From the IMG/VR virus record IMGVR_UViG_3300008262_000013: DNA of 64,000 nucleotides. One strand, given 5' to 3'. The translations under genes were made by a program, and so were the position numbers. This document shows positions 1 to 64,000 of the stretch, piece after piece. The stretch's first letter is position 1. The number at the start of each line of letters is the position of its first letter. The notes beneath the pieces were generated by a model. It ran no database searches. It was given only the letters and a program-made list of their open reading frames with translations, and was not told where the DNA came from. This DNA comes from a virus. Lineage: Duplodnaviria > Caudoviricetes.

Positions 1-2
1 AT

Positions 3-557
3 ACTGAAAGTGGTATTGTACAAGAAGAAAAGATTGAACCTTTAACTGTATTTGATGATAGACATCCTTTTCTGAATACAGAATTGCCCGAATATACAGA
101 ACAACTACCGAATAAACGTATGACTACTTTAATTAAAAGATTGAAGATGACTATGAAACTTTATGGTGGTATAGGTCTTTCGGCTAATCAGTGTGGTTTA
201 AAAGATCGTGTATTTGTTATGGGTACAGATCAGTTTCAGATTGCATGTATCAACCCTAAAGTTTTGGAAGTGTCTGAAGAAATTATTAAAGATGTGGAAG
301 GTTGTCTTTCTTTTCCAGCAATGTTTATGAAAATTGAAAGACCTAAATCCGTATTTGCTGAATTTACGGATGAAAACGGACAAGTTCATCAAGAATGGTT
401 TGATGGTTTAACTGCAAGATGTTTCTTACATGAAACTGATCATATGAATGGTATCAAGTATACAAAGTATGTTGGTCCAGTGGCTTTAAAAATGGCCAAA
501 CAAAAACAATTGAAAAAAATTAAAACTGTGAAAAGAAAATTGAAAAATGTCGTATAG
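3..557 (+). CDS. def: Peptide deformylase (5' end runs off the window; frame is open from nt 3)
   Basis: Motifs GIGLSANQCG, EGCLS and HETDHMNG; no stop codon upstream of the called TTG at 84. Confidence 0.93.
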   Translation, partial: TESGIVQEEKIEPLTVFDDRHPFLNTELPEYTEQLPNKRMTTLIKRLKMTMKLYGGIGLSANQCGLKDRVFVMGTDQFQIACINPKVLEVSEEIIKDVEGCLSFPAMFMKIERPKSVFAEFTDENGQVHQEWFDGLTARCFLHETDHMNGIKYTKYVGPVALKMAKQKQLKKIKTVKRKLKNVV

Positions 558-1830
558 TTTTGATCCTAAAGATGATGTAGAAACTCAGTGGAAAAAATGG
601 CAAGAACATAATCCACCAGAATCTTTTACGCATGTAGACGAAAAAGAATTGTGTGAGAAAACGATTGAAGAACTCACATATGTTTCGGCTATGGATGTAA
701 AAGAATATACTTTATTTCAAAAGTGGTGTGAAGTGCAAGATAAATTTCCTACAGAAATCGTAAATGATTTGTGGGAAGGTGAAAAGAAAGTACTTAAAGA
801 TGAAAAACAAAGGCGTGCAATTGAAGAAATAAAATCCAATATTTGGATGCCTAATAGTCCTGAAGATTATTTGACACTTGAACCTGAATTACTTTACACA
901 AGTAAACAAGATGATCTGCCAGAATTGTGGAATACCATAAGAACATTTTCTTCTACGATGAAGAATAATAGTAATATTGGACGCAATTTGAATTTTGTTG
1001 TAAGAGATAAAGTAACAAAAAAATACCTAGGTGTTATCTGTATTAGTTCAGACTTTCTTGATTTGACACCAAGAGATAATTTCATTGGGTGGTCGAGAGA
1101 ATTAAAAACACAAGGTGGTATGATTAACCACACAGCCATCGGATCAACGATTGTACCTTTACAACCATTGGGATATAATTATGTTGGTGGCAAATTGCTT
1201 GCTCTGTTGTGCTTATCCGATCCTGTACAAGAGTTGTGGGAAAAACTTTACGGTGATAAGTTAGTTTCCGTAACAACTACTTCACTTTATGGAAAAACAA
1301 AAGCAGGAGGATTATCACAATATGATAATCTAGATTATTGGCAATCGATGGGATTTACATCAGGTTCAGTTTCTTTTGAACCGCTTGCTGATACACGTTA
1401 TATGATTCGTGATTGGTTAAAAGAAAATCATACACGTAAATACTTTGAATGGTACATAGCAAAGAAACCTTCTGGTCAGCCACATAAACGGGATCATAAG
1501 AATCGTTCATTGAATTTTACATATTCTCAATTGAACATACCAAAAGAGTTAATTCGTTCTGAACATGCAAGAGGAATTTATTTCTCACCACTATATGATA
1601 ATTCATGTGAGTTTCTCCGCGGCGAACATGACGGCAAAGATATGAAAAAACTCTTTGATACAAGTGTAGAGAGCCTAAGTAGTATATGGAAAACAAAACA
1701 TGCTAAGCCAAGAATTAAACAATTGGTAAAGAAAGATAAAGTTTCCTACGATACCCTGTTTTATGACGATCTTATCTATTTGACATGGCAAGAAACAAAA
1801 GATAAATATTTGCCGCAAGTGGGTCGATAA
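547..1830 (+). CDS. DUF4338 / DruA-like protein with predicted GNAT (Mom-like) topology
   Basis: FVVRD..YLGVICISS..RDNFIGW..STIVPLQPLGYNYVGGKLLALLC..VTTTSLYG..SQYD pattern; paralogous to 21609..22724. Confidence 0.65.
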   Translation: MSYSFDPKDDVETQWKKWQEHNPPESFTHVDEKELCEKTIEELTYVSAMDVKEYTLFQKWCEVQDKFPTEIVNDLWEGEKKVLKDEKQRRAIEEIKSNIWMPNSPEDYLTLEPELLYTSKQDDLPELWNTIRTFSSTMKNNSNIGRNLNFVVRDKVTKKYLGVICISSDFLDLTPRDNFIGWSRELKTQGGMINHTAIGSTIVPLQPLGYNYVGGKLLALLCLSDPVQELWEKLYGDKLVSVTTTSLYGKTKAGGLSQYDNLDYWQSMGFTSGSVSFEPLADTRYMIRDWLKENHTRKYFEWYIAKKPSGQPHKRDHKNRSLNFTYSQLNIPKELIRSEHARGIYFSPLYDNSCEFLRGEHDGKDMKKLFDTSVESLSSIWKTKHAKPRIKQLVKKDKVSYDTLFYDDLIYLTWQETKDKYLPQVGR

Positions 1831-1832
1831 TC

Positions 1833-1841
1833 TGTTATAAT
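1833..1841 (+). promoter_or_regulatory. Extended -10 sigma70-type promoter upstream of the tRNA-like RNA
   Basis: TGtTATAAT at 1833-1841, 9 nt before the cloverleaf; no canonical -35 at 17 bp. Confidence 0.55.
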
Positions 1842-1850
1842 GTCCTTAAT

Positions 1851-1913
1851 GCGGTGAGTCCGAGACAACCTTCCCCCGAAGGCAGATAGGTTTAACTCCT
1901 ATGAACCGCTCCA
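1851..1913 (+). ncRNA. 63-nt tRNA-Gly-like mini-cloverleaf RNA with encoded CCA (non-canonical)
   Basis: GCGGT/ACCGC acceptor stem plus tandem G.A pairs; discriminator T1910 then CCA; T-arm ATAGG-TTTAACT-CCTAT; CCTTC-CCCC-GAAGG hairpin; 3-bp GTC/GAC D-like arm. Confidence 0.7.
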
Positions 1914-1951
1914 GTTACTAAGTTGACAACAGTTGTTATAATGACAACTGG

Positions 1952-1980
1952 TTGCCATTTCCTTAAATCTGTGTTACAAT
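1952..1980 (+). promoter_or_regulatory. sigma70-type early promoter
   Basis: TTGCCA-17 bp-TACAAT with TG extension, upstream of 2009 ATG. Confidence 0.75.
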
Positions 1981-2008
1981 ATACATATACTGATAACAGG
2001 ATGTCTAA

Positions 2009-4279
2009 ATGACAACATTTACTACCGAATCTAAATCTCAGCTGGCGAAACTCCTTGCTACCGAGAATTTACGTATTGAACACCAAAAAATTAGAACAGC
2101 TCGATTCGATCCAAAGAATCGGGTTTTGTATTGCCCTATTTGGAAAAATATGAGCGGTGTACTTTACGACCTTTTGATGGGTCATGAAGTCGGTCACGCT
2201 CTTTACACTCCCGCTCAAGGTTGGCATGATGCCGTTTGTGATAAAGGCCGAAACTATAAAGGCTTTTTGAATGTGGTCGAAGATGCCCGTATTGAGAAAA
2301 AAATCAAACGTAAGTATCCTGGTATTCGTAAATCTTTTATTGAAGCTTATCAAGATTTGATGAGTCGAGATTTTTTCGAATTGAAAGACCGTGACATTAA
2401 TGAAATGTCCTTTATCAATCGATTGAATCTTTTTACAAAATCAAGTGGTACGATGGATATTCAATTCACCGCTTTTGAAGAAAAGTTGGTTGAAGAAGTG
2501 TTGCGCTGTGAAACTTGGGAAGATGTTTTACGTGTTACCGGTCTTGTTTGGGATTATTCCAAAGAAGAACAATTTGAAATGGCTGAAGAAGAATTTACTT
2601 TCGAATTACATTCTTTTAGTGAAGATGGTGAGTCTGACGATTCGGATGATTCTGATTTCGAATATGATTTTAGTGATGAATCGACAGAACAGAATGACAA
2701 TGAATCCGAAGGATCGGACGAATCTAAACAGATGCATGGCACTGCCAATAACGAAGATGAAACGGATGATGGTGAAGAAAACTTTACGCAGATAAATCGT
2801 TTTAAACAATCGGCTTTATCTAAAGAAGATCAACTTGTTACTTTTGAACCTACTTGTGAAACGGATGATGCGTTTCGTAGAAAAGAAAATGAACTTCTTG
2901 ATGAAAAATGCAAAGACTATCTTTATGTAACAACACCTGAGCCTAATCTTAAAAATATTGTTACTCCAGCAAAGCGAGTAAACGAATTGTTGGCAGCACA
3001 TTATACTGATGAATCTAAAAAGAATGAGCAATACAATAGTTTCAAAAGTCGTAATGATCGATACATTTCTTTACTTGCAAAAGAATTTGAAATGAAGAAA
3101 GCCGCATCGTGTTATGCTAAGGCTAAAACTTCAAACACTGGTGATATTGATGTATCCAAATTGTACAAGTATCAAATTGACGATACTATCTTTAAGAAAA
3201 CTATGAGAATACCGAAAGGTAAATCACACGGACTTATTTTGCTTCTGGATAAATCTGGATCAATGTCAAATAATTTGAGAGGTTCGATTGAACAGATTTT
3301 GATACTGACCTCATTTTGCCGCAAAGTGAATATTCCTTTTATAGTTTATGGTTTTGGTAATAACACTACGGCTTTCTTTGAAGATCAAGGTGGATATAAT
3401 GAATCACTAAATCATAAAATTCGTGATTCGTTTTCTAAAGGAGAAGGTGAACTCTGTTTAGATGGTGTATTTTTGCGTGAGTATCTAAATTCAAAAATGT
3501 CAAACTCTGAATTTACCAAATCAACCAAAAATCTGGTTTCTTTGATGAATGGATTCGGTGGTCCAAATAGATATTCTAGAAATTATCCTATTTCAGAAGG
3601 ACTCTCAAATACACCCATGGTCGAAGCGATTGTTGCAGTTGAAAAGATTACACAAGATTTCAGAAAAGTGAATAATCTGGATATTGTGAATTTGGTTATC
3701 GTTCACGATGGTGATGCTGATACAATCAACACGGTTCATACCTATAATGATGCAAATCCAAAAAACTATAGACACCTAAGTCCATCTTATAATAACATTT
3801 ATTTGCGTGACAAAAAAACTAAATTTGAAACGAAAGTTGAAAATAATGATGTACTAAGTCAAAATATTTTGAAGTGGTATTCTTATCGGACTGGAGCTAA
3901 AGTATTTGGTTTCTTCCTCACTGATGGAAGTAATAGTTCTGCTGAGAGTGCTGCTATGATGCATCACTACGAAAAGACTGATTCTAAAAATATATATGAT
4001 GATCCAAGTATTCAGTGGAACGAAAAACGATACAAAGCAAAAGAGTTGGCAAAAAAATTAAAGACTCAAAAACTTTTGGTTTCTAAAAAACCAGGATATG
4101 AAAGTTTCTTCATCATACCTGGTGGCAACAACTTGCAAGTAGATGATGGTGAACTAGAAATTGATACTTCCAAAAAAGTTACCGCAAGTAAACTTACCAA
4201 TGCGTTTATTAAGTTTAACAAAAAACGCCAAGTGAATCGGGTACTTGTTTCTAAATTTATTGATGGTATTGCAGTTTGA
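2009..4279 (+). CDS. vWA-domain protein (CobT-like) with N-terminal HExxH and acidic linker; partner of adjacent AAA+
   Basis: HEVGH, NVVEDARIE, MIDAS-like LLLDKSGSM...HDGD, D/E-rich spacer. Confidence 0.8.
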   Translation: MTTFTTESKSQLAKLLATENLRIEHQKIRTARFDPKNRVLYCPIWKNMSGVLYDLLMGHEVGHALYTPAQGWHDAVCDKGRNYKGFLNVVEDARIEKKIKRKYPGIRKSFIEAYQDLMSRDFFELKDRDINEMSFINRLNLFTKSSGTMDIQFTAFEEKLVEEVLRCETWEDVLRVTGLVWDYSKEEQFEMAEEEFTFELHSFSEDGESDDSDDSDFEYDFSDESTEQNDNESEGSDESKQMHGTANNEDETDDGEENFTQINRFKQSALSKEDQLVTFEPTCETDDAFRRKENELLDEKCKDYLYVTTPEPNLKNIVTPAKRVNELLAAHYTDESKKNEQYNSFKSRNDRYISLLAKEFEMKKAASCYAKAKTSNTGDIDVSKLYKYQIDDTIFKKTMRIPKGKSHGLILLLDKSGSMSNNLRGSIEQILILTSFCRKVNIPFIVYGFGNNTTAFFEDQGGYNESLNHKIRDSFSKGEGELCLDGVFLREYLNSKMSNSEFTKSTKNLVSLMNGFGGPNRYSRNYPISEGLSNTPMVEAIVAVEKITQDFRKVNNLDIVNLVIVHDGDADTINTVHTYNDANPKNYRHLSPSYNNIYLRDKKTKFETKVENNDVLSQNILKWYSYRTGAKVFGFFLTDGSNSSAESAAMMHHYEKTDSKNIYDDPSIQWNEKRYKAKELAKKLKTQKLLVSKKPGYESFFIIPGGNNLQVDDGELEIDTSKKVTASKLTNAFIKFNKKRQVNRVLVSKFIDGIAV

Positions 4280-4305
4280 TATGTTGTTTTTACGCAACAG
4301 ACCTA

Positions 4306-4334
4306 TTGCCAAGGCATTAGTACTCTGTTATAAT
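4306..4334 (+). promoter_or_regulatory. sigma70-type early promoter
   Basis: TTGCCA-17 bp-TATAAT with TG extension. Confidence 0.78.
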
Positions 4335-4371
4335 GGTCGTATAGTGAATAATCCTTCTTGGAGAATATATA

Positions 4372-5559
4372 ATGGCAAGTCGTAATGAAAAGCGTCAAAA
4401 GTTTCTGAATGCTCTTATCGCTACCGGTAAAAGTACTGTGACACTTGATGAAATTAAAGCTATTGCAGAAAAACTCAATATTGGTCAACCATACTGGTTT
4501 ACAAATGATGATGATAATCGTATAAAACGTGGTACATATAAAGTGCCAGGTGTTACACAAAAACAAAATGTTCAAACTGTTGATATGCAGGCGCAAGTAA
4601 TTCCTATGCAAAAAGTTGAAAACAAATCGAGCAATAGAATTTCTTCAATCGTTACTGATCTGGAAATTGAGAATTTGGTACCAACCAAATACAAAAATTA
4701 TGTTCCGTTTGGAAACTTTGAAGATATCGTTTCTATCATCGAATCAAGAACTTTCTTTCCTATTTTCATCACTGGTCAATCAGGTAATGGTAAAACCATG
4801 TCCGTTGAACAGGCTTGTGCTAAACTAAATCGTAAGTTTGTTTGCGTTTCAATGACACCTGAAACCGATGAAAGTGATTTGTTTGGTAATTTTATTCTGA
4901 TTAATGGTCAGATGGAATGGCGTGATGGTCCTGTAACCGTTGCGGCTCGTCAAGGTGCCGTACTCTGTATCGATGAAGTCGATTACGGTGCTCAGAATCT
5001 TTCCTCACTTCAGCGTGTGCTTGAAGGTAAACCGTTTCTTCTGAAAAAGAAAAATGAATTGATTGTACCTGCTGAAGGATTTACCGTTATTGCTACTGCA
5101 AATACAAAAGGTAAAGGTTCTGAAGATGGTCGTTATATGTTTACGAATGTATTGAATGAAGCGTTTCTTGAGCGTTTCCCTAATACAATGGAACAAGATT
5201 GGCCTCCTGTTAAAGTTGAGCGTAAGATTGTTGAGAAAGAACTTGCTTCTGCTGGTCGTTCTGATAATGAATTCGCTGAAAAACTTGTTACATGGGCTGA
5301 TGTTATTCGTAAAACCTTTGATGAAGGCGGATGTGATGAAGTGATTTCTACTCGCCGCTTGGTACACATTGCACGTACTTACGGTGTGTTTGGTGATAAG
5401 ATGAAATCAATCGGTCTTTGCTTGAATCGTTTTGATGAAGATACCAAAATTTCTTTTACTGATTTGTATACCAAAGTGGATGCTGGTGCTAATACCGAAA
5501 CCATTATGGCAAAAACAGTAGAAGAAACAATCATGGTAAATGAAGAAGTTCCTTTCTAA
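4372..5559 (+). CDS. cobS: CobS/MoxR-type AAA+ ATPase
   Basis: Walker A GQSGNGKT, Walker B LCIDEVD, ATANTKGKG, LNEAFLERF, ISTRRLV. Confidence 0.88.
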   Translation: MASRNEKRQKFLNALIATGKSTVTLDEIKAIAEKLNIGQPYWFTNDDDNRIKRGTYKVPGVTQKQNVQTVDMQAQVIPMQKVENKSSNRISSIVTDLEIENLVPTKYKNYVPFGNFEDIVSIIESRTFFPIFITGQSGNGKTMSVEQACAKLNRKFVCVSMTPETDESDLFGNFILINGQMEWRDGPVTVAARQGAVLCIDEVDYGAQNLSSLQRVLEGKPFLLKKKNELIVPAEGFTVIATANTKGKGSEDGRYMFTNVLNEAFLERFPNTMEQDWPPVKVERKIVEKELASAGRSDNEFAEKLVTWADVIRKTFDEGGCDEVISTRRLVHIARTYGVFGDKMKSIGLCLNRFDEDTKISFTDLYTKVDAGANTETIMAKTVEETIMVNEEVPF

Positions 5560-5575
5560 TTTACCTGAAAAACGC

Positions 5576-5604
5576 TTGACAACCTGTCAATAACCTAGTA
5601 TAAT
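5576..5604 (+). promoter_or_regulatory. Consensus sigma70 promoter
   Basis: TTGACA-17 bp-TATAAT. Confidence 0.85.
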
Positions 5605-5616
5605 ATACACATAATT

Positions 5617-5658
5617 TGAGAGAACGGTTGCCTCTCAGATGATTTAAATTCAGCAACC
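5617..5658 (+). promoter_or_regulatory. H-type pseudoknot in 5' leader of the 90-aa gene
   Basis: S1 TGAGAG(5617-22)/CTCTCA(5632-37); S2 GGTTGC(5626-31)/GCAACC(5653-58); both perfect 6 bp. Confidence 0.65.
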
Positions 5659-5679
5659 TTTTTTACGGAGTATTTTGTT

Positions 5680-5952
5680 ATGTCAGTTAAATCTAAAGTC
5701 CTTGCTTACCTTTCTAAAGAAGATGGTTACAACACACTCACACCTGCTAAAATGCAGAGCATGTTTGGTGTTTCAAATCCTTCCGCAACAATCAACGATC
5801 TTCGCAATGAAGGTCACGCTATTTACTTGAATAGCCGTTACAACAACAACGGTGAGAAGGTTTTCTTCTACCGTCTCGGCACTCCAACTAAGCGTATGGT
5901 TGCTGAAGGTATTGCAGCTATTCGTGCTCAAGGAGAGCGCGCTTTTGCTTAA
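5680..5952 (+). CDS. Small winged-helix DNA/RNA-binding protein (putative)
   Basis: Helix-turn-helix-like LTPAKMQSMFGVSNPSATINDLRNEG followed by beta-wing ending YRLG; GGAG RBS. Confidence 0.6.
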   Translation: MSVKSKVLAYLSKEDGYNTLTPAKMQSMFGVSNPSATINDLRNEGHAIYLNSRYNNNGEKVFFYRLGTPTKRMVAEGIAAIRAQGERAFA

Positions 5953-5981
5953 GATTACCTCTTAAGTTTTAAAAACGCTGC

Positions 5982-6016
5982 AAAGAGAGGATATATATTC
6001 ATATCCTCTCTTTTTT
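5982..6016 (+). terminator. Intrinsic terminator
   Basis: AAGAGAGGATAT-ATATTC-ATATCCTCTCTT followed by T-run. Confidence 0.8.
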
Positions 6017-6035
6017 ATTATACAATGGACAAACT

Positions 6036-6851
6036 ATGGAAATACAAATCAAACTTGATGAATTGAAAAAGAATAAACTTTTCGTAGCTACACCAATGTA
6101 TGGTGGCATGAATCATGGCCTCTATGCAAAATCTTGTCTCGACCTTCAAACTTTGATGATTAGATATGGTGTTGATGTTAAGTTTTCTTTTCTTTTCAAC
6201 GAATCACTCATTACAAGAGCAAGAAACTATTTGACGGATGAATTTCTCCGTTCAGATTGTACGCACATGTTGTTTATCGACTCAGATATTCACTTCAATC
6301 CACAAGATGTTTTAGCATTAATGGCTCTCGACAAAGATGTTATTGGTGGTCCTTATCCTAAAAAATCTGTCAATTGGGGTAATATTGCTCACGCAGCTCG
6401 TAAACATACAGAAATGGAACCTAGAGAACTGGAACAATTAGTTGGTGAGTATGTTTTCAATGTTGTAAAAGGCACACAACAATTTTCTGTAACTGAACCA
6501 CTTCAAGTTTTGGAAATTGGAACAGGTTTCATGATGATTAAACGTGATGTTTTTGGAAAACTTGAAAAAGCTTATCCTCAATTGCGTTATAAACCAGATC
6601 ATATTGGACAAGCACACTTTGATGGTTCACGTTACATTCATGCCTATTTTGATACTATCATTGATACTATTGATTCTGCAACAGGCGGTGGATCAGATCG
6701 TTATCTAAGTGAAGATTATATGTTCTGCCAACTGTGGCGTAAGATTGGTGGAGAAATTTATCTCTGTCCTTGGATGAAAACTCAGCATATCGGCACATAT
6801 GCATTTACCGGCAACATGCCAAAGGTTGCTGAACTTACTGGTAGATTGTAA
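6036..6851 (+). CDS. GT-A fold glycosyltransferase-like protein
   Basis: LFVATPMYGG, ESLITRARN, HMLFIDSD (DxD), GTGFMMIKR, YLSEDYMFC. Confidence 0.7.
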   Translation: MEIQIKLDELKKNKLFVATPMYGGMNHGLYAKSCLDLQTLMIRYGVDVKFSFLFNESLITRARNYLTDEFLRSDCTHMLFIDSDIHFNPQDVLALMALDKDVIGGPYPKKSVNWGNIAHAARKHTEMEPRELEQLVGEYVFNVVKGTQQFSVTEPLQVLEIGTGFMMIKRDVFGKLEKAYPQLRYKPDHIGQAHFDGSRYIHAYFDTIIDTIDSATGGGSDRYLSEDYMFCQLWRKIGGEIYLCPWMKTQHIGTYAFTGNMPKVAELTGRL

Positions 6852-6852
6852 G

Positions 6853-7239
6853 ATGGGTTACGATAAAATGTACATAAGCAACGATGAATTTATCGTTGAC
6901 GCTGAAAATGTTGGAGATATATCGATTGGTCGTAAGTATGATGGTAACAAACTAGAATATGGTTTGTTACCTCCTCTTGCTCTTGAAGCTACTGTTGATG
7001 TACTTACATTTGGTGCTCAAAAGTATGAAAGAGACAATTGGAAAAAAGTGCCTGATTCCAAGCGCAGATATTTTGATGCATTAGAACGCCATGTTTGGGC
7101 TTGGAAAAAAGGTGAGAAATTAGATCCTGAATCTGGTAAACATCACTTAGCTCATGCTCTTTGTTGCCTCATGTTTCTATATGAACATGATATACTGTAT
7201 TCTGTTGATGAACAAATTAATTATGGAGTAGAAAAATGA
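6853..7239 (+). CDS. dATP/dGTP diphosphohydrolase-like protein (DUF5664 family)
   Basis: GRKYDGNKLEYGLLP..VLTFGAQKYERDNW..DPESGKHHLAHALCCLMFL; ATG at 6853 preferred over 6799. Confidence 0.8.
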   Translation: MGYDKMYISNDEFIVDAENVGDISIGRKYDGNKLEYGLLPPLALEATVDVLTFGAQKYERDNWKKVPDSKRRYFDALERHVWAWKKGEKLDPESGKHHLAHALCCLMFLYEHDILYSVDEQINYGVEK

Positions 7240-7919
7240 AACTATCTTCCGACACAATAAATCTTTTGAAGAACTTTGCTTCAATCAATCAGGGGATTTA
7301 TTTCAAACAAGGCAAGACAATTAAAACTGTTTCGCCACAAAAAAATATTATGGCAGAAGTGACTGTTGACGAAAGTTTTCCAGTTGACTTTGGTGTTTAT
7401 GACTTGAATAACTTCCTTTCAGTTATCTCTTTACATAAAGATGATCCAACTCTAAACTTTGAAGATAAGAATATTCTTATTTCTGGTTTGAAAGGCCGTA
7501 GTAAAATCAAATATCGATTTTGTGAACCCACTATGATTGTGGTTCCACCAGAAAAGAATATTGTAATGCCTGACCCAGAGATTAGATTCACTCTTAATGC
7601 TGAAGATTTTGATTGGGTACTTCGTGCAGCAGCAGTTCTTTCTTCACCACATATTGCGATTGAATCTGATGGTGAAAAAGTATTCGTCAGCACGATTGAT
7701 TTGCAAAATGATTCTGCACATACAGACTCAATTGAAATTGCAGATGGTAATGGTGATAAGTATCGAATGATCTTTAAGACAGAGAATCTTAAAATGATTT
7801 CTGGTACATATGAAGTGTCTCTATCTTCTAAGGGCATTTCGCACTTCAAAAACAAGAACAAGAATCTTCAGTATTGGATTACTACTGAAGCCGGTTCTAA
7901 ATTTGAAAAGACTAAATAA
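7236..7919 (+). CDS. gp45: Sliding clamp gp45
   Basis: MKLSSDTINLLKNFASINQ..FGVYDLNNFLSVISL..YWITTE; position in clamp operon. Confidence 0.93.
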   Translation: MKLSSDTINLLKNFASINQGIYFKQGKTIKTVSPQKNIMAEVTVDESFPVDFGVYDLNNFLSVISLHKDDPTLNFEDKNILISGLKGRSKIKYRFCEPTMIVVPPEKNIVMPDPEIRFTLNAEDFDWVLRAAAVLSSPHIAIESDGEKVFVSTIDLQNDSAHTDSIEIADGNGDKYRMIFKTENLKMISGTYEVSLSSKGISHFKNKNKNLQYWITTEAGSKFEKTK

Positions 7920-7932
7920 TTTTTGTAGTACA

Positions 7933-7954
7933 ATCTCCCACATGTGTGGGAGAT
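7933..7954. repeat. Inverted repeat / hairpin between gp45 and the ParB-like gene
   Basis: ATCTCCCAC-ATGT-GTGGGAGAT. Confidence 0.75.
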
Positions 7955-8019
7955 ATTAAACCCACTCATACTTAACGGTTGACGTTTGGTCTCCAAGTAT
8001 GAATTTTTAGGAGAAGTTT

Positions 8020-9027
8020 ATGTTTGATATCAATACCCTCGATCCGTCTAAAGTTACCTTTGGACATTTCACAACACCTGGTGTAAAATTTATCGATAGA
8101 AAAATAATTCCTATTGATAAAATTTATGTTCCACCAATCAAAGACAATCCTGTTAGAAAAAAAGGTAAAAACTATAATAACATCCAAAGATTATCTGAAT
8201 CTTTTAGAAACGGAATAAGTTACGCACAATGTCCTCCGTTGGTGCGTGAGAAGGTGCAACAAATTGATGGCCACATTTATGAATATGAATTGGTTGCAGG
8301 ACAACACCGTTGGGAAGCTTTTATGATTCTTGGATATACTATGTGGATTTTTGATGTATATGAAATCACTGGTAACAAATATTCTACTTATGAAGATTCA
8401 TTACGAACACTACAATTGAAAGAAAACGATCATGCTCCACACCAAGAAACAAGTGAAGATGATGCTGTAAACATTATATGTCGTCTTTTGGATAGAATGT
8501 CGAAAATTGTAGCACCAAACTCCGACAGTATTCGTGCGTACTTGGATGCACACTGCAAGAATATGCATCATAACACTAAAGCAAAAGTTGTTCGTGATGT
8601 TGTTCGTAATATGCAAAAAAATGGAGTTTCAGTTTATTCTGATATTGTTACCTATACTGCAAGTGACGTTAATGGTTTTGTTCAGAAAAAAACTAACTAT
8701 GTAACACAAGGTGAATTTGATAAGAAAAGAAATTCATATGGTTGGTCGGTTTTAGAAGGTTATGAATATGAATATGTTATGAGTGCAGCTAAAAAGTTTT
8801 CTGAAACAGGATCACCTTCATATTTTATTTGTCACACAAAATCACCTACAGAAAAATATCCTTTGGATGAAAAGCGTGAGAAAATGATGATGCAATTCCA
8901 AAAACTTGAAACTGCTCTGTTGGATGTTATGAAATATTATGAAGAAAACAAATCTTTTCCGTGGAAAGTTGAAGGTTTTCTACCACAAGACGTTAAAGCT
9001 GGTGAAGAAACTTTAATTAAAGTTTGA
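8020..9027 (+). CDS. ParB/Srx-like N-terminal domain protein
   Basis: IPIDKI..PPLV..YELVAGQHRWEA (GxHR)..QLKEN; AGGAG RBS. Confidence 0.65.
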   Translation: MFDINTLDPSKVTFGHFTTPGVKFIDRKIIPIDKIYVPPIKDNPVRKKGKNYNNIQRLSESFRNGISYAQCPPLVREKVQQIDGHIYEYELVAGQHRWEAFMILGYTMWIFDVYEITGNKYSTYEDSLRTLQLKENDHAPHQETSEDDAVNIICRLLDRMSKIVAPNSDSIRAYLDAHCKNMHHNTKAKVVRDVVRNMQKNGVSVYSDIVTYTASDVNGFVQKKTNYVTQGEFDKKRNSYGWSVLEGYEYEYVMSAAKKFSETGSPSYFICHTKSPTEKYPLDEKREKMMMQFQKLETALLDVMKYYEENKSFPWKVEGFLPQDVKAGEETLIKV

Positions 9028-9052
9028 CAAACAGTTCTTTTTTTGTTATAAT
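9024..9052 (+). promoter_or_regulatory. Consensus sigma70 promoter for gp44
   Basis: TTGACA-17 bp-TATAAT with TG extension. Confidence 0.82.
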
Positions 9053-9079
9053 ATATTATGATTTATGTGAAAGGTGATT

Positions 9080-10015
9080 ATGGAACATTTGTTGTGGACA
9101 GAAAAGTATCGCCCTCAGACGGTTCAGGATTGTATTCTTCCGGAACGTCTGAGGCAACCTTTTCAGGAATACGTCAATCAAAAGACAATACCCAATTTAC
9201 TGTTGAGTGGCGGAGCGGGCGTAGGCAAGACGACCGTAGCCAAAGCAATGTGCAACGAAATCGGTTGCGACTTCATGATAATCAATGGTTCTGATGAAAG
9301 TGGCATTGATACTTTTAGAACCAAGATAAAGAATTATGCTTCTTCAATGTCATTTGCTGGTGGTCGTAAGGTCATTATCATCGATGAAGCAGACTATCTA
9401 AATCCAAATTCAACTCAACCGGCTTTGCGTAATGCAATTGAAGAATTTGCAGGCAACTGCTCGTTCATTTTTACTTGTAATTACAAAAATCGAATCATTG
9501 AACCATTGCATAGTCGTTGCGCTGTAATTGATTTTGGTCTAAAGAACGGTGAAAAGATCAAGATGGCCTCTCAGTTCCACAAGAGAATTGAGATGGTTTT
9601 GCAAAGTGAAAATATTGACTATGATAAGACAGTTGTTGCTGAACTTATCAAGAAACACTTTCCAGATTTTCGCCGTGTAATAAATGAATTGCAAAGATAT
9701 TCTCAGTTCGGAAAGATTGACACTGGTATTCTTGCACAGATCGGTGATGTATCTCTAAAAGAGATTGTAAAACATATTACTGAAAAAGATTTTACTGCTA
9801 TTCGTAAATGGGTTGGTACAACTGAAATTGATGGTAATACTTTGTATCGTAAACTTTACGATTCACTATATGATGTAATGAAACCAAATTCAATACCAAA
9901 AGCTGTTTTGATTCTTGCAGACTATCAATATAAACAAGCCTTTGTTGCTGACCAAGAAATTAATATGGTCGCTTGTTTGACTGAACTAATGGTTGAATGT
10001 GAATTCACAAAGTGA
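9080..10015 (+). CDS. gp44: Clamp loader large subunit gp44
   Basis: LWTEKYRPQTV, GGAGVGKTT, IIIDEAD, SRC motif. Confidence 0.95.
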   Translation: MEHLLWTEKYRPQTVQDCILPERLRQPFQEYVNQKTIPNLLLSGGAGVGKTTVAKAMCNEIGCDFMIINGSDESGIDTFRTKIKNYASSMSFAGGRKVIIIDEADYLNPNSTQPALRNAIEEFAGNCSFIFTCNYKNRIIEPLHSRCAVIDFGLKNGEKIKMASQFHKRIEMVLQSENIDYDKTVVAELIKKHFPDFRRVINELQRYSQFGKIDTGILAQIGDVSLKEIVKHITEKDFTAIRKWVGTTEIDGNTLYRKLYDSLYDVMKPNSIPKAVLILADYQYKQAFVADQEINMVACLTELMVECEFTK

Positions 10016-10299
10016 ACAATTTATTTTTCGACATATGGAAGTGGATAAAAAATGACTTTAACTCATATCCTTTTCGCTTTGCTGCCGAGCTTTTTGCTTG
10101 GGTCATCAGTATTGGGTGTAGTGTTATCATGGCATTTACCGTACCAGATCCTCCCCTTATGGTTTTATATCCTATGTGGATTACTGCTTGTGCTGTCTAT
10201 GCTTGGGCTGCTTACACTCGTAAGAGTTTTGGAATGCTTGCCAACTATATCTTGTTGACAGCCATTGATACTGTTGGTTTAGCTAGAATGGTTTTTTGA
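10012..10299 (+). CDS. Small multi-pass membrane protein
   Basis: Three hydrophobic segments; GTG start overlapping the gp44 stop. Confidence 0.65.
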   Translation: MNNLFFDIWKWIKNDFNSYPFRFAAELFAWVISIGCSVIMAFTVPDPPLMVLYPMWITACAVYAWAAYTRKSFGMLANYILLTAIDTVGLARMVF

Positions 10300-10308
10300 A
10301 AGTGAAAT

Positions 10309-11481
10309 ATGTCCGATTTTGATGATGATATAGCTCCTCTACGTGCTAGATTTAATAGACTTTCTAAAAGTTTTAGAAAGAAACGTGAGAAAAGAAAATA
10401 TGACTTTGAAAGGAAAAGTGAAGTGGGCAGAAAATATAATGATGGTTTAGTTTTTACAAGTGATGAAGATACTGATTTTTCGGCAGTAGAGCAACGTCCA
10501 GAATTTTTCTTAAGTGGTGTTTCACTCAATGATCACTATATTTCCAAGATCGTTGATGAAAGAACTCGACTTGGTTTAAAAACAATTTCCGATAAACAGA
10601 TTTATGTTGCTGATTATAAATCATGGATTTCCTTTTCTAGAAAAGCTTATACTGATCTACAGATCATTGAGTTTAGTAAAGATGCCGGCCTTATCATAGA
10701 TAGAAAAGAAGTGGGGTTCATAGACTATTCTGTAAACTCAAACTCTGTTGAAATTAAAATCTGCGGTAGTTTGGAGTTTGTTGAGTTTCACAAAAAACTT
10801 ATCTCGAAGAATTTTCATACTGCTACTTGTCACATCGAATGGATTTATTCTGGTGATGGCAGTTCTGTTCAAATTCCTTTGACAGCGGACCGTTTGCCCA
10901 TTGCTGAAATGTATCCTTTTTTGAAAGATGAAACTATTGGAAATTACTATGATAGATTCATGGAATCTTCAGCATCGATTCTACTTTTGATTGGTCCACC
11001 AGGAACAGGTAAGACAACTTTTATTCGTGGTCTATTGCATCATCTAAAGAAAAATGCTGTTGTAACTTATGATGAAAAAATTCTTGAAAGAGATTTCGTG
11101 TTTGCTCGTTTTCTTGAAGATGATGCTAGTGTAATGGTTATCGAAGATGCAGATAATTTTCTAATGTCTCGTAAAGAAGGTAATACAATGATGCATCGTT
11201 TCCTAAACGTAGGCGATGGTCTTGTAGGCATTCAAGGTAAGAAATTAATTTTCTCTACCAACCTACCATCTGTAAAAGATATTGATCCTGCTTTGATTCG
11301 TGCTGGTCGTTGCTTTGATATTCTTCATTTTGAAAATTATAATGAAGAACAAGCTAAGAAGATTGCTAAGAAATTCAAAGTTGAATTTAACAAAAAATCT
11401 GAAGGTGATTACTCTCTTGCAGAAATCTTTCATTCTCAAAATAAGACACCGAAGGTTGAAACTAAAATTGGGTTCTACTGA
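10309..11481 (+). CDS. AAA+ ATPase with uncharacterised N-terminal region
   Basis: GPPGTGKTT, VIEDAD, FSTN, DPALIRAGRCFD. Confidence 0.85.
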   Translation: MSDFDDDIAPLRARFNRLSKSFRKKREKRKYDFERKSEVGRKYNDGLVFTSDEDTDFSAVEQRPEFFLSGVSLNDHYISKIVDERTRLGLKTISDKQIYVADYKSWISFSRKAYTDLQIIEFSKDAGLIIDRKEVGFIDYSVNSNSVEIKICGSLEFVEFHKKLISKNFHTATCHIEWIYSGDGSSVQIPLTADRLPIAEMYPFLKDETIGNYYDRFMESSASILLLIGPPGTGKTTFIRGLLHHLKKNAVVTYDEKILERDFVFARFLEDDASVMVIEDADNFLMSRKEGNTMMHRFLNVGDGLVGIQGKKLIFSTNLPSVKDIDPALIRAGRCFDILHFENYNEEQAKKIAKKFKVEFNKKSEGDYSLAEIFHSQNKTPKVETKIGFY

Positions 11482-11864
11482 TGAGTCCGTTCGATTATGT
11501 AAACCAGATTCTACAAGGTAAAAAGAATCTAATTGTCGATGAAGTAACTGAGAAGGAATATTCTCCATTTCTGACTAATCGCAGTCTATCCTACCATATG
11601 GACTGCTTAATGTTTGCAAATGAGATGAATTCTAGACACTTCATCGACAAAAAGATGCAGAATGATTTTTTACTAAATACCATAAGGTCAAGAAAGAGGC
11701 CTTTTGCGAAGTGGGCTAAATCTGAAAAAAGTGAAGATATAGAATGTATACAACAAGTCTATAACCTTTCATCCACGAAAGCCAGAGAAGTTTTACGTCT
11801 ACTGAGCAAAGAACAAATTCAATTCCTAAAACAAAAAATAGAAACTGGTGGATTGAGGAAATGA
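11481..11864 (+). CDS. gp62: Clamp loader small subunit gp62
   Basis: YSPFLTNRSLSYHMDCLMFANEMN..RKRPFAKWAK; synteny with regA. Confidence 0.9.
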   Translation: MSPFDYVNQILQGKKNLIVDEVTEKEYSPFLTNRSLSYHMDCLMFANEMNSRHFIDKKMQNDFLLNTIRSRKRPFAKWAKSEKSEDIECIQQVYNLSSTKAREVLRLLSKEQIQFLKQKIETGGLRK

Positions 11865-11865
11865 C

Positions 11866-12267
11866 ATGGTAGATATTAATAAATTCGTAGAAGTGCAGTT
11901 GCAGGAACAAGATGATTTTTTGAAAGTGAGAGAAACTCTAACTAGAATTGGAGTTTCTTCCAGAAAAGAAAAAGTGTTATACCAATCTTGCCATATATTG
12001 CATAAACAAGGTAAGTACTATATCGTACATTTTAAAGAGTTATTTGCACTTGATGGTAAACCATCAAACATTACTGAGAATGATATACAAAGACGTAATG
12101 CGATTGCCAATTTACTTGAAGAATGGGGTTTAGTTAAGATTTTAAATAGAAAAGTAATTGAAGATAATCTGGCTCCGATACATCAAATTAAAATTATTTC
12201 TTTTAAAGAAAAAGATGATTGGGAACTTATACCTAAGTATAACATAGGTAAAAAAGAAAAAGATTAA
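11866..12267 (+). CDS. regA: Translational repressor RegA
   Basis: DDFLKVRETLTRIGVSS..LYQSCHILHKQGKYYIVHFKELFALDG. Confidence 0.96.
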   Translation: MVDINKFVEVQLQEQDDFLKVRETLTRIGVSSRKEKVLYQSCHILHKQGKYYIVHFKELFALDGKPSNITENDIQRRNAIANLLEEWGLVKILNRKVIEDNLAPIHQIKIISFKEKDDWELIPKYNIGKKEKD

Positions 12268-12274
12268 AATTCAT

Positions 12275-12303
12275 TTGACTTTTTTAAAGAGTTACTATAT
12301 AAT
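12275..12303 (+). promoter_or_regulatory. sigma70-type promoter
   Basis: TTGACT-17 bp-TATAAT. Confidence 0.78.
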
Positions 12304-12323
12304 ATAGATTATGGTGATAAAAA

Positions 12324-12503
12324 ATGAAAGAAAAGATTACACGTTTAGTAAACAAATATACTAAAGAAGAAGTATATACTAGAGATTACGATGATTTTGT
12401 TAGAGAGGGCACCAATGAATTTATTCGTGTCTTTCAAAAATTAAATCCTCAAAGAACTTTTTTGGTGAATCGACAAGCATTTGTGGTCGCCAAAGAGTCG
12501 TGA
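12324..12503 (+). CDS. Small hypothetical protein (59 aa, not in ORF track)
   Basis: MKEKITRLVNKYTKEEVYTRDY..; directly downstream of promoter, GGTGA RBS-like. Confidence 0.6.
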   Translation: MKEKITRLVNKYTKEEVYTRDYDDFVREGTNEFIRVFQKLNPQRTFLVNRQAFVVAKES

Positions 12504-12552
12504 TGCCTAACGGGTCACGTTTTTATTAACTTGCTTATTTAAGGAGAAATAT

Positions 12553-13044
12553 ATGACAGTAGGACGTATTGCTTTTGGACCTTTGTTCCATCAAACTCTT
12601 GGTTTTGAAAATTTTCTACGTGATGTGGAAAAAATGTTGGGTGAAGAAGTAAAGCCTTCAACTTTCCCACACCATAATATTATTAAAGTTGATGATAGTC
12701 GTTATATCGTTGAACTAGCTGTAGCTGGTTTCTCGAAAGATGAAATTGAAATTACAAGACAAGAGGGTTCATTAAAGATTGTAGGAATGAAACAGAATGA
12801 AGATATGGGTCAAGCTACATATCTACATCGTGGCATTGCTACACGTTCATTCACTAAAAATATTACCATTGCTGATACTGTTGAAGTACATAGTTCAGAA
12901 ATCAAAGATGGTATTTTACGTATTGGTCTTATCAATGTTATTCCAGAACATAAGAAACCAAAACGTATTGAAATTGGAAGTGAACTAAAGTTCTTTGAGC
13001 CAACACTTCTTCAAGAAAACAAAAAAGAAGTAAAAGCAGCTTAA
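12553..13044 (+). CDS. hsp20: Small heat-shock protein Hsp20 (IbpA-like)
   Basis: FPHHNIIK..IVELAVAGFSKDEI..YLHRGIATRSF..DGILRI..PEHKKPKRIEI. Confidence 0.93.
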   Translation: MTVGRIAFGPLFHQTLGFENFLRDVEKMLGEEVKPSTFPHHNIIKVDDSRYIVELAVAGFSKDEIEITRQEGSLKIVGMKQNEDMGQATYLHRGIATRSFTKNITIADTVEVHSSEIKDGILRIGLINVIPEHKKPKRIEIGSELKFFEPTLLQENKKEVKAA

Positions 13045-13047
13045 AAC

Positions 13048-13068
13048 ATGGGGCCTTTGGCCCCATTT
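13048..13068 (+). terminator. Hairpin terminator-like element after hsp20
   Basis: ATGGGGCC-TTT-GGCCCCAT then TT(A)T. Confidence 0.55.
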
Positions 13069-13083
13069 ATGGAGAAAATCTAT

Positions 13084-13272
13084 ATGATGAAAAAAGATAA
13101 AAGCTTTCGTTTACCGAAAGAAACAAAACGTTTACTCGCTACAATGTCGAAAGAAAAGCGAAGTGACTTCAAAAACCTAATGATAAAGGGTATTATCTTA
13201 GGATCAGTTGAACCACCTAGAGAAAAAAGAAAACACAAAACTAAAATTGTTCAGGCTGAGACTGAAGAATGA
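13084..13272 (+). CDS. Small basic hypothetical protein
   Basis: ATG 13084 with GGAG RBS; FRLPKETKRLLATM. Confidence 0.6.
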   Translation: MMKKDKSFRLPKETKRLLATMSKEKRSDFKNLMIKGIILGSVEPPREKRKHKTKIVQAETEE

Positions 13273-13784
13273 AACAAAAGTTCATTCGGGCTCATATGAA
13301 AGTGGCTGAAGTTTATGCTCAGTTATCTTCAGCTGAACGATTGAAAGTTGGTGCTGTTATTGTCAAAGAAGATACGATCATAGGTATAGGTTACAACGGC
13401 ATGCCATCAGGTTGGATAAACGCCTGTGAAAAAAAAGAATACATGCCAGTTGATAATGTAGATAAATTAAATGTTGAAGAAATAGAACAACAGTGGCCAT
13501 ATGAAGATCGTGGCAAAAGATATAAATTGATCACAAAAGATGAAGTTATTCATGCAGAATCAAATGCCATTTCTAAAGTAGCCAAATCTACAAATTCAAC
13601 AGAAGGTTCTTATCTATTTGTCACTCATGCTCCGTGTATTCATTGTGCTAAACTTATACACCAATCTGGAATAATTAGAGTCTTTTATAAAGAAGCGTAC
13701 AGAGATGATAGTGGTTTAAAATTTTTAGAAAAGTGTGGTATAAAGGTGATGAAAATTTCAGATGACTATATTCTTCAGAATTAA
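13269..13784 (+). CDS. cd: dCMP deaminase
   Basis: VGAVIV..GYNG..HAESNAI..THAPCIHCAKLI Zn motifs. Confidence 0.92.
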   Translation: MKQKFIRAHMKVAEVYAQLSSAERLKVGAVIVKEDTIIGIGYNGMPSGWINACEKKEYMPVDNVDKLNVEEIEQQWPYEDRGKRYKLITKDEVIHAESNAISKVAKSTNSTEGSYLFVTHAPCIHCAKLIHQSGIIRVFYKEAYRDDSGLKFLEKCGIKVMKISDDYILQN

Positions 13785-13799
13785 AATAAGGTGAAAAAT

Positions 13800-14258
13800 A
13801 TGTTAGTGTTACCCGATAATATGATAGGAAAACCTGTAGGTTTTACCTGTTCTACTTTCGACCTTCTTCATGCAGGTCATATATTGATGCTTGCAGAATG
13901 TAAACAAATTTGTGATTATCTAATTGTAGGATTACAAACTGATCCAACCGTTGATAGACCAGGAACAAAAAATAAACCAGTTCAAAGTATCGTAGAAAGG
14001 TTTGTCCAATTATCTGCTGTTGAATTTGTTGATGAGATTATTGTGTATGAAACGGAAAAAGATTTAGAAGATTTGTTAATGTTTCTTCCTATCACTATCA
14101 GAATTTGTGGTGAAGAATATAAAGATAAACATTTAACAGGAAAAGATATATGTGATGTAAGAGGAATAAAAACATATTATAATTCAAGGACACATAGATT
14201 TAGTTCTTCTGAATTGAGGCAAAGAACTTATGAATCTGAAATGAGGAAAATACTATGA
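13800..14258 (+). CDS. Glycerol-3-phosphate cytidylyltransferase-like (TagD/RfaE family)
   Basis: FDLLHAGH (HxGH), LIVGL, SSSELR. Confidence 0.85.
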   Translation: MLVLPDNMIGKPVGFTCSTFDLLHAGHILMLAECKQICDYLIVGLQTDPTVDRPGTKNKPVQSIVERFVQLSAVEFVDEIIVYETEKDLEDLLMFLPITIRICGEEYKDKHLTGKDICDVRGIKTYYNSRTHRFSSSELRQRTYESEMRKIL

Positions 14259-14623
14259 CTAAAGTATTCACGGATGTGGCAACGTTTATGCTGGCTGGAG
14301 AACAAACTGTTGGTAAAGATAATAACGAACAGGCAGAGTTGTACTTGAATTTGATTAGAGAAGAATACCAAGAACTATTAGATGCTAGGCAATTAACCGA
14401 TGATGTCTTGACAATTGACGCATGTTTTGATACAATATGGGTCATCGTTGGTTATATGTTATCTAGAGGTTGGAGTTGTGAAAGAATCTGGGATGAGGGT
14501 GCCTTAAGTAATCTAAGAAAGATTGATAGGAAAACTCAGAAGATTTTAAAAAGAGAAGATGGTAAGATATTGAAACCCGAAGGTTGGCAACCACCAGATT
14601 TTACTAAATTTATTAATAAGTGA
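14255..14623 (+). CDS. MazG-like / PRA-PH-like NTP pyrophosphohydrolase
   Basis: LIREEYQEL..DACFD..SNLRK..REDGKILKPEGW. Confidence 0.8.
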   Translation: MTKVFTDVATFMLAGEQTVGKDNNEQAELYLNLIREEYQELLDARQLTDDVLTIDACFDTIWVIVGYMLSRGWSCERIWDEGALSNLRKIDRKTQKILKREDGKILKPEGWQPPDFTKFINK

Positions 14624-14633
14624 GGAGCAATAA

Positions 14634-14858
14634 ATGCTAAACGAAGTAATCAAAAAACTGTTGAGTGATAACACAAAACTTCCTAAGGCTTATAAGTATG
14701 ATCTCTTTTATCGGGATTATGATGATAAGGTTGAGCTCATTGGCTTGGTTGATGATCCAACCTATGATATGAAAGACTTTGTGGGTAGAGAGATGCTCTT
14801 TCCCAAGCGTTGGCTGACGCTTGATGTATATGATTCTAAAATGGAGATCAAAGTATAA
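14634..14858 (+). CDS. Hypothetical protein
   Basis: GAGGAG RBS; translationally coupled to next gene. Confidence 0.6.
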   Translation: MLNEVIKKLLSDNTKLPKAYKYDLFYRDYDDKVELIGLVDDPTYDMKDFVGREMLFPKRWLTLDVYDSKMEIKV

Positions 14859-15160
14859 TGACAATAAAATTAATTACATTCAAAACAAATCACACGGTGT
14901 TAGCAAAAGTTTTAGATGAGGGTGATATCGGTGTTATTATAAAAGAACCTGTGCAAGTGGTTTCTATTCCTCCATCAGCTTCCAATCAAGAAGGTGGTAT
15001 TGCTTTCTCTCCTTTCTTAGAGTATAGTGAAGAATTTAAAACTGGAATTGTAATAAAAAATAGTGATATTCTTACTATCAATAGTCCAATTGTTGACCTT
15101 GAAAATCAATATAACAGAATTTTTGGATCGGGTATTCAAATCGCATCTAGCATTTCTTAA
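14858..15160 (+). CDS. Hypothetical protein upstream of gp43
   Basis: Operon-coupled ORF with normal codon pattern. Confidence 0.65.
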   Translation: MTIKLITFKTNHTVLAKVLDEGDIGVIIKEPVQVVSIPPSASNQEGGIAFSPFLEYSEEFKTGIVIKNSDILTINSPIVDLENQYNRIFGSGIQIASSIS

Positions 15161-17716
15161 ATGAAACAATACTACACCAACGTATCAACATACGGAAGTA
15201 ATATTCTGTTTCGAGGTGTAAAGAACGGTCGGAGAGTTAAGATGAAAATCGAATACGCTCCGACTTTGTTTTTGCCCGTCAATAAAAACACAGAATGGAA
15301 AACGCTCTCTGGAGATAATCTCGAACCTAAAAAGTTTGAGAATATGCGTTCAGCTCGAGATTTCGCCAAAAAATATGAAGATGTACAAAACTTTAAAATA
15401 TTTGGTAACTCTAGTTTTGAATATGCCTTCATTGCTGAAACACAACCAGGAATGATTGACTGGAATATCGATGAACTCAAAATAAGTATTATCGATATTG
15501 AGGTCGGATCAGAAAATGGTTTTCCAGATCCATATAAAGCTACTGAACCAATTACTGCTATCGCTATTCGTAGTTTGAATGGTGACATGGTTGTTTATGG
15601 TTGCGGTGAGTATGATAAAGAAAAAGATGAAACAAATAAAGGTAAAAATGTAACTTACATTAAATGCCGTGATGAATATACATTGTGTAAAACATTTCTA
15701 ACTGATTGGGAAAAAGATTCTCCCGATGTTGTCTCCGGTTGGAACATTAAGTTCTTTGATATTCCTTATTTGGTGAATCGTTTCAATCGTATTCTAGGTG
15801 AAGATAATACTCGAAAACTCTCACCTTGGAATAATGTTTATGCTCGTGAGAAAGTTATTCGTGGTAAAAATGTGACCTCTTACGATCTAACAGGTATAGC
15901 TGTACTCGACTACATTGAACTATACAAGTGGTATGCGCCTGGTGGAAAATCACAAGAATCATATCGCCTTGATAATATTGCTCACGTAGAACTTGGTAAG
16001 AAGAAGATTGATTATTCGGAGTATGATAATCTTCACCAACTTTATCGTTTAAACTTCCAAAAGTTTATTGAGTATAACATTGTTGACGTTGAACTTGTCA
16101 TTGAACTTGAAAACAAATTGAAATTGATTGAACTTGGTTTGACTTTGGCATATGACACAAAAACAAACTATGAAGATATCTTTGCACAAACAAGAATGTG
16201 GGATTCTCTAATCTATTCTTACTTGTTTGAGAAAAATATTATTGTACCACCAAAAATTATAAAAAATAAAACTGAAGCTTTTGAAGGTGCATATGTAAAA
16301 GAACCACAAGTTGGCGCACATGATTGGGTCGCATCATTCGATTTGAATTCTCTGTATCCGCATTTGATGATGCAGTATAACATTTCACCTGAAACATTGA
16401 TTGATCCTGAAGAATACACAGATGAAATGCGTGGTGTTTTAGGACAAGTTGTGACAGTTGATCGTTTAATTAATGGTGACATAGATACTAGTAAATTGAG
16501 CGATGTTACTTTAACTCCTAACGGACAATTTTTTAGAACTGACATACAAGGTTTTCTTCCTAAGATGTTGGAAGAAATGTATGAAGATCGAAAGAAATTT
16601 AAAAAGTTGATGTTGAAATCAAAACAAGATTATGAAAATGAAACTGATGAATCTAAGAAACGTGAAATTAAAAACCTTGTTGCTAGATACGATAATCTAC
16701 AGTTAGCTAAAAAGGTATCACTCAATAGTGCTTATGGTGCTTTGGGTTCTCAATATTTTCGGTTTTATGATTTGCGTATGGCCTTGGGTGTCACCACGGC
16801 TGGTCAACTAAGTATTCGTTGGATTGAAAAAGCATTAAATGGTTACTTGAATAAATTATTAAAAACGAACAATGAAGATTACGTTATCGCCTCAGATACA
16901 GATTCGATTTATCTCCGCCTTGGTGAGCTTGTTAATACGGTGTATAAAGATAAATCGGATCCTAATGCAATCATCTCCTTCATGGATAAAGTCTGCGAAC
17001 AGAAAATACAACCTTTTATTGATAAGAGCTATCAAGACCTTGCTGCGTATGTTCATGCGTACTCCCAAAAAATGCAAATGAAACGTGAAGGACTTTCTGA
17101 CAAAGGAATCTGGACCGCAAAGAAACGATACATTCTGAATGTGTACAACAACGAAGGTGTTCAATATAAAGAACCACAAATCAAAGTGATGGGTCTTGAG
17201 ATGGTCAAATCATCTACGCCTGCTGCGATTCGTGAGAAGATGAAAGAAGTTATTCAGTTGATGATGAAGGGAACAGAAACAGATGTTCAGGAGTTTATTT
17301 TAAACTTCAGAGAACAATTCAAAAAGTTACCACCTGAAGATATTTCTTTTCCTAGAGGTTTGAATGGCTTGACTGAATACTCCGATTCTGTTATGATGTA
17401 TAAGAAAGGTACACCTATTCATGTTCGTGGTGCAATTCTTTACAATCACTATCTGAAACAATATGATTTGGTTAAAAAGTATCCTTTGATACAAGAAGGT
17501 GAGAAACTCAAATTTACCTATCTAAAAGTGCCAAATCATTTTAAAGAAGATGTGATTTCTTATCCTGGTAGATTACCAAAAGAATTTAATTTGGATGACT
17601 ATATTGATTATGAAACACAGTTTAATAAAGCGTTTGTCGAACCCGTCAAAGTTATTTTAGATTGTTTGAGTTGGCAAGTCGAAAAACAAAATTCTATAGA
17701 AAGTTTCTTTGGATAA
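15161..17716 (+). CDS. gp43: Family B DNA polymerase gp43
   Basis: DIEV exonuclease, SFDLNSLYP, KVSLNSAYG, ASDTDS, KKRY; uninterrupted. Confidence 0.98.
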   Translation: MKQYYTNVSTYGSNILFRGVKNGRRVKMKIEYAPTLFLPVNKNTEWKTLSGDNLEPKKFENMRSARDFAKKYEDVQNFKIFGNSSFEYAFIAETQPGMIDWNIDELKISIIDIEVGSENGFPDPYKATEPITAIAIRSLNGDMVVYGCGEYDKEKDETNKGKNVTYIKCRDEYTLCKTFLTDWEKDSPDVVSGWNIKFFDIPYLVNRFNRILGEDNTRKLSPWNNVYAREKVIRGKNVTSYDLTGIAVLDYIELYKWYAPGGKSQESYRLDNIAHVELGKKKIDYSEYDNLHQLYRLNFQKFIEYNIVDVELVIELENKLKLIELGLTLAYDTKTNYEDIFAQTRMWDSLIYSYLFEKNIIVPPKIIKNKTEAFEGAYVKEPQVGAHDWVASFDLNSLYPHLMMQYNISPETLIDPEEYTDEMRGVLGQVVTVDRLINGDIDTSKLSDVTLTPNGQFFRTDIQGFLPKMLEEMYEDRKKFKKLMLKSKQDYENETDESKKREIKNLVARYDNLQLAKKVSLNSAYGALGSQYFRFYDLRMALGVTTAGQLSIRWIEKALNGYLNKLLKTNNEDYVIASDTDSIYLRLGELVNTVYKDKSDPNAIISFMDKVCEQKIQPFIDKSYQDLAAYVHAYSQKMQMKREGLSDKGIWTAKKRYILNVYNNEGVQYKEPQIKVMGLEMVKSSTPAAIREKMKEVIQLMMKGTETDVQEFILNFREQFKKLPPEDISFPRGLNGLTEYSDSVMMYKKGTPIHVRGAILYNHYLKQYDLVKKYPLIQEGEKLKFTYLKVPNHFKEDVISYPGRLPKEFNLDDYIDYETQFNKAFVEPVKVILDCLSWQVEKQNSIESFFG

Positions 17717-18534
17717 TGTTACAAGTAATTTTTCCATTTCTAACAGCAATAGCCTTATCTGGTGTTGCTGCCTATTATTCTGTAATAGGATTGGCTCAAA
17801 TATTTCCAGGTTCGTTTTGGCCTATCGTCATCATGGGGTCAACTTTAGAATTGGCAAAATTAGTAACTGTTTCTTGGTTGTATAATAACTGGAACGAAAC
17901 TATACGTTTAATGCGTTATTATTTTTTTGTTGCAGTTTTATTGTTGATGTTGATCACCTCGATGGGCATTTTTGGTTACCTATCGAAGGCACATTTGGAA
18001 ACGAATGTTGTTTTAGGTGCGAATACAGTTCAACTGAAAACATTACAACAACAAGAAAACATTGTTAAAGAACGGCTTGATTACTTACTTAAAAGAGCTG
18101 GTGATCCTGCAACAGCATCAAGAAAAATTGATAAACAAATACAGGAAGCTCAACAAGAATTAAAAGAAATCAACGAAAAGAAATTGCCTTTACTTTCAGA
18201 AGAAAATAAGTTAGCGGCAGAAATTGGTCCCATCAAGTATATTGCCGAGGCTTTATACACAAAAGATGATCCAAATTTCATAGATAAAGCTGTACGTGCA
18301 GTTATAATGATCATTATTGTTGTTTTTGATCCTCTTGCAATTCTTCTTTTGGTAGCTTCAAATCAAACGTATAGAAAATTAAAAGAGAATAAAGAAACTC
18401 CTACTGAAAGCAAAAAGGCAATTAAAAAGAAAAAGATTGACAATTCGACAGCACCTAGTGTAGAATTGTTTACTAAAGATGATAATGAAGTAATACCTAA
18501 ATCAAAGATTGTTAATATTGGAGAAATGCCATGA
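17716..18534 (+). CDS. Membrane-anchored coiled-coil protein
   Basis: Three N-terminal TM segments, coiled coil, C-terminal TM (IIIVVFDPLAILLL); ATG overlaps gp43 stop. Confidence 0.7.
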   Translation: MLQVIFPFLTAIALSGVAAYYSVIGLAQIFPGSFWPIVIMGSTLELAKLVTVSWLYNNWNETIRLMRYYFFVAVLLLMLITSMGIFGYLSKAHLETNVVLGANTVQLKTLQQQENIVKERLDYLLKRAGDPATASRKIDKQIQEAQQELKEINEKKLPLLSEENKLAAEIGPIKYIAEALYTKDDPNFIDKAVRAVIMIIIVVFDPLAILLLVASNQTYRKLKENKETPTESKKAIKKKKIDNSTAPSVELFTKDDNEVIPKSKIVNIGEMP

Positions 18535-19595
18535 GTTTATTGGAAAAATTGAAGAAAAGTTCAACGATAAAAGAGACTTCCATTCTTGCGAAGTCTGAGT
18601 TTTTTACAGAAAAAGATATGATTCGCACTGAAGTGCCAATGATTAATGTGGCACTTTCGGGTTCACTTGATGGTGGACTAACACCAGGTCTTACGATGTT
18701 TGCTGGACCATCGAAACACTTTAAGACAGCATTTGCATTATTAATGGCATCAGCTTATATGAAAAAATATGAAGATGCTGTTGTACTTTTTTACGACTCT
18801 GAATTCGGTACACCACAAAAATATTTTGAAACCTTCAACATTGACACAGACAGAGTTCTACACACACCTATCACTGACGTTGAAGAATTGAAACATGATA
18901 TTATGAATCAATTGCAAAGTATTACTAAGGGTGATAGAGTCATTATTATTCTTGACTCTATCGGCAACTTGGCATCTAAAAAAGAAATTGAAGATTCTTT
19001 AGAAGGCAAATCTGTTGCTGATATGACTAGAGCTAAACAAATGAAATCTTTGTTTAGAATGATAACACCACATTTAACAATCAAAGATATCCCTATGGTT
19101 GTTGTCAATCATACATACAAAGAAATTGGTATGTTCCCGAAAGACATTGTTGGTGGTGGTACAGGTTCTTACTACTCAGCCGATACAATTTGGATTCTTG
19201 GTCGCCAGCAAGAAAAAACCGGAACAGAAATTACTGGATATAACTTTATCATCAACATTGAAAAGTCCAGATATGTTCGTGAAAAATCTAAGATTCCAAT
19301 TACTGTTTCTTTCGATGGTGGTATTCAAAAATATTCTGGTCTACTTGACATTGCACTTGAAGGAAATTTTGTTGCTAAACCTTCAAATGGTTGGTATGCA
19401 AAAGTTGACCGAGAAACTGGTGAAATAATGGACAAAGTTCGATTTGCAGATACACAGACAAGAGAATTTTGGTCTGATATTCTTACGAATGAATCCTTTA
19501 AAGAATATGTGAGAAAGAGATATGAAATCACTTATAGCAGCATTTTGGGAGATGATAACGAATCTCCTGAATTCCAATCAGACGAAGCGGCCTGA
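18531..19595 (+). CDS. uvsX: UvsX RecA-like recombinase
   Basis: INVALSG, AGPSKHFKT, YDSEFG, DSIGNLAS, VGGGTG. Confidence 0.96.
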   Translation: MSLLEKLKKSSTIKETSILAKSEFFTEKDMIRTEVPMINVALSGSLDGGLTPGLTMFAGPSKHFKTAFALLMASAYMKKYEDAVVLFYDSEFGTPQKYFETFNIDTDRVLHTPITDVEELKHDIMNQLQSITKGDRVIIILDSIGNLASKKEIEDSLEGKSVADMTRAKQMKSLFRMITPHLTIKDIPMVVVNHTYKEIGMFPKDIVGGGTGSYYSADTIWILGRQQEKTGTEITGYNFIINIEKSRYVREKSKIPITVSFDGGIQKYSGLLDIALEGNFVAKPSNGWYAKVDRETGEIMDKVRFADTQTREFWSDILTNESFKEYVRKRYEITYSSILGDDNESPEFQSDEAA

Positions 19596-19887
19596 GTACT
19601 CGGTAGATTACCGAGATGAAAACACCTATTTTACCATACTCAGTGGTAAATATCAAAATGTAACTGTCACCTACTCGCAAACCCAATTCTTTGAAGATGA
19701 GGGTTTTGCGAGGTTAAAATTCAATTACCATGTGATTGAATTCGCAAATTTTACCGAAGAACACTTGACAGACAATCAAGAATTTGTTATAATAATAGGT
19801 GATATACTCCAAGACTATCTTTTAATTGAGGCAAAAAAACTTGAAACAACTAGAAAACGTCATTCTGAAGAACTTGATTTTCAATGA
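19522..19887 (+). CDS. Hypothetical protein between uvsX and gp41 (start uncertain)
   Basis: ORF overlapping both neighbours. Confidence 0.6.
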   Translation: MKSLIAAFWEMITNLLNSNQTKRPEYSVDYRDENTYFTILSGKYQNVTVTYSQTQFFEDEGFARLKFNYHVIEFANFTEEHLTDNQEFVIIIGDILQDYLLIEAKKLETTRKRHSEELDFQ

Positions 19888-21247
19888 GGACTATACAAGA
19901 AAAGTATTGCCGTTCATTAAAGATGAATATTTCTCCGAAAATAATCAACGCAAATTTTTCAGAGAAATAAAAACGTATGTTGAAGAATACAAAAATCTTC
20001 CAACATATGAATCTCTTTTAATTGATTTTACCGAATCAAAAAAACTCACACAAGTTGAAGTGAATGGTTGTGTTGATTTGCTTCGTGAGTTGAATAGTGA
20101 TAAGAATGAAAAGTCGGAAATGGATTGGTTGATTGATCAGACTGAAAAGTTTTGTCAAGATAAAGCCATCTATAATGCAATCATGAACTCTGTTTCTATT
20201 CTTGATAAAAATGGTGAAGATAACAAATCAAAAGGTGAGATACCAAAACTTCTAAGTGATGCATTGGCAGTTTCTTTTGATAATCATATTGGTCACGATT
20301 ATGTAAATGATTCTGATGCTCGATTTGATTTCTATCATAAACAAGAGACAAAGTTACCATTTGATCTAGACCTGTTCAACAAGATCACTAAAGGTGGTCT
20401 TCCAATCAAAACTCTTAACATTGCACTTGCTGGTACTGGTGTTGGTAAATCTTTGTTTATGTGTCACGTTGCGGCTTCTTGTTTATCTCAAGGTAAAAAT
20501 GTATTGTACATTACACTTGAAATGGCTGAAGAAAAGATTGCTGAACGTATTGATGCGAATCTTTTGAATGTCAGTATGGATGAACTAAAGACAATGACGA
20601 AGGATGATTATGAAAGAAAGTTTAATCATCTAAAAACCAAACTCAATGGTAAATTAATTATCAAAGAATATCCAACGGCAGCTGCATCATCGTTGCACTT
20701 CAGAGCCTTGTTGAATGAACTTCATTTGAAAAAGAGTTTTAAACCAGATATTGTCTTTATTGATTATCTGAATATTTGTGCATCATCCAGAATTAAACCT
20801 GGTGCAAATGTAAACAGTTATTCTTATATCAAAGCGATTGCTGAAGAACTAAGAGGTCTTGCTGTTGAGTTTGCTGTGCCAATTGTTTCTGCGACACAAA
20901 CAACTCGTTCTGGTTTTACAAACACCGATCCTGGTCTTGAAGATACTTCAGAGTCTTTTGGTCTGCCTGCTACTGCTGACTTTATGTTTGCACTTATCAG
21001 TACAGAAGAACTAGAACAATTAAATCAAATTATGGTGAAGCAATTGAAGAATCGTTATGGTGATCCGAATTCATTTAAACGATTTGTTATTGGTATTGAT
21101 AGATCGAAAATGAAATTGTATGATGCTGAACCTGATGCACAAAGTGGTCTTGCTGATTCCGGACAACCTGATGATAGTCCTCCATTAAACACATTTGGTA
21201 ATCGTGAAAGTAAATTTAATAAAAATTTCGGTGGTTTAAAAGTATGA
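19841..21247 (+). CDS. gp41: Replicative helicase gp41 (TTG start inferred)
   Basis: AGTGVGKS, YITLEM, IKEYPT, FIDYLN, TQTTRSG, QLKNRY. Confidence 0.96.
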   Translation: MKQLENVILKNLIFNEDYTRKVLPFIKDEYFSENNQRKFFREIKTYVEEYKNLPTYESLLIDFTESKKLTQVEVNGCVDLLRELNSDKNEKSEMDWLIDQTEKFCQDKAIYNAIMNSVSILDKNGEDNKSKGEIPKLLSDALAVSFDNHIGHDYVNDSDARFDFYHKQETKLPFDLDLFNKITKGGLPIKTLNIALAGTGVGKSLFMCHVAASCLSQGKNVLYITLEMAEEKIAERIDANLLNVSMDELKTMTKDDYERKFNHLKTKLNGKLIIKEYPTAAASSLHFRALLNELHLKKSFKPDIVFIDYLNICASSRIKPGANVNSYSYIKAIAEELRGLAVEFAVPIVSATQTTRSGFTNTDPGLEDTSESFGLPATADFMFALISTEELEQLNQIMVKQLKNRYGDPNSFKRFVIGIDRSKMKLYDAEPDAQSGLADSGQPDDSPPLNTFGNRESKFNKNFGGLKV

Positions 21248-21606
21248 AAATAATGTCGCTCGACCAAATACTTTTTGCTTGTTCAACAACTATCGTTCTA
21301 GTTGCAATAGTTTATCATCATGCAGGATTTAAAAATATAAAAGACTGTTATAGAATGTGGCTTACGAAAGAATATTGGACAAACTACAATATTGTAGAAT
21401 TCGCCAGTTGGTTTACAAAAGCAATCATTATTATTCCAGGACTCATATTTGGCATTCAAATATGGTGGCTTTATTTTTTCACATTACTTACAAGTTTAAC
21501 TTTGATTTGGGCTAGCAACAAAAAATTACTACCAACATTAGTTGCCTTTAATACCATGTGGTCTTGGTTAAGTTTGATGGTATTGTCACAACATTTGATA
21601 AATTAA
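21244..21606 (+). CDS. Multi-pass membrane protein
   Basis: Several hydrophobic helices. Confidence 0.65.
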   Translation: MKIMSLDQILFACSTTIVLVAIVYHHAGFKNIKDCYRMWLTKEYWTNYNIVEFASWFTKAIIIIPGLIFGIQIWWLYFFTLLTSLTLIWASNKKLLPTLVAFNTMWSWLSLMVLSQHLIN

Positions 21607-21608
21607 AA

Positions 21609-22724
21609 ATGAATCTAACTAAAGAACAAGCTGTTTATTGTGCGAGTGTTTTCTCGGACTACTTTGATCGGTTTTCCAGAATTGATGAGTACATGCGAGA
21701 ACAGAAATTAAATTCAATGGCCGAAAGGCCATTTGTTTTGCCTGGTATGGGACCTGAAGAAGATTTGTTTACAGACTTCAATATGTCTCCTGCTGATATG
21801 GAATTCGAAGTGATGGAATTGCCACAAGAAAGGTGGGACATTTATTTGAATATGATTTCTTCTCATTCAAATATGACTAGTATACCTGGCCGTTGTTTGA
21901 GACTTGCTGTGTTGGAAAAGAAAACAAATAAGTGGGTTGGTTTCATTCGCCTTGGTTCACCAGTGATTAACTGTAAACCGAGAAATGAAATGTTGGGTCA
22001 AGTGTTCACACAAATTGATGGTGGCGCACAGATGTTTAATCGTTGTGCTATTATGGGTTTTGTAATTGTGCCAGCACAGCCATTTGGTTATAATTATCTT
22101 GGTGGTAAGTTGATGGCTGCGATATGTACAACACATGAAGTTCGTGAAATGTTGGACAAGAAATATAATATGACAACTTGTTTATTTGAAACAACAAGTT
22201 TGTATGGCTCTACAAAAGCAGTCTCTCAATATGATGGTATGAAACCACTCATTCGTCATAAAGGTTTAACAGATAGTGATTTTCTTCCGATGTTACATGG
22301 TGAGACATATACTAACCTGAAAGAGTATATCGAAAATATTATTGGTGAACCACTGGCACCAGAAGGTGCATCAAGTCGAAAGTTGAAAATATCAAACGCC
22401 ATGGTATCACTCATTAACGTTTCTCTAAGAGGAACACCAGAAGGTGATAAGTTTAAACGAACGATTGAAAATGCAAAGAATCTGAATGAACAGAAACGAT
22501 ATTATGTTTCAGATTATGGCTTCAGTAATATGGTTGATTATGTTAATGGAAAAACAACTAAACTGGTTGCTGGTGAAAACTATGAGAAGTTTCATCTGGA
22601 GAATGTAATTGAGTGGTGGAGAAAGAAAGCTGTTAATCGTTATGAAACACTAAAGACAGAAAACAGACTCAGAACTGAAATAGAGGTCTGGACAGGCGAA
22701 AAAGAGATTGACATCATTCGGTAA
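21609..22724 (+). CDS. Second DUF4338/DruA-like (GNAT-like) protein
   Basis: PGRCLRLAV..WVGFIRLGSP..FVIVPAQPFGYNYLGGKLMAAIC..FETTSLYG..SQYDG; aligns by eye with 547..1830. Confidence 0.65.
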   Translation: MNLTKEQAVYCASVFSDYFDRFSRIDEYMREQKLNSMAERPFVLPGMGPEEDLFTDFNMSPADMEFEVMELPQERWDIYLNMISSHSNMTSIPGRCLRLAVLEKKTNKWVGFIRLGSPVINCKPRNEMLGQVFTQIDGGAQMFNRCAIMGFVIVPAQPFGYNYLGGKLMAAICTTHEVREMLDKKYNMTTCLFETTSLYGSTKAVSQYDGMKPLIRHKGLTDSDFLPMLHGETYTNLKEYIENIIGEPLAPEGASSRKLKISNAMVSLINVSLRGTPEGDKFKRTIENAKNLNEQKRYYVSDYGFSNMVDYVNGKTTKLVAGENYEKFHLENVIEWWRKKAVNRYETLKTENRLRTEIEVWTGEKEIDIIR

Positions 22725-22733
22725 CCGTGTTAG

Positions 22734-22761
22734 GATAAATACTCCTAAAACTACTAGGAGT
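22734..22761 (+). promoter_or_regulatory. Late promoter (GATAAATA) overlapping an RBS-sequestering hairpin
   Basis: GATAAATA 22734-41; ACTCCTA(22741-47)/TAGGAGT(22755-61) stem contains the AGGAG of the next gene. Confidence 0.7.
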
Positions 22762-22766
22762 ATTAG

Positions 22767-23831
22767 ATGGCTGATGGAATTTCAGGTGCAGGTGCAGAGA
22801 TTACAGCTCTCGCGGAGAGTTTACAAGCTTATGCATGTGCTACGAGACAATTCATTGGTAAACCACTAACCGATGTTACAGAAATAACTAATAAAACAAT
22901 TGGTGATGCTGAGTGTGATAGACCATTGGATAAATGTTTAAAAGGTTTAAATGCAAATTGGTATCACAGTGTCATAACTACAGCCAATGAAATTTTTAAA
23001 GATGTCAAACCTCAAGGTAAATATATGTTTTACCGTGGTGGAAAATTAGTCGGCGACATTTATAAAGAGTTCGGAAAATTTAGAAAAGAAAGTGGTTTAT
23101 CTGGAGATGATAAATGGAATCCTGCTGACATTTGGATGGCAAAAAAAGGATTTAAATTTGAAAAAGACTGGTCAACACTTAGAGACTATAATCGATATAT
23201 CTATGATGAATTTGCACATAAGAATCTAATTGGAATTTCTTTGAAGTTGGTACCAAAAGGTGATGCACATTCTAAAATATTTAATGATGGTAAACCTCTC
23301 ATCGCAGAATGGAATGGGTACAAAATTAGTGATGATATGTTTAGTTCAAAAGACATATATCTGAAATATAAATCAGAAGGTAAAGAAGGTGAAATACAAC
23401 TTAGAAATTTCTCAAGTCGTCCGGTTACAAGTTCTTGGCAAGGAGAAATTAAAGGTAAAACAGCAGCAGGTGGAAAAATTGGTGGTGGCATTGTAATGAC
23501 TGCTGCATTAGAATCTGGGATACCAAGAACTAAACTAATGATACCTTCGTCTTTCGGTACTCATATTGAAAAACCTAATGATAAGATTCTAAAAGAATTT
23601 GCTACAATGTTTAAAGAATTAAGTAAAAGTAAAAAATCAGTAAAAGATTTAATGACTGAAGCTATGATTTGTCAAAAGAAAGATAAGACTTGGTGGATGT
23701 CAAAATTTTTAGGCATACATTATGTTTATACCATTATAAACGAAAAAAAAGAAAATGAAGTTGTTAAATGGTTGTTTGAATATGGATCATCAGCAACTAA
23801 GAACAGTAGTATTTTTATAAAGTATAGCTAA
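22767..23831 (+). CDS. Putative PD-(D/E)xK restriction-endonuclease-fold protein
   Basis: DKWNPADIW....LIGISLK motif spacing; no recognisable family name. Confidence 0.5.
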   Translation: MADGISGAGAEITALAESLQAYACATRQFIGKPLTDVTEITNKTIGDAECDRPLDKCLKGLNANWYHSVITTANEIFKDVKPQGKYMFYRGGKLVGDIYKEFGKFRKESGLSGDDKWNPADIWMAKKGFKFEKDWSTLRDYNRYIYDEFAHKNLIGISLKLVPKGDAHSKIFNDGKPLIAEWNGYKISDDMFSSKDIYLKYKSEGKEGEIQLRNFSSRPVTSSWQGEIKGKTAAGGKIGGGIVMTAALESGIPRTKLMIPSSFGTHIEKPNDKILKEFATMFKELSKSKKSVKDLMTEAMICQKKDKTWWMSKFLGIHYVYTIINEKKENEVVKWLFEYGSSATKNSSIFIKYS

Positions 23832-25063
23832 TGAAATTCTCAGAATATTTAACCGAATCTAAGAAAGAAGGAGCTAACCTTCACTTAGAACATTTAGAAG
23901 ATAATGTATTAAACAGAGGCATAAAAGGTGCAAGAGAGTCAATTGATTTTCTCCGTGCATTGCGTGATATGTTAGCAGGTCATTCTCAATCCAAAGTGAA
24001 TGTTACTACAAAATGGGATGGTGCTCCTGCTGTAATTTGTGGTACTAATCCAGAAAATGGAAAGTTTTTCGTCGGCACAAAATCAGTTTTTAATAAAGAA
24101 GGTAAATTAAATTATACTGATGATGATATTGATAAGAATCATCCTGGTGGAGGACTAAATGAAAAATTAAAAACAGCACTTGCTTTTCTTTCAAAGTTAG
24201 AAATTAAAGGTATATTACAAGGTGACATGTTATTCACTAAAGGTGATATACAAAAACAAAGTATAGACGGCGAATCATATATTACATTTCAGCCTAATAC
24301 AATTGTTTATGCTGTGCCTACTGATTCTGTTATGGCTTCAAAAATGATGGCAGCTCAAATGGGTATCGTGTTTCATACATCGTATTCTGGTAGAACCATG
24401 GATACATTGAAGGCCTCTTTTAATATTGATATTGGTAATTTAAAACAAACTAAAGATGTTTGGTTTAGAGATGCTTCATTTGTTGATGCCTCTGGTACTG
24501 CAACATTTACTGAAACAGAAACTAAGTTAATTACGAATGTTCTATCTCAAGCAGGCAGAGTATTTCAAACAATCAATCCTCTAGTTCTAAATAGAATATC
24601 TTCTTCAGATATTTTAAATACACAAATTAAAACATTTAATAATACGAAAGTCAGAGCAGGTCAAAAAATAACTAACACTCGAACACATGTTACAGAATTG
24701 ATTCGTTGGGTAGAAGATAGGTTGAATAAAGAAATTCTTGCTGCAAAGAAAGAAGATACGAGGAAAAAAAGAATCGCAGAAAAATCTGAACTGATTAGAT
24801 TTTACAGAAGTAGTGCATCTCAACTTGCGGCAATTTTTGACTTAATGAACTTAATTGTAGACGCCAAGATAATGATAGTCAGAAAATTAGAATCTATAAA
24901 ATCTTCAGTAAGTACTTTTGTAAATACTGAAGATGGTTTCAAAGTTACTGGTCCAGAAGGTTTTGTTGCAGTAGATAGATTAAGTGGTGGTGCATTGAAA
25001 CTTATCGATAGAATGGAATTTTCGCAACAAAACTTTAATGCCGCAAAGAATTGGAGTAAATAA
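23831..25063 (+). CDS. DUF6267-like ligase/capping-family nucleotidyltransferase with capsid-targeting-like leader
   Basis: MKFSEYLTE leader; TTKWDGAP (KxDG motif I), QGDMLF, EGFVAV, ALKLIDR. Confidence 0.6.
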   Translation: MKFSEYLTESKKEGANLHLEHLEDNVLNRGIKGARESIDFLRALRDMLAGHSQSKVNVTTKWDGAPAVICGTNPENGKFFVGTKSVFNKEGKLNYTDDDIDKNHPGGGLNEKLKTALAFLSKLEIKGILQGDMLFTKGDIQKQSIDGESYITFQPNTIVYAVPTDSVMASKMMAAQMGIVFHTSYSGRTMDTLKASFNIDIGNLKQTKDVWFRDASFVDASGTATFTETETKLITNVLSQAGRVFQTINPLVLNRISSSDILNTQIKTFNNTKVRAGQKITNTRTHVTELIRWVEDRLNKEILAAKKEDTRKKRIAEKSELIRFYRSSASQLAAIFDLMNLIVDAKIMIVRKLESIKSSVSTFVNTEDGFKVTGPEGFVAVDRLSGGALKLIDRMEFSQQNFNAAKNWSK

Positions 25064-25335
25064 TGGCTTATGATTTAAATAAAATACTGCAAGAGTATGG
25101 TGATGATGACTTTGGTTTTTCTGCCGTATCTGAAGAAGAATATAATGCGGTCATAAATGAGAAGGCTGATACTGCCGAAGAATTTCAAGCAAGACTTCAA
25201 CAGGTAGAAAAATTAGTATTACCTTTTTTCACTAAGTTGTTACAGACCGCGGATAAAGAATACATATATTGGCCAAATAGAAAAAAATTGGTCGAAGATC
25301 AAATACAAAAGATTTTAAAACTAACAAGAGGATAA
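25063..25335 (+). CDS. Hypothetical protein
   Basis: Coupled ORF; DDFGFSAVSEEE, YIYWPNR. Confidence 0.65.
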   Translation: MAYDLNKILQEYGDDDFGFSAVSEEEYNAVINEKADTAEEFQARLQQVEKLVLPFFTKLLQTADKEYIYWPNRKKLVEDQIQKILKLTRG

Positions 25336-25346
25336 AGGAGACTAAC

Positions 25347-25469
25347 ATGTTAGAGACACTTTTCTGGTTACTAATTGGAGCATTTATTGGTTGGAATTTT
25401 CCGCAACCACAGTTTGCAAAAAATTTGCAGGCGAAAGTAATGGGAATGTTTAAAAAAACTGGTGAATAA
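25347..25469 (+). CDS. Small membrane protein (40 aa, not in ORF track)
   Basis: AAGGAG RBS; MLETLFWLLIGAFIGWNFPQPQFAK. Confidence 0.65.
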   Translation: MLETLFWLLIGAFIGWNFPQPQFAKNLQAKVMGMFKKTGE

Positions 25470-25471
25470 AA

Positions 25472-25861
25472 ATGGCTTATTCTAGTCAATTGATGGATCA
25501 CTATGAGAATCCACGAAACGTAGGAAAGTTAGATACAAGTGACACGACTGTTGGTACAGGATTAGTTGGTGCGCCAGCTTGCGGTGACGTTTTAAAGTTG
25601 CAAATTAAAGTTGATGACGGAGTAATTACTGATGCGAAATTTAAGACGTATGGTTGTGGCTCGGCGATTGCATCGTCGTCGCTTGTCACCGAGTGGGTTA
25701 AAGGCAAGACAATTGATGAAGCGATGGCGATCAAGAATACCCAAATTGCTGAGGAACTTGCATTACCACCAGTCAAAATTCATTGTTCGATTCTGGCGGA
25801 AGATGCAATCAAAGCAGCTATAAAAGATTATAAAGATAAAAATTTAGCAAAGGCAGCTTGA
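25472..25861 (+). CDS. iscU: Fe-S cluster scaffold IscU
   Basis: DHYENPRNVG, GAPACGD, GCGSAIAS, LPPVKIHCS. Confidence 0.97.
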   Translation: MAYSSQLMDHYENPRNVGKLDTSDTTVGTGLVGAPACGDVLKLQIKVDDGVITDAKFKTYGCGSAIASSSLVTEWVKGKTIDEAMAIKNTQIAEELALPPVKIHCSILAEDAIKAAIKDYKDKNLAKAA

Positions 25862-26736
25862 TGTTAAAACAAGTAGATGGTAAGTGGGCTTTAGTTTCTA
25901 AAAAAACACAGAGACCACTTGCTTATTACAGAGGTGAGGGTAAACCTTCTGACGAATGGGTTAGGAAACAAGAATCAAGAATTCAAATATTCAAGTCGAT
26001 GAATGAACAAAAAGATTCTACGAAGTCTGGTTCTGGTTTAACTATATTCGATATTGATGACACACTCTTTCATACAACTGCTAAGATTGCTGTGAAGAAA
26101 GATGGTAAAGTTGTTCGTGAATTAAATAATCAAGAATTTAATACCTATCAATTAAAGAAAGGTGAAGAATTTGATTATCGCCAATTTCGTGATGCAAAAA
26201 AGTTTAAAGAAGAATCAAAGCCTATTGCCAAAATGTTTGCTAAGGCAAAAGCAATACTCCGTAATGTTGTAAATAAACCGGGTAGTCAGATGATTATTTT
26301 GACTGCACGTAATGATTTTGATGACAAAGAAACATTTTTGGATACATTCAGGCAATATGGTTTAGATATAAACAAGGTAAGAGTCGAACGTGCAGGCAAA
26401 TTAACAAAGTTGTCGCCAGCGCACGCTAAGTATGTTATAATATATAATTATTTAAAACAAGGTAAATTTTCCCACGTTCGTTTATTCGATGATAGTATGG
26501 CAAACCTAAAAGAATTTTTACGTTTGAAAAAAGATTTTACAGACGTAACATTTGAGGCATATTTTGCGAAACCAGATGGTTCAGTGGAAAGAATCGGTGG
26601 TATAAATGAAGAACAAGAGTTTGTTTCTAAGGCTGGCGCAGGAGAATGGGGTAGACCAGAACTAACACGTAAATATATAGAAGATACACCAGGACAAAAG
26701 GTTCAGAGGTTTAAGAAATACATAAAGAATATATAA
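25861..26736 (+). CDS. Polyprotein containing a HAD phosphatase (PNKP/SAK-like)
   Basis: IFDIDDTL, ILTAR, LFDDS; small flanking modules separated by MNE and INEE. Confidence 0.7.
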   Translation: MLKQVDGKWALVSKKTQRPLAYYRGEGKPSDEWVRKQESRIQIFKSMNEQKDSTKSGSGLTIFDIDDTLFHTTAKIAVKKDGKVVRELNNQEFNTYQLKKGEEFDYRQFRDAKKFKEESKPIAKMFAKAKAILRNVVNKPGSQMIILTARNDFDDKETFLDTFRQYGLDINKVRVERAGKLTKLSPAHAKYVIIYNYLKQGKFSHVRLFDDSMANLKEFLRLKKDFTDVTFEAYFAKPDGSVERIGGINEEQEFVSKAGAGEWGRPELTRKYIEDTPGQKVQRFKKYIKNI

Positions 26737-26754
26737 TTTTTTTGGAGAATGTGA

Positions 26755-27588
26755 ATGAGAGATTTGATTATAGGATGTTCCACCAACTACGATTGGTCCA
26801 AATTAAAATATTGGATCAACTCTATCAATAAATCCGGATTTCAGGGTGATAAGGTCATGATTCTTATGAATTGTGACAAAGATACAGTAAATAAAGTTGT
26901 TGAATCCGGATTCAATGTTATAGGTTTCAAAAAAGACGAAGAAGGTAATTTAACATATTCCTCTAATATGCCAGTGCATACTGAAAGATTTTTGCACATA
27001 TACAACTATCTAAAAGATAAGGACTATCGATACGTAATTACTACTGATGTTAAAGATGTAGTCTTTCAAAAAAATCCTATTGAATTTTTGGAAAAGGAAT
27101 GTGTCAATAAAAATTTACTTTTTGCTTCGGAAAGTATTCGATACAAAGATGAACCATGGGGTGATCAAAACTTAAAAGAAACTTTTGGTCCTTACATTTA
27201 TGAACAGTTTAAAAATAATGAGATATTCAATGTGGGTGTTTTGGCTGGACATGGATATGCTATTCGTGATTTAGCACTAAACATTTTTGTTTCTTGTTTG
27301 AATCGTCCAATTCCTATTTGTGACCAATCAACCTTCAACTTTATGATTAGTCAAAATCCCTACACTTCATTGAGTAAGTATACTCGTTCTGAAGAAGGCT
27401 GGGCAGCACAGTTAGGTACAACAGGAGATCCATCAAAAGCATTACAATTTGATCCTGTTTTATTGGAAGCCAAACCTAAACTACAAGATGGAATTGTAAC
27501 GACATCTGAAGGAAAACAATTTTATATTGTACACCAGTACGATAGAGTACCTGAAATGAAAAATACATTGGAGAAAAAATATGAGTGA
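26755..27588 (+). CDS. Glycosyltransferase-like protein
   Basis: ITTDVKDVVFQ (DxxD), FNVGVLAG, DQSTFN, VHQYDR. Confidence 0.6.
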   Translation: MRDLIIGCSTNYDWSKLKYWINSINKSGFQGDKVMILMNCDKDTVNKVVESGFNVIGFKKDEEGNLTYSSNMPVHTERFLHIYNYLKDKDYRYVITTDVKDVVFQKNPIEFLEKECVNKNLLFASESIRYKDEPWGDQNLKETFGPYIYEQFKNNEIFNVGVLAGHGYAIRDLALNIFVSCLNRPIPICDQSTFNFMISQNPYTSLSKYTRSEEGWAAQLGTTGDPSKALQFDPVLLEAKPKLQDGIVTTSEGKQFYIVHQYDRVPEMKNTLEKKYE

Positions 27589-28153
27589 TATGTTAGTAAT
27601 TAATACGAATTCTGAAGCATTTAATATAACAGAAAAAAGAGAATTTAGGCCTTCTGGGTACCACTTTAAACAATTTATTTCTGTAATGGAAAAACCTGTT
27701 GTTTTAGAAATTGGTTGTGATATCGGTGATACAGCATTTTCTTATCTAGAATGTAATCCTAATTTAACTTTATATTCTATTGACCCGTATGATGATTATG
27801 TTGATTGGAATGGAAATCATTTGAATGAGAGACAGAAACTTTATCAACATGTGGTGGATAGATTTAAACCATTTGGTGATAGATTTAAACTTATACGAAG
27901 TAATTCTGATGAAGCGGTTAGTCTTTTTGAAGATGAATTTTTTGATTTAATTTTTATAGATGGACTTCATACTTATGACCAACTAAGTAAAGACTGTGAT
28001 AATTATTATTCCAAACTAAAAACCGGATCAATATTTTCTGGACATGATTATACGGTAATTGAGGGAGTTAATAGGGCTGTTAATGAATTTTCTCAGAAAG
28101 TAAATAAAGAAGTTAATAGTGGTGAAAACGATACGTGGTTTTGGGTCAAATGA
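27581..28153 (+). CDS. Class I SAM methyltransferase (Methyltransf_24-like)
   Basis: VLEIGCDIG, SIDP, LIFIDGLHTY, GHDY. Confidence 0.85.
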   Translation: MSDMLVINTNSEAFNITEKREFRPSGYHFKQFISVMEKPVVLEIGCDIGDTAFSYLECNPNLTLYSIDPYDDYVDWNGNHLNERQKLYQHVVDRFKPFGDRFKLIRSNSDEAVSLFEDEFFDLIFIDGLHTYDQLSKDCDNYYSKLKTGSIFSGHDYTVIEGVNRAVNEFSQKVNKEVNSGENDTWFWVK

Positions 28154-28839
28154 AAAATTGCATAGTTTTTTCTGGACAATTCAGGACTTTTAAAGATACT
28201 GTTGAAAACATCAAAGAGTTTATTCGAATCAATGATTTAGATGTTTATTGTTTTTTATGGACTACAGACGCGGATGAAAAGCGATTTGTAGTCGATAATC
28301 TAAAACCTATAAACTTTAGATTTGATGATTACTCCAATTATCAAGGTATGTTTGAAGAAATGGAACAAAGAATTCGCCATAATAACCCTAAACCTGCTCC
28401 CATCGATAAGGTTGCTGCAAACGCATCGATGAATTTTGCTAGAAAACAGGCGTATTCTTTAGTGAGAAATAATTATGATAACATCTTCTATTGTAGATAT
28501 GACATTGACATATACGAACAGTTTACTTTAAAGGAACAAGTTGATTTTGTAGTAACACCATTAGAAGAATCGTATAATTTAATATCGGATATATTTGCAA
28601 TTATACCTCAAAAATATGCTAAACATTATTTTTTGTATGATGAATATGAAAATATACACTCAACTAAATTTGAACCTAAGTTTGAAGAATGGTTGAGAAG
28701 TATTAAAAAATACGGTGAAGAAAACATCAGGATTCATAGAGATGATAGATATTGTCCACATATGATGTTGTTACGCAATTTATGGAATAATAATGTACCC
28801 TTTGTTATAGAAAACCTTCCTGTGAGAATAAAAAGATGA
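28150..28839 (+). CDS. Glycan-biosynthesis protein (GT-like), paralogue of next gene
   Basis: CIVFSGQFRTF, DVYCFLW, YCRYD, ISDIFAI. Confidence 0.55.
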   Translation: MKNCIVFSGQFRTFKDTVENIKEFIRINDLDVYCFLWTTDADEKRFVVDNLKPINFRFDDYSNYQGMFEEMEQRIRHNNPKPAPIDKVAANASMNFARKQAYSLVRNNYDNIFYCRYDIDIYEQFTLKEQVDFVVTPLEESYNLISDIFAIIPQKYAKHYFLYDEYENIHSTKFEPKFEEWLRSIKKYGEENIRIHRDDRYCPHMMLLRNLWNNNVPFVIENLPVRIKR

Positions 28840-29561
28840 AAATAGCTTTATGTTTTTCTGGACAAGCCAGATCGTTTGAAAAAGGTTACGAATATTATAA
28901 AAAAAATCTCTTAGATAATTATGATGTAGATGTTTACATTCATAGCTGGAAATTTGATGGTGAAGAAAAGTTTTTGGATCTTTACAAACCAAAATCTTTT
29001 AAATTTAGTGATCCTTACTCAAATACTGAACAAGGATTTAAGTTGGATGATTACTATACGCATACACCAAATAGAGAAAAATATCCACCAAGATTTACAT
29101 ATTCGATGTTTGATTCTATGTATAGGTGTTTAGAATTATTGGTTCACGAATCATTAAACAATCGGACTGATTATAATTGGGTAATAAGAACTCGAACTGA
29201 TTATGCTTTGAATGTTTCGATTCCTTTTGAAACACTAGATTCAAACAAACTTTATATACCAAATTGTAGAATGGTACCAGAAAGAGATTTTGGAAATGAC
29301 CAGTTCGCATTTTCATCATATAATAATATGAAAAAATATATGTCAACTTTCATGAACATAAATCACTACTATGATGATTTGAAAACATTATTCATAGGTG
29401 AAGATTTGATGAAAGCCAATTTACATGAACATAATTTATTTGGTGAAAATTTGGTTTATGTTAATATGAATAATCCTTTTCCACCAGGATCCCACAACGG
29501 AACTTGGCACTCATTGATTCGAGATGATTACGAAGAATGGACAAACAATTCAAAAAAATAA
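28836..29561 (+). CDS. Glycan-biosynthesis protein (GT-like)
   Basis: IALCFSGQARSF, DVYIHSW, IRTRTD, NDQFAF. Confidence 0.55.
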   Translation: MKIALCFSGQARSFEKGYEYYKKNLLDNYDVDVYIHSWKFDGEEKFLDLYKPKSFKFSDPYSNTEQGFKLDDYYTHTPNREKYPPRFTYSMFDSMYRCLELLVHESLNNRTDYNWVIRTRTDYALNVSIPFETLDSNKLYIPNCRMVPERDFGNDQFAFSSYNNMKKYMSTFMNINHYYDDLKTLFIGEDLMKANLHEHNLFGENLVYVNMNNPFPPGSHNGTWHSLIRDDYEEWTNNSKK

Positions 29562-30295
29562 TCAAAGAATTAAAAGGACATTCTGGAAATAAAATAACTT
29601 TGGTTGAAAACGATAATATTTTATACGTTGAAAAAACTGGAGATATAGAAAGAAATTTTGAAAGAATGAAGTTTCTTTATGAAAACAACTATAATGTACC
29701 ATTAATTTTTGAAAGTGATGGAAAAACATTCATGAACATGGAGTATATCCATGGTCTTGATATGAAAGAATATTTAAAAACACATAATATAAAGTTTCTT
29801 TTTAATTTTATATTTGATATATTAAAACAGTTTTCTGAAAATAGTGAAGTTGTAGATTACACTGAAACATATTATAAAAAGTTATCTTTTCTTGATGATG
29901 TGAATGATTTACCTTTCTCTAAAGAAGAATTTATATATTCTTTACCTAAAAAAATACCCAGATCACATTATCATGGAGATTTTACTTTAGAAAATTTAAT
30001 TTATACAGAAAACAAATTCGTTATGATTGATCCAGTAACAATAGAATATGATTCTTATATATTTGATATAGCTAAACTTAGACAAGATTTAGAGTGTAAA
30101 TGGTTTCTTAGAGAGACAGACTTAAGATTAGATGTAAAATTAAATGAGTTACAAGAGAGAATACTGAATTCTTTTCCCTTGGCTAAAGATGATAATTTAT
30201 TAATATTGATGTTATTAAGAGTTTATAGGCACACTAAGAGTGGTGATAATAATCATCAGTTTATTTTGAAGGCGATTGAAAAATTATGGAAATAA
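29537..30295 (+). CDS. APH/choline-kinase-fold phosphotransferase
   Basis: LKGHSG, MEYI, HGDFTLEN, MIDP, DIAKLRQD. Confidence 0.8.
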   Translation: MDKQFKKIIKELKGHSGNKITLVENDNILYVEKTGDIERNFERMKFLYENNYNVPLIFESDGKTFMNMEYIHGLDMKEYLKTHNIKFLFNFIFDILKQFSENSEVVDYTETYYKKLSFLDDVNDLPFSKEEFIYSLPKKIPRSHYHGDFTLENLIYTENKFVMIDPVTIEYDSYIFDIAKLRQDLECKWFLRETDLRLDVKLNELQERILNSFPLAKDDNLLILMLLRVYRHTKSGDNNHQFILKAIEKLWK

Positions 30296-31329
30296 TTGTA
30301 CCTGCAGCAGGACTTTCAACCAGATTTCCCAATACTAAACCCAAATATCTATTATATGATTACGGTCATAAAATGATGATACAGAGAGCTCTGGATCCTT
30401 GGTTAAAAACCGAACATAATATAACGGTTGGAGTTTTAAAACAACATGATGAAAAATTTAACTCTGTAGATTTTTTGAAGTATGAATTTGGTGATAGAAT
30501 TAATGTGGTTATTTTAGAAGAAATGACCGAAGGTCCGGCTGACACTGTTTATAAAATCATAAAAAAATCTAATATTGATTTAACACAACAATTATTAGTT
30601 AAAGATTGTGACAGTTTTTTTCATATGGATAAAGTTGAAACCGAAAACTTCGTATGCACTTCAAATATAGCTGATCATGAGGTATTGAAAAAATTATCAT
30701 CAAAAAGTTTTGTTATAAAAAATGAACAAGGTATAATTACTAGTATTATAGAAAAAAAAGTTGTATCTGATACCTTTTGTGTTGGTGGTTACGGATTTAA
30801 AAATGTTCAATCATATTGTGACACATTTGAACAATTAAAAAAATCTCAAACGAATAGAGAAATTTTTGTTTCAGATGTAATATCCAAACAACTGGAAGAT
30901 GGTGAAATTTTCAGTTCAGTTTCGGTTAAAAATTACACGGATGTAGGAACGCAAGAAGATTGGCATGAATACAATAACAAACCTGTTATATTTTGTGATA
31001 TAGACGGCACACTAATAGTATCACAAAGTAGAGTTGGACAAAATAACTTTTATAGTTCTTATATTGCTTTAGAAAAAACTGTTAATAAACTATTAGATTT
31101 ACAGAAAAATGGAGCTCAATTTATATTTGTAACTTCTAGACCTAAAAATTTAGAAAGACAAACTCATAATTTACTCACATCTCTAGGATTTAAAAATTAT
31201 GAATTAATTATAGGATTACAAAATTCTACTAGAATATTAATAAATGATTTTAATAATGCGAATCCACACCCTAGAGCAATATCAATTAATGTAGAACGAG
31301 ACAAGGACCAAGCATGGATGTATCTTTAA
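30286..31329 (+). CDS. Sugar nucleotidyltransferase fused to HAD phosphatase
   Basis: IVPAAGLSTRFP..KPK, DCD, DVGT; C-terminal FCDIDGTL, FVTSR, INDF. Confidence 0.8.
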   Translation: MEIIVPAAGLSTRFPNTKPKYLLYDYGHKMMIQRALDPWLKTEHNITVGVLKQHDEKFNSVDFLKYEFGDRINVVILEEMTEGPADTVYKIIKKSNIDLTQQLLVKDCDSFFHMDKVETENFVCTSNIADHEVLKKLSSKSFVIKNEQGIITSIIEKKVVSDTFCVGGYGFKNVQSYCDTFEQLKKSQTNREIFVSDVISKQLEDGEIFSSVSVKNYTDVGTQEDWHEYNNKPVIFCDIDGTLIVSQSRVGQNNFYSSYIALEKTVNKLLDLQKNGAQFIFVTSRPKNLERQTHNLLTSLGFKNYELIIGLQNSTRILINDFNNANPHPRAISINVERDKDQAWMYL

Positions 31330-32030
31330 TTCCTAATAAAATTTTATTTATTGTTACTTCAGCTTTAAATTCAAAAGTTGGAGTTGTGAATAGTACTCAA
31401 AGATTACAACAGACAGTAGAAACACTAATTAATTTAAAACAAAAAGTGCCTGAAGCCACTATACTTCTTGTAGATGGTTCGCCTGATCCAGTTCCCGAAG
31501 AAACGAAAAAAATAATCAGTCAACATTGTCAATGTATTTGGTTTGGAGAACATCCAGAAATAAATTCAATGTCATCAATAGGTAGACAAAGTGAGGCTGA
31601 ACTTTTACTATTATTTAATACCTTTATTTTATTTAAACGTGTTCCTGAATTTATGAGTTTTTTGCATGGAGTCAAAAGAATTTTCAAATTTTCAGCGAGA
31701 AGTTTTTTAGAAGATGATTTCGACATTAATGAGTATGATAATCTTTTTGGTAAGTATGTGTTTAAGAAATCTTTGCCATCTTGGATGCCACCCGAAAGAA
31801 AAAAGAATATAACTGATCATCTCTACATTACAAGAATGTATTCCTTTTGTCCTTCTTTATTGGATAATTACTTACAACAAATTCAACCAATGTTAAACAA
31901 CGTGATGCAACATAGAATCGATTTCGAACATGCTCATTATCTTTGTCTAGATAAAACACATATAGTTGAATTTGATAGAATAAAATGTTCTGGCATCGTA
32001 TCGGTTTCGGGACAAATGGAAAGATATTAA
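31314..32030 (+). CDS. Hypothetical, GT-like protein
   Basis: FIVTSAL..ILLVDGS..IFKFSAR; in glycan operon. Confidence 0.55.
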   Translation: MDVSLIPNKILFIVTSALNSKVGVVNSTQRLQQTVETLINLKQKVPEATILLVDGSPDPVPEETKKIISQHCQCIWFGEHPEINSMSSIGRQSEAELLLLFNTFILFKRVPEFMSFLHGVKRIFKFSARSFLEDDFDINEYDNLFGKYVFKKSLPSWMPPERKKNITDHLYITRMYSFCPSLLDNYLQQIQPMLNNVMQHRIDFEHAHYLCLDKTHIVEFDRIKCSGIVSVSGQMERY

Positions 32031-32031
32031 T

Positions 32032-32808
32032 ATGATTAATGAATTTGAATATGAAAAATTACAAAATGAGTTTAAAAATGGACAACCATTTTCTCATTGT
32101 GTTATAGATAATTTTTTTGATGAAGAAACGGCTTTAAAATTGTCAGAAGAATTTCCCGACTATAATGATAACGTTTGGTCTATCTATGATAATCCAATAG
32201 AAAATAAAAGAACTAATTCAAACTGGAATTTGTTTCCAAAAGAAACATATCAATTCTTTTCTTTAATGAATGGTGATGAGTTTATAGAAAAAGTAAAAAA
32301 AATTACAGGTATTGATGATTTGGCTGCCGATTATGGATTACACGGCGGCGGGTGGCACATGCATGGTCGCAACGGAAAATTGAATTTACATAAAGATTAT
32401 TCTATTCATCCAAAACTTGAAATGGAAAGAAGAATTAATATTATCATTTACATGACACCAATTTGGCAAGAATCTTGGGGTGGAGGGTTGGAATTATGGT
32501 CAAATGATGAGGAAAAAAATTTACCAAAAGAATGTATTAAAAAAATTGATAATAAATTTAACCGTGCTGTAATTTTCGACACTACGCAGAATTCGTGGCA
32601 TGGCCTTCCTGATGCGATTAATTGTCCTCCAGGAATGTACAGAAAATCTTTAGCAATATACTATGTCTCTCCTCCAAGAAAAGAAGCTGAAGTACATGAC
32701 CGAGCACTTTTTGCACCTTACAAAGATCAGGTTAGTGACCCTAAAATTTTAGAATTGATTAAAAAAAGATCAAGTTCTAAAACCTCTGGTGAAGTTTATA
32801 GGACATAA
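32032..32808 (+). CDS. 2OG-Fe(II) oxygenase
   Basis: LNLHKD (HxD), GGGLELW, SWHG, RKSL. Confidence 0.85.
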   Translation: MINEFEYEKLQNEFKNGQPFSHCVIDNFFDEETALKLSEEFPDYNDNVWSIYDNPIENKRTNSNWNLFPKETYQFFSLMNGDEFIEKVKKITGIDDLAADYGLHGGGWHMHGRNGKLNLHKDYSIHPKLEMERRINIIIYMTPIWQESWGGGLELWSNDEEKNLPKECIKKIDNKFNRAVIFDTTQNSWHGLPDAINCPPGMYRKSLAIYYVSPPRKEAEVHDRALFAPYKDQVSDPKILELIKKRSSSKTSGEVYRT

Positions 32809-32828
32809 AAACCTCAGGTAAGAGAAAT

Positions 32829-32836
32829 TATAAATA
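32829..32836 (+). promoter_or_regulatory. T4-type late promoter
   Basis: Exact TATAAATA in intergenic region. Confidence 0.8.
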
Positions 32837-32876
32837 CAAGATAAAATTAGACTAACTGCTGTAGAGGCGGAGAAAT

Positions 32877-35600
32877 ATGAAATTTAAAGACTTTCTATTA
32901 GAACAGAAAGAAAAACACGCTGTCATGGCTTTCGGCCGTATGAATCCGATTACGAACGGCCATGAAAAAGTAGTCAAGGAAGTCAAAAAAATTGCTAAGC
33001 AATTTGACGCATCCCACCACATCGTACTGTCACATTCTCAAGATCCGAAGAAAAATCCTCTTACAGTACAGCAAAAAATGAAACACGCTAAGCGTGCATT
33101 TCCCGATACAAAATTTGTAGCAGCATCCAGTGAATCTCCCACATTTTTCGAATATGCCGAAAAGTTATACAAACAAGGTGTAACTCATTTTCACATGGTT
33201 GCTGGTTCTGATCGAGCTCTCGAATATTTAAAATTACTCAAAAAATATAATGGTACACATAAGGGTGCTAGATTTAATTTTAAATACATGGGTGTAGAAT
33301 CTGCCGGTGAACGTGACCCAGATGCAGAAGGCGCAGAGGGTATCTCCGCATCAAAGATGCGTGATGCTGCCGCAAAGGGAGATTTCAAAACTTTTAAAAA
33401 AGGCGCACCATCAAAAATGTCAGTTGATCAGGTAAAAGACATGTATAATGATGTGCGTAAAGGTATGAACATTAAAGAAAGCATCAATGAAGAATTCGAA
33501 GAACTTCTCGTTGAAGGTGTACATGATCAAAGTATTTTCAAAGCAGTATTTTTAGCAGGCGGTCCAGGTTCAGGTAAAGATTATGTGTTAAGTAATACAT
33601 TAGATGGCCATGGATTAACAGAAATTAATTCTGATAAAGCTTTAGAGTTCTTAATGGATAAAAAAGGACTTGATAAGAGAATGCCTGAGAATGAAACTGA
33701 AGCGAGAGATATCGTTCGAGGCAAAGCTAAGAGTGTAACTGAATTACGTCAACGTTTAGCATTACAGGGAAGAAACGGTTTAATCATCAATGGTACAGGC
33801 GATGATCCTAAAAAGGTTGCAAAAATTAAATCAAAATTAGAAGAATTGGGTTACGACACCTCAATGATTCTTGTCAATACAAATGATGAAGTGTCTGCAC
33901 AAAGAAACATTGAACGTGGTCAAAGAGGTGGTAGAACTGTACCAGAAACAATTCGTAAAGAAAAATGGGACAATGTTCAAAACGCACGTACAGAATACGC
34001 AAAGATATTTTCTGATCGTTATATGGAGTTTGACAACTCGGAAGATTTGCGACAAGCGCCACCTGATGTGGTTAAAGAAAAGAAAATGGAAATGTTGCAA
34101 CTCTTTAAGAATGTTAAAGAGTTCGTTGCACAACCTCCACAATCTCCTGCTGCTCAAGAATGGGTAGCAAATGAACTTCAACAAAAAGATACATTAAAGC
34201 CGGACACAAAAGGTGCAGAAAAGATTCCACCAAGTGGATCTAGTGCTGCTGATGAAGCTAGAAAGATGGGATTACAATATTATGGATTTGGCCGTTACGG
34301 TAAAAATGGTAAAACTACACACCGTTCAGTGCATGACAAATTAGTACAAGTAACAAACAAAGAACCAGAACAACCAAAATTACCAACACCAGGTTCTTCA
34401 CCAGTTGATAATAAATCTAAAGTCAAAAAAGAATCTATTGATGACGAATTTGAAAATCTTATTTCAGAAGATTTGCGTAAGTGGTTTAGTAAAACTGATC
34501 CAGAAGGTGGTTGGAAAAGAATTAATAGTAAAGGTGAAGCAATTGGTCCTTGCGCTCGTGAACCTGGTGAACCAAAACCAAAATGTATGTCAAACGAAAA
34601 ACGTGCTTCATTGTCCAAGAAAGAACGTGCATCTGCTGTCGCAGCAAAACGTAAACATGATCCTGTTGCAGACAGAGGTGGCAAAGGTGGTAAACCTGTG
34701 AATGTTTCTAATTTTGGAAAAGGAAAACTATCTGAAGCTGTAACAGTTTCGGTTACTGGTGATACAGTTGATGAAGTAAAAGACTTCTTTACTACATTCA
34801 ATAATAATGTAACCCATGAAGAATCATATGCTTTGTCTGATTCAAAGACTGATGCTATAACATTAGGTAAATTTATGCAACCCTTTGGTGAGAAAATGGA
34901 AAATACCATGATCACTAATGAGATGATGCAAGATATGCTTGATGAAAGTCAACATAATTTATTGAAAGATAAACAAGGTAGAGTTAGAGTTTTCATGTTG
35001 CGCTCTGTTGCAGCAAAAGAAGCACATACGAAACAAGGTATCGTTTTGAAACATAAAAATGGTTATGTAATTAAACTAAAAGAGGAGATTGAAAATGTTG
35101 AAGTTTATAAAGGAACTATTCGGAATTGGATTGAAGAATCCAAACAAGCACGGGTTAGAGGGAGCATCGACAGCTCCAAACCAGGACTTCTCACAGAGAG
35201 TAGAACAATACTCAGCACCAGTGGAAGCACCAGTTCAGGAACAAACAGTTCAAGAGAAACCAAAGACGCAAAAGAAGGCACCAGCATCCAAGAAGCCATC
35301 GCCAAAGAAACAAGAAACAAAATCACCCTCTCAGAAATCAGGCAGAGGCAGAAAACCTGGTCAGAAGAACAAATCAACGAAATAGATCGTGGTATTGAAC
35401 CTGGTCTATCAATGGCTGGTGCAGGTGAAAGTATTGGTAGAGATATGGGAGAAAAAATTAAAAAAAGATCCCATAAAGTTACTACAGTAGAAATGACTGG
35501 TGATGAAACAACAGCTTCTATTGGTGATCAAAAAGAAGGTGAGTTAAAAAGAAAAGGTATTAATTTAACGACATTCAAAGCAAAAAGGCCGATAGGATGA
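32877..35600 (+). CDS. Polyprotein: capsid-targeting-like leader, HIGH nucleotidyltransferase, zeta-toxin/PNK-like P-loop kinase, several small modules
   Basis: MKFKDFLLE; FGRMNPITNGH..AGSDR..SASKMR; FLAGGPGSGKD..INSD..RNIERG..RTVP; linkers LLVE, LISE, LSE, LDE, INE. Confidence 0.75.
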   Translation: MKFKDFLLEQKEKHAVMAFGRMNPITNGHEKVVKEVKKIAKQFDASHHIVLSHSQDPKKNPLTVQQKMKHAKRAFPDTKFVAASSESPTFFEYAEKLYKQGVTHFHMVAGSDRALEYLKLLKKYNGTHKGARFNFKYMGVESAGERDPDAEGAEGISASKMRDAAAKGDFKTFKKGAPSKMSVDQVKDMYNDVRKGMNIKESINEEFEELLVEGVHDQSIFKAVFLAGGPGSGKDYVLSNTLDGHGLTEINSDKALEFLMDKKGLDKRMPENETEARDIVRGKAKSVTELRQRLALQGRNGLIINGTGDDPKKVAKIKSKLEELGYDTSMILVNTNDEVSAQRNIERGQRGGRTVPETIRKEKWDNVQNARTEYAKIFSDRYMEFDNSEDLRQAPPDVVKEKKMEMLQLFKNVKEFVAQPPQSPAAQEWVANELQQKDTLKPDTKGAEKIPPSGSSAADEARKMGLQYYGFGRYGKNGKTTHRSVHDKLVQVTNKEPEQPKLPTPGSSPVDNKSKVKKESIDDEFENLISEDLRKWFSKTDPEGGWKRINSKGEAIGPCAREPGEPKPKCMSNEKRASLSKKERASAVAAKRKHDPVADRGGKGGKPVNVSNFGKGKLSEAVTVSVTGDTVDEVKDFFTTFNNNVTHEESYALSDSKTDAITLGKFMQPFGEKMENTMITNEMMQDMLDESQHNLLKDKQGRVRVFMLRSVAAKEAHTKQGIVLKHKNGYVIKLKEEIENVEVYKGTIRNWIEESKQARVRGSIDSSKPGLLTESRTILSTSGSTSSGTNSSRETKDAKEGTSIQEAIAKETRNKITLSEIRQRQKTWSEEQINEIDRGIEPGLSMAGAGESIGRDMGEKIKKRSHKVTTVEMTGDETTASIGDQKEGELKRKGINLTTFKAKRPIG
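35095..35385 (+). CDS. Nested out-of-frame small Lys/Pro-rich protein inside the 907-aa gene
   Basis: GAGGAG 7 nt before ATG 35095; MLKFIKELFG then P/K/Q-rich tail; both frames open. Confidence 0.55.
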   Translation: MLKFIKELFGIGLKNPNKHGLEGASTAPNQDFSQRVEQYSAPVEAPVQEQTVQEKPKTQKKAPASKKPSPKKQETKSPSQKSGRGRKPGQKNKSTK

Positions 35601-36181
35601 AAACATTTAAAGAATTAATGTTAGAGAGATGTTGGCCAGGTCATAAACCTGTACCTGGTAAAAAACCTTATTCACCAGGTTCTTGTGTAAAAGAAGAACA
35701 ACTTGATGAAATGCCTGGTGCTAATATGGACACTAGAGCAGTACATAAGCATCTTAGAAAATCTGGTTGGGAATTAACTAGAACATCCGGTGGTCACGAT
35801 GTGTTTACTCATCCAGAAGCTAAGCATCATATTCCTGTTCCTCGTCACAAGCAATTAAAGGCACCATTAGTTCGTGGTATTCTAAAAGCTGCCAAAATAA
35901 ATGAAGATTTGGAAGAATCTGCCGCATGGCAACGTAAAGAAGGAAAAAATCCTGAAGGTGGATTAAATCGTAAAGGTATTGCTTCTTATCGCCGTGAAAA
36001 TCCTGGTTCAAAATTGTCAATGGCTGTGACTACACCACCATCAAAATTAAAACCAGGAAGTAAAGCAGCGAATCGCCGTAAATCATTTTGCGCTCGTATG
36101 GGTGGTATGCCAGGTCCTATGAAGGATGAAAAAGGTCGTCCAACAAGAAAAGCATTATCTTTGAGAAAGTGGAATTGCTAA
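35597..36181 (+). CDS. Polyprotein: leader, Cys-pair mini-module, HicA-like mRNA interferase, DUF6321-like basic module
   Basis: MKTFKELMLE; HLRKSGWELTRTSGGHDVFTHP..IPVPRH..LVRGILKAA; AAWQRKEGKNPEGGLN..FCARM..RKWNC. Confidence 0.78.
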   Translation: MKTFKELMLERCWPGHKPVPGKKPYSPGSCVKEEQLDEMPGANMDTRAVHKHLRKSGWELTRTSGGHDVFTHPEAKHHIPVPRHKQLKAPLVRGILKAAKINEDLEESAAWQRKEGKNPEGGLNRKGIASYRRENPGSKLSMAVTTPPSKLKPGSKAANRRKSFCARMGGMPGPMKDEKGRPTRKALSLRKWNC

Positions 36182-37492
36182 GTGGCACAATTTAGAACCG
36201 ACTTACACAAGATAGATTCAGGACAAGTATTCACTCGTTATGAAGTGAATATGATGTCTGATCGTCTTACACCATCGGGCACAATGACAGATGCGTTTGG
36301 TCGCCTTCGTCTATCACAACCATTTACTCTTTTTGATAGTTCGCACCGTTTTACTGACAACGGACTGTGGTCAACATCAAATACAGAAGGAAATAGTTCA
36401 TATGCTTTTGTAAACAATCAAAGTATGATTGCGATGACTGTGGGAACTACAGCAAATGCCGAAGTCATTCGTGAGACAACAAGAGTGTTTTCATATCAAC
36501 CAGGTAAGTCTTTGTTGATGATGTCGTCATTTGCTATGGAGACACCTAAAGCAAATGTTCGTCAGAGAGTTGGTTATTATGGTGCTGAGAATGGTATCTA
36601 TCTTGAGAATGATGGAACAGCAAACTATTTTGTGCTGAGAAGTAATACATCAGGGACAATTACAGAAACAAAAGTTACACAAACAGATTGGAATATAGAC
36701 AAGTTTGTCGGCACGGGTTATTCATCTCAAAGTGGTGGTGCTGAACATACTAACGGCATCGATGTAAGTAAAACTAATATTCTTTGGATGGATATTGAAT
36801 GGTTGGGTGTTGGTGATGTTCGTTGTGGATTTGTGGTTGATGGTAAAATGGTTCCTGCTCATATATTTCATAATGATAATAAGAATTTGGTTCCTTATAT
36901 GACAACGGCATCTTTACCGTTGCGTTATGAAATCAAGAACACAGGTATTACAACAAGTAATTCTACATTAAAACAGATTTGTTCAACCGTTATATCTGAA
37001 GGTGGATATGAGTTGCTTGGATCGCAGCAAGCCGTAGGCACACCAGTTACTAGCCCAATTGATTTGGCCGTTGCTGGAACATATTATAATCTCATTTCTT
37101 TGAGATTGAAATCGGATAGATTAGATGCGATTGCCATTATTACTGCACTATCTTTATTAGCATTAACTAACAACTCATATTATAACTGGCAACTCAGGGC
37201 GGGTGGTACAACAACAGGTGGAACATGGGTAAGTGCAGGAGATAATTCGGCTGTTGAATATAAATTAGATGCCGCAACAATTTCAGGTGGAAGAATATTA
37301 GCATCGGGCTTTACAACTTCTACTACACAAAGTTCTATACCAGTGGATATTCTTAGAGAAGCACTATTCAAATTTCAATTAGAAAGAAATGGATTGACCA
37401 ATACACCCTTCGAACTCACATTATGTGTGGCAGCATCAGTTAATGGTTCTGATATATACGCATCGATGGATTGGGAAGAAGTCACAAGATAA
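36182..37492 (+). CDS. Probable virion structural protein (beta-rich)
   Basis: DAFGRLRLSQPFTLFDS, FSYQPGKS, IEWLGVG; Thr/Gly-rich; late region. Confidence 0.55.
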   Translation: MAQFRTDLHKIDSGQVFTRYEVNMMSDRLTPSGTMTDAFGRLRLSQPFTLFDSSHRFTDNGLWSTSNTEGNSSYAFVNNQSMIAMTVGTTANAEVIRETTRVFSYQPGKSLLMMSSFAMETPKANVRQRVGYYGAENGIYLENDGTANYFVLRSNTSGTITETKVTQTDWNIDKFVGTGYSSQSGGAEHTNGIDVSKTNILWMDIEWLGVGDVRCGFVVDGKMVPAHIFHNDNKNLVPYMTTASLPLRYEIKNTGITTSNSTLKQICSTVISEGGYELLGSQQAVGTPVTSPIDLAVAGTYYNLISLRLKSDRLDAIAIITALSLLALTNNSYYNWQLRAGGTTTGGTWVSAGDNSAVEYKLDAATISGGRILASGFTTSTTQSSIPVDILREALFKFQLERNGLTNTPFELTLCVAASVNGSDIYASMDWEEVTR

Positions 37493-37517
37493 CAAAAACT
37501 AAATCAGGAGAACTAAA

Positions 37518-38840
37518 ATGTTTCAAGACAAACTAACAAAAGAAATTGCTGCTGCAGCAGCACAAATTAAAACAGAACCAACTAAAAACGTTGTAAATGG
37601 AAACAGCGTTGAAGGTGCTGTTGTTTCAATTATGGCCAATGAAGAACTTAAAGGTAATCAACACAAGATTGATGCCAATAAGAATGGTAAAGTTGATGCA
37701 CACGACTTTAAACTTCTTCGTAGTAAGAAAAAAGTAGAAGAAGGTGTTAAGGGTGCTGGTGTAGGTGCTGCTCTAGGTTCTGTTGCTGGTGGACCAGTCG
37801 GTGCTGCAATTGGTGGTGCTTTAGGACATGTGGCTGGTGAAGTTCTTTCCAGTGCTAAAAACAAAGCAAAAGCTATGGGTCGTATTGCTGTAGGTCCTTC
37901 AATGGCTGATAGCAAATTAAAAAGAGAAGATGTTGAACAAATCGATGAAGTTGGTGATACATCAGCAGGTAGAAAAATGATTAGTTCATATGTCAACAAA
38001 GCAATTGGTGACAAATCAAAAGACCGTTCAAAAGGTTTACGTAAAGCAACATCACGCCTCTACAAAGACAATTACTATGGTAAAAAGAATGAAGAAGTTG
38101 AAATGAACGAAGAAGATGCTTATAACAAAGACCGTTATGCTGTTAAAGATGGTAAAGCAAAAAAAGATAATCCTACACACATGGGTTCACCTAACTACAA
38201 AGATCAACCACATCATGTTTGGGCAACAAGTGCTGAACATGCATTGAAAAAATCTATGAAGAAAGAAGAAGTTGAACAAATGGACGAAGCTTTTCCAACT
38301 GTAGCAGATGCTAAAAAACGTATGGCTGCCGGTCAAAGTTCTTTCGAGAAAAAGAAAATTTCTACTGGCACAGTTTACTCACGTAAGTACAAAGCAGAAC
38401 CAGATGATGCAGATGATATGCCAAAGAAAAAGGCAAAGACTATGAAAGAGATGTTGGACATTTACAGACAACATGGCGCAGAATCTTTGGTAGAAAATTT
38501 AATGATCGAAGAACCAACGAACGATGAGTATAAAAAAGAAGCTGAAATTGCTCAAGCAAAATCTGAAGGTAAAATTCGCAATGACAAACAGATTGCTAAA
38601 GCAGCATCACAAGGTGTAAAAATGGAAGAAGTTGAACTTGAAATGTATGATGCTGATGAAATCAATGGTGTTCAAATCGATACAATTGATGAGCGTTCAA
38701 TGACTGATGCTGAAATGGACAAACGTGAGAAAATCGTAAAGTCAATGAAAAAAGGCATTCAAGGTTTCAAAGATCGTTATGGTGATGATGCTAAGTCGGT
38801 AATGTATGCTACTGCAACCAAAAACGCGATGAAGGACTAA
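37518..38840 (+). CDS. Internal-protein-like polyprotein with EF-hand-like and glycine-zipper modules
   Basis: IDANKNGKVDAHDF; GAGVGAALGSVAGGPVGAAIGGALG; repeated EEVEx(x)DE linkers. Confidence 0.65.
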   Translation: MFQDKLTKEIAAAAAQIKTEPTKNVVNGNSVEGAVVSIMANEELKGNQHKIDANKNGKVDAHDFKLLRSKKKVEEGVKGAGVGAALGSVAGGPVGAAIGGALGHVAGEVLSSAKNKAKAMGRIAVGPSMADSKLKREDVEQIDEVGDTSAGRKMISSYVNKAIGDKSKDRSKGLRKATSRLYKDNYYGKKNEEVEMNEEDAYNKDRYAVKDGKAKKDNPTHMGSPNYKDQPHHVWATSAEHALKKSMKKEEVEQMDEAFPTVADAKKRMAAGQSSFEKKKISTGTVYSRKYKAEPDDADDMPKKKAKTMKEMLDIYRQHGAESLVENLMIEEPTNDEYKKEAEIAQAKSEGKIRNDKQIAKAASQGVKMEEVELEMYDADEINGVQIDTIDERSMTDAEMDKREKIVKSMKKGIQGFKDRYGDDAKSVMYATATKNAMKD

Positions 38841-38842
38841 CT

Positions 38843-40300
38843 ATGAAAAAGTTTTCGGATGTTTTTAAATCCATTCGATTTGCTAAATTGGACCCTCAAC
38901 ATGATAAACCTGAAATTGGTGGATCAAAAGATGATGAGGAACATTATACTGTTGGCACAAAAGAATGGGATCAACAAGTAAAACATGTAAAGAAAAGAGC
39001 TATGCAAGAAGAAAAGAAAGACAAGTATGATGAGGGTGAATATGACCGTGAAGGTGATATGGCTAAATCCGACTTGCGTTCTATCATTGCGAATGCTAAA
39101 AGATTGCACGATATGATTGAAGATGCTGATAATCTTCCTGAGTGGGTGCAATCTAAAATTACTGTAGCAGAAGATTATATTTCAACCGTTGCGAATTACA
39201 TGACAGCAGAAATGAATGAATCTGTCGCAGATACACATTCTAAATTGCGTAAAAAATCTGGTTTGCCACATCCCGATTACTATAAAGAATTAGGCAAATC
39301 TTATGATATTGAAGATGATAAAGAAAGACTTTCAAAGCAATCTGAAATCAAAAAGAAATACAAAGTCGAATCTTATGTTCCTTCACCACATGCCAAACCT
39401 GTTCCTAAGAAACCAAAAGGTGAATATGAACGTAAGGTTGACAAGTATTTGAAAAAGAAATACAACAAAGAAGAAGTGGAAATAGACGAAGCAGCAAAGT
39501 GGCGTTCAACTTCAGTAGCAAAAAAAGTTACTGATCCTGATGATGAAAGCAGTCGTTCTTATGACTATCATCACGAAAATCCCAGATCAACAGGCATGAA
39601 GCAAGCAACTTCAGATAAGCCATATTCATCGGGCAGTTTGATGACAAGACTTAAAGCACAAGTCGCCTCACAGGGTGCCAGAAAAGGTATGGTTACCAAA
39701 CAACACGCCGCAAGTCTAAAAGATAGAATCAAGTCTGCTATGCGTAAAGAAGAAGTTGAACTTTCTGAAGGTCGCCCATCACAGCGCCATCCATTAGAGG
39801 GTCATGAATATCACAAGAAAACGGATGCTGAATTGATTCACATTGCTAAAGATGCACATGAAGCAGCAGAAGCAATGAAAAGTCACAACACAACCGCAGA
39901 AAACAAATACCGTGACCAAGCAAATGATTCTGCGACAGTGAGATATTTCCGTCAAAAGAGTGGTATGCCTAACTGGTATAAAAAGAAGTACGGACACGTT
40001 AAGGAAGAAATGGAACAGTTAGAAGAAAAGAATGTTCCAACTTCACCTGAAAAGTGGGCTCAGGCCAAAGCACAAGCAAAAGCTAAGTTTGATGTATATC
40101 CATCAGCCTACGCAAATGGTTGGGCTGCAAAGAAATATAAAGAAATGGGTGGTGGTTGGAAATCAGTTAGCGAAGAAACTATTTCAGAATCTCGCAAATC
40201 TGAAATTATCAAAAAGTTAGTTAAGAAAAAAACTAATCCAGACGATAAATTTGAACCAAATCCAGTAATGGTAAAAACCAGAGATGACAGAGATCATTAA
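38843..40300 (+). CDS. Internal-protein-like polyprotein with basic modules (DUF5872-like C-terminal module)
   Basis: Linkers KEEVEIDE, KEEVELSE, KEEMEQLEE, TISE; VYPSAYANGWAAKKYKEMGGGWK. Confidence 0.65.
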   Translation: MKKFSDVFKSIRFAKLDPQHDKPEIGGSKDDEEHYTVGTKEWDQQVKHVKKRAMQEEKKDKYDEGEYDREGDMAKSDLRSIIANAKRLHDMIEDADNLPEWVQSKITVAEDYISTVANYMTAEMNESVADTHSKLRKKSGLPHPDYYKELGKSYDIEDDKERLSKQSEIKKKYKVESYVPSPHAKPVPKKPKGEYERKVDKYLKKKYNKEEVEIDEAAKWRSTSVAKKVTDPDDESSRSYDYHHENPRSTGMKQATSDKPYSSGSLMTRLKAQVASQGARKGMVTKQHAASLKDRIKSAMRKEEVELSEGRPSQRHPLEGHEYHKKTDAELIHIAKDAHEAAEAMKSHNTTAENKYRDQANDSATVRYFRQKSGMPNWYKKKYGHVKEEMEQLEEKNVPTSPEKWAQAKAQAKAKFDVYPSAYANGWAAKKYKEMGGGWKSVSEETISESRKSEIIKKLVKKKTNPDDKFEPNPVMVKTRDDRDH

Positions 40301-40308
40301 CATAAATA
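40301..40308 (+). promoter_or_regulatory. Late promoter variant
   Basis: CATAAATA 30 nt upstream of 40339 ATG. Confidence 0.6.
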
Positions 40309-40338
40309 ACAAGTAAAACAATTTTTAGGAGAAATAAA

Positions 40339-41139
40339 ATGCCTTTATGGTCAAACACAGACGCTAATACTAGCGCACCAAAATATGCAGTAGCTGGAGG
40401 ACTTGGTGTCTCCGCTAATGGTGATGTCTTATACACAAATACAACCGCCGATGCATTTGTTCCAGGTGCAACGATTGGTGTATTTGGTGTTTCCGCTTCG
40501 GAGAAATCTGGAACAGGTAATGTTGCAACATTGACTATTACTTCAGCTGGTTCGGGTTTCACTGCTCGTCCGACTTTAAGTATAACTGGTGCTAATACTG
40601 TTCAAGCAGTAGCTATTGCTAATGCAAAAACTGTAGGTGTAACAATCACCGCAGCAGGTACAGGTTATGTAGCCGGTCAAGTATTTACTGCAACTGGTGG
40701 TACAGGTACAGCAACGACACTTACTATAACTACAGTCAACGGAAGTGGTAATGTTACTGCGGTTAGCATTACACAAGCAGGTGACTATACAGCATTACCA
40801 ACACTAACTAATAATCCATTTACATCCAACACTACTGTTGCTGGTACAGGATTTACGGCTACACTTTCTATGGGTGTTGGTAGTACATTGGTTACTACAG
40901 TTGGTGAACAATATAATTCTTCCGACGTAACCGTTACAGTTGGTGGTGCTGGTGGTACAGGTGCTGTTGTTGCACCAGTCTTAACTGGTCAAGAAGGTAC
41001 TTCGAAAGGTGTATTAGCTGGTTGGAACTTACGTAAAGAAGGATCTGGTGGTCGTGCAGGTCGTGTACAGTATGAGTGCTTAGTTGCTATGGGTTCAATC
41101 TCCGGTGATGGCGCTGACGATACTCTATTGGCACCGTAA
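40339..41139 (+). CDS. Virion structural protein (Thr/Gly-rich, tail/fibre-like)
   Basis: MPLWSNTD; repeated ITxAGxGY/F units; GRAGRVQYECLVAM. Confidence 0.6.
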   Translation: MPLWSNTDANTSAPKYAVAGGLGVSANGDVLYTNTTADAFVPGATIGVFGVSASEKSGTGNVATLTITSAGSGFTARPTLSITGANTVQAVAIANAKTVGVTITAAGTGYVAGQVFTATGGTGTATTLTITTVNGSGNVTAVSITQAGDYTALPTLTNNPFTSNTTVAGTGFTATLSMGVGSTLVTTVGEQYNSSDVTVTVGGAGGTGAVVAPVLTGQEGTSKGVLAGWNLRKEGSGGRAGRVQYECLVAMGSISGDGADDTLLAP

Positions 41140-41141
41140 TA

Positions 41142-41561
41142 ATGAGATATGAAGATGATGCTATCGATTCCTCAGAAGTAATAGGAACGATACAAAAAGG
41201 TCAAGCGATTGATGCACATGAACCTTCGGGTGAGGACTCTGTTTCGGTCCTCAACCCGAATGTTGTTACCGAAGTTAATTTTCGTTTAAGAAATGAATTA
41301 AATGAAATTATATTAACTGCCGATCAGGGTATACAGAAGATAAGAAAAACCTTACATAGATATGGTTTTGATTTACCTGCTGTATATGAACCTGATCGTG
41401 AAGGTGATGAACTGGTAATTGAAGTTAATCAGTTTGGTTTTGATGATTTAGATTCTAATGTTTATATTTTATATTTTATGAATGATAAAGGGGTTTATGA
41501 ATTTTATGCTGAACTTGGAGATGATCAACGTATGGATGAATTACTATCTGACGGTATTTAA
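41142..41561 (+). CDS. Acidic hypothetical protein
   Basis: Coupled ORF. Confidence 0.6.
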   Translation: MRYEDDAIDSSEVIGTIQKGQAIDAHEPSGEDSVSVLNPNVVTEVNFRLRNELNEIILTADQGIQKIRKTLHRYGFDLPAVYEPDREGDELVIEVNQFGFDDLDSNVYILYFMNDKGVYEFYAELGDDQRMDELLSDGI

Positions 41562-41572
41562 AAAGAAAAATA

Positions 41573-41965
41573 ATGCTGTTTGATAATTTGACTAGTGAAA
41601 ATATACTGATGTATGCAATGAAGATTTATGATAAGCCTAATTGCATCATGAGTGAGTTTAAAGAAGATATGAAAAGATTCAACTATTTAAAAAGGTTGTT
41701 TCGAAGGTATCGAAAAATAGGTGAAATAAAAGAACTTCTAGTATTAAATCATCTAGTCGTTTTATATAATGTTTTTGGTGCTGAAGCATTGACTAGATTA
41801 TTATTTTTTAAGATGTCCAAAGAAGATCAACCTATTTTAAAAACATACCTTATATTTTTAAGTTGTATGCCAGATGTGGTAAAAGGTATAAAAGGACAAG
41901 ATGTATTATCTTCTGATATACCTGTAGATTTAAAAATAGCCGAAGTGTTAAGAGAGATTAAATGA
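41573..41965 (+). CDS. T4-like hypothetical protein
   Basis: LTSENILMYAMKIYDKP..EFKEDMKRFNYLKRL..LVLNHLVVLYNVFG. Confidence 0.7.
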   Translation: MLFDNLTSENILMYAMKIYDKPNCIMSEFKEDMKRFNYLKRLFRRYRKIGEIKELLVLNHLVVLYNVFGAEALTRLLFFKMSKEDQPILKTYLIFLSCMPDVVKGIKGQDVLSSDIPVDLKIAEVLREIK

Positions 41966-42186
41966 GTAATGAATTTAAAAAAGAATGTGGCGAAGGAATG
42001 TATTGGTGTAGCACTGATAAAAAGTGTAAGCCAATACAAGAAGATATGCCCACAAACAATGCCGGTGGTGGTGTCATTGCTGGAATAGGTGTTGGTCCTC
42101 AAGGTGAACCTGGTGTAAATAAGAAAAAAAGAAATTTAATACCTTTAATGGCTTTTATAAGAAGGAAAGCAAATGTGGCTTCTTAG
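41962..42186 (+). CDS. Small hypothetical (Cys mini-module, IQE linker, Gly-rich module)
   Basis: CGEGMYWCSTDKKCKPIQE|DMPTNNAGGG. Confidence 0.6.
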   Translation: MSNEFKKECGEGMYWCSTDKKCKPIQEDMPTNNAGGGVIAGIGVGPQGEPGVNKKKRNLIPLMAFIRRKANVAS

Positions 42187-42688
42187 TTTTTTACCTACAG
42201 CATTTCTAGAATTTATAATTAATGCCGTATTGTTTGCAAGTATAGTTGGTGTTGTTGTAGGATTTTTTGGAAGTAAAATTCCATTTGTTGGCTCATATGC
42301 AACAATCATTAAGTATGCGTCAATCGTATTTTTCTGTATAGGCCTTTATTGGAAAGGTGGATTTAGTGTAGAGAAAGAGTGGCGAGCTCGTGTCGAAGAA
42401 ATGCAAGAAAAAGTAAGACTTGCAGAAGAACAGTCTAAACAAGTCAACACAGAAATAGAAACTAAAATTGTAGAAAAAACAAAAGTTGTAAGAGAAAAAG
42501 GTAAGATACAAATCGAATATATTAATCGATTAGTTAAAGGTGATACTGTAGAGATTGTGAAAGACATGACTGAAGAACAGAAACAGGAATTTATGGTAAA
42601 GCAAAAAGAATTACAAGATGCTTTGAAAAATTGTCCTATACCAAGAATCATTATAGAAGAACATAATAAAGCTGTGGAGTTGAAATGA
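42173..42688 (+). CDS. Inner-membrane spanin (Rz-like)
   Basis: N-terminal TM helices, long coiled coil, C-terminal Cys; overlapped by lipoprotein gene. Confidence 0.75.
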   Translation: MWLLSFLPTAFLEFIINAVLFASIVGVVVGFFGSKIPFVGSYATIIKYASIVFFCIGLYWKGGFSVEKEWRARVEEMQEKVRLAEEQSKQVNTEIETKIVEKTKVVREKGKIQIEYINRLVKGDTVEIVKDMTEEQKQEFMVKQKELQDALKNCPIPRIIIEEHNKAVELK

Positions 42689-42951
42689 AACTATATCTAA
42701 TTTTATTGACTGCATTATTAACTGGTTGTTCCACTACTGTACCAGTTGTTGCAAAGTTTCCTGAAGCACCACAATCGTTAAAAGAAAATTGTGCCACTTT
42801 AAAGAAAATTGAAGGTGAACAAGTTTCTATCGTAGATTTGCATAAAACTGTGATTGAGAATTATACTACTTACCATGAGTGTGTTATTAAAGTTGAAGGT
42901 TGGAACGAGTGGCACAAAAAACAAAAAGAGATTTTTGAAAGTATAAAATAA
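42685..42951 (+). CDS. Outer-membrane spanin lipoprotein (Rz1-like)
   Basis: Lipobox LLTGC, Pro-rich N-terminus, extra Cys. Confidence 0.8.
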   Translation: MKLYLILLTALLTGCSTTVPVVAKFPEAPQSLKENCATLKKIEGEQVSIVDLHKTVIENYTTYHECVIKVEGWNEWHKKQKEIFESIK

Positions 42952-42964
42952 ATTGGAGTAAACA

Positions 42965-43582
42965 ATGGAACTAACAAAACAACAACTAAAACAATTATTA
43001 CCAAAAAATCCATATATTGACCAGTGGCACAATGCACTCAGTCAATTATTGCCAGATTATCAAATCAATACACCACAACGTATTGCAGCATTCATTGCAC
43101 AATGCGCTCACGAATCTGGTAATTTTATTTTCTTAACTGAAAATTTGAATTACAAAGCCGCAACACTACGTAAATTATTTGGAAAATATTTTCCAGATGA
43201 TGCAAGTGCTGCTGCATATGAAAAGAAACCTGAAAAGATTGCAAACAAAATCTATGCTGATCGTATGGGTAATGGTAACGAAGCATCTGGTGACGGCTAC
43301 AAATATCGTGGTCGTGGATTAATTCAATTGACTGGTAAAACAAACTATACTTGGTTTGCTGCATCACTGGAGATTTCTCCTGAAGAAGCAGCAGAGTATA
43401 CACAAACTTTTGAAGGCGCAGCACAATCTGCATGTTGGTTCTGGGAAACAAATAATATTAATCAATGGGCTGATAAGAATGATATTCTCACAATGACAAA
43501 GAGAATTAATGGTGGCACCATAGGACTTGAAGATCGCAAGAAACATTATGAACATGCCCTTCACGTTCTAGGAGCTCACTAA
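42965..43582 (+). CDS. GH19 endolysin
   Basis: AAFIAQCAHES, ENLNY, YRGRGLIQLTGKTNY, TKRINGG. Confidence 0.92.
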   Translation: MELTKQQLKQLLPKNPYIDQWHNALSQLLPDYQINTPQRIAAFIAQCAHESGNFIFLTENLNYKAATLRKLFGKYFPDDASAAAYEKKPEKIANKIYADRMGNGNEASGDGYKYRGRGLIQLTGKTNYTWFAASLEISPEEAAEYTQTFEGAAQSACWFWETNNINQWADKNDILTMTKRINGGTIGLEDRKKHYEHALHVLGAH

Positions 43583-43824
43583 TGAAATATCTAGCACTTC
43601 TAATACTACCACTATTGGTTGCTTGCGAGGAAAACTATCGTTACCCTTGCCAAGATCCAGATAATTGGGAAAAGAAAGAATGTAAAAAACCCTATTGTAG
43701 TGCTAACGGAACTTGTCCTGAAGATTTGACTCCATACGAAAAAGATAAAGTTGGAGGATTACCAGGAAATAATAATATAACACAGCCTGCACAACAGATG
43801 CCAAAAAAAGGAGAATGTAAATGA
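43582..43824 (+). CDS. Cys-rich lipoprotein
   Basis: Lipobox LLVAC; YRYPCQDP..C..C..GTC. Confidence 0.7.
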   Translation: MKYLALLILPLLVACEENYRYPCQDPDNWEKKECKKPYCSANGTCPEDLTPYEKDKVGGLPGNNNITQPAQQMPKKGECK

Positions 43825-44321
43825 TTAAGGATATATGGGAAGGACCAAGATATACAACTGAAGAATTAAATGCGAGATTAAAATTCTTTATTGGTGTCGT
43901 TTTAGGCCTAACACTATTTGGTATTGTTTTCGTAGTATTATACAGTTTAATTTTTGTTACTCAGCCGATGAATGGTATGAGTCCTGTGGATAATAAATTC
44001 TTTGAGTTAATTATTCCAATTGCAACATTCTTAACTGGTACATTATCAGGTATTATGTTGGCAGGTGATGACAAAGACTTGAGAGCAAAAGCACTTGATG
44101 CTGCTAACAAGCCATATACACCACCACCTTCGCCACCACCATCACCGTCACAGAAAAGAATTGAACCAACTTTAAGTGAAGCAGCCGCCGCTCGTGCATC
44201 AACACCATCAAATCCGTTTGAATCTGCAATGGACGATGTGTTAAATAGTTTTGCTCCTGCTGTTGCATCGGGATTCGGTGGTAAAGAAGCGCCTGCACAA
44301 CCAGATCATCCTGAAAAATAA
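43821..44321 (+). CDS. Two-TM membrane protein with Pro-rich tail (holin candidate)
   Basis: Two hydrophobic helices then PPPSPPPSP. Confidence 0.6.
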   Translation: MIKDIWEGPRYTTEELNARLKFFIGVVLGLTLFGIVFVVLYSLIFVTQPMNGMSPVDNKFFELIIPIATFLTGTLSGIMLAGDDKDLRAKALDAANKPYTPPPSPPPSPSQKRIEPTLSEAAAARASTPSNPFESAMDDVLNSFAPAVASGFGGKEAPAQPDHPEK

Positions 44322-44548
44322 TGAGTCTATTAATCAAGATGCTCTCAGGAGAGGGTGAAAATAATCCAAGTAGCAAGAGAGTAATTACGTTTCTAGCGTT
44401 TTTACTTCTTGCTACGGGGTTTATTGCAGAAATGTTTTTTGAAAGAAAAGTAAACCCTAGTACCTACGAAACAATGATGTATATTGTTATTGGTGGTTTA
44501 GGGTTTACCGCATCCGAAAAATTTACTAAAAAGGAAAATACAAAATGA
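44321..44548 (+). CDS. Small two-TM holin-like protein
   Basis: PSSKRVITFLAF..GGLGFTASEKF; in lysis cassette. Confidence 0.55.
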   Translation: MSLLIKMLSGEGENNPSSKRVITFLAFLLLATGFIAEMFFERKVNPSTYETMMYIVIGGLGFTASEKFTKKENTK

Positions 44549-44724
44549 ATTACCTATTCGCTTTAGCAATTGCGCTATTTCTTGCCACATCAGTATATGC
44601 AGCAGAAGAAAAGAAAGTTTGTGTCAAAGAATATGACAACAAAACTAAAAAAGAAAAAGAAGTGTGCAAAACTATCAAAGTTCATAAGAAACTAGAAGGC
44701 ACAAAGATTCCTGAGAAAAAGTAA
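44545..44724 (+). CDS. Small secreted two-Cys protein (59 aa, not in ORF track)
   Basis: AAGGA RBS; signal peptide MNYLFALAIALFLATSVYA; VCVKE..EVCKT. Confidence 0.65.
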   Translation: MNYLFALAIALFLATSVYAAEEKKVCVKEYDNKTKKEKEVCKTIKVHKKLEGTKIPEKK

Positions 44725-44736
44725 TAGAGACATAAA

Positions 44737-45456
44737 ATGCCTTTAACTAGAATAACATCCGACAATATTTCAAATACTACAATTGAAATACAGGATCTAA
44801 GTGTAAACACTGTAAATGCTCTAATGTACACAGCAAATACCGCTGTTAGTGCTAGTGGTGTTACTGCTGGAACTTATGGAAGTATAGGAACATCTCCTAT
44901 TATAGTAGTTAATGATCAAGGTAGATTGACTTCAGCTCAAGAAAATATAGAATTTTTACTATATCGATTAAATTCTACTAGAGTTGGTTCCAATGCAACT
45001 GGAGCTCAAAGTATTTTTGGTGTTAGTGCTAATTTGGAAACAAACACACAATATGAAATAGAAGGATTGTATGCCCTGTCAAAAACGGCAGGAACTACAT
45101 CTCATAACTTTTCTATTGGCTTTGGTGGAACCGCAACATTTAATAATGTAGCTTATCTATCTTCATTCAAATACAATACAACTAGTTTTTTAGCAGCTCC
45201 AACAACCGATGGTTTACATTCTTTTATACAAGGAACAACTACAACTCAGATTTTATCCGCAATAGTTTCTGCTGGCACATACATAGCAATAACTATAAGA
45301 GGAAGTTTAAGTGTTAATGAAGCAGGTACATTAATACCACAATATTCTTTGAGTGCCGCTCCTGGCGGCGCATATACTGTAGCTATAGGAAGTTATTTTA
45401 AATTAACTAAGGTTGGATCTGCCGGTTCCAATATTTCTGTTGGTAGTTGGTCTTAA
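44737..45456 (+). CDS. Tail-fibre-like virion protein
   Basis: SGVTAGTYGS..IVVNDQGRLTSA fibre motif; Ser/Thr-rich. Confidence 0.6.
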   Translation: MPLTRITSDNISNTTIEIQDLSVNTVNALMYTANTAVSASGVTAGTYGSIGTSPIIVVNDQGRLTSAQENIEFLLYRLNSTRVGSNATGAQSIFGVSANLETNTQYEIEGLYALSKTAGTTSHNFSIGFGGTATFNNVAYLSSFKYNTTSFLAAPTTDGLHSFIQGTTTTQILSAIVSAGTYIAITIRGSLSVNEAGTLIPQYSLSAAPGGAYTVAIGSYFKLTKVGSAGSNISVGSWS

Positions 45457-45471
45457 TTTTTTGGAGAAAAG

Positions 45472-45837
45472 ATGGCACATTTTGCACAATTGGATGAAAA
45501 CAACACAGTTATTCAAGTTATCGTCGTTCATAATAATGAATTAATGATGGACGGCCAAGAGAATGAAACAAAAGGTATTTTGTTTTGTAAATCGTTGTAT
45601 GGTGAAGAAACACGATGGAAACAAACATCATATAACGGAACTATGAGAAAAAATTATGCAGGTTTTGGTTATACGTATGATGCACAAAGAGATGCATTTA
45701 TACCACCGAAACCTTTTAATAGTTGGGTATTGAATGAAACCACTTGTTTGTGGGAAGCACCAACACCATACCCAACAGATGGTGAAAGATACTATTGGGA
45801 TGAAGAAACGACCAGCTGGGTGCTCAGTACGGTATGA
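45472..45837 (+). CDS. Tail-fibre-associated/assembly protein
   Basis: MAHFAQLDENN..WKQTSYN..RKNYAGFGYTYD..DAFIPPKP..WEAP. Confidence 0.65.
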   Translation: MAHFAQLDENNTVIQVIVVHNNELMMDGQENETKGILFCKSLYGEETRWKQTSYNGTMRKNYAGFGYTYDAQRDAFIPPKPFNSWVLNETTCLWEAPTPYPTDGERYYWDEETTSWVLSTV

Positions 45838-46202
45838 CAACCTACGTCAACAGTGGTAACTTTGAACAAACAACAATTGATGAATTCTCAGGACCAAAGA
45901 TAACTTCAATTACTGTAACGAACAGTAGTTATGTTGCCACTGGAGCAACAACAATATCTACAAGTGGTGGATATGTACAAATAGTAGGAACAAGTTTTAG
46001 CAGTCCAATGCAGGTGTTTTTGGATCCAACAGGAACAAATAGAATTCAAAGTACAACTGCTGCAACATCAGTAACATATGTGAACTCAACTACAATTAAT
46101 GTACAACTACCAGCAAAAGCCGCAGGAAATTATACTTGTTTTGTTGTAAGAACGTCAGACGGACAATTTGCAACAAAAATTAACGGATTAACATACGCAT
46201 GA
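45834..46202 (+). CDS. Stand-alone IPT/TIG-like domain protein
   Basis: GGYVQIVGTSF..VTYVNSTTINVQLPAKAAGNY; duplicates N-terminus of next gene. Confidence 0.65.
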   Translation: MTTYVNSGNFEQTTIDEFSGPKITSITVTNSSYVATGATTISTSGGYVQIVGTSFSSPMQVFLDPTGTNRIQSTTAATSVTYVNSTTINVQLPAKAAGNYTCFVVRTSDGQFATKINGLTYA

Positions 46203-49200
46203 CACAAAAAATTACATCGGTCAATATTGAAGCAACTACATTAAGTTCATTTACGGGACCAACAATATCCAGTATTGCTATTGCCAATTCAACTTACGTT
46301 TTATTAGATGATACCGCAGTTTCAAATGCTGGTGGTTATGCTGTCATTACAGGAAGTAACTTCACAAGTGGCGCCCAAGTTTTATTTGGTAGTACACCAG
46401 CAACAGCAGTTACTTTTGTTAATTCAACTACATTAAATGTTCAAGTGCCTGAATTGACAGCAGGTAGTTACGTTACCTATGTACAAAATGCGGATGGTTC
46501 TACTGCAATCAGGTTGAATGGTATCACCTCAAGTCCTATACCTGTTTGGGCTACAGGAAGTACATTGACACCTCAAACTGATGGTGTTGCTATTTCTGTT
46601 CAATTATCGGCAACATCTGATTCGAGTGTTGTATATTCTGTAGCTAACGGCAGTTCTTTGCCTTCTGGAACAACATTAGATTCAAATGGTTTGTTTAGTG
46701 GTACGATTTCTGGATTAAGTGGTGATACAACATATAATTTTAGTGTAAATGCAATTGATGCTGAAAATCAAGAAACACTAAGATCATTCAGTGTAACGGT
46801 GGTTTCAGGAGATCCGTTTTTTAAAGATACTGTATTGTTGTTGAATGGTGAAACAAGTAATAATACATGGATTACTGATGTAAGCACAAATAAATTTGCA
46901 CTTACGGTGGCTGGTGATACACGACCAAACGCATTTAGTCCGTATGGAACTGTTCGGAGTAATTATTTTGACGGTACTGGTGATTGGTTATCATTAACAA
47001 GCCAAGCTAATCTAGCATTAGGCACTACAGATTTTACAATAGAATTTTGGGTTTATATAGCATTAAATACGATACCAACTAATATTACATTTTACGATCA
47101 ACGTAACAATACCAATGGATTTTCAGTGGTGCAGCCTGTTATTGAGTTGACTTCGGGTACTGGATATGCATGGTATTCCGAAGCCGCAAATAAGATAACA
47201 ACAGGTACTTCCGTAGTAAGATTAAATGCATGGCAACATGTGGCTGTATCTAGGTCGGGTACTACTACTAGAATGTTTATAGATGGAGTTCAAGCTGGAA
47301 GCAGTTTCACTGATACACTAAATTATCCAGCAGGAAGTCTTAATATAGGTCGAGCAAACGATGGAGTAAGTACTAGGAATCATACTGGATATATCTCCAA
47401 TCTTAGAGTAGTAATAGGAACTGCACTTTACACATCAACTTTTACACCCTCAACTTCACCATTAACAGCAATTACAAACACACGTTTATTAACCTGTCAA
47501 TCTAATCGTTTAATTGATAATAGTACAAATAACTTTACAATTACAAGAAACGGTGATGTATTAGTAAGCAACTTTGGTCCTTTTGTTGAAACAGACACAA
47601 CAACAGGCAGTGGTTATTTTGATGGTACTGGAGATTATATAGATGCACCAAGCAATGTAGCATTTACACTTGGTACATCAGATTTTACAATAGAAGGTTA
47701 TCTATACTTAATTTCAGGAACCACGGGAACACTGTATGATTCAAGAACAGGCTCGACTACAATATCTCCAGTGATATATTTAAACGCCGGAGCGTTAACT
47801 TATTTTGTTGCAGCGAATAGAATTGGTGGACCTACACTAGTTGCTGGACAATGGCATCACATTGCAGTTTCACGAAGTGGAACAAGTACAAAATTGTTTT
47901 TAAATGGAGAACAAGTAGGATTAACATATACTGATACGAATAATTATGTTATAGGTGGCCCAAAAATTGGAGCTGGATATAACAACACTAACCTGTTGAA
48001 CGGTTATATTTCTAATTTAAGAGTATTAAAAGGTACTGCATTATACACATCAAACACTGCGCCACCAACTGCACCATTAACCGCAACAGCGGATACGAGT
48101 TTACTTACATTACAATCACGCATTGGTGAAAACAATAATAGATTTATCGATACTTCTGGTATAAACAGTATTATAACAAGAAGTGGTAATACCTCACAGG
48201 GAACATTTAGTCCGTTTCAGATAGGCGGTTGGAGTAATTTTTTTGATGGTACGGGAGATTACATTTCTACAGCTGATAATGCAGTTTTGAATCCAGGAAC
48301 TCAAGATTTTGTCATGGAAGCATGGGTTTATTTTACAGGTACAACTGGTGCCAATCAAGGTATAAACGGCAAAGGAACTGCGGGCACCAATGGATATTCA
48401 TTCTTTATAACGAACGCTCTAGTCTTAAGTTTCATTTGGAATGGAACGGGCGGAACAACAATTACTGGAGGAACACTCAGTTTAAATACATGGAATCATG
48501 TCGCTGTTGTAAGAAATAATAGCGTAATTCGATTATATTTGAATGGTGTGGGAGCAGGATCTTCTACTGCATGTACAACTGATATAACATCTACCGCTAT
48601 CAAATATATTGGCCAAGCTCGTGGTGCTAATCCTATGTTAGGTTACATAAGTAACTACAGAATGATGAAGGGTTCGCGTCCCTCTGGATATGATGCTACA
48701 TCGTCATCACTTACAGTACCGTCATTACCATTAACTGATGTCGCTAACACTTCAATATTAACTTGTGCTGATAATGCATTTATTGATGATAGTCCAAATA
48801 ATTTTGCGATTACACGTAACGGTGATGCATCGGTGCAACCGTTTAATCCATTTAAAGCACATACAATAGTACCCAATACTCGTAGTGTTTATTTTGATGG
48901 GACAGGGGATTATCTGTCTACCCCAGACAGCACTGCTTTTGATTTTGGTACTGGGTCATTAACTGTAGAAGCGTGGATTTATACTGGTGTAAAAGTTGAT
49001 TATCAAAGTATTGTTGGTTCTTTTGACGGTTCCAGTAATGGGTGGTATTTACACACAAATTCATTAGGAACTATTACATATGGACTAACTCCAAGTGCCC
49101 CATATAATGGAACGATCCAAGTTTGCAACAATGCATGGAATCACATTGCGATGGTTCGTAATGGGTCAAGTGCTTTAGCGTTGTATGTTAATGGGGTGTT

Positions 49201-50710
49201 AGACAGCTCGCAGACTAATAGCACAAATATAAATAATAATGCTGAAGTCAGGGTTGGAAGCCTTAGTGCTGGAGCAACTAGGTTTTTCAATGGGTATATT
49301 TCCGGTGTCCGTGTTGTTAATGGCACGGCTGTTTACACGTCGGCGTTCACACCCCCCACAGCACCACTCACCGCGATTGCAAATACAAGTTTATTGACTT
49401 GTTCCAGTAACACAATCGTAGACTTAAGTACAGCAAATACAGGAAATGTGCCACATACAATTACTATAAATGGCGATGCTCGACCAACCACTGTAAACCC
49501 ATTAGGATTTACAGTAACTAATGTAACAGGAACATCATCTGAATATTCTATCACCAATGAAGGTGGCAGTATGTACTTTGATGGTACAGGAGATTTTTTA
49601 ACCATACCAAGTAACGCAGCATTAAGTTTTGGTACTGCGCCACTTACAGTAGAATGTTGGATTTATCCTACAAGCACTGCTGCTGCAAATAAAATGATTT
49701 TAAATAGATGGAATGGTTCTAATGCTGATTCCTATCAATTATTTTTAAGAAGTAATAATAGAATATGTTGGCAAGTACATACTCAAAATAGTGCTGATGT
49801 AGCCGCACTTGATATTCCTATAAATTCTTGGACACACATAGCTTGGACTAGAGTTGGTACTAGTGGTTACTTGTATGTTAATGGTATTTTAAGAGATACC
49901 GCTACATTCAGTAATTCATCGAATGGAAATGGGATTGCAACTGTGGGTGCTGATCAAAGTGGCACTGCTCCTTTCTTTGGGTATATAAGTGATTTGCGTG
50001 TTACTAGGGGGGTTTCAAGATATACTTCAAACTTTATCCCACCATCAACTCCATTAACACCAGTAGCAAATACTACATTATTACTAAATGGTACTAATGG
50101 TTCTATCATTAATTATAGTAGAAAAAGTAATTTAGAAACTTTTGGTGATGTTAAAATTAGAAATGATGTGGTAAAATATGGAAACACATCGATGTATTTT
50201 GATGGCACAGATGATGCTCTTATCATGCCTTATTCACCAATCTTCAACTTAGGCACAGGACAGTTCACTATAGAATGTTGGGTGAATTTTAGTACTCTTT
50301 CTGGTAATAGACTGATTTTTGACACTTATACTGCAGCTTCCGCTGGTGGAGGATATCAACTTTACTGGAGAGGAACAGGTTCAAGTATTACTTTCTATGC
50401 AAATGGTGTTGTGGTAGCACAAAGTTCATTTACTAGTCATGCAATTGATACTTGGTATCACGTAGCAACAACTAGAGATTCTTCTGGAATCGTTCGTGTT
50501 TTTGTTGATGGTGTAATGTATGCATATGCTTCATATACAGCCACGATAGATATTGCTACAACTGCTCGACCTGGTGTAGGTATTCAAGTTGCAACTTTAA
50601 CTAATGATTTCCATGGATACATAGATGATTTGAGAATTACTAAAGGTTTTTCTAGGTATTCATCGAATACAAGTTTTACGCCACCTACAATAGCATTTTC
50701 AAGAAGATGA
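46199..50710 (+). CDS. Large adhesin/tail-fibre protein: IPT/TIG, Ig-like, six LamG/ConA repeats
   Basis: Six S-x-[YF]-FDGT[GD]D starts each followed by FTIE.W, W.HVAV.R, GYISNLR. Confidence 0.85.
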   Translation: MTQKITSVNIEATTLSSFTGPTISSIAIANSTYVLLDDTAVSNAGGYAVITGSNFTSGAQVLFGSTPATAVTFVNSTTLNVQVPELTAGSYVTYVQNADGSTAIRLNGITSSPIPVWATGSTLTPQTDGVAISVQLSATSDSSVVYSVANGSSLPSGTTLDSNGLFSGTISGLSGDTTYNFSVNAIDAENQETLRSFSVTVVSGDPFFKDTVLLLNGETSNNTWITDVSTNKFALTVAGDTRPNAFSPYGTVRSNYFDGTGDWLSLTSQANLALGTTDFTIEFWVYIALNTIPTNITFYDQRNNTNGFSVVQPVIELTSGTGYAWYSEAANKITTGTSVVRLNAWQHVAVSRSGTTTRMFIDGVQAGSSFTDTLNYPAGSLNIGRANDGVSTRNHTGYISNLRVVIGTALYTSTFTPSTSPLTAITNTRLLTCQSNRLIDNSTNNFTITRNGDVLVSNFGPFVETDTTTGSGYFDGTGDYIDAPSNVAFTLGTSDFTIEGYLYLISGTTGTLYDSRTGSTTISPVIYLNAGALTYFVAANRIGGPTLVAGQWHHIAVSRSGTSTKLFLNGEQVGLTYTDTNNYVIGGPKIGAGYNNTNLLNGYISNLRVLKGTALYTSNTAPPTAPLTATADTSLLTLQSRIGENNNRFIDTSGINSIITRSGNTSQGTFSPFQIGGWSNFFDGTGDYISTADNAVLNPGTQDFVMEAWVYFTGTTGANQGINGKGTAGTNGYSFFITNALVLSFIWNGTGGTTITGGTLSLNTWNHVAVVRNNSVIRLYLNGVGAGSSTACTTDITSTAIKYIGQARGANPMLGYISNYRMMKGSRPSGYDATSSSLTVPSLPLTDVANTSILTCADNAFIDDSPNNFAITRNGDASVQPFNPFKAHTIVPNTRSVYFDGTGDYLSTPDSTAFDFGTGSLTVEAWIYTGVKVDYQSIVGSFDGSSNGWYLHTNSLGTITYGLTPSAPYNGTIQVCNNAWNHIAMVRNGSSALALYVNGVLDSSQTNSTNINNNAEVRVGSLSAGATRFFNGYISGVRVVNGTAVYTSAFTPPTAPLTAIANTSLLTCSSNTIVDLSTANTGNVPHTITINGDARPTTVNPLGFTVTNVTGTSSEYSITNEGGSMYFDGTGDFLTIPSNAALSFGTAPLTVECWIYPTSTAAANKMILNRWNGSNADSYQLFLRSNNRICWQVHTQNSADVAALDIPINSWTHIAWTRVGTSGYLYVNGILRDTATFSNSSNGNGIATVGADQSGTAPFFGYISDLRVTRGVSRYTSNFIPPSTPLTPVANTTLLLNGTNGSIINYSRKSNLETFGDVKIRNDVVKYGNTSMYFDGTDDALIMPYSPIFNLGTGQFTIECWVNFSTLSGNRLIFDTYTAASAGGGYQLYWRGTGSSITFYANGVVVAQSSFTSHAIDTWYHVATTRDSSGIVRVFVDGVMYAYASYTATIDIATTARPGVGIQVATLTNDFHGYIDDLRITKGFSRYSSNTSFTPPTIAFSRR

Positions 50711-50759
50711 AAAAATTAATTTTCGATTTAGATAAATACTCTATCAGTAAATTTCAATA

Positions 50760-50900
50760 ATGTGGGCACTTAATACATTTTTCTTTTTCATCATTCTGAT
50801 AGGTATTAGAACAGGCCAATTTTTACCTACATTTTTAAGTTTAATAGTTTATATTATACTCTTAACAATTTGGGAAAACGAAATACGGGAAACAGACTAA
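50760..50900 (+). CDS. Small hydrophobic ORF (46 aa)
   Basis: Downstream of GATAAATA (50731); no clear RBS. Confidence 0.35.
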   Translation: MWALNTFFFFIILIGIRTGQFLPTFLSLIVYIILLTIWENEIRETD

Positions 50901-50901
50901 A

Positions 50902-51096
50902 ATGAGTCCAAAAATATTAGAAGAAGCTTTTAACGGTGCAAAACAAATGTACGAATCTGGTGATGTCACTAGAAACGACTATTTGAACATGTTAAAAAGT
51001 ATCGATACCGAAAAAATACCTTCTACTCCAGAAAATGATATCAAAAAACAAGAATTGAGAATTTTGATTGATGATGCCATTTTTACGGTAGAATAA
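50902..51096 (+). CDS. Hypothetical protein
   Basis: ORF abutting neighbours. Confidence 0.55.
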   Translation: MSPKILEEAFNGAKQMYESGDVTRNDYLNMLKSIDTEKIPSTPENDIKKQELRILIDDAIFTVE

Positions 51097-51097
51097 G

Positions 51098-51535
51098 ATG
51101 TTGCAAGATCAAGACGAAGTTAATCTTAAGGTAGATGTGAGTGTACTTAAAGAAAAAGTATCGACATTAACAATACTTTGTGATAAAATGGACAGAGTAA
51201 TGGAGAAATTGGCAGATAGTCAATTAGACTTGTCCTCACAAATTTACAAAGATATGGACAAAAGAAAAGAAGAAACAATCGGCGATATTAAAGAATTGCA
51301 TTCCAGAATTACCACGACAGATAGAAATCTTTCCGATAAGATAGAACTTACCGAGCGTAGAATTATGGATGAAATCAAATCTCTACGCGACCATATTACC
51401 GAACATAATCAAAAAGAAGATGATGATATGAAAACACTCACCCAATGGAAATGGATGATTGCTGGTGGGGTAATAATCTTAGCTTGGGTAATCTCCAACA
51501 TTAAATTTGAGTCATTGGTAAAGTTGTTTATATAA
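51098..51535 (+). CDS. Coiled-coil protein with C-terminal TM helix
   Basis: Heptad-rich body; QWKWMIAGGVIILAWVI. Confidence 0.65.
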   Translation: MLQDQDEVNLKVDVSVLKEKVSTLTILCDKMDRVMEKLADSQLDLSSQIYKDMDKRKEETIGDIKELHSRITTTDRNLSDKIELTERRIMDEIKSLRDHITEHNQKEDDDMKTLTQWKWMIAGGVIILAWVISNIKFESLVKLFI

Positions 51536-51536
51536 C

Positions 51537-51565
51537 TTGATACTTCATCAAGTTTCTGTTATAAT
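51537..51565 (+). promoter_or_regulatory. sigma70-type promoter for primase operon
   Basis: TTGATA-17 bp-TATAAT with TG extension. Confidence 0.78.
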
Positions 51566-51593
51566 AGTCGTTCATTAAATAATTTACTATATT

Positions 51594-52625
51594 ATGTCTC
51601 TGTCTATTGATGTGAAGTATTTGCGGTTAATTTCTTCTCGTTTGCGTAACTTCAAACAGAAAGATACTAACCTATTCAATTTTTCTTGTAACTTCTGTGG
51701 TGATTCACAGAAAAATAAATCTAAAGCTCGAGGATATGTTTTCGAGAAATCTGGTGGTTTATTTTACAGATGTCACAATTGTGCAGCGAGTACGAACCTT
51801 GGCAATCTTATTAAACACACCGACTCAGCCTTATATCAAGAATATATCCTTGAGAGATACAAGGCCGGCGAATCAGGTAACTCCAATTACCAAAAGCCAA
51901 CTTTCGACATACCACAACCCAAATTTGATAAGATCAAAAAGCAAACAACATTCGAATACGCAGATAGACTTTCGGACTTGCCTTCTGGACATTTTTGTTT
52001 AACATACGTACAAAAAAGAAAAATACCAGAAAAGTTTTTTGATAACCTCTATTTCACAACCAACTATGAGAAGTTCATTAAGAAACTCATACCTGATTGT
52101 GATAAAGAATTAGTACCTGATGCTCGTCTAGTTATACCTTTCTATGACCATTACAATGAATTAATCGCTGTAACTGGTCGATCATTGGAATCTGGAAGTA
52201 AAGTGCTTCGTTATGTTACCGTGAGAACAAACGATTCAAAAGATAAGTTATTGTTTGGTATGGATACAGTTGATTTAAATCAACCAGTAAGAATTGTAGA
52301 AGGCCAGTTAGATTCCTTGTTTCTAAATAACTGCATCGCTTCAGGTGATGGAAATCTTTCAATCGCAGCTAAGAATGTAGATTGCAAAGAAAAGATTCTC
52401 ATCTATGATAATGAAAAAAGAAATAAAGAAATTCTAAAGATGATGCACAATTCGATAGAATTAGGTTATAAGGTAGTGATATGGCCAGATTATATTGAAG
52501 CCAAAGATATAAATGAAATGGTAATGTCAGGCATTTCACCTGACGCAATTGAAGAAATTATAAGTAATAATACTTTTTCTGGTTTGGAAGCACAAACTAG
52601 ATTTACATTTTGGAAAAGAGTTTAA
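51594..52625 (+). CDS. gp61: DNA primase gp61
   Basis: Zn finger CNFCGDS..CHNC, VEGQLDS, YDNE, KDINEM. Confidence 0.95.
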   Translation: MSLSIDVKYLRLISSRLRNFKQKDTNLFNFSCNFCGDSQKNKSKARGYVFEKSGGLFYRCHNCAASTNLGNLIKHTDSALYQEYILERYKAGESGNSNYQKPTFDIPQPKFDKIKKQTTFEYADRLSDLPSGHFCLTYVQKRKIPEKFFDNLYFTTNYEKFIKKLIPDCDKELVPDARLVIPFYDHYNELIAVTGRSLESGSKVLRYVTVRTNDSKDKLLFGMDTVDLNQPVRIVEGQLDSLFLNNCIASGDGNLSIAAKNVDCKEKILIYDNEKRNKEILKMMHNSIELGYKVVIWPDYIEAKDINEMVMSGISPDAIEEIISNNTFSGLEAQTRFTFWKRV

Positions 52626-52626
52626 C

Positions 52627-53295
52627 ATGAAAGTTAATTTGATTAGTTATTCACAAATAGCACGAACATCAGGTGGTGGCATTGAAAAAGATTTACAAGA
52701 GTTAGTCGCTTTCTGTGCAAGAGTATCAAATCCCAGTAACCAATCAAATAAAGAAACAAGTGAGAAGTTAATTCGTTATCTCATCAAAAACCAACACTGG
52801 TCACCTTTAGAGATGGTGAGTATGTGTTTAGAAATTGAAACCACAAGAGATATTGCTAGACAGATGCTTCGTCACCGTTCTTTTTCTTTTCAGGAATTTT
52901 CACAGCGTTATGCTAATCCTGTAGAAGATTTGGATTTTGTGTATCGTGAAGCTAGATTACAAGATACAAAGAATCGACAAAATTCTATTGAAACGAATGA
53001 TGATTACTTGCAAGAAAGATGGGAATCAGAACAAGCATCAGTAATTCTAAGAGCAAAACAAGCGTATGAGTGGGCTATAGAAAATGGTCTTGCAAAAGAA
53101 CAAGCCCGTGTAGTTTTGCCAGAAGGTCTAACAGTATCACGTTTGTATATGAATGGAACCTTGCGTAGTTGGATACACTACATACAGTTACGTTCAGCAA
53201 ACGGCACACAAAAAGAGCACATGCTCATCGCACGTAAATGTGCAGAAGTAGTTGCCAAAGTATTTCCGATGGCAAAAGAATTCACAGAAAATTAA
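52627..53295 (+). CDS. thyX: Flavin-dependent thymidylate synthase
   Basis: HWSPLE, RHRSFSFQEFSQRY, QARVVLP, LRSWIHY..LR. Confidence 0.96.
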   Translation: MKVNLISYSQIARTSGGGIEKDLQELVAFCARVSNPSNQSNKETSEKLIRYLIKNQHWSPLEMVSMCLEIETTRDIARQMLRHRSFSFQEFSQRYANPVEDLDFVYREARLQDTKNRQNSIETNDDYLQERWESEQASVILRAKQAYEWAIENGLAKEQARVVLPEGLTVSRLYMNGTLRSWIHYIQLRSANGTQKEHMLIARKCAEVVAKVFPMAKEFTEN

Positions 53296-53318
53296 TAACA
53301 ATAAAATTGGAGCAGCGA

Positions 53319-55115
53319 ATGGAAGATATCATCAATGGTATTAAGGTAGACTATTCTCAAGATAGTTTGTTTGATGAGTTGGGTGTAAAAAGATTAAAAG
53401 AATCTTACATGAAAGAGGAAGAAAACTCTCCACAAGAAAGGTTTGCATATGTTTCAAAAGCTTTTAGTTCAAATGAAGAACATGCACAAAGACTTTATAA
53501 TTATAGTAGCAAGCATTGGCTTAGTTATTCTACTCCCATTCTTAGCTTTGGCCGTAGTAAGCGTGGCCTTCCTATCTCTTGTTTCTTACCTTATTTGGAT
53601 GATAGTGCTGAGGGCTTGGTCGATACGTTATCGGAAGTCAACTGGCTTTCAATGTTAGGAGGAGGAGTTGGAATTGGTCTTGGTATTCGTTCTGCTGATG
53701 ATAAGTCTGTTGGCATTATGCCTCACTTGCGTACCTATGACGCTTCTTCTTTGGCGTATAGGCAAGGTAGGACCCGCCGCGGTTCTTACGCTGCTTATCT
53801 TGATATTAGTCATCCAGATATTCTTATTTTCTTAGAGATGCGTAAACCAACGGGTGATCAAAACATGCGTTGTTTGAATTTACATCACGGAATTAACATT
53901 ACAGATGACTTCATGCATTTAATTGAAAAGTGTATGTTAGACCATGATGCAGATGATACATGGGAACTAAAAGATCCACATAGTGGTGAAGTACGTGACA
54001 AAGTTTCTGCGAGAGAATTGTGGCAACGTGTACTTGAAATGCGTATGATGACGGGTGAACCATATTTGCATTTTATTGATACAAGTAATCGTGCAATGCC
54101 AGAATTTCAAAAGAAATTAGGTCTATCAATTAAACAAAGTAATCTATGCAGCGAAATTATTTTACCAACCGACAAAGAAAGAACTGCTGTTTGCTGTCTT
54201 TCGTCATTGAATTTGGAGTATTTTGATGAGTGGAAAAATGATAAACTTTTTTTACGGGACACGGCTGAAATGCTGGATAATGTACTTCAGTACTTTATTA
54301 GCAATGCTCCTGATCACATTAGCCGAGCCAGGTACTCTGCTATCCAAGAGCGCAGCATTGGTGTGGGGGCTCTTGGTTTTCACGCTTATCTACAGAGAAA
54401 TGGCATACCGTTTGAGTCGGCGCTGGCAACATCTTCAAACAATAAAATATTTAAACACATACGAGAAGGATTAAATGAAGCGAATCTTCAATTGGGTGCT
54501 GAACGAGGTGAAGCACCGGATGCTAGAGGCACCGGACTACGTTTCAGTCATCTTATGGCCATTGCTCCTAATGCTTCTAGCTCTATTATCATGGGCAATA
54601 CTAGCCCTTCTGTTGAGCCTTATCGTGCCAATGCCTATAGACAAGATACTCTTTCTGGAGCCTACTTAAATAAAAATAAGTATTTGGATAAGTTAATCAA
54701 GGAGAAATGTGATGCCGACAGCAAATTGGATTATCAAGAAATCTGGTCATCTATCATTGCAAACGATGGTTCCGTCCAACACTTGGATTTCTTGGATGAA
54801 TGGACCAAAGATGTCTACAAAACTAGTATGGAAATTGACCAAAGATGGATTGTGGACCACGCAGCTAACAGACAAAATTACATTGACCAGGCGCAATCCA
54901 TTAACCTCTTTTTTAGACCTGATGTAAATGTAAAGTATCTACATGCTGTACACTTTCAGGCTTGGAAACAAGGACTCAAAACACTTTATTACTGCCGTAG
55001 TGAGAAATTGGCTAAAGCAGATAAAGTGTCAAAGAGAATCGAAAGAAAAGTGATCGAAGAAATTGATTTGAAGGCTTTAGCAACAGAAGATGTTTGTTTA
55101 GCTTGCGAAGGATGA
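53319..55115 (+). CDS. nrdA: Ribonucleotide reductase class Ia alpha subunit (no ATP cone)
   Basis: STP, PISCF, GGGVG, SNLCSEI, APNASSS, C-terminal CLAC. Confidence 0.96.
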   Translation: MEDIINGIKVDYSQDSLFDELGVKRLKESYMKEEENSPQERFAYVSKAFSSNEEHAQRLYNYSSKHWLSYSTPILSFGRSKRGLPISCFLPYLDDSAEGLVDTLSEVNWLSMLGGGVGIGLGIRSADDKSVGIMPHLRTYDASSLAYRQGRTRRGSYAAYLDISHPDILIFLEMRKPTGDQNMRCLNLHHGINITDDFMHLIEKCMLDHDADDTWELKDPHSGEVRDKVSARELWQRVLEMRMMTGEPYLHFIDTSNRAMPEFQKKLGLSIKQSNLCSEIILPTDKERTAVCCLSSLNLEYFDEWKNDKLFLRDTAEMLDNVLQYFISNAPDHISRARYSAIQERSIGVGALGFHAYLQRNGIPFESALATSSNNKIFKHIREGLNEANLQLGAERGEAPDARGTGLRFSHLMAIAPNASSSIIMGNTSPSVEPYRANAYRQDTLSGAYLNKNKYLDKLIKEKCDADSKLDYQEIWSSIIANDGSVQHLDFLDEWTKDVYKTSMEIDQRWIVDHAANRQNYIDQAQSINLFFRPDVNVKYLHAVHFQAWKQGLKTLYYCRSEKLAKADKVSKRIERKVIEEIDLKALATEDVCLACEG

Positions 55116-55125
55116 TTGATATAAA

Positions 55126-55764
55126 GTGTCAACAATTGCATTATTTGTGCAACACCCGAAATGTTCGGTTCAATCGTGCAATGGTATAATCAAAGCACTA
55201 GGACCGAACTATACATATAAATTATTTACTAAACATGAAATCGAAAACGACTTTTTTGATAATGTGGATCTCTTGTGTTTTCCTGGTGGTGTTGGCGACA
55301 GTGATGCTTTCGATACATATTTTAGGCATCACGGGAGTTTTATCCTTGACTACATCAAATCTGGTGGCAGATATCTTGGGATATGTATGGGTGCCTATTG
55401 GGCTGATAAACATTATTTTAATATACTGTACGGAGTTGAATCAAAACAATATATTAAAAGACCAAACACCTGTACCAGACGATCATACAGTAAAGCAATT
55501 GAATGTAACTGGAACGGCACAGATGATAGATTCTTCTTTTACGATGCACCTACATTTATCGGAGAAGAATCGAATTATGAAGTTGTAGCGAGATATAAAA
55601 ATGGAGATCCAGCCGCAATTATACAAGGTCGTATAGGTTTGATTGGACCCCATCTCGAAGCAGAAGAATATTGGTATGATAAACCTTATTTGCATCGTCA
55701 CTGGAATAATGGTAAACATCATACATTATTAAAACAATTTGTTGACAGATTGATGGAGAAGTAG
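55126..55764 (+). CDS. Class I glutamine-amidotransferase-like (BPL_N-like) protein
   Basis: FPGG, YLGICMGAY nucleophile elbow, GPHLE. Confidence 0.7.
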   Translation: MSTIALFVQHPKCSVQSCNGIIKALGPNYTYKLFTKHEIENDFFDNVDLLCFPGGVGDSDAFDTYFRHHGSFILDYIKSGGRYLGICMGAYWADKHYFNILYGVESKQYIKRPNTCTRRSYSKAIECNWNGTDDRFFFYDAPTFIGEESNYEVVARYKNGDPAAIIQGRIGLIGPHLEAEEYWYDKPYLHRHWNNGKHHTLLKQFVDRLMEK

Positions 55765-55765
55765 T

Positions 55766-55897
55766 ATGATAGGTGAAATCATTATGTGGGGTTTCTTTTC
55801 AGCATGGGGTTGGTTTGGTGCTTCATACATTAAAGAAAAAATATGGCCAGAAAAACCAGCAATAGTACAAGAGGAAAAAAAGAATGAGCAAAAGTAA
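55766..55897 (+). CDS. Small membrane peptide (43 aa, not in track)
   Basis: GGAG RBS; MIGEIIMWGFFSAWGWFGA. Confidence 0.55.
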   Translation: MIGEIIMWGFFSAWGWFGASYIKEKIWPEKPAIVQEEKKNEQK

Positions 55898-56048
55898 AGA
55901 TTACAGCAATTTTGAAACACAAAAAGAAATATTATTGGATTATTTACAAGTAATGATTGCGATTGAAGATTGGCATGGCGTATCAGATGTGGCAAACGAT
56001 TTGCGTGAATTGGAAGCAAAACAAAATGTAAATTACAAAAGCAAATAA
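55884..56048 (+). CDS. Small hypothetical (54 aa, not in track)
   Basis: GAGG RBS; EDWHGVSDVANDLRELE. Confidence 0.55.
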   Translation: MSKSKDYSNFETQKEILLDYLQVMIAIEDWHGVSDVANDLRELEAKQNVNYKSK

Positions 56049-56057
56049 GGAGATATT

Positions 56058-56192
56058 ATGGCTAAGCAAACCGGAACAAGTAAACACAAATCAGTACACA
56101 AAAGAACTAAACAGGGTGGACAGAAAAAAACCTCCTCCATGAATAAAACAGAAAAAACATCAAATAAAAAATATAGAGGTCAAGGTCGATGA
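56058..56192 (+). CDS. Small basic protein (44 aa, not in track)
   Basis: AAGGAG RBS; ends KKYRGQGR. Confidence 0.65.
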   Translation: MAKQTGTSKHKSVHKRTKQGGQKKTSSMNKTEKTSNKKYRGQGR

Positions 56193-56434
56193 AAAAAGTT
56201 TTAAGATTTACAGCATCATGGTGTGGACCATGTAAAATGCTAGCTAAAACATTAGAAGAAGTTGAAACTAATGTACCAATTGAAGTGATTGATATTGATG
56301 TCAATCCAGAAATTGCAACAGAATTTGGCATTCGTAGTGTACCAACATTGGTAATCGTTGAAGATAATATGGCATCAAAAAGACTCATAGGAAATAAAAC
56401 AAAACAAGAACTAGAGGCATTCATCAATGATTAA
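56189..56434 (+). CDS. trxA: Thioredoxin
   Basis: WCGPC; IRSVPT. Confidence 0.92.
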   Translation: MKKVLRFTASWCGPCKMLAKTLEEVETNVPIEVIDIDVNPEIATEFGIRSVPTLVIVEDNMASKRLIGNKTKQELEAFIND

Positions 56435-57419
56435 AAAGCACGACACAAAACTAACGGACGAAAGAACCGCATTTAAACCATTCGCATATCCTTGGGCATA
56501 TAATGCATGGTTGCAACATGAACAAGCTCATTGGCTTCATTCAGAAGTTCCAATGATCGAAGATGTAAAAGATTGGAAAAACAAATTAACAACAGAACAG
56601 AAACAATTTCTCACACACATTTTTAGATTCTTCACACAAGGCGACATTGATGTGGCAGGTGGTTATGTAAAGAATTATCTTCCTTATTTTCCTCAACCGG
56701 AAGTAAGAATGATGTTACTTGGTTTTGCAGCTCGTGAAGCATTACACATTGCAGCATACTCACACTTGATTGAAACATTAGGATTGCCTGATACAATGTA
56801 CAATCAATTTTTAGAATATCAGGCAATGAGAGATAAACATGATTACGTACTTAATCTTAGCTCACAGAATGGCGATGCTGCTTCTACTGCTACTCACATT
56901 GCAGTATTCTCTGCTTTCACCGAAGGGATGCAATTATTCAGTTCCTTTATCATGTTACTTAACTTCCCACGCAACGGTACGATGAAGGGTATGGGACAAA
57001 TCGTTACTTGGTCTATTGTTGATGAAACAATGCACGCCGAGAATATGATTAAATTGTTCCGTACATATGTGGAAGAAAACAAAGAAATTTGGAATGATGA
57101 TTTAAAATCGAGAATATATACTATTGCAGAAAAAATGGTGGAACTAGAAGATAAATTTATTGACCTAGCTTTCGAGATGGGTCCAATGGAGAACCTAGAT
57201 GCAGAAGATGTTAAGCGCTATATTCGCTATATTGCTGACCGTAGGCTTATTTCTCTTGGTCTTAAAGGGATTTTCAAGGTAAAGAAAAATCCATTGCCAT
57301 GGGTTGAAGAAATGATTAATGCTCCTATTCACGGAAACTTTTTCGAAAATCGTGTTACTGATTACGCAAAAGGTGCCTTGTCGGGACAATGGGAAGAAGT
57401 TTGGGGTAAAGCAGCTTAA
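56427..57419 (+). CDS. nrdB: Ribonucleotide reductase beta subunit
   Basis: FFTQGD, EALHIAAYS, TEGMQLF, DETMH, NFFE. Confidence 0.96.
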   Translation: MIKKHDTKLTDERTAFKPFAYPWAYNAWLQHEQAHWLHSEVPMIEDVKDWKNKLTTEQKQFLTHIFRFFTQGDIDVAGGYVKNYLPYFPQPEVRMMLLGFAAREALHIAAYSHLIETLGLPDTMYNQFLEYQAMRDKHDYVLNLSSQNGDAASTATHIAVFSAFTEGMQLFSSFIMLLNFPRNGTMKGMGQIVTWSIVDETMHAENMIKLFRTYVEENKEIWNDDLKSRIYTIAEKMVELEDKFIDLAFEMGPMENLDAEDVKRYIRYIADRRLISLGLKGIFKVKKNPLPWVEEMINAPIHGNFFENRVTDYAKGALSGQWEEVWGKAA

Positions 57420-57433
57420 AAGGAGAAAAAGTG

Positions 57434-58120
57434 ATGAAATGGAAAAATGATTTAATAAAAGATATTAGATATCTTACACCTTGGGATGATAGTGATGGAG
57501 ATCCAAGAATAGAATTTAGGGGTTGGGCTGAGGTAACTGAAGCGAATAGAATGGTCTTAAGAGATAGATTTTTGAGAGTTTCTGAAAATTGTTCCGCTAT
57601 ACTTGAAATCGGAGTCAATAGAAATGGAGAAAATTCATTTACACAAGTGTTGTTGAAAAATAAGAAAAAAGAAACTATCTATATTGGAATAGATATAGAT
57701 GATAGAGAATATCTAAACAATGAAGAAGAAAATATTCATGTTATAAGAGGTGATAGTTCCAACTATGAAGAAAATATGAAAATAATAAATCAAATTTTTG
57801 AAAAATGTGGAGCAACTAGAAAAGAATTTGACTTTATTTTCATCGACGGGTGGCACAGCGTTAATCAATGTTTAAAAGATTGGGAATACACAAACATTTT
57901 AGGAAAAAATGGAATTGTTGGACTTCATGATACAGCATATCATCCTGGTCCAAAAGTATTCATGAGAAATTTAAATAAAGATGAATGGGCTGTTGAAGCA
58001 AACGTGATTGAAACTTCTAACGATTGGGGTATTGGTTTTGCATGGAAAAAAGATACCAATAATTGGAATCCAGTTCCCGAAGGATATGAATGGAAAGTAG
58101 ATCCTCCAAATATGTATTAA
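57434..58120 (+). CDS. Class I SAM methyltransferase-like
   Basis: ILEIGV, GIDID, FIFIDGWHS, GLHD. Confidence 0.75.
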   Translation: MKWKNDLIKDIRYLTPWDDSDGDPRIEFRGWAEVTEANRMVLRDRFLRVSENCSAILEIGVNRNGENSFTQVLLKNKKKETIYIGIDIDDREYLNNEEENIHVIRGDSSNYEENMKIINQIFEKCGATRKEFDFIFIDGWHSVNQCLKDWEYTNILGKNGIVGLHDTAYHPGPKVFMRNLNKDEWAVEANVIETSNDWGIGFAWKKDTNNWNPVPEGYEWKVDPPNMY

Positions 58121-58127
58121 TTGATTT

Positions 58128-58156
58128 ATGACAATCCGATGACGGTTTTGTTACAA
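58128..58156 (-). promoter_or_regulatory. Pho-box-like triple repeat upstream of pstS
   Basis: - strand TTGTAAC-AAAA-CCGTCAT-CGGA-TTGTCAT, 11-bp period, resembling PhoB half-site CTGTCAT. Confidence 0.6.
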
Positions 58157-58228
58157 TCCCGTTTAAGGATCATGATTTCATAGATAAGTGTGATATTGTG
58201 CAAAGGCACAATTCTTATAGGAGAAATC

Positions 58229-59251
58229 ATGAGAAAGTTACTTTTATCTTTATTGTTATTTACAGGAGTCGCATCCGCAGCAGAATTAACTGGCGCTGGT
58301 GCGACTTTTCCATTTCCAATCTATGCTAAGTGGGCAGAAGCATATAAAGCATCCACTGGCATTGGTCTGAATTATCAATCAATCGGTTCTGGTGGTGGTA
58401 TCAAACAAATCAAAGCAAAAACAGTTGACTTTGGTGCAAGTGATATGCCATTGAAGCCTGAAGAATTAGACAAAGAAGGTCTAGTGCAATTTCCAGCAGT
58501 AATTGGCGGTGTAGTACCAGTATTCAATCTTGACGGTGTAGCAGCAGGTCAATTAAAATTAACACCAGAAGTTATTGCAAACATTCATCTTGGTAAAATC
58601 ACAAAGTGGAACGATAAAGCAATTGTTGATTTGAATCCTGGCGTCAATCTACCAGCATTAGCAATCACAGTTGTTCATCGTGCAGATGGTTCAGGCACTA
58701 CATTTATTTGGACAAACTTTTTAGGTAAAGCAAACGCTGATTTTGCAAAAACTGTTGGCGAAGGCACAGCAGTAAAATGGCCAGTTGGTGTAGGTGGTAA
58801 AGGTAATGAAGGTGTTGCTGTTCAAGTACAAAGAATCAAAGGTGCATTTGGCTATGTAGAATATGCATATGCAAAAAGAAATAAAATTGCACACGCACAA
58901 TTAAAAAATCGTGATGGTGTTTTTGTACAACCAAGTGACGATTCATTCAAAGCCGCAGCAGCAAACGCAGATTGGGCTAATGCACCAGGAATGTATTTGT
59001 TGCTCACATGGCAAACAGGTAAAGAAGCATGGCCAGCAACAGGCGCAAGTTTCATTCTCATGCACAAACAACAAGCAGATAGTTTGACAGGTCGTGCAGT
59101 TTTGAAATTCTTTGATTGGAGTTGGAAGAATGGTGCCAAGATGAGTGAAGAACTAGAATATGTTCATTTACCACAATCAGTTATTAAATTAAATCAGGAC
59201 AATTGGAAAAAAGACTTAAAAGGTCCTGACAACAACCCAATTTGGAAATAA
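58229..59251 (+). CDS. pstS: Phosphate-binding protein PstS
   Basis: Signal peptide; GAGATFP, NYQSIGSGGG, FGASD, HRADGSGTT, GKGNEGV. Confidence 0.97.
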   Translation: MRKLLLSLLLFTGVASAAELTGAGATFPFPIYAKWAEAYKASTGIGLNYQSIGSGGGIKQIKAKTVDFGASDMPLKPEELDKEGLVQFPAVIGGVVPVFNLDGVAAGQLKLTPEVIANIHLGKITKWNDKAIVDLNPGVNLPALAITVVHRADGSGTTFIWTNFLGKANADFAKTVGEGTAVKWPVGVGGKGNEGVAVQVQRIKGAFGYVEYAYAKRNKIAHAQLKNRDGVFVQPSDDSFKAAAANADWANAPGMYLLLTWQTGKEAWPATGASFILMHKQQADSLTGRAVLKFFDWSWKNGAKMSEELEYVHLPQSVIKLNQDNWKKDLKGPDNNPIWK

Positions 59252-59260
59252 GGATAAATT

Positions 59261-60667
59261 ATGAAACTATTTAAAAAATTATCTATCGTAGTTGCACTTG
59301 CAGCAGTAATTCCTGCATATGCTGATGAGTATAAAGATACATTGAATATTCTAAGAGAGAAGAATATAATCACTCAAAAAGAATATGAATCAAAACTCAA
59401 TGCATATGAAGAAAAAGAAGAAAACAAAAAGTTTGCAGAACAAAGAATCGACAAAGATGTTAGTGATTCGGTCAAATACAGACAAGCAAGAGCAAACGAT
59501 GGTTCAGTCACAGAAAATGGAATCGGACTCAAAAGCAAAGATGGAAACAATACGGCACAGTTTACAGGTCGAATTCATATGGACTATCGCCAATACACAC
59601 CAGATTATGGTGTCGGCCAAACCACGGATTCGTATCAAAACTTAGCCGAAGTTCGCCGTGCAAGATTTGGTGTTCGTGGACAATTTGCAAAAGACTTCAA
59701 ATATCAATTGTTAGCAAACTTTGGTGCAAGTGATGGCTTTAGTTCTACATCATCAACAGCAGATGAGATGTGGGTAAACTATGCAGCAAATCCAGAAATG
59801 CAATTTCAATTTGGCTTATTCAAGATGCCATTTAGTCTTGAACAAATGACAAGTTCAAACAATCTAGATTTTATGGAACGTAGTTTGATTGGTCAGAATG
59901 ATACTGAATTTATTCCTGCAAAAGAAACTGGTTTCATGTTACATGGTGTGCCAAAACCTGGCCTTACATATGCTATAGCAGCAAGTAGAGGCAAATCCAA
60001 TAAGAGCGCAGAGTTCGATGGACTTGATTATATTGGTCGTGTAACAACTAATATTGCTGAACTAACAGGCAGCAAAGCATACACTGCACACTTGGGTGCA
60101 GCATACAGCACAGGTGAAATTAAAAGTGGCGTTGCACCAGCCAGTGGTAGAACAGAATCTCGTATGCAGTCTGGTTGGTTTACAGGTTCCGCATTGAGTG
60201 GTGCTACTACAAGAACACGCCAAGGATTAGAAGCAGCGTTTGCATATAACGGTTTCAAAGTTCAAGGCGAACAGTTCAATTTTAAATATGATGCTGCAAC
60301 AGGTAGTGACCAAGAAATCAAAGGGTACTATGTACAAGCAGTTTATAATTTAACTGGCGAATCACATGCATACAAAGATGGTGCGTTTGGTTGGATTAAA
60401 CCAAATAATCCAATCGACAAAGGTGGTCGTGGTGCGTGGCAGGTTGGTGTACGTATGAGTGAGTTTGATGCAAGTGATGTATCCGTTGCAACAGGCAAGT
60501 CAAATCGTGCTACTGCTATGACATACGGTCTAACTTGGTTTTGCACTGACAATCTACGTTTCATGCTCAACTACGTAGATACAAAGTTTGATGCATTAGT
60601 TGGTAGTTCTGGTAGTCGTGTAAATGGTGAAAAAGCAATTATGTTTAGAAGTCAATTAAGTTTCTAA
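59261..60667 (+). CDS. Phosphate-selective porin OprO/OprP-like
   Basis: Signal peptide; RRARFGVRG, GLFKMPFSLEQ, FMERS, GLTW..NLRFMLNY, C-terminal Phe; follows pstS. Confidence 0.85.
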   Translation: MKLFKKLSIVVALAAVIPAYADEYKDTLNILREKNIITQKEYESKLNAYEEKEENKKFAEQRIDKDVSDSVKYRQARANDGSVTENGIGLKSKDGNNTAQFTGRIHMDYRQYTPDYGVGQTTDSYQNLAEVRRARFGVRGQFAKDFKYQLLANFGASDGFSSTSSTADEMWVNYAANPEMQFQFGLFKMPFSLEQMTSSNNLDFMERSLIGQNDTEFIPAKETGFMLHGVPKPGLTYAIAASRGKSNKSAEFDGLDYIGRVTTNIAELTGSKAYTAHLGAAYSTGEIKSGVAPASGRTESRMQSGWFTGSALSGATTRTRQGLEAAFAYNGFKVQGEQFNFKYDAATGSDQEIKGYYVQAVYNLTGESHAYKDGAFGWIKPNNPIDKGGRGAWQVGVRMSEFDASDVSVATGKSNRATAMTYGLTWFCTDNLRFMLNYVDTKFDALVGSSGSRVNGEKAIMFRSQLSF

Positions 60668-60684
60668 AATTTTTTTGTTATATT

Positions 60685-60710
60685 AAAAGCCTCGTAAGAG
60701 GCTTTTTTTT
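60685..60710 (+). terminator. Intrinsic terminator
   Basis: AAAAGCCTC-GTAA-GAGGC followed by T8. Confidence 0.88.
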
Positions 60711-60739
60711 CGTCTAAATAAAGATCGAAGGAGAAATCT

Positions 60740-61060
60740 ATGATCACAATGACTGAACTCGCATCTCGCAAAACTTTAAACTCTTTAAACAAAAGAGGAA
60801 AAGGATTAGGTATTAAGGTTGGTGTTAGAACCACAGGTTGCAGTGGTTTGGCCTATACCTTAGAATATGTTGATAGTGTATCGGATACAGATACTATATA
60901 CGAATCTAACGGTGTTAAAATTTTTGTTGACCCAAAACATATTCCTTATCTGAACGGAATGGAAATAGATTGGAAAAGAAATGGACTCAATGAAGGTTTT
61001 GATTTTATAAATTCTTTAGAAAAGAATCGATGTGGTTGTGGTGAAAGTTTTAATATTTAA
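60740..61060 (+). CDS. iscA: A-type Fe-S carrier IscA
   Basis: GVRTTGCSGLAY, GFDF, CGCGESF; CTAAATA late-like motif upstream. Confidence 0.95.
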   Translation: MITMTELASRKTLNSLNKRGKGLGIKVGVRTTGCSGLAYTLEYVDSVSDTDTIYESNGVKIFVDPKHIPYLNGMEIDWKRNGLNEGFDFINSLEKNRCGCGESFNI

Positions 61061-61069
61061 GGAGAAAGA

Positions 61070-61519
61070 ATGAAATTAACAAAAATACTTTTAATTGGTC
61101 TATTATCTTTCGCTGGTATAGGAAATGTTTATGCTGACAAAACAGCAAAAGGTGTAACGTATGATGCACAAATTGTACGGGTAAATGATGGTGATACTGT
61201 AGTGATTGCAGCACCCTTTTTACCTTTGCCATTAAAACCTGAATTAGCAGTTCGTATCTATGGTGTAGATACGCCAGAAAAAGGCCATAGAGCTCAATGT
61301 CCAAGTGAAGATCAACGTGGTCAAGCAGCAACTGTGTTTACTAAAAATCTAGTTGCAAAGTCCATTAAACGACAAGTCACACTCTATGGTTGGGATAAAT
61401 TTGGTGGTCGTGTCTTGGGTGATATGATTCTAGATGGTCAAAGTCTCCGTAGTATGTTGATTCAAAACGGTTTCGCTCGGGAATATTTTGGTGAAGCCAA
61501 ACAATCTTGGTGTCAATAA
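61070..61519 (+). CDS. Thermonuclease (SNase-like) with signal peptide
   Basis: RVNDGDT, VRIYGVDTPE, DKFGGRVLG, LIQNGFAR; N-terminal signal ending VYA. Confidence 0.85.
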   Translation: MKLTKILLIGLLSFAGIGNVYADKTAKGVTYDAQIVRVNDGDTVVIAAPFLPLPLKPELAVRIYGVDTPEKGHRAQCPSEDQRGQAATVFTKNLVAKSIKRQVTLYGWDKFGGRVLGDMILDGQSLRSMLIQNGFAREYFGEAKQSWCQ

Positions 61520-61668
61520 TGGCTTCGTTGAAACACACTTGTGGGGCATGTTCCTCAGAGTTTACAATTAAATATGATGAAAGTAAATGTGAAGATGATC
61601 CACACTACTGTCCATTTTGCGGTGAATATTTAATTGAAACTGAGGATTTTGGTGATGATGACGAATGA
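61519..61668 (+). CDS. Small Zn-ribbon protein (49 aa, not in track)
   Basis: CGAC...CPFCG, acidic tail; coupled to both neighbours. Confidence 0.7.
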   Translation: MASLKHTCGACSSEFTIKYDESKCEDDPHYCPFCGEYLIETEDFGDDDE

Positions 61669-62069
61669 CCTGGTATTTTCATAATACAGGTGAAGAATTT
61701 ACCGAAGAAAATATAGACGGCCATTTTGGGTTTGTATATCTAATCACACATACTCAAAGTGGTCGTAAATATATTGGTAAAAAATTCTTCACCAAATCTA
61801 AGACTACACAAGTTAAAGGTAAGAAAAAGAAAACCCGAGTATCGTCTGATTGGATGACATACTGGGGTTCTAATTTATTACTACAAGAAGAAGTTAAAAA
61901 AAATGGTGAAGATCAATACGTAAGAGAGATACTTCACCTCTGTAAAACTAAATCAGAATTGTCTTATTACGAAACGTGGGAGATATTCTCTCGCCACGCA
62001 CTATTGAATGAATCTTACTACAATCAATGGGTTTCTTGTAAGATTACAAAAAAACATTTACTTAAGTAA
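61665..62069 (+). CDS. GIY-YIG nuclease family protein
   Basis: GFVYLI..GRKYIGKK, YWGS, REIL..E, YYNQW. Confidence 0.8.
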   Translation: MTWYFHNTGEEFTEENIDGHFGFVYLITHTQSGRKYIGKKFFTKSKTTQVKGKKKKTRVSSDWMTYWGSNLLLQEEVKKNGEDQYVREILHLCKTKSELSYYETWEIFSRHALLNESYYNQWVSCKITKKHLLK

Positions 62070-62360
62070 TTTTGTATTGTTTTCAGGATTCATTGACAAC
62101 ATATTGGAGAATATCTTCTGAGTTTCTTCATTAGATTTCACCATCTCATTCCTAAAACTTTCAACAGCTGCACCAGTTTGACGAGACATTCCTGAATTTT
62201 CAATCAGTAACATAGGAATAAAAGTCATAGCACAATTCCATTCTTCAACTTGCTTACCTGTATTGATATCATAACCTTCAACTTTAGTAAACCATGCACA
62301 TTTAAACTGTACACATTCTTCTTTCATTATAGGACAAAATGTTCCTGGTTTTAATTGCAT
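62058..62360 (-). CDS. Cys-containing hypothetical protein
   Basis: FCPIMKEECVQFKCAWF..WNCAM..QTGAAVESFRNEMVK; ATG 62360 preferred. Confidence 0.65.
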   Translation of the reverse strand: MQLKPGTFCPIMKEECVQFKCAWFTKVEGYDINTGKQVEEWNCAMTFIPMLLIENSGMSRQTGAAVESFRNEMVKSNEETQKIFSNMLSMNPENNTKLLK

Positions 62361-62373
62361 AATATAATCTCCT

Positions 62374-63534
62374 TTAAACAAACCAAGTAATAATAGAATA
62401 TCTAGTGCCTTTGATTACAGGCATGATTTCGTGTGGATACATAAAATTTGAAGGGAACATGATTACTGATCCTTTCTTTAAATTATAAATCAACTCTCTA
62501 TCAAAGAAAGCAAATTCTCCACCTCCAAAATCATCATTTAGTGCGAAAGAACAAGACACTGCTCTAGGATGTTTTTTGTATGAATCTGTATGTTGCCGGT
62601 AAAATTGCCCTACCTCATACTTTAATAAATCATATCCAGAATCTTCTTCTATTTGACTTAGTGGGAAAATATCATTATATTTTCTAATGACCTCATTTGC
62701 AACTTTATAAAGTCTATCATCTAAAAGTTTTCTTATTTCGGGATTTTTTAAAATTGTATTTTCGTGTGAAATAGGAATTGTATTTACATTTCTAGCATTT
62801 AAATTCATTTCCTCGTATCCTACTCCAGCAAGACACCAATTATCATCATTCTTATACTCATTTATAATTTCATCACATAGTGAGTAGGGAATAATATCTT
62901 CATAAATTTGAATGAAATCTGATATTTTATTTTTGGAGTTTATTTTAACTGGTGTTGTTTTTTCTTGTTTCACACTTTCTTCTTTTTTGATTGGAGAATC
63001 TTTTTTCTTATCAAAATAAGTATAAGCTTTATCACCTCTACTTCTTACATAATGTAAAAATACCTGAACATATTCTTTACCTAAAAATTGATTTCTCCAA
63101 TGATCAGCAACACATCCCAAATAAAGCATTGCATCACCTGGTTTTAGAATCAATTCAACTTCATTACCATCAGGAGTTTCAATATAAATTGGCCAATCTT
63201 CATCACCATCTAAATGTACAGTTAAACTTATTTCGCAAGCATCTCTATCCCTATGTCTTTCCAAAACACTACCATCTTTATACACTCTAGCATAACTATA
63301 TGTTGGTAAAACGGTTTCACCTATAATTGTGCTCACCGTTGGTACTTTATCACATAGCATTTCTAAAAAGTCTATGAAATTATATTCCGCTGAAGAATTT
63401 GGAGCTTGATTGTCTCCTTGAACCTCATTTTGTTTACAGTGACTTTTGAAGTTGGAAGCCATGACTTTTGCAGCGGCTTCACTAATGAAGTTGGGAATAT
63501 AGATATAATTATTTTCAGTTAATGATTTATTCAT
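62374..63534 (-). CDS. Tandem double 2OG-Fe(II) oxygenase
   Basis: Domain 1 HRDR..DHWR; domain 2 QHTD..YPHE..TRYS; ATG 63534 preferred. Confidence 0.85.
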   Translation of the reverse strand: MNKSLTENNYIYIPNFISEAAAKVMASNFKSHCKQNEVQGDNQAPNSSAEYNFIDFLEMLCDKVPTVSTIIGETVLPTYSYARVYKDGSVLERHRDRDACEISLTVHLDGDEDWPIYIETPDGNEVELILKPGDAMLYLGCVADHWRNQFLGKEYVQVFLHYVRSRGDKAYTYFDKKKDSPIKKEESVKQEKTTPVKINSKNKISDFIQIYEDIIPYSLCDEIINEYKNDDNWCLAGVGYEEMNLNARNVNTIPISHENTILKNPEIRKLLDDRLYKVANEVIRKYNDIFPLSQIEEDSGYDLLKYEVGQFYRQHTDSYKKHPRAVSCSFALNDDFGGGEFAFFDRELIYNLKKGSVIMFPSNFMYPHEIMPVIKGTRYSIITWFV

Positions 63535-63553
63535 AATATAATCACTTTTTAAT

Positions 63554-63913
63554 TTAATTGTTTTCTGCTGCAGCTGCGGCTTCATCAGCAGCATCTGATG
63601 CCGCTAGTGCAGCTTGTTTTATATTATATGCTTGCAACCATACATCATAACAGTTGATAGCCCATTGTGGTAATTCAGTTATATTTTCATTAGGATCGGT
63701 CGATCTAAATTCTAACCAACCAGATCCTTGGCCATATTGCAATCCATTTAGATGGGAATTTTGTTTATCTGGCCAAATGGGATTATTCCATTGTAATGCA
63801 TGTATATTATCTGGTATTCCACATTGAGATAAGTCTAACTCTGATAAACCTTCTTGGTCTGTAACGACAATACCATCAACAGGAATTACTACTAATTTAT
63901 GTGTTTGAATCAT
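63554..63913 (-). CDS. Hypothetical, fibre-associated protein
   Basis: IPDNIHALQW..GWLEF; Ala-rich tail; GAAAGG RBS-like. Confidence 0.6.
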   Translation of the reverse strand: MIQTHKLVVIPVDGIVVTDQEGLSELDLSQCGIPDNIHALQWNNPIWPDKQNSHLNGLQYGQGSGWLEFRSTDPNENITELPQWAINCYDVWLQAYNIKQAALAASDAADEAAAAAENN

Positions 63914-63958
63914 AAAAATTGCCTTTCGGTTAAAAACGAATATACTATTATATATGAA

Positions 63959-64000
63959 TTAGTTTAAAGAAGCAATAATAACATCAATATAATTTACACC
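63959..64000 (-). CDS. 3' end of a gene entering from beyond the window
   Basis: GVNYIDVIIASLN-stop, typical fibre-gene C-terminus. Confidence 0.4.
   Translation of the reverse strand, partial: GVNYIDVIIASLN

Follow-up and report, generated by a model that had tools for sequence, protein, structure and literature searches.

A miniature tRNA-Gly derivative next to a DruA-family gene in freshwater T4-like phages: a candidate non-decoding glycine carrier

Non-proteogenic tRNA-Gly species (NP1-NP3) of Staphylococcus aureus and Staphylococcus epidermidis serve as glycine donors for FemX/A/B and are excluded from translation (PMC13443448). The tRNA-Gly species feeding FemXAB in S. aureus lack G18-G19 as well as U55, and their anticodon loop is shortened (PMC13443448). 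Glycyl-tRNA is also used by Mom of phage Mu, a GNAT enzyme that moves glycine from Gly-tRNA-Gly onto N6 of adenine in double-stranded DNA (PMC13219725). Mom accepts all three tRNA-Gly isoacceptors of E. coli, but not Gly-tRNA-Ala, and its recognition of the tRNA seems to depend chiefly on the acceptor end; it makes use of host tRNA, and the paper in question is silent on phage-encoded tRNA, DruA and Druantia (PMC13219725). The glycine identity set of bacterial tRNA comprises U73, G1-C72, C2-G71, C35 and C36, to which the GlyRS of T. thermophilus adds G10 and U16 (PMC9976931). Regarding DruA, the family PF14236 (DUF4338) has been described as a GNAT domain (PMC10853773), and certain cyanophage proteins have been recognised as DruA-like on structural grounds (Phold preprint). 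In the literature searched, neither a published function or mechanism of DruA nor any link between DruA and tRNA was found, and the same applies to phage-encoded mini-tRNAs of the kind presented here.

The element in question lies in a stretch of 64,000 nt from the IMG/VR virus record IMGVR_UViG_3300008262_000013, and this whole stretch is called the window in the following. It derives from a T4-like phage of freshwater; at the DNA level, the window has distant matches in cyanophages and pelagiphages, and near-identical DNA is present in lake metagenome runs from 15 studies. The 63-nt element occupies positions 1851-1913 of the plus strand, inside a 178-nt gap between two plus-strand genes, and only 20 nt separate the stop codon of the upstream 427-aa ORF from its first nucleotide. 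The individual features of the locus, given in window positions, are as follows.

547-1830, plus strand: 427-aa ORF of the DruA family with predicted GNAT fold, upstream of the element; putative user of the RNA
1833-1841, plus strand: extended -10 promoter element TGTTATAAT, with 9 nt between its end and G1
1851-1913, plus strand: mini-tRNA-Gly gene, 63 nt, CCA encoded; 65.6 bits with the family covariance model
1851-1857, plus strand: acceptor 5' strand GCGGUGA, pairing with GAACCGC at 1903-1909
1858-1866, plus strand: remnant of the D arm, GUC-CGA-GAC, a hairpin of 3 bp that lacks G18/G19; its third pair covaries
1869-1882, plus strand: anticodon-arm remnant CCUUC-CCCC-GAAGG, a 5-bp stem with the tetraloop CCCC at 1874-1877; all five pairs covary
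1886-1902, plus strand: T arm AUAGG-UUUAACU-CCUAU, 5 bp and a 7-nt loop; covariation in four of five pairs, no change in G53-C61
1910 and 1911-1913, plus strand: discriminator U73 and CCA, respectively, both found in all 86 distinct members of the family
2009-4279, plus strand: 756-aa ORF downstream of the element; its homologues in related phages carry the annotation peptidase

Within the window's acceptor stem, the pairs G1-C, C2-G, G3-C, G4-C and U5-A are followed by the two mismatches G.A and A.G. A variable region of 3 nt precedes the T arm, the loop of which (UUUAACU) retains U54, U55 and A58 and carries U instead of C56. The general layout of a tRNA, i.e. a 7-bp acceptor stem on a 5-bp T stem with a 7-nt T loop containing U54 and A58, is present, and RNAalifold and the pair counts described below support all four helices. 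When the sequence was read anew, all structural details listed in an initial annotation of the window were located at their positions, including the tandem G.A closure of the acceptor stem. This closure is limited to the window's clade, with other clades mostly displaying a single G7.A66 mismatch. The upstream promoter claimed in the same annotation was found as well, with TGTTATAAT at 1833-1841, and promoter-like sites recur throughout the family: a -10-like hexamer with at most one mismatch, located 5-30 nt upstream of G1, occurs in 84 of the 91 distinct upstream regions, compared with about 20% expected by chance according to our own estimate. Since the promoter ends 9 nt before G1, the transcript would start with a leader of a few nucleotides, to be removed by RNase P. 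Within a 2-kb stretch of the locus, metatranscriptome data are confined to assembled contigs from three libraries, which may be derived from DNA and leave 1851-1913 uncovered. One of these RNA-library contigs measures 174 nt and spans 1922-2095; possibly DNA-derived, it is uninformative on expression.

Further members of the family were collected from contigs of related phages, both via the downstream and via the upstream protein. In total, the family comprises 86 distinct sequences of the form GCGG ... CCGC-U-CCA, with lengths of 63-69 nt plus one canonical tRNA-Gly of 74 nt. Using a plain MAFFT alignment of 28 relatives, RNAalifold arrived unaided at the same four-helix cloverleaf, in which 12 of 18 pairs show compensatory changes, and a covariance model was built from this RNAalifold/MAFFT alignment of 28 members. 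The mini-tRNA is the sole match of the family model within the 64-kb window, and every match in relatives lies on the gene strand. Paired cells account for 93.9 and 94.1% in two alignments and for 90.7% in a MAFFT-only alignment, compared with approximately 44% with slid partners; as the first two alignments were fitted to the covariance model and the member sequences are related, weight is put on the slid-partner control and the MAFFT-only value. Double-sided changes affect 14-15 of 20 pairs, and the observed covariation score was reached by none of 500 shuffles. Looking at the individual helices, acceptor pairs 1-3 are invariant (86/86), pair 4 is G-C except for one compensated A-U, and pairs 5-7 covary. 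The third pair of the D-arm remnant appears as C-G, U-A and G-C across the family, while the closing pair of the anticodon-arm remnant alternates between C-G and U-A. Covariation across homologues had been proposed as a check together with the initial annotation, and both RNAalifold and the pair counts returned compensatory changes in all four helices. Judged from these alignments, all four helices are under selection, and we regard it as nearly certain that the RNA is a real, selected tRNA-Gly derivative.

As scanners (RF00005, ARAGORN) define the canonical tRNA family, this RNA falls outside it. ARAGORN reports no tRNA in the 64-kb window and no genes across the loci of 27 relatives; only the canonical tRNA-Gly of one locus (L146) was recognised and no miniaturised member. 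Likewise, Rfam yields nothing above gathering thresholds in the window and nothing at E ≤ 10 over positions 1780-2020, and relatives of 66-69 nt have no match to the Rfam tRNA model at E ≤ 1; the canonical tRNA-Gly of L146 obtains 67.9 bits with that model. Hence, the expectation that tRNA scanners would miss the element was borne out, and a match to an already described Rfam family, which, in case of a different role, had been named as an observation that would speak against the initial annotation, did not turn up in that E ≤ 10 search. Folding of the single sequence gave a z-score of -2.0 relative to shuffles, a mild excess only, and the cloverleaf lies 0.2 kcal/mol above the minimum free energy. 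Thus, the sequence of the window taken by itself proves little.

A direct trace of tRNA-Gly ancestry is provided by locus L146, in which a canonical 74-nt tRNA-Gly(UCC), identified by ARAGORN and Rfam, occupies the slot of the mini-tRNA behind a similar promoter; the derivation from tRNA-Gly put forward earlier agrees with this equivalent position. The family model also weakly matches canonical tRNA-Gly genes of these phages, the ends of which are of the type GCGG..CCGC-U-CCA, too. As to glycine identity, the acceptor determinants pointed out in the initial annotation (U73, G1-C72, C2-G71 and G3-C70) are present in the window and invariant across the 86 members. The dinucleotide CC is found in the anticodon-arm loop of 85 of 86 members as aligned, the remaining one being the canonical tRNA-Gly(UCC), which has CC in its anticodon, and in the window it sits inside the tetraloop at the position of C35/C36. 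The bases G10 and U16 are not conserved in the mini-tRNA family. Based on these identity elements, charging of the mini-tRNA with glycine is somewhat more probable than not.

While the acceptor end has been kept, the parts of a tRNA required for decoding have been lost. The RNA of the window lacks the canonical G18-G19 of the D loop, C56 of the T loop and a 7-nt anticodon loop with U33. Its clade consists of 28 distinct sequences, in which the loop CCCC or CCCA is placed on a 5-bp stem. Among close relatives, loop length varies between 4, 6 and 7 nt, with all loops containing CC, and three loci (L154, L155 and L169) have 6-nt and 7-nt loops together with D/T features like those of the window's type. 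Many of the 7-nt anticodon-arm loops carry G33. In the T loop, C56 is lost in the window's type and U55 in the other main type. A loop whose geometry drifts while its CC is kept is in line with being recognised by GlyRS or by some partner protein, not with the reading of codons. The initial annotation had stated that no usable anticodon arm exists, and indeed the loop measures 4 nt and its closing pair covaries within the window's clade. For this clade, a non-decoding RNA is very probable. Supply of canonical tRNAs was judged from genomes of relatives: the complete genome G001 (214 kb) encodes 25 canonical tRNAs at 9-17 kb, including tRNA-Gly(UCC) and tRNA-Gly(GCC), and its single mini-tRNA is located approximately 126 kb away from this tRNA cluster, adjoining the DruA-like gene.

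This proximity to the DruA-like gene is a general property of the family. Counting distinct loci in which the 3' end of the DruA-like gene is followed by no less than 150 nt of sequence, one or two elements are found just 3' of the gene in 111 of 112 loci, with a median gap of 54 nt. The sole exception (L158) has a downstream sequence of only 191 nt. In four loci, gene and element are separated by about 550 nt with the linkage being kept, and the gap of the one examined (L119) holds an ORF on the reverse strand. The element is maintained across DruA-like identities of 64-92%. Conversely, five loci (L031, L050, L064, L069 and L070) possess the downstream peptidase gene and a sufficient length of upstream DNA but no DruA-like gene, and there no element is present. 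Canonical tRNA-Gly genes are nevertheless retained at other places in relatives of this kind. In L031, the deformylase gene is still in place, with the space taken up by another ORF of 523 aa; the corresponding genome (G003, 95% complete) has no DruA-like gene and 23 tRNAs, but no mini-tRNA. The peptidase downstream and the deformylase upstream were considered as partners of the element and discarded, since both genes are retained, and the element is not, in loci lacking a DruA-like gene. It has to be kept in mind that all linked loci represent one phage lineage, in which the joint absences could correspond to only one or two events, and part of the adjacency is accordingly inherited synteny. 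Outside this lineage, the pelagiphages Mosig (60% identity) and HTVC008M (57%) carry a DruA-like gene and no such RNA genome-wide, and no tRNA is found beside the gene of a cyanophage DruA-like homologue. These marine homologues indicate that the enzyme does not strictly depend on a private tRNA. Additionally, two subtype signatures of the family were absent from 185,579 bacterial and archaeal species genomes in exact-pattern scans, which by their nature do not prove absence.

The 427-aa protein encoded upstream of the element belongs to PF14236 (DruA, formerly DUF4338), with 77.5 bits against a cut-off of 27 and an E-value of 1.3e-21 over residues 111-359. An AlphaFold model based on an alignment of 55 sequences (pLDDT 95, pTM 0.92) predicts a GNAT core at approximately residues 107-371 in addition to an N-terminal domain and a helical insertion. 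The top structural match of this model is Mom of phage Mu (PDB 8bv8), tied with ordinary acetyltransferases, and a Foldseek search against the PDB returned nothing at E ≤ 0.001 and weak GNAT matches only. On the sequence level, phmmer against the PDB gave a ribosomal protein with E = 1 as sole match, and no profile or sequence similarity to Mu Mom was detected (hhalign probability 1%, best BLASTP E-value 1.5). In Pfam, the 427-aa protein matches PF14236 only and Mu Mom matches PF25680; in PHROGs, the only match is a family of unknown function. According to the predicted model, the similarity of the neighbouring protein to Mom is thus one of fold only. A motif RG(V/I)Y, noticed by eye in both the neighbouring protein and Mom, was not significant and was set aside. 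As a side observation, the database record of the cyanophage homologue is annotated as 'methylcarbamoylase mom' despite its membership in PF14236.

Considering its derivation from tRNA-Gly, the kept identity elements, the loss of decoding and the adjacent gene for a GNAT-fold protein, a non-translational glycine carrier is the best reading of this RNA, and we assign a probability of roughly 50% to a non-decoding glycine carrier that is dedicated to the neighbouring enzyme. Early in infection, transcription of the RNA would start at its own promoter; RNase P and 3' exonucleases would then trim the transcript, and the GlyRS of the host would load it with glycine. Kept out of translation, the charged RNA would pass its glycyl group on to the 427-aa DruA-family GNAT encoded next to it, a putative aminoacyl-tRNA-dependent transferase in the manner of Mom or Fem, with DNA, a protein or something else as acceptor substrate. 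Such a private donor would avoid competition between the enzyme and translation for Gly-tRNA, comparable to the non-proteogenic tRNA-Gly of Staphylococcus aureus. With respect to ancestry, a phage tRNA-Gly gene has been miniaturised into that of a putative stable small RNA, in which the acceptor/T stack, U73, G1-C72, C2-G71, G3-C70, the CCA end and the run of C, all of presumed use in processing and glycylation, have been kept. The analogy to Mom, together with the DNA-directed nature of Druantia, suggests DNA as acceptor, and a protein acceptor is possible in view of the precedents of Fem and L/F-transferase; DNA adenine in particular is a doubtful candidate, proposed by analogy. More broadly, and still tentatively, DruA-family GNATs of phages and of type I Druantia may be tRNA-dependent glycyl transferases, for which a single, widespread freshwater lineage of T4-like phages would bring along a private carrier devoid of an anticodon loop, and which would install a so far unseen glycine-derived modification.

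The initial annotation had offered a non-translational glycine carrier or, alternatively, a decoy for anticodon nucleases or for sensors of uncharged tRNA. The carrier persists as best reading, now with a GNAT-fold protein encoded next to it, whereas the decoys do not: an anticodon-nuclease decoy is unlikely as there is no anticodon loop available for cleavage, and for a decoy of uncharged-tRNA sensors no support was obtained. A different sort of decoy deserves more attention, namely a sponge that would present an excess of acceptor/T minihelix to host defence enzymes directed against the acceptor end of tRNA-Gly, by which the translational tRNA-Gly pool would be spared. Proposed targets are toxSAS pyrophosphokinases (e.g. 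FaRel2), GNAT toxins acetylating Gly-tRNA-Gly (e.g. TacT, AtaT2) and nucleases acting on the tRNA tail. FaRel2 reads G1-C72, C2-G71, G4-C69 and R5-Y68 and accepts minihelices (PMC11559606); of these pairs, the first three are conserved among the family members, with one A4-U69 as exception. Several GNAT toxins, moreover, are reported to act on Gly-tRNA-Gly (PMC9177977, PMC7470980), and the RNA retains exactly the part read by toxins and has a strong promoter of its own. However, most members, that of the window among them, have U-A as pair 5-68, contrary to the R5-Y68 preferred by FaRel2, and these phages already carry canonical tRNA-Gly copies. A sponge would furthermore explain neither the restriction of the RNA to the DruA-like neighbourhood and its absence from phages without that gene nor the conservation of CC in the remnant of the loop, and such a role is consequently judged unlikely. 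Even less probable is a regulator or antidote, i.e. a substrate mimic which binds the DruA-like GNAT (or GlyRS) and thereby restrains the enzyme or steers it away from translating Gly-tRNA. The linkage to the DruA gene and the retained tRNA shape and acceptor identity apply equally to this explanation, and the occurrence of marine enzyme homologues without such an RNA fits an accessory or modulatory role. A pure inhibitor, on the other hand, has no need for CCA, U73 and the CC determinant, all of which are features of a chargeable tRNA. RNA antidotes of GNAT enzymes are not known to exist.

About equally improbable as a regulator is a cis-acting element for mRNA processing or stability, where cleavage by RNase P and at the 3' end would separate or stabilise the flanking mRNAs and the released RNA would be functionless. 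tRNA-like punctuation occurs in other systems, and the position between two same-strand genes would suit it. Yet the promoter-like sites conserved upstream in 84 of 91 variants indicate a separate transcript, and the element is missing together with the DruA-like gene even though the downstream gene stays. For processing, an acceptor/T minihelix would also suffice, which leaves the invariant glycine pairs, U73, the loop CC and the selection on the D- and anticodon-like hairpins unexplained. A decoding tRNA-Gly, or a sufD-type frameshift suppressor reading the quadruplet CCCC, appears very improbable, although a 7-nt loop of canonical appearance, e.g. CUCCCAA (anticodon CCC), is found in some members and tRNAs without a D arm can reportedly be engineered to function in E. 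coli (PMC11551756). In the window's clade, the covarying closing pair of the 4-nt loop makes a 7- or 8-nt anticodon loop impossible, and quadruplet decoding was rejected in view of this pair and of a loop alternating between CCCC and CCCA. The shift of loop length between 4, 6 and 7 nt among close relatives, the frequent G33 in place of the universal U33 and the canonical tRNA-Gly genes of the complete relative G001 argue against decoding as well. Finally, a decaying, functionless tRNA pseudogene would be rejected by tRNA scanners and by the Rfam tRNA model just as the present RNA is; with 86 distinct variants, compensatory changes in four helices, invariant identity positions and maintenance of the element down to 64% DruA-like identity, it is the least probable explanation of all and practically negligible.

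Should the dedicated glycine carrier prove true, the mini-tRNA would mark the first departure of a natural tRNA derivative from the canonical cloverleaf outside organelles and the first case of a virus-encoded tRNA devoted to a non-translational role, and a novel glycine-derived modification would be expected on phage DNA or on a protein. The family points to virus-encoded tRNA derivatives that are overlooked by standard tRNA and RNA-family scanners and are abundant in lake viromes. At the same time, a testable hypothesis is offered for the DruA/DUF4338 family, including its role in Druantia, and the RNA represents a candidate natural minimal substrate for GlyRS and tRNA-dependent transferases.

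Compared with known systems, the shortened tRNAs of nematode and mite mitochondria, which lack the D arm or the T arm, share several traits with the phage RNA: they are reported to be reduced in length, with the D arm collapsed and the T loop altered, and to be missed by standard scanners. In contrast to the window RNA, which has no anticodon loop, the mitochondrial mini-tRNAs have preserved this loop at 7 nt and take part in decoding by means of adapted factors, and unlike them the phage RNA is accompanied by a complete set of canonical tRNAs in relatives. With Mom, the comparison concerns the putative user of the RNA, and use as a donor would carry over the principle of Mom, i.e. the transfer of an amino acid from a charged tRNA to DNA, to T4-like phages; the phage neighbour differs from Mom in its length of 427 aa, its extra N-terminal domain and its larger helical insertion. 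DruA of type I Druantia likewise belongs to PF14236, but the phage gene has no other Druantia genes nearby. In its mode of work, the mini-tRNA is on the best reading most like the non-proteogenic tRNA-Gly of staphylococci, by analogy with which its function has been framed above. The phage family displays similar losses, carried further, and in G001 it likewise constitutes an extra tRNA-Gly beside translational (UCC) and (GCC) genes. While the staphylococcal species are of full size, are recognised by scanners and have a UCC anticodon, the phage RNA measures 63 nt, its D hairpin being reduced to 3 bp and its loop to 4 nt. The staphylococcal tRNA-Gly are charged by GlyRS and used by GNAT-fold transferases, whereas use of the phage RNA as donor is inferred only; moreover, it is encoded by a virus and linked to a different GNAT family (PF14236). 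Both would be products of convergent evolution, with the phage mini-tRNA as viral counterpart of the tRNA-Gly species serving the staphylococcal cell wall.

The mini-tRNA, a 63-nt miniaturised tRNA-Gly gene, is embedded in the gene order peptide deformylase, DruA-like gene, mini-tRNA, large peptidase-like protein and MoxR/CbbQ-type AAA+ ATPase, with the following window coordinates:

3-557, peptide deformylase (PF01327)
547-1830 (+), DruA-like gene
1851-1913 (+), mini-tRNA
2009-4279, large peptidase-like protein, for which no Pfam match was found
4372-5559, MoxR/CbbQ-type AAA+ ATPase (PF07728)

Directly 3' of the mini-tRNA, overlapping palindromes are located within window positions 1922-1980 and are followed by the promoter of the next gene:

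1922-1980 region, palindrome ACAAC-A-GTTGT
1934-1942, second copy of TGTTATAAT, flanked by the palindrome CAGTTGT/ACAACTG
1952-1980, next gene's promoter (TTGCCA, 17 nt, TACAAT), 3' of the palindromes

At the matching place in related phages, TGTTGTTTCC..GCAACA hairpins with T runs are present. The function of this region could be to terminate transcription of the small RNA, or it could act as an operator.

Among the relatives, two mini-tRNAs are arranged in tandem in at least 10 lineages (e.g., L032:2718-2857 and L071:2726-2869). Here, the first copy carries a loop of the CCC type; in the second copy the loop is of the UCC type, G33 being frequent, and the T loop is UGCGAAU. At another locus (L119:2462-2908), the DruA-like gene is separated from the mini-tRNA by a 148-aa reverse-strand ORF, which by eye resembles a homing endonuclease; the mini-tRNA is retained past this insertion. 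A gap of the same size, approximately 550 nt, also occurs in three other loci, such as L004. In the complete 214-kb relative G001, the canonical tRNA cluster includes genes with the anticodons CUA and UUA (L090:1501-1575 and L084:542-615), labelled 'Pyl' and 'Stop' by ARAGORN. These suppressor-like tRNAs could point to stop-codon read-through or recoding in this phage group.

In the marine pelagiphages HTVC008M and Mosig, the mini-tRNA is absent despite the presence of a DruA-like gene, which in Mosig likewise adjoins a deformylase gene. The intergenic space corresponding to the mini-tRNA slot contains GTAGAACA in both phages (L094:3625-3660 in HTVC008M, L093:3317-3360 in Mosig), a sequence that one subtype of the mini-tRNA carries as its D-region motif. 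It is followed in both cases by a conserved hairpin, GCTGTGCGA..TGACGCA. This may be what is left of a decayed element, or an RNA of another kind.

Follow-up and report, generated by a model that had tools for sequence, protein, structure and literature searches.

The 64-kb stretch of DNA analysed here (the window), from a marine T4-like phage, carries a run of replication genes, including those for polymerase, UvsX and a gp41-type helicase, whose final gene is DruA2, a member of the DruA/DUF4338 family (Table 1). The 42 nt between the DruA2 stop and the ATG of the next gene, X354, hold a promoter-like motif and a hairpin, and a DUF6267 gene lies downstream of X354. An earlier note, made from the letters of this DNA, had placed the 371-aa gene after the helicase region, which is correct with a 120-aa ORF standing between gp41 and DruA2, and had given the distance to the next gene as 43 nt, where we measured 42.

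Table 1. Positions in the window of the two DruA-family genes and of the features around DruA2 and X354
Feature	Position	Strand	Description
DruA1	547..1830	+	427-aa DruA/DUF4338 GNAT-like protein, first paralogue; PF14236 E 1.3e-21
gp41	19826..21247	+	gp41-type DnaB-like replicative helicase; Pfam DnaB_C 1.1e-21, phrog_19 3.3e-129
120-aa ORF	21244..21606	+	between gp41 and DruA2; no Pfam or PHROG match
DruA2	21609..22724	+	371-aa DruA/DUF4338-family protein; predicted GNAT fold, extended by helices at the N and C termini
ATAAATA	22735..22741	+	T4-type late-promoter-like -10 motif, 10 nt past the DruA2 stop
9-bp hairpin	22739..22763	+	ATACTCCTA / TAGGAGTAT; pairs the GGAG ribosome-binding site of X354
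X354	22767..23831	+	354-aa protein of phage-only phrog_1462 / cyanophage T4-GC 533; nuclease-like E...PD...SxK; putative late gene
DUF6267 protein	23831..25063	+	410 aa; PF19782 1.5e-112; ligase-like nucleotidyltransferase signature; start overlaps X354 stop

A second DruA-family gene among the replisome genes

The DruA2 reading frame (21558-22724) opens with GTG and contains an internal ATG at 21609; since the PHROG profile starts at the residue encoded by this ATG, the protein made is probably the 371-aa one. It matched Pfam DruA (PF14236) with an E value of 7.9e-9 and 35.5 bits, exceeding the curated cut-off of 27, as well as the PADLOC DruA model (2.3e-10) and phrog_19197 (2.4e-141). DruA1 scored 77.5 bits against PF14236 and 1.3e-20 against PADLOC DruA, and is 57-60% identical to proteins of the pelagiphages HTVC008M and Mosig. 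BLASTP aligned DruA2 with DruA1 at 41% identity over 147 aa (E = 2e-25), a resemblance far above chance, and the alignment spans VPAQPFGYNYLGGKL / VPLQPLGYNYVGGKL and also TTSLYGSTKA--VSQYD / TTSLYGKTKAGGLSQYD, indicating that the two are diverged paralogues; their C-terminal halves align weakly. Both the DUF4338 paralogy and the shared motif blocks described in the earlier note are thus borne out. The invariant residues in the family alignment of DruA2 include G94, G111, S117, R125, S197-L and Y208-D209 together with the motifs Q157-P-x-G160-x-N162-Y and G165-G-K167.

Across lineages DruA2 is found consistently within the replisome gene cluster, in three different places. It lies directly 3' of gp41 in about 125 IMG/VR loci and in this window, the 120-aa ORF aside, which tblastn found in only 1 of 149 related loci. 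Many relatives have a DruA2 start that overlaps the stop of gp41. In HTVC008M the gene lies 3' of polymerase, and in S-SCSM2R, S-SSM7, S-CAM9, S-T4, S-SM2 and S-CREM1 it lies between gp44 and gp62. The presence of DruA-like genes in cyanophages is known from earlier work on Synechococcus phages (10.1101/2025.08.05.668817). The cyanophages carry the DruA2 type only and pelagiphage Mosig the DruA1 type only, which makes it unlikely that the two types are subunits of one enzyme.

DruA-like GNATs fill more than 6000 database clusters. We found a solitary ParB_N-DruA fusion in a bacterial chromosome, and a DruA domain, described as a GNAT, has been reported fused to DndF (PMC10853773). No extended or fused version of DruA2 itself turned up when we looked for one, a result that carries little weight.

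DruA1 and DruA2 resemble the DruA of Druantia type I in scoring above the thresholds of the Pfam and PADLOC DruA models. They differ in being phage-encoded, in lying inside a replication cluster and in having no DruB-E beside them, and DruA2 further differs from the Druantia protein in covering profile positions 59-188 of the 297 in PF14236 only (DruA1, 48-297). No DruB-E-like protein was found within the 64-kb window. None of its five ORFs of at least 500 aa matched DruE or another Dru model, four of them having no PADLOC match and the fifth being the DNA polymerase, so the absence of a DruE helicase reported in the earlier note is confirmed. Membership in Druantia type I was rejected, the partner genes DruB, DruC, DruD and DruE being absent and the neighbours being gp41, the 120-aa ORF, X354 and DUF6267.

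Predicted fold of DruA2 and its resemblance to Mom

To characterize DruA2 we compared its AlphaFold2 model (pLDDT 86.5) with 48,161 ranked PDB chains. The top match was phage Mu Mom (8bv8_B; Z 10.1), superposed with an rmsd of 3.7 over 168 of 202 residues, generic GNATs aligning about 140. Fifty-eight solved chains reached Z of at least 8, and all 50 matches listed have the GNAT fold, covering model residues 60-323; FemA scored Z 8.9 and ordinary GNATs 9-9.8, Mom lying within 1 Z unit of generic GNATs, with which it is effectively tied. Judged by the model, DruA2 has a GNAT acyltransferase fold. Sequence comparison gave no such relation: hhalign of the DruA alignment against Mu Mom detected no sequence or profile relation (probability 0.13, E = 0.44), and a search of PDB chains with the DruA2 sequence returned nothing under E 0.4.

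The invariant Q157-P-F-G160-Y-N162 falls at the predicted beta4-alpha3 junction, where we compared it with the GNAT acyl-CoA pyrophosphate-binding motif Q/R-x-x-G-x-G/A; asparagine occupies the last G/A place. The motif does not discriminate between acyl-CoA and aminoacyl-tRNA as donor. The catalytic residues of Mom are R111, S124, D149 and R151 (PMC13219725), and S117, R125, S197 and D209 of DruA2 are candidates only for their equivalents.

Mu Mom is a glycyl-tRNA-dependent DNA adenine modifier (PDB 8bv8; PMC13219725). Like DruA2 it is phage-encoded and has a GNAT core with extra helices, and no solved chain ranked above it against the model. In contrast to DruA2, which is longer by 130-140 aa and lies among early/middle replication genes, Mom is the product of a late gene under its own Com control. 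A homologue in S-SCSM2R, 50% identical to DruA2, has been annotated 'methylcarbamoylase mom' (PMC12801897). Given a GNAT-fold model whose top-ranked solved structure is Mom, a DNA-modifying role for DruA2 is plausible. The earlier note had proposed two GNAT-like subunits or specificities; the GNAT part agrees with the model of the 371-aa protein, whereas two subunits are unlikely because the types occur singly.

X354, its leader and its partner gene

Between DruA2 and X354, the ATAAATA at 22735 is the sole plus-strand copy from 15 to 27 kb (6 copies in the whole 64 kb). In relatives the same motif occurs in 65 of 69 distinct regions upstream of the X354 position, regardless of the gene found there; by analogy with the T4 late-promoter consensus it may act as a promoter. 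The hairpin that follows folds as RNA at -13.3 kcal/mol (z -3.0), and its arms co-vary in relatives (CTCC/GGAG, CCTA/TAGG, CCTG/CAGG). In a read-through transcript this hairpin would mask the X354 ribosome-binding site, so that X354 would be made only late. One conserved promoter-like motif and hairpin leader precedes whichever cassette fills the position.

X354 belongs to a phage family (phrog_1462, E = 5.5e-51) with 610 cluster representatives at E of at most 1e-3. The nuclease-like PAD..ISLK motifs that the earlier note had pointed out are present as NPADIW (residues 118-123) and IGISLK (155-160), and their core residues are invariant: among 92 homologues, down to 26% identity, E17, K116, P119, D121, S158, L159, K160 and R213 never vary. 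In the AlphaFold2 model (pLDDT 95.9) the aspartate stands at a strand start and SxK ends the next core strand. The spacing of E, PD and SxK and their strand positions are, we presume, those of PD-(D/E)xK nucleases that bear the SxK variant, as Cfr10I and NgoMIV do. The invariant E...P-x-D...S-x-K is the point of likeness to these enzymes and to MspI/HpaII, from which X354 differs in having a helix inserted between the two motif strands, in lacking a significant fold or profile match and in lacking a co-occurring methylase or modifier.

Searches of the PDB with the model, using Foldseek and VIA-align (wide, with a second look), gave no convincing match. The best Foldseek E value was 0.21, N-terminal helical matches reached Z of about 5, and the nuclease rows were weak (MspI, Z 4.1 with 167 residues aligned; the Cas4-family ACE1, Z 4.3). 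Neither the X354 sequence nor its profile found PDB chains under E 0.4, NCBIfam and PADLOC gave no match, and Pfam searches with 92 family members at E of at most 5 yielded no family common to more than three of them. BFVD returned uncharacterised cyanophage and Campylobacter-phage proteins only, and by protein language model the closest atlas clusters with a name were RE_HpaII and RE_HaeIII (score 0.88), to be taken as a lead only. As the model has no convincing solved match, the nuclease label for X354 rests on its motifs, which suggest a metal-dependent nuclease.

Exploring the neighbourhood of X354, we found that DUF6267 lies 3' of its position in nearly all related loci and that the two are joined in a fusion protein, P0250. 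A second fusion protein of this kind, P0345, shows a weak RNA_ligase match in its N-terminal part (E = 0.0098), and the X354 family is fused to ligase-like and nucleotidyltransferase-like domains. DUF6267 itself keeps an invariant K61-x-D63-G64 (KxDG) and E376-G377 in 11 sequences, down to 30% identity; its sequence and profile found no ligase among PDB chains (nothing under E 0.4), it had no match in NCBIfam or PADLOC, and the protein atlas gave nothing informative. By synteny and gene fusion, the recurrent partner of X354 is the ligase-like DUF6267.

The same arrangement is seen in cyanophages. The X354 profile matched GC 533 proteins of P-SSM7, S-SSM5 and S-CREM1 at E values of 1e-96 to 1e-112, two of the hits standing at 2e-110 and 2e-96; GC 71 is the counterpart of DUF6267, and GC 533 and GC 71 are adjacent as their counterparts are here. 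The GC 533 proteins carry an N-terminal extension of roughly 90 aa that is missing from X354 of the window, and the cyanophage cluster includes an NMNAT-like 'cytidyltransferase', GC 190, whereas no NMNAT-like gene directly follows the pair in the window. This cluster is late, and the S-SCSM1 record lists its products, the X354 homologue ORF90 and those of the adjoining genes, as virion proteins; the paper on this phage used mass spectrometry to identify virion proteins (PMC9602691).

A proposed boundary between two modules

The earlier note had suggested that DruA2 and X354 might form a modification and self-nonself pair: the two paralogues would mark progeny DNA by modification, and X354, as a restriction-type nuclease, would remove unmodified host or competitor DNA. 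In favour of this reading are the adjacency of the genes, whose order gp41-DruA2-X354-DUF6267 is kept in at least 45 loci of the window's clade, the GNAT fold of DruA2 nearest to Mom, the invariant PD...SxK signature of X354, and the sensible timing of an early modifier followed by a late nuclease. We searched nine whole phage records with DruA and X354 profiles, by searches that begin with a loose first pass and could let very divergent homologues escape, and the two families were mostly apart: X354 was absent from six of the seven DruA-positive isolates, S-CREM1 alone (1/9 records) having both, 9 kb apart, and P-SSM7 and S-SSM5 have X354 and no DruA. In cyanophages and HTVC008M, DruA2 is distant from X354 homologues. 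The X354 position of close relatives is occupied by 16 sequence clusters, eight of them unrelated to X354 (HMM, hhalign), whereas the genes on either side retain 62-96% identity; next to a DruA2 70-88% identical to ours, the following gene is often unrelated to X354, and X354 is syntenic with and fused to DUF6267 instead. Since the two genes belong to different modules, with the promoter-like motif between them, and mostly occur without each other, we consider the pair highly improbable, and the modification/restriction reading should be dropped; a functional link specific to the window's clade may exist.

Together, the data favour two independent modules that abut, DruA2 ending the replication run and X354 opening a separate late unit, to which we assign a probability of about 0.6. 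In this arrangement DruA2 would act without Druantia partners and would transfer an acyl or aminoacyl group, by analogy with Mom and its glycyl-tRNA, to DNA or to something bound to replicating DNA. The X354 unit would be transcribed late from ATAAATA, and its product would be packaged in this phage, as its homologue is recorded to be in S-SCSM1; the variability of the X354 position is easier to reconcile with a rapidly changing, host-specific effector that is expressed late or packaged than with a constant restriction partner for DruA. The siting of phage DruA copies within replisome clusters, and the rank of Mom as the closest solved structure, make DNA acylation a hypothesis that can be tested in cultured pelagiphages and cyanophages. 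Its widest form, in which the replisome-nested DruA-like GNATs of the abundant marine T4-like pelagiphages and cyanophages are replication-coupled Mom-like DNA acyl- or aminoacyl-transferases that lay down a new base modification, the two paralogues providing two specificities, is speculative and we put it forward tentatively. If true, replication-coupled acyl transfer to DNA would also hint at the role of DruA in Druantia type I. DruA2 might instead acylate a protein, of the replisome or of the host, or a small molecule (a nucleotide or a defence signal), or serve as a decoy or inhibitor of host DruA systems. For most GNATs the substrate is a protein or small molecule, and such enzymes score near Mom against the model, with which a target of that kind would be equally compatible; Q157-x-x-G160-x-N162 lies where GNATs bind acyl-CoA, and sequence homology to Mom is absent. 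However, the constant nesting among replisome genes, often with translational coupling to gp41 or gp62, and the domain fusions to ParB_N and DndF (PMC10853773) point to DNA-related work, and a target other than DNA appears rather unlikely.

That X354 is no nuclease, its polar residues serving binding or a different chemistry in a virion or other late protein, is a possibility to be taken seriously, although we lean against it. A model of pLDDT 96 for which no solved nuclease scores above Z 4.3, 92 family members that match nothing in Pfam, NCBIfam or PADLOC, and the homologue recorded as a virion protein (PMC9602691) speak for it. Against it stand the restriction endonucleases as nearest named atlas clusters, the fusions to ligase-like and nucleotidyltransferase-like domains, and the invariant E17, P119-x-D121 and S158-x-K160, whose spacing we take to be that of PD-(D/E)xK enzymes. 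Being abundant, confidently folded and devoid of a convincing solved match, the X354 family is a good target for structural and functional work, and so is the variable position. The variability of the position would also be explained if X354 and the alternative genes were selfish insertions of the homing-endonuclease type. Free-standing homing endonucleases are plentiful in T4-like phages, and in some relatives a GIY-YIG/NUMOD3 endonuclease gene is present as an extra ORF at this position. We regard such an origin as quite improbable: the synteny of X354 with DUF6267 is stable across distant cyanophages and reinforced by fusion, a homologue is recorded in virions, any cassette shares the common promoter motif and hairpin leader, and the position was never empty in 90 loci. 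The conserved leader would drive a position, beside a ligase-like gene, whose occupant is exchanged among many unrelated families.

Replication setting and fold of DruA2

Exploring the window (G+C ~34%), we found that every gene in its first 60 kb is on the + strand and that the sliding clamp and clamp-loader subunits are encoded upstream of the polymerase, UvsX and gp41 genes near DruA2, a 371-aa protein of the DruA/DUF4338 family (Table). Among isolates, Pelagibacter phage HTVC008M and the marine cyanomyoviruses of Kyanoviridae come closest, and the stretch belongs to a marine T4-like myovirus, of which it forms the replication module. The small ORF preceding DruA2 has no family match, and tblastn recovered it from a single one of 149 related loci, L038, so that it is either recently inserted or a small gene that evolves fast. 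A 146-aa protein encoded directly upstream of the sliding clamp carries the N-terminal domain of dATP/dGTP diphosphohydrolases (PF18909, 4e-34), a domain linked to the nucleotide-pool editing by which phages replace or modify DNA bases. Host-like auxiliary genes encode a peptide deformylase (8.8e-36) and a NifU/IscU-type scaffold (8.8e-53).

Table. Positions of the features discussed, in window coordinates
Feature	Coordinates	Strand	Remark
Peptide deformylase	3-557	+	host-like auxiliary gene
DruA1	547-1830	+	427 aa
PF18909-domain protein	6799-7239	+	146 aa
Family-B DNA polymerase	15161-17716	+	around DruA2
UvsX recombinase	18531-19595	+	around DruA2
gp41-type helicase	19826-21247	+	around DruA2
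120-aa ORF	21244-21606	+	between gp41 and DruA2
DruA2	21609-22724	+	371 aa
Variable position	22725-23831		DruA2 stop to DUF6267 start
ATAAATA, late-promoter-like, and hairpin	within 22735-22763	+	between DruA2 and X354
X354	22767-23831	+	354 aa
DUF6267	23831-25063	+	410 aa, PF19782
NifU/IscU-type scaffold	25472-25861	+	host-like auxiliary gene

DruA2 scored above threshold for Pfam DruA (PF14236), matched the PADLOC DruA model and matched phrog_19197 along its full length. It is 41% identical to DruA1 over 147 residues (E 2e-25), and the motifs quoted in the earlier note fall inside this alignment; the window holds no Druantia partner gene. Cyanophages carry the DruA2 type only, pelagiphage Mosig the DruA1 type only and HTVC008M both; as each is found alone in some phages, the two are not mutually required.

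An AlphaFold model of DruA2, built with an alignment of 30 diverse homologues (mean pLDDT 86.5), was compared with 48,161 solved chains. It matched 58 of them at a Z of at least 8, and all 50 listed matches have the GNAT fold, which bears out the earlier suggestion that DruA2 is GNAT-like. Ranked first was Mom of phage Mu (8bv8_B; Z 10.1, rmsd 3.7, 168 of 202 residues aligned), a GNAT that modifies adenine of double-stranded DNA with glycyl-tRNA as donor (PMC13219725), followed by generic GNATs (Z 9-9.8, ~140 residues aligned); FemA reached Z 8.9. When the DruA alignment was compared with the sequence of Mom, hhalign found no relation (probability 0.13), and the predicted likeness is structural only. 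The invariant Q157-x-x-G160-x-N162 of DruA2 is predicted to sit at the GNAT acyl-CoA pyrophosphate-binding site and is compatible with more than one donor. DUF4338 was previously named a GNAT (PMC10853773), structure-based work had pointed out DruA-like proteins in Synechococcus phages (10.1101/2025.08.05.668817), and an S-SCSM2R homologue 50% identical to DruA2 is annotated as 'methylcarbamoylase mom' (PMC12801897); that marine phages carry the DruA family was thus known already.

The DruA2 gene lay in the replisome cluster in every case examined, at a varying place. It directly follows gp41 in the window and in ~125 IMG/VR loci, a set biased to close relatives, where gp41 stop and DruA2 start often overlap; it directly follows the polymerase in HTVC008M and lies between the clamp-loader genes gp44 and gp62 in S-SCSM2R, S-SSM7, S-CAM9, S-T4, S-SM2 and S-CREM1. 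A marine proteobacterial single-cell genome contig encodes a solitary 584-aa ParB_N+DruA-domain fusion (L068:1160-2911); its neighbours are ordinary metabolic genes, such as those for formate dehydrogenase and Nuo subunits, and the 10-kb locus has no other Druantia gene. From the replisome contexts and this fusion we infer DNA-related work, independent of Druantia. That the replisome-nested DruA-like GNATs modify DNA is a tentative proposal, which we consider less likely than not.

X354 and its ligase-like neighbour

The ATG of X354 (phrog_1462; cyanophage counterpart T4-GC 533) lies 42 nt downstream of the DruA2 stop. Its family is phage-only, with 610 cluster representatives at E<=1e-3, most of which carry ~90 extra N-terminal residues. 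X354 contains NPADIW and IGISLK, and E17, K116, P119, D121, S158, L159, K160 and R213 are invariant among 92 homologues, down to 26% identity. Foldseek with the X354 model (pLDDT 95.9) gave no convincing solved structure (best E 0.21); the best VIA-align match (Z 5.5) covered N-terminal helices only, the nuclease matches were weak (Z 4.1 for MspI, Z 4.3 for a Cas4-family protein), and a BFVD search returned uncharacterised cyanophage and Campylobacter-phage proteins only. The nearest named protein-atlas clusters, RE_HpaII and RE_HaeIII at 0.88, are a lead only. The nuclease reading of the earlier note accordingly depends on the invariant E...PD...SxK, which X354 does possess, and on these residues we lean towards a nuclease.

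DUF6267, whose start overlaps the X354 stop, is the steady neighbour of X354. It matched no solved or Pfam ligase; as in covalent nucleotidyltransferases such as ligases, its KxDG is invariant and an EG motif follows, here after a long insert. The order X354-DUF6267 recurs in cyanophages as GC533-GC71, and the gene order GC533-GC71-GC190 (NMNAT-like) is mirrored by two natural fusions, DUF6267+X354 (P0250, 872 aa) and a weak RNA-ligase-like region joined to a cytidylyltransferase-like domain and X354 (P0345, 1060 aa).

Proposed pairing of DruA2 with X354 and the putative late unit

The earlier note had proposed that the DruA paralogues modify progeny DNA and that X354 removes unmodified DNA as a self/non-self pair. 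We give this pairing a probability of about 0.07, because the families dissociate across nine whole phage genomes, where profile searches that begin with a loose first pass found X354 in one of seven DruA-positive isolates (S-CREM1, 9 kb from DruA) and two X354-positive phages, P-SSM7 and S-SSM5, whose whole records lack DruA. DruA2 and X354 abut in the window's clade only. The steady and sometimes fused partner of X354, DUF6267, argues likewise against the pairing, as does the filling of its position by unrelated genes: among loci L003-L149 the position is always occupied and the gene exchanged, with 16 sequence clusters (213-584 aa), eight of the X354 superfamily and eight that neither HMM nor hhalign could relate to X354, while gp41, DruA2 and DUF6267 remain 62-96% identical.

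The pairing is further opposed by the conserved ATAAATA that divides the two genes and by the S-SCSM1 homologue of X354, which, with its neighbours, is on record as a virion protein; virion proteins in that study were identified by mass spectrometry of CsCl-purified particles (PMC9602691). Of the 69 distinct upstream regions compared among relatives, 65 keep the ATAAATA, independent of the gene that follows, and the window's copy is the sole one on the + strand from 15 to 27 kb. It is followed by a 9-bp hairpin (RNA fold -13.3 kcal/mol, z -3.0) in whose stem the GGAG ribosome-binding site of X354 is paired, and the arms co-vary in relatives (CTCC/GGAG, CCTA/TAGG, CCTG/CAGG). By analogy with T4 late genes, a late unit would start at the motif and hairpin, and its first gene may be translated from the late transcript only. 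DruA2 ends the replication-gene run, and X354 would begin the late unit, which is probably virion-associated. Of more interest than the pairing are possible DNA modification by replisome-nested DruA-like GNATs and the role of the variable late position with its ligase-like neighbour. In some relatives (L018:1784-2425, L029:3169-3810, L030 and L031), an inserted homing-endonuclease gene of the GIY-YIG/NUMOD3 type (SegE-like) separates DUF6267 from the X354 homologue.

Follow-up and report, generated by a model that had tools for sequence, protein, structure and literature searches.

Modular proteins at the locus

The window, that is, the whole 64,000-nucleotide stretch of the phage record IMGVR_UViG_3300008262_000013 that was analysed, carries a series of plus-strand genes, several of which encode strings of unrelated modules (Table 1). 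Most of these modules match no recognisable enzymatic family in Pfam or PHROG. The exceptions include two enzyme-like domains at the start of the 907-aa protein (32877). Behind a leader (residues 1-9), this protein has an HxGH nucleotidyltransferase (10-201), an acidic linker (202-213), and a P-loop kinase with a small beta module (214-531). Its C-terminal part consists of a basic DLRKWF module (532-620), an acidic segment (621-690), a small basic domain (691-736), a variable Ser/Thr-rich stretch and a conserved tail (836-907). The top fold match across both first domains is NadR, an NMN adenylyltransferase fused to a ribosylnicotinamide kinase (6gyf, E 4.8e-8), although sequence identity is 12-14%, TM-scores are low, and the kinase part has similarities to NMP kinases, zeta toxin and polynucleotide kinase as well.

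The 35597 protein, in which every part is bounded by a hydrophobic-x-Glu (hxE) site, combines a HicA_toxin domain (PF07927, E 4.1e-12, 46.4 bits vs a cut-off of 27) with DUF6321 (Pfam E 3e-23). The DUF6267 protein (23831) has a KxDG-type motif with invariant K-W-D-G, and RNA/DNA ligases and capping enzymes recur among its weak fold matches (E 0.13-0.7; Z 5.7; model pLDDT 65.7). It may be a ligase-like nucleotidyltransferase. The C-terminal motif of the 25858 protein is common to two HTVC008M proteins, the tail module of the 41962 protein recurs C-terminally in other strings behind hxE|D, and the neighbourhood of 36182 is conserved in S-RIM8 and S-B43.

Table 1. Genes and promoter-like motifs of the putative cargo locus, in window coordinates
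Feature	Position	Strand	Remarks
GATAAATA, late-promoter-like motif	22734..22741	+	33 nt upstream of 22767, which abuts leader gene 23831
DUF6267 protein, 410 aa	23831..25063	+	Pfam DUF6267 E 1.5e-112 from residue 16; leader 23831-23857
HAD-phosphatase-like protein	25858..26736	+	one candidate junction, GGINE|E, before a short appended C-terminal motif
TATAAATA, exact T4 late-promoter consensus	32829..32836	+	48 nt upstream of 32877
Putative cargo polyprotein, 907 aa	32877..35600	+	Pfam/PHROG matches, conserved hxE, AF2 model
String, 194 aa	35597..36181	+	leader MKTFKELMLE; Cys-containing mini-module 11-38; HicA RNase-toxin domain 39-107; DUF6321 108-194
phrog_1645 homologue	36182..37492	+	annotated "virion structural protein" in cyanomyoviruses/HMO-2011; not a polyprotein; same co-oriented gene run
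Lys/Glu-rich string, 440 aa, ~7 modules	37518..38840	+	EEVExhxE-type linkers; glycine-zipper segment at ~residues 76-110
String, 485 aa, ~7 modules (EKKDKY, GRPSQR, KNVPTS, others)	38843..40300	+	leader-like N-terminus MKKFSDVF
CATAAATA, late-promoter-like variant	40301..40308	+	upstream of 40339 (Gly/Thr-rich protein, not a polyprotein)
Acidic protein, 139 aa	41142..41561	+	window copy with degenerate N-terminus
74-aa protein	41962..42186	+	Cys-rich head, then KPIQE|D, then Gly-rich/basic tail module

Leaders of the T4 capsid-targeting type

Three genes, non-homologous to one another, begin with leaders resembling the T4 capsid-targeting sequence (CTS): MKFSEYLTE (23831), MKFKDFLLE (32877) and MKTFKELMLE (35597), exactly where the first-pass annotation had placed them. 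A strict pattern built from these three leaders matched 3 of the 644 ATG starts in the window, all of them true gene starts, against a chance expectation of 0.009 matches when residues 2-12 of every N-terminus were shuffled. On 70 kb of T4, used as a control, the same pattern retrieved IPII and IPIII only. Positions 4 and 7 of the T4 CTS (MKTYQEFIAE) are needed for targeting, and positions 8 and 10 for processing (PMC9026906). The three leaders match it at these functional residues, with an aromatic or hydrophobic residue at positions 4 and 7, a hydrophobic residue at 8, and Glu at 10. Furthermore, the 35597 protein and T4 IPI have their first six residues, MKTFKE, in common.

The leader was kept in 69/69 polyprotein homologues, recovered via the HxGH motif from 80 related loci, and in 76 of 78 IMG/VR homologues of the DUF6267 protein. 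Its P2 residue is freely variable, and its nucleotides and codons differ among the three window copies. Homologues of the 41142 protein in relatives also begin with a leader (e.g. MRFKQFVEE, MKFKEFLTE). There are exceptions: position 10 is occupied by Lys in the HTVC008M cytidyltransferase, and a few homologues, namely the DUF6267 protein of S-RIM4 and two IMG/VR sequences, have no leader at all. Within the window, the 37518 protein is without a T4-type leader, and the 38843 protein without the Glu at position 10.

Junctions between modules

It had been proposed that more than 20 acidic (I/L/M/V)-x-E linkers separate the modules of six proteins. The sequences quoted for them are present, and approximately 25-30 junction-type sites fit the proposed number, but some are not acidic (GKGKLSE|A, IKLKE|E). 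Evidence for membership among the strings is thin for the proteins at 25858 and 41962, with one candidate site each.

The case for these putative junctions rests on where the sites are placed, and not on plain counts. In bulk, hxE is barely enriched: in the four main proteins, its counts lie slightly above those of composition-matched shuffles (z = 2.1, 2.0, 1.0 and 1.6). When BLAST end points were compared with hxE sites in an unweighted test, no significant association emerged (p 0.10-0.44). The exact placement at module edges is, in contrast, strongly supported by relatives. For eight modules, the sequence upstream of the module in relatives ends in hxE in 134 of 140 distinct contexts, compared with a background of 2.4% and with 1/36 at a control edge; because homologous junctions are partly inherited by descent, these counts are not fully independent. 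In a logo of 124 contexts, in which the Glu at P1 was fixed by the selection of contexts, P3 was L, I, F, M or V in 123. Module N-edges of the 38843 protein lie behind hxE in 15/15, 30/30 and 5/5 distinct contexts. For DUF6321, an hxE site lies at most one residue from the domain start in 122 of 150 diverse proteins, while 12 of the 150 representatives have none nearby.

Among 46 homologues of the 907-aa protein, E9, E213 and E620 are conserved in 100%, E201 and E531 in 97-98%, and E736 in 89%. All six lie in low-pLDDT linkers between the folded domains of the AF2 model. The fully conserved hxE sites E249, E289 and E357 lie inside folded domains, so that not all hxE sites can be cut. In other genes, the same modules that follow hxE linkers sit directly behind N-terminal leaders, and copies resembling the leader are also present at internal positions. 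Going by these arrangements, leader and hxE linker can stand in for each other at one and the same module edge. The "dozens of peptides" expected earlier are an upper bound, since this figure assumes cutting at every junction. Most predicted fragments are basic and of 5-10 kDa, and the description of the modules as mostly basic agrees with the net positive charge of 20 of the 31 predicted fragments.

Co-occurrence with the head protease, late promoters and virion proteomes

Peptidase_S77 was found in all seven T4-like relatives tested (5/5 long relatives, HTVC008M and S-CRM01); these counts refer to relatives, as the head module of this phage lies outside the window. In three phages that have no T4-type head protease, DUF6321 is a free-standing protein without leader and without hxE. 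Leader and hxE co-occur with Peptidase_S77 and are missing where the protease is missing. In the closest complete relative, the major capsid protein reads QQLTE|A at the place of the FLTE|A of T4, and the predicted junction motif equals both the known gp21 rule and this capsid propeptide site.

Of the two late promoters noted in the first-pass annotation, the one at 32829 is an exact consensus, whereas the one at 40301 is only a variant and lies ahead of a gene which does not encode a polyprotein. The exact consensus, TATAAATA, has 2 copies in 64 kb vs 7.3 expected. The motif NATAAATA has six copies on the plus strand, three of which precede a gene start by 33-48 nt. These motif matches would be compatible with late transcription of the putative cargo genes.

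Homologues are reported from cyanophage virion proteomes. The S-CREM2 cytidylyltransferase was detected in virions by a published virion proteome, and S-CRM01 g127, which is among its listed homologues, starts with MKLFNQFFKE. For the virions of S-CRM01, a Ser/Thr kinase has been reported, and g130, the only gene annotated as such in the S-CRM01 locus examined, starts with MISFDQFLSE. One S-B43 homologue is annotated as a structural protein.

Probable cargo polyproteins in a T4-like phage

We consider it likely, with a probability of roughly 0.7, that this uncultured T4-like water phage encodes late-expressed, capsid-targeted cargo polyproteins that would be cut by the head protease. The signals, their placement, conservation and interchangeability, and the co-occurrence with the protease are observed. 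By analogy with T4 IPI-III and Alt, the strings would probably be loaded into the head, separated there into their modules and brought into the host along with the DNA. Targeting, cleavage, retention and injection would all follow the T4 example, as would any activity in host takeover or against defences. Insofar as it concerns T4-type leaders and head-protease sites between shuffled modules, the initial interpretation is upheld at the level of sequence by the CTS residues, hxE at the module edges, the co-occurrence with S77 and the homologues reported in cyanophage virion proteomes.

The proposed route would begin with late transcription of the cargo genes. The leader, of 9-10 residues, would direct each protein to the prohead scaffolding core, where the activated prohead protease (gp21, Peptidase_S77) would remove it after its Glu. 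The same protease would then cut the hxE sites bounding every module, releasing as separate products the HxGH nucleotidyltransferase, the P-loop kinase, the HicA RNase domain, DUF6321 and the ligase-like DUF6267 protein, along with some 20 modules that are small and mostly basic. These products would remain with the DNA and enter the next host together.

The most serious alternative, which we nevertheless regard as unlikely, keeps packaging and processing as proposed, but assigns the products to head assembly and DNA packing, as scaffold-core or DNA-condensing internal proteins and not as effectors. The size and charge of most predicted fragments resemble those of T4 internal proteins, and the many small basic modules outside recognisable enzymatic families may just as well be internal proteins associated with the DNA. 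Sites of the hxE type are also numerous in the T4 core proteins gp22, gp67 and gp68, and in S-B43 the string lies within a structural gene block, adjoining the large terminase gene. However, the HxGH nucleotidyltransferase with its kinase (NadR being the top fold match), the HicA domain and the ligase-like protein have no obvious structural use. Module content is highly variable between close relatives, as is typical of arms-race genes, and DUF6321 is also free-standing in phages without such a head system.

Much less probable is that these are ordinary cytoplasmic multidomain enzymes, neither packaged nor cut, in which the shared N-terminus would serve translation or folding and the acidic stretches would act as flexible spacers. 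The weak bulk enrichment of hxE and the location of the genes among replication genes, rather than in a head module, would fit such proteins, and the authors of the virion proteome warn that detected proteins could be abundant ones that co-purify. Yet a role as spacer would not explain why P3 stays hydrophobic and P1 stays Glu across non-homologous contexts amid variable surroundings. The swap of leader and linker at the same module edge, the match of the leader to the functional CTS residues, and the absence of both leader and hxE in phages without Peptidase_S77 also speak against this explanation. Least probable of all, and by our estimate only a slim chance, is that the junctions are real cleavage or recombination signals for another phage or host protease or for DNA-level shuffling cassettes: modules are intensely shuffled, and mobile regulatory cassettes mediating shuffling are known from T4-type genomes, but two constrained residues are too little for a DNA recombination signal, leader codons differ, the motif is that of gp21 and of a relative's capsid propeptide, and Pfam and PHROG searches of the strings showed no other protease domain.

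Relation to known systems

Cargo polyproteins of this kind most resemble T4 IPI, IPII, IPIII and Alt. Both have an N-terminal leader of about 10 residues and of the same type (MKTYQEFIAE and MKTFKEF... in T4, MKTFKELMLE and MKFKDFLLE here) that ends in hxE, both belong to a T4-like lineage with Peptidase_S77 and have a late promoter, here as a motif match, and in both the cargo is variable, mostly small and basic. In contrast, the T4 proteins are single small proteins cut once, whereas here, where the system is known from its sequence, a polypeptide has up to about nine modules with a site at every junction. Moreover, folded enzymes form part of the putative cargo here, modules are shuffled from gene to gene, and N-terminal leaders and internal linkers can replace one another. 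We take this arrangement as a new form of the system of T4 internal proteins, and we found no published description of leader and hxE cargo strings in the literature.

Polyvalent proteins of phages and conjugative elements (Iyer, Burroughs, Anand, de Souza and Aravind 2017, PMC5512222) likewise join many unrelated domains in one polypeptide, with proposed delivery alongside the DNA, proteolytic release of domains and variability of the arms-race type. The 32877 protein (nucleotidyltransferase, kinase and at least four further modules) and the 35597 protein (HicA and DUF6321) fall within their range of 2-15 unrelated domains. Polyvalent proteins, however, usually carry their own peptidase (e.g. 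MPTase) and signature domains. The signature domains were not found here, nor was a peptidase in any string at Pfam/PHROG thresholds; release of the modules would depend on the head protease, supplied in trans. The words "cyanophage" and "HicA" do not occur in the text of that paper, and we saw no T4-type leaders or head-protease linkers there.

In phiKZ, 201phi2-1 and SPN3US, which have gp21-related prohead proteases, many head-internal proteins (inner-body or ejection proteins) are also cut after Glu at a short motif, with multiple sites per substrate and propeptides acting in targeting. Their P3 residue is Ser, Ala or Gly and not hydrophobic, they belong to another phage lineage with a protease of family S80, and their substrates are not beads-on-a-string of shuffled modules.

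Implications for aquatic T4-like phages

If true, capsid-targeted cargo polyproteins would explain the oddity of cytidyltransferases and kinases recurring in cyanophage virion proteomes. The T4 capsid-targeting rule, so far applied to a few small proteins of coliphages, would extend to a very large set of shuffled cargo in abundant ocean and lake phages; DUF6321 alone is found in 3217 protein clusters at 50% identity. The combination of leader and hxE junctions could serve as a sequence grammar to predict virion-delivered proteins from genomes alone. It would further indicate candidate injected counter-defence enzymes, and suggest natural multi-cargo designs for T4-type protein-delivery vectors.

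A wider reading, which we offer tentatively and hold to be somewhat short of an even chance, is that in thousands of aquatic T4-like phages the head protease doubles as a polyprotein-maturation enzyme, so that any module behind a CTS leader or hxE would be loaded, released in the capsid and injected, with enzymes ready-made. If so, a NadR-like pair for NAD salvage, a HicA RNase that stays latent until it is cut free, and a ligase-like enzyme for repair would arrive in working form. The equivalence of leader and linker would be a grammar for the free shuffling of modules between genes, and the delivered enzymes would act before phage gene expression, for example against NAD-depleting or RNA-cutting defences.

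Leaders at the gene starts

The source of the window is an uncultured T4-like myophage. T4-type DNA polymerase, clamp loader, UvsX, gp41 helicase, gp61 primase and NrdAB are all encoded in it, and no head-gene module lies within the 64 kb. No near-identical DNA turned up in the phage collection searched, and the nearest isolates by protein similarity are the Pelagibacter phage HTVC008M, the Methylophilales Melnitz phages and the Kyanoviridae cyanomyoviruses. Many metagenome assemblies contain the same phage, one copy as a 145-kb contig.

The first-pass annotation had noted leaders resembling the T4 capsid-targeting sequence (CTS) on three proteins, and all three held up. A strict pattern built from them matched 3 of the 644 ATG starts in the window, each a true gene start, where 0.009 matches were expected by chance (each N-terminus shuffled). 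In a positive control, 70 kb of phage T4, only the internal proteins IPII and IPIII matched. According to domain searches, the three proteins are unrelated past the leader (Table). In the T4 CTS, MKTYQEFIAE, residues 4 and 7 serve targeting and residues 8 and 10 processing (PMC9026906). All four positions hold the same kind of residue in the window leaders, and MKTFKE begins both the 35597 protein and T4 IPI.

The polyprotein is the 907-aa product of 32877. All 69 of its homologues that the HxGH motif recovered in 80 related IMG/VR loci retained the leader, as did 76 of 78 DUF6267 homologues; the residue preceding the leader Glu was free to vary. The nucleotides differ among the three window copies, and therefore selection acts on the peptide. 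The pattern matched 87 of 11,568 ATG starts in related loci, including another nucleotidyltransferase family ahead of the same linker and kinase, and homologues of window gene 41142. A broad leader was carried by 38% of 150 DUF6321 proteins versus 5% of the long ORFs of one related complete genome, about half of the latter being head or cargo proteins. In the cytidyltransferase gp130 of HTVC008M, the leader is MKTLKELLRK, with Lys replacing Glu at position 10; in the T4 CTS, changing this Glu to Asp blocks processing and leaves targeting unaffected.

Features of the window and of related loci (L), with positions, N-termini and contents
Position	Feature	N-terminus	Content
547-1830	phrog_19197 paralogue
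21558-22724	phrog_19197 paralogue		directly upstream of a late-promoter-like motif and gene 22767
23831	gene	MKFSEYLTE	DUF6267 after leader
25472-25861	NifU/IscU-type gene
26755-32808	low-GC block
32877	polyprotein gene	MKFKDFLLE	HxGH nucleotidyltransferase, then P-loop kinase and further modules after leader
35382-35597	polyprotein C-terminal tail		residues 836-907
35597	gene	MKTFKELMLE	HicA and DUF6321 after leader
36182-37492	phrog_1645 gene		virion structural
37743-37850	glycine-zipper module		residues ~76-110 of the 37518 protein
42043-42183	recurring C-terminal tail module
L017:5453-8686	1077-aa string		intein-like insertion
L029:7507-8043	tail module at C-terminus
L059:11520-12125	tail module at C-terminus
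L088:12731-13129	tail module at C-terminus
L107:6648-8438	HTVC008M gp130

Protease motifs at module edges

Linkers ending in hydrophobic-x-Glu (hxE), the cutting motif of the T4-type head protease gp21, had also been proposed to separate the modules; this stood for the placement of the motif, but not for its abundance. Bulk hxE counts per protein were barely above those of shuffled sequences (z 1-2), and counting was therefore dropped as main evidence. Nor did BLAST end points coincide significantly with hxE sites when permuted without weighting (p 0.10-0.44). Because linkers resemble one another, such end points are noisy, and a module-edge test was therefore used instead. It took eight modules that have hxE before their N-terminal edge in the window and compared what precedes each of them in relatives.

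The motif ended 134 of 140 distinct upstream contexts, against a background of 2.4% per position and 1 of 36 contexts for a control module whose edge was set arbitrarily; four exceptions, all DUF6321, were shifts by one residue. The upstream contexts are non-homologous. Those of the DLRKWF module include N-terminal leaders and the final residues of other modules, besides Pro-rich stretches and acidic linkers of the EEFE type. A logo of 124 contexts, in which P1 is Glu by the choice of contexts, is Glu-rich at P8-P5, and in 123 of them P3 is Leu, Ile, Phe, Met or Val. In other genes, modules stand directly behind leaders (MKNFKTFITE/GRPSQR, MKTFNSFVSE/DLRKWF, MKSFKEYLIE/TAAW; slash, predicted cut), and leader-like copies also occur within the multi-module proteins, or strings (e.g. 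...SFKSFINE/RCWPG). Leader and linker thus represent one type of boundary. As far as sequence can tell, it is the placement of the motif, not its count, that is decisive.

An independent and much more diverse set agreed: in 122 of the best 150 DUF6321 proteins representing clusters at 50% identity, the domain start lay no more than one residue from hxE, where about 7 such cases were expected. These proteins span 123-1214 aa, and their DUF6321 domain is 78-99% identical, though the remaining sequence separates them into different 50%-identity clusters; DUF6321 is a case of extreme module conservation against shuffled backgrounds.

A Gly-rich module (...IAGIGVG.QGEPGV, then a Lys run and a hydrophobic/basic end) recurs at C-termini in the window and three relatives, always after hxE/D, and could be a second, C-terminal signal. 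In a relative's 1077-aa string, a Cys-initial, intein-like insertion lies inside a KNVPTN-type module, with ...FDVYP followed by C-VPLDS... where SAYANGW is usual.

Link to the head protease

Peptidase_S77, the gp21 family, is encoded by all five long relatives with a polyprotein homologue, as well as by HTVC008M and S-CRM01. The closest relative with a complete genome (214 kb) has a polyprotein 79% identical to the window's. Its major capsid protein reads ...QQLTE/A where T4 gp23 has ...FLTE/A, and small head-core genes adjoining its protease begin MKLINLILE and MKSLNEF.... A natural control is provided by S-CBP4, HTVC035P and 023Pt_psg01, all without Peptidase_S77, in which DUF6321 is free-standing (83-93 residues) with neither leader nor hxE. 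The window's own "peptidase" gene, 2009-4279, was set aside as an alternative protease: its neighbor 4372-5559 encodes an ATPase with a porphyrin-biosynthesis annotation, the two presumably resembling a CobT/CobS-type pair, and nothing ties 2009-4279 to the strings.

Expression signals and reported virion association of homologues

Genes 32877 to 40300 share one orientation, nearly abut, and include a virion structural protein homologue. The motif TATAAATA occurs twice in the 64 kb versus 7.3 expected, once 48 nt upstream of 32877. Of the six plus-strand copies of NATAAATA, three precede genes (22767, 32877 and 40339), each ending up 33-48 nt ahead of the start. Cyanomyoviruses share the phrog_1645 family with the podovirus HMO-2011 (57-60% identity), implying that a virion component has been transferred horizontally across morphotypes.

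Cultured phages carry similar genes. A gene run in S-CRM01 begins MNFSEFLE..., MISFDQFLSE (annotated Ser/Thr kinase), MKKLDQFLTE and MKLFNQFFKE (cytidyltransferase); a statement in a later paper places the Ser/Thr kinase in S-CRM01 virions. The same paper reports detection in virions of the S-CREM2 cytidylyltransferase, 52.7% identical to its S-CRM01 counterpart. It adds that cyanophage virion proteomes often show kinases and cytidyltransferases, and cautions about co-purification. In S-B43, a 428-aa string (DLRKWF-like module, further module, DUF6321) is annotated as a structural protein and adjoins a gene beginning MKSFQDFLQE, a phrog_1645 virion protein and the large terminase gene. The HTVC008M kinase is a separate gene starting MIPFILKE/G..., matching the window's internal junction ELLVE/G....

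Two further observations concern the surroundings of the cargo genes. Between the DUF6267/HAD genes and the polyprotein lies a block of about eight genes at 28-29% GC versus ~35%, which has the appearance of an island for sugar or cell-surface modification (methyltransferase, APH-like kinase, HAD-like, 2OG-Fe(II) oxygenase genes, DUF7796). The NifU/IscU-type Fe-S scaffold gene among the cargo genes (PF01592 on the identical metagenome contig) is a possible auxiliary metabolic gene.

Putative cargo and predicted fragments

The AF2 model of the polyprotein (mean pLDDT 59.9) has folded domains at residues ~11-201, 217-440, 456-491 and 700-735, with low-confidence stretches between them. The hxE sites kept in 89-100% of 46 homologues (E9, E201, E213, E531, E620, E736) all fall in these stretches, and the columns around them are only 20-50% conserved. 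Three fully conserved hxE sites lie within the kinase fold, where cutting is unlikely. Predicted cutting at the supported sites yields ~31 fragments, mostly of 5-10 kDa and 20 of them net basic, the same size and charge class as the T4 internal proteins.

Nearly all homologues strongly conserve the polyprotein tail (IDKGIEPG...SMA..GE; TGDETTASIGDQKE.ELKKKGI), which directly follows 100 hypervariable residues; in T4 Alt, the C-terminus is also processed. The glycine-zipper segment of the 37518 protein, one string module with a weak Pfam Gly-zipper match (E 2e-5), may be membrane-active.

For the first two polyprotein domains, the top fold match was NadR (NMN adenylyltransferase plus ribosylnicotinamide kinase, E 4.8e-8). 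Domain 1 matched NaMN adenylyltransferases, and domain 2 NMP kinases, zeta toxin and polynucleotide kinase. These matches are a lead to a possible role in NAD salvage. The HicA of the 35597 protein exceeds the Pfam cut-off. In DUF6267, K-W-D-G is invariant; Foldseek gave no hit at E <= 0.001, PDB sequences gave no match, and no paper naming "DUF6267" was found in the literature search. Helical bundles predominated in a wide VIA search, and ligases and capping enzymes recurred among the weak, non-significant fold matches, which makes a ligase reading a tentative lead.

Relation to known systems

The nearest comparative-genomics idea is the polyvalent-protein concept (PMC5512222), in whose text "cyanophage" and "HicA" are absent and no T4-type leaders or head-protease linkers were noticed. 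"Capsid targeting" together with "cyanophage" retrieved only a T4 review in the literature searched. The closest known system is that of the T4 internal proteins and Alt, and the T4 literature has already raised the possibility that T4-like phages use the CTS to load a variety of proteins (PMC9026906).

Overall, our results confirm the observation behind the first-pass annotation, which had read these proteins as capsid-targeted, protease-processed polyproteins injected as an effector arsenal. Packaging and processing appear well supported by the sequence evidence; injection and an anti-defense function are inferred. Compared with T4, three aspects would be new: near-identical leaders in distant aquatic T4-like phages, enzymes as putative cargo, and a polyprotein grammar whose shuffled modules all appear to be bounded by the protease motif.

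Follow-up and report, generated by a model that had tools for sequence, protein, structure and literature searches.

The 194-residue ORF and its putative late gene block

The window, that is, the whole 64-kb stretch of DNA analyzed here, belongs to an aquatic T4-like myovirus, as it encodes a gp43-type polymerase, UvsX, a gp41-type helicase, a primase, and ribonucleotide reductase. Near-identical DNA was not found in the phage collection, no relative at the DNA level was found among sequenced phages, and an exact 39-mer gave no match in viral contigs. Positions 35726–35896 of the plus strand encode residues 44–100 of a 194-amino acid ORF (hereafter P0002), in which a HicA domain lies between two linkers and is preceded by a T4-type leader and a two-Cys module and followed by a basic C-terminal DUF6321 domain (Table 1). 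The collection contains a protein identical to P0002 in 96 blocks; these lie on contigs from metagenome assemblies that reach approximately 215 kb. The EEQLDE and INEDLEE flanks that a sequence-only reading of this DNA had reported around HicA are present, but the domain does not lie within a giant polyprotein: P0002 is a separate ORF, with an ATGA overlap between its start and the stop of the upstream 907-amino acid ORF (P0003). PHROG families 727 and 3477 cover the 907- and 194-amino acid ORFs collinearly. An A5 run in the 35-nt overlap region prompted us to consider a programmed −1 frameshift, or a sequencing error, joining the two ORFs. This candidate was rejected as unnecessary because independent metagenome assemblies share the same two-ORF layout, the ATGA is conserved in seven of eight relatives, and the second ORF always has its own leader.

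Table 1. Positions of the features discussed in the text; residue numbers refer to P0002
Feature	Position	Strand	Description and basis
TATAAATA, T4-type late-promoter motif	32829..32836	+	Precedes the start codon (ATG) of the 907-amino acid ORF by 41 nt
P0003, 907-amino acid ORF	32877..35600	+	Leader MKFKDFLLE, cytidylyltransferase-like domain, Zeta-toxin-like P-loop kinase, further small modules; Pfam and PHROG
P0002, 194-amino acid ORF	35597..36181	+	Leader, Cys module, HicA, DUF6321; ORF call and Pfam
T4-type capsid targeting leader MKTFKELMLE, residues 1–10	35597..35626	+	Ends in M-L-E; comparison with T4 leaders
Two-Cys module (CWPGH...GSC), residues 11–32	35627..35692	+	Common to cyanophage T4-GC119 proteins; alignments
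Linker 1, EEQLDE, residues 33–38	35693..35710	+	L-D-E immediately before Met39
HicA cassette, residues 39–100	35711..35896	+	Pfam, phmmer alignment, AF2 model, Foldseek, VIA-align
Linker 2, INEDLEE, residues 101–107	35897..35917	+	Contains I-N-E and L-E-E
DUF6321, basic C-terminal domain, residues 108–194	35918..36178	+	Pfam PF19846
Virion structural protein family phrog_1645	36182..37492	+	Starts right after the stop of the HicA ORF; PHROG E 5.8e-132
d2, modular protein	37518..38840	+	Several EEVE(Q)[ILM][DE]E linkers
d3, modular protein	38843..40300	+	Several EEVE(Q)[ILM][DE]E linkers

The motif TATAAATA has two matches in the 64 kb, compared with 7.3 expected, and is the likely promoter of the block from 32877 to 40300. 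NATAAATA also lies 32–47 nt ahead of the starts at 22767 and 40339; the block is thus bracketed, with TATAAATA ahead of the 907-amino acid ORF and NATAAATA ahead of the start at 40339. The two modular proteins at the distal end of the block, d2 and d3, together contain six EEVE(Q)[ILM][DE]E linkers, which at the DNA level constitute the highest-ranking families of direct repeats in the block (D1 and D2).

Members of the P0002 family have the N-terminus, the two-Cys module, and DUF6321 in common; the space between these parts is empty in some members and filled by HicA or by an unrelated insert in others. The module order is permutable, as the relative L003 has HicA ahead of the Cys module, with the leader and DUF6321 still at the two ends. 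DUF6321 forms the conserved C-terminal part of these proteins, and in the minimal members the leader is joined straight to it. In P0002, PF19846 (DUF6321) matched residues 116–192 with 82.6 bits against a cut-off of 28.5. The DUF6321 piece has a pI of 11.3, with 22 Lys or Arg among its 87 residues. The Atlas clusters of DUF6321 are 100% viral, and there was no mention of the domain in the literature searched.

The HicA domain and its spread as a cassette

HicA is a bacterial toxin that is restrained by HicB and has been discussed mainly as an anti-phage defence. PF07927 (HicA_toxin) matched residues 47–101 of P0002 (E 4.1e-12, 46.4 bits against a gathering score of 27) and spanned positions 2–58 of the 58 in the profile. 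An AlphaFold2 model of P0002 built on 32 family members showed the α-β-β-β-α order, with helices at residues 46–55 and 89–98, strands at 59–64, 67–71, and 78–82, and pLDDT values of 74–85 over residues 41–100. Using Foldseek, we superposed the modelled HicA domain on HicA from Burkholderia pseudomallei (6g26) with a TM score of 0.85–0.87 and an rmsd of 1.0–1.1 Å. With VIA-align, the domain gave Z scores of 10.9 (6g26), 10.2 (5yrz), 10.2 (1whz), and 9.5 (4p78) against these four solved HicA-family representatives, compared with 5.1 for the next unrelated row. A phmmer alignment to 4c26, the H24A mutant, placed the His of the SGGH motif on position 24 and Gly65 on Gly22. By our count, the His is His67 (codon 35795–35797); the codon of Gly65 is 35789–35791. 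The toxicity of B. pseudomallei HicA requires both His24 and Gly22, and mutation abolishes it (PMC3969222). The two propositions that the domain is complete and that it retains the catalytic His are therefore borne out by profile, structure comparison, and alignment. The HicA domain of P0002 is, by sequence and model, intact in fold and key residues, and RNase activity is predicted from both. A weak phmmer match to the thioredoxin-binding loop of T7 DNA polymerase (E 0.05) was taken as chance.

No HicB family was found among the Pfam matches of the called genes across the 64-kb window, as had been stated, and the gene after the stop codon of P0002 belongs to a virion structural protein family rather than to HicB. 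Likewise, PF15919 had no match in five related viral records, three of which are at least 94% complete. The carrier proteins of the cassette contained no HicB Pfam domain, PF07927 being the sole match there. In the whole-P0002 model, the parts outside HicA gave only weak helical matches (VIA-align Z 3.3–3.7). The description of this HicA as an orphan is thus correct for the present phage in that no HicB accompanies it, but not as a mark of rarity, since the cassette belongs to a widespread clade of its own.

A search of 1.84 billion cluster representatives yielded 95 clusters, defined at 50% identity, with E ≤ 1e-10 to the cassette. Among the 94 that were examined, 89 representatives were at least 120 amino acids long, 92 contained GxxH, and 88 had [LIVM]-x-E just upstream of the cassette, whereas stand-alone HicAs (58–90 amino acids) in the same search were only 38–51% identical to it. 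On sequence grounds, the cassette HicAs form a separate clade that is widespread in metagenomes. The cassette occurs, at any position and with 73–91% identity, in at least 347 clusters of longer proteins of 341–825 amino acids. Every one of the 120 longer carriers listed retained the GxxH motif. The eight residues preceding the cassette were EEVEQLDE in 52 of the 120, nearly all others ending in LDE or LEE, and the carriers showed (I/V)-(N/R)-E after it. Across carriers, the median identity of the cassette was 72%, while the remainder of each carrier differed.

P0002 also has close relatives from which the cassette is missing. HicA-less alleles of 120–127 amino acids were 88–95% identical to P0002 over the common parts, and an alignment showed that they differ from the HicA alleles by an in-frame block consisting of the cassette and one copy of a linker. 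Because the alleles of 126–127 amino acids were 91–95% identical, HicA with one linker is a clean in-frame insert. HicA was also absent from near-complete relatives with the same gene arrangement, which marks it as an accessory element. Conservation of E-M-P-G at the junction of linker and cassette was 98% or higher across 98 distinct cassette sequences, and a few proteins start exactly at the conserved Met, which looks like the relic start codon of a formerly free-standing gene.

The relatives L039 and L022 have the cassette within a d3-like protein. In other phages, proteins of the d3 type carry it most often, and homologues of the 907-amino acid protein carry it elsewhere. The cassette thus travels between genes within one late block. 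The linker before HicA is itself a direct repeat at the DNA level (family D3), and recombination at such repeated linkers is the likely route of transfer. The [LIVM]-x-E linkers could serve mainly as recombination joints, which counts against the cargo reading proposed below.

Leader, candidate cleavage sites, and relatives in virions

The N-terminus of P0002 resembles those of the T4 internal proteins; in the T4 record, IPI starts with MKTFKEF, and IPII and IPIII start with MKTYQEFIAE. Positions 4 and 7 of the T4 leader are responsible for targeting, and positions 8 and 10 direct processing by gp21 (PMC9026906). Among 120 family representatives of P0002, 110 fit the pattern M[KR]x[FYLW]xx[FLIMVYH][ILMV]xE. 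Position 4 was F, L, or Y in 118, position 7 was F, Y, H, or L in 119, position 8 was I, L, V, or M in 114, and position 10 was E in 114. The conserved positions coincide with those that T4 genetics assigns to targeting and processing. The P3 residue of the P0002 leader is Met rather than Ile or Leu, which counts against the assignment. A strict leader-motif scan of the window matched P0002 alone. Looser leaders that are one residue shorter, MKFKDFLLE and MKFSEYLTE, were noticed by eye in the window.

Prohead proteases of the T4 type cleave after Glu, and T4 leaders end in I-A-E and I-T-E. In P0002, [LIVM]-x-E is confined to the module borders, where it follows the leader and each internal module. 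The same distribution was seen in 28 small HicA proteins, which contained no [LIVM]-x-E in the HicA core or in DUF6321 but a mean of 4.6 in the approximately 50 residues of leader and linkers. The last Glu before DUF6321 stands in an [LIVM]-x-E context in 107 of 119 family members, and in the minimal members the x-E site of the leader is immediately followed by SAAW, where DUF6321 begins. A candidate cut site is thus always present at this border, as an x-E lies there in the minimal members and an [LIVM]-x-E in 107 of the 119 longer ones. A weak point of the cleavage reading is that so short a motif is expected by chance more often in linkers rich in Glu. Peptidase_S77, the gp21-type prohead protease, was found in two related near-complete records with the same gene arrangement (E 4e-34 and 4e-36); no prohead protease gene lies in the 64-kb window.

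Proteins related to this family have been detected in virions. Purified virions of the cyanophage S-SM1 yielded 13 peptide counts for T4-GC119 and also contained the cytidylyltransferase T4-GC190, whereas the Syn9 homologue of T4-GC119 was not detected (PMC3037559). We checked the homology and found that T4-GC119 of S-SM1 (SSM1_115) and of P-SSM2 ends in the Cys module and DUF6321. SSM1_115 aligned with P0002 over DUF6321 and the short two-Cys module only and is a distant homologue; it starts with MPLVNQ and has no leader. Residues 17–205 of the 907-amino acid ORF were 41% identical to the S-SM1 virion protein SSM1_190 (T4-GC190), which starts with MKKFSAFLNE.

Proposed role of HicA as head cargo

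We propose that P0002 is a T4-style internal head protein whose HicA domain is an RNase cargo that is packaged, released by protease, and injected, and we put the probability of this reading at roughly 60%. The HicA RNase is probably packed and injected because P0002 has a T4 head-loading tag and sites of the head-protease type. Packaging and cleavage are inferred from the sequence, notably the leader, and from the distant relatives found in S-SM1 virions; RNase activity is predicted from the fold and key residues, and the RNA target is a guess. The earlier interpretation is upheld in part. Its functional side, in which the fusion would keep HicA latent and injected HicA would shut off host mRNA or would titrate or trigger host HicB, stays hypothetical, and nothing observed here favours latency or a HicB decoy. 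Its structural side, a HicA module between protease-type linkers in a head-destined protein, gains from the leader, from sites found only at the borders, from a cassette found in hundreds of carriers, from the distant relatives in S-SM1 virions, and from the late-promoter motif before the operon.

According to this proposal, P0002 would be transcribed late from TATAAATA, together with both the enzyme fusion encoded upstream and the virion proteins encoded downstream, and the leader would carry the precursor into the prohead core. A gp21-like protease would then strip the leader and cut the linkers inside the DNA-filled head, giving a HicA module of approximately 7.3 kDa and a DUF6321 peptide of approximately 9.6 kDa. 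The computed pI values of these freed pieces are 10.7 and 11.3, respectively, and those of the T4 internal proteins are 8.9–9.5. Both pieces would exit the head with the DNA, and HicA would cleave RNA of the newly infected cell as infection begins, thereby aiding host takeover or weakening a defence. An antitoxin would be superfluous, given that the cell producing the phage is doomed in any case. One point against the cargo reading is that a free, non-specific RNase would put early transcripts of the phage itself at risk, and no protective feature was identified.

A wider claim, which we advance tentatively and with the odds in our judgement a little against it, is that HicA cassettes are widespread virion-delivered RNase effectors of aquatic T4-like phages. 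These would have been stripped of their antitoxin, would be traded by linker recombination, and would fire early against host mRNA, tmRNA, or RNA-dependent defences.

Other roles for the domain were weighed against the same evidence. HicA may be a late cytoplasmic RNase that stays unpackaged and degrades host RNA or processes phage RNA in the producer cell, the N-terminus and linkers being mere family features. The domain is intact, its late expression is plausible, the virion evidence comes from distant homologues rather than from P0002 itself, and the annotation of the T4 record includes a non-packaged endoribonuclease, RegB. We nevertheless regard this role as unlikely, because it leaves unexplained a leader matching that of T4 at the mapped positions in 110 of 120 members, the confinement of [LIVM]-x-E to module borders, and the occurrence of DUF6321 and cytidylyltransferase relatives in virions. 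The retention of the catalytic His and Gly in 92 of the 94 most similar cluster representatives, together with a median cassette identity across differing carriers that exceeds what charge alone would need, makes it distinctly improbable that HicA serves as a non-catalytic nucleic acid-binding module with a dsRBD-like fold, for example in charge neutralization of packed DNA. Such a module would nonetheless fit the basic nature of the released piece, which it shares with the T4 internal proteins, and the interchange of HicA with unrelated inserts or none.

We consider it very unlikely that the domain is an anti-defence decoy or trigger that binds host HicB-type antitoxins or another host sensor instead of cutting bulk RNA. 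No phage HicB was found, and there is general precedent in phages that carry antitoxin or toxin mimics (review, PMC11594946), but no observation here points to HicB binding, and a clade only 38–51% identical to stand-alone HicAs mimics no particular host toxin. The idea that HicA stays latent until maturation would require inhibition in cis, as in a fused toxin–antitoxin such as fused HicAB or CapRel; a neighbouring module, for example DUF6321, would then neutralize HicA, and the protein would act as a switch, for example in superinfection exclusion. Fused HicA–HicB genes do exist (classes 11–13; PMC10865869). In the present family, however, HicA has no constant partner and adjoins DUF6321, d3-type modules, or P0003-type tails, and no carrier has a HicB Pfam domain. 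The P0002 model showed no confident packing between domains (pTM 0.35) and no sign of cis-inhibition, and the DUF6321 part gave only the weak helical matches mentioned above (Z 3.3–3.7). These observations make a fused toxin–antitoxin scarcely credible.

Relation to known systems and significance

The closest parallel to the proposed cargo is the T4 internal proteins IPI, IPII, and IPIII (and Alt). MKTFKE is the start of IPI, the x-x-E ending matches IPII and IPIII, and cleavage after Glu is expected; in both T4-like phages, small, basic, variable, and fast-changing cargo stands behind a constant leader. By contrast, the known T4 cargo includes no RNase or toxin of a toxin–antitoxin system, and P0002 strings together several modules with internal linkers and a constant DUF6321. 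In the giant phages phiKZ and SPN3US, too, a T4-related prohead protease recognizes a short motif in head proteins and cleaves after its Glu, and these ejection proteins are then delivered to the cell (PMC5694885). Their motif is A/S/G-x-E and their propeptides are long, whereas P0002 has [LIVM]-x-E and a 10-residue leader as in T4. T4 RegB, a phage RNase that acts early on mRNA, would be the nearest functional analogue of an injected HicA, although it is an unrelated protein that is made after infection and is not packaged. Polyvalent and MuF-fused toxins also combine effector domains in one polypeptide that is predicted to enter the recipient with DNA, and they include Zeta-toxin-like kinases, as does the upstream 907-amino acid ORF (Iyer et al. 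2017, PMC5512222). That survey mentions no HicA, and P0002 differs in having no MuF and in its proposed targeting by a T4-type leader and release by prohead protease at short linkers.

With the toxins of type II HicAB modules (PF07927; 6g26, 4p78, 5yrz, and 6hpb), the cassette shares the fold, the size, the Gly-x-His loop, and the PRH...LKxPL...ILK segment. It differs from those modules in that P0002 has no HicB and is not bicistronic, HicA being embedded behind a Glu-ending linker in a lytic T4-like phage. The 14 genetic contexts of HicA described by Gerdes (2024) are all bicistronic, HicB-fused, viperin-linked, or SMC-fused (PMC10865869), and the arrangement of P0002 is none of them. A 2024 review of HicAB describes only HicAB pairs in temperate phages (PMC11594946). 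HicA as phage head cargo was not reported in the literature that we searched.

What is new here is the proposed use of HicA as cargo, together with the grammar of leader, linker, cassette, and DUF6321. The toxin appears on the phage side, without its antitoxin, in an architecture that points to delivery in the virion. To our knowledge, if the wider claim above holds, HicA would be the first type II toxin domain shown to serve as an injected phage weapon. If the proposed reading is true, the internal protein system of T4 would represent a cargo platform of general use among environmental phages, and an RNase would join the effectors that phages package. The virus-only DUF6321 would acquire a function, that of a basic protein inside the head, and the grammar of leader, linker, cassette, and end piece would allow injected effectors to be predicted from sequence. 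If the cassettes are indeed widespread effectors, they would represent a fifteenth genetic context for HicA.

Movement of the HicA cassette

The HicA cassette of the 194-aa ORF was also found in proteins of other phages. In P0269 (865 aa) and P0282 (249 aa), it lies within homologues of the 907-aa protein encoded directly upstream, immediately N-terminal of the conserved 'TGDETTASIG' tail; therefore, the cassette moves among neighbouring genes of the same block. We also observed that the HicA slot of DUF6321 proteins is filled by inserts other than HicA at three loci (L003, 5944-6591; L010, 3116-3688; and L030, 3038-3601); the 163-aa forms, for example, carry an acidic module ('MFDIIEELV...PEVIWED') of approximately 35 residues there.

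Features of the window, with positions in nucleotides
Feature	Position	Description
DruA family gene	547-1830	Pfam PF14236
DruA family gene	21558-22724	Pfam PF14236
GATAAATA motif	22734-22741	32 nt ahead of the start at 22767 (gene preceding the DUF6267 gene)
DUF6267 protein	23831-25063	410 aa; N-terminus MKFSEYLTE
907-aa ORF	32877-35600	Leader MKFKDFLLE; cytidylyltransferase-like domain; Zeta-toxin-like P-loop kinase; 'W..GGW..C..PKC' module
A5 run	35582-35586	Within a 35-nt stretch open in both the 907-aa and 194-aa ORF frames
1503-aa protein	46199-50710	About six Laminin_G_3-type repeats
Host-like genes	58190-61519	PstS-type phosphate-binding protein; phosphate-selective porin (Porin_O_P); Fe-S assembly protein; staphylococcal-nuclease-like protein

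Promoter motif and other genes of the window

The late-promoter-type motif TATAAATA was strongly depleted across the whole window: it occurred only twice, whereas shuffled sequences gave an expectation of 7.3 matches. Such depletion would fit a phage that employs the motif as a late promoter and avoids stray copies. Elsewhere, the PHROG families matched by the 1503-aa repeat protein carry baseplate wedge or virion structural protein annotations, and the staphylococcal-nuclease-like protein among the host-like genes has a signal-peptide-like start. Two genes of this lytic-type phage matched the Druantia DruA family, a family of defence-system proteins.

The 907-aa ORF as a possible head-delivered enzyme fusion

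The leader of the 907-aa ORF, a short N-terminus resembling the T4 capsid targeting sequence, is one residue shorter than that of T4. The cytidylyltransferase-like domain shares 41% identity with an S-SM1 virion protein, and the 'W..GGW..C..PKC' module is also common to cyanophage T4-GC119 proteins. The DUF6267 protein has a further leader-like N-terminus, and its homologues in PHROG family 455 are fused to cytidylyltransferase. A -1 shift at the A5 run would join the 907-aa and 194-aa ORFs; such a frameshift fusion was judged unnecessary because the 194-aa ORF carries its own conserved leader. The product of the 907-aa ORF may be a head-delivered enzyme fusion of its own.
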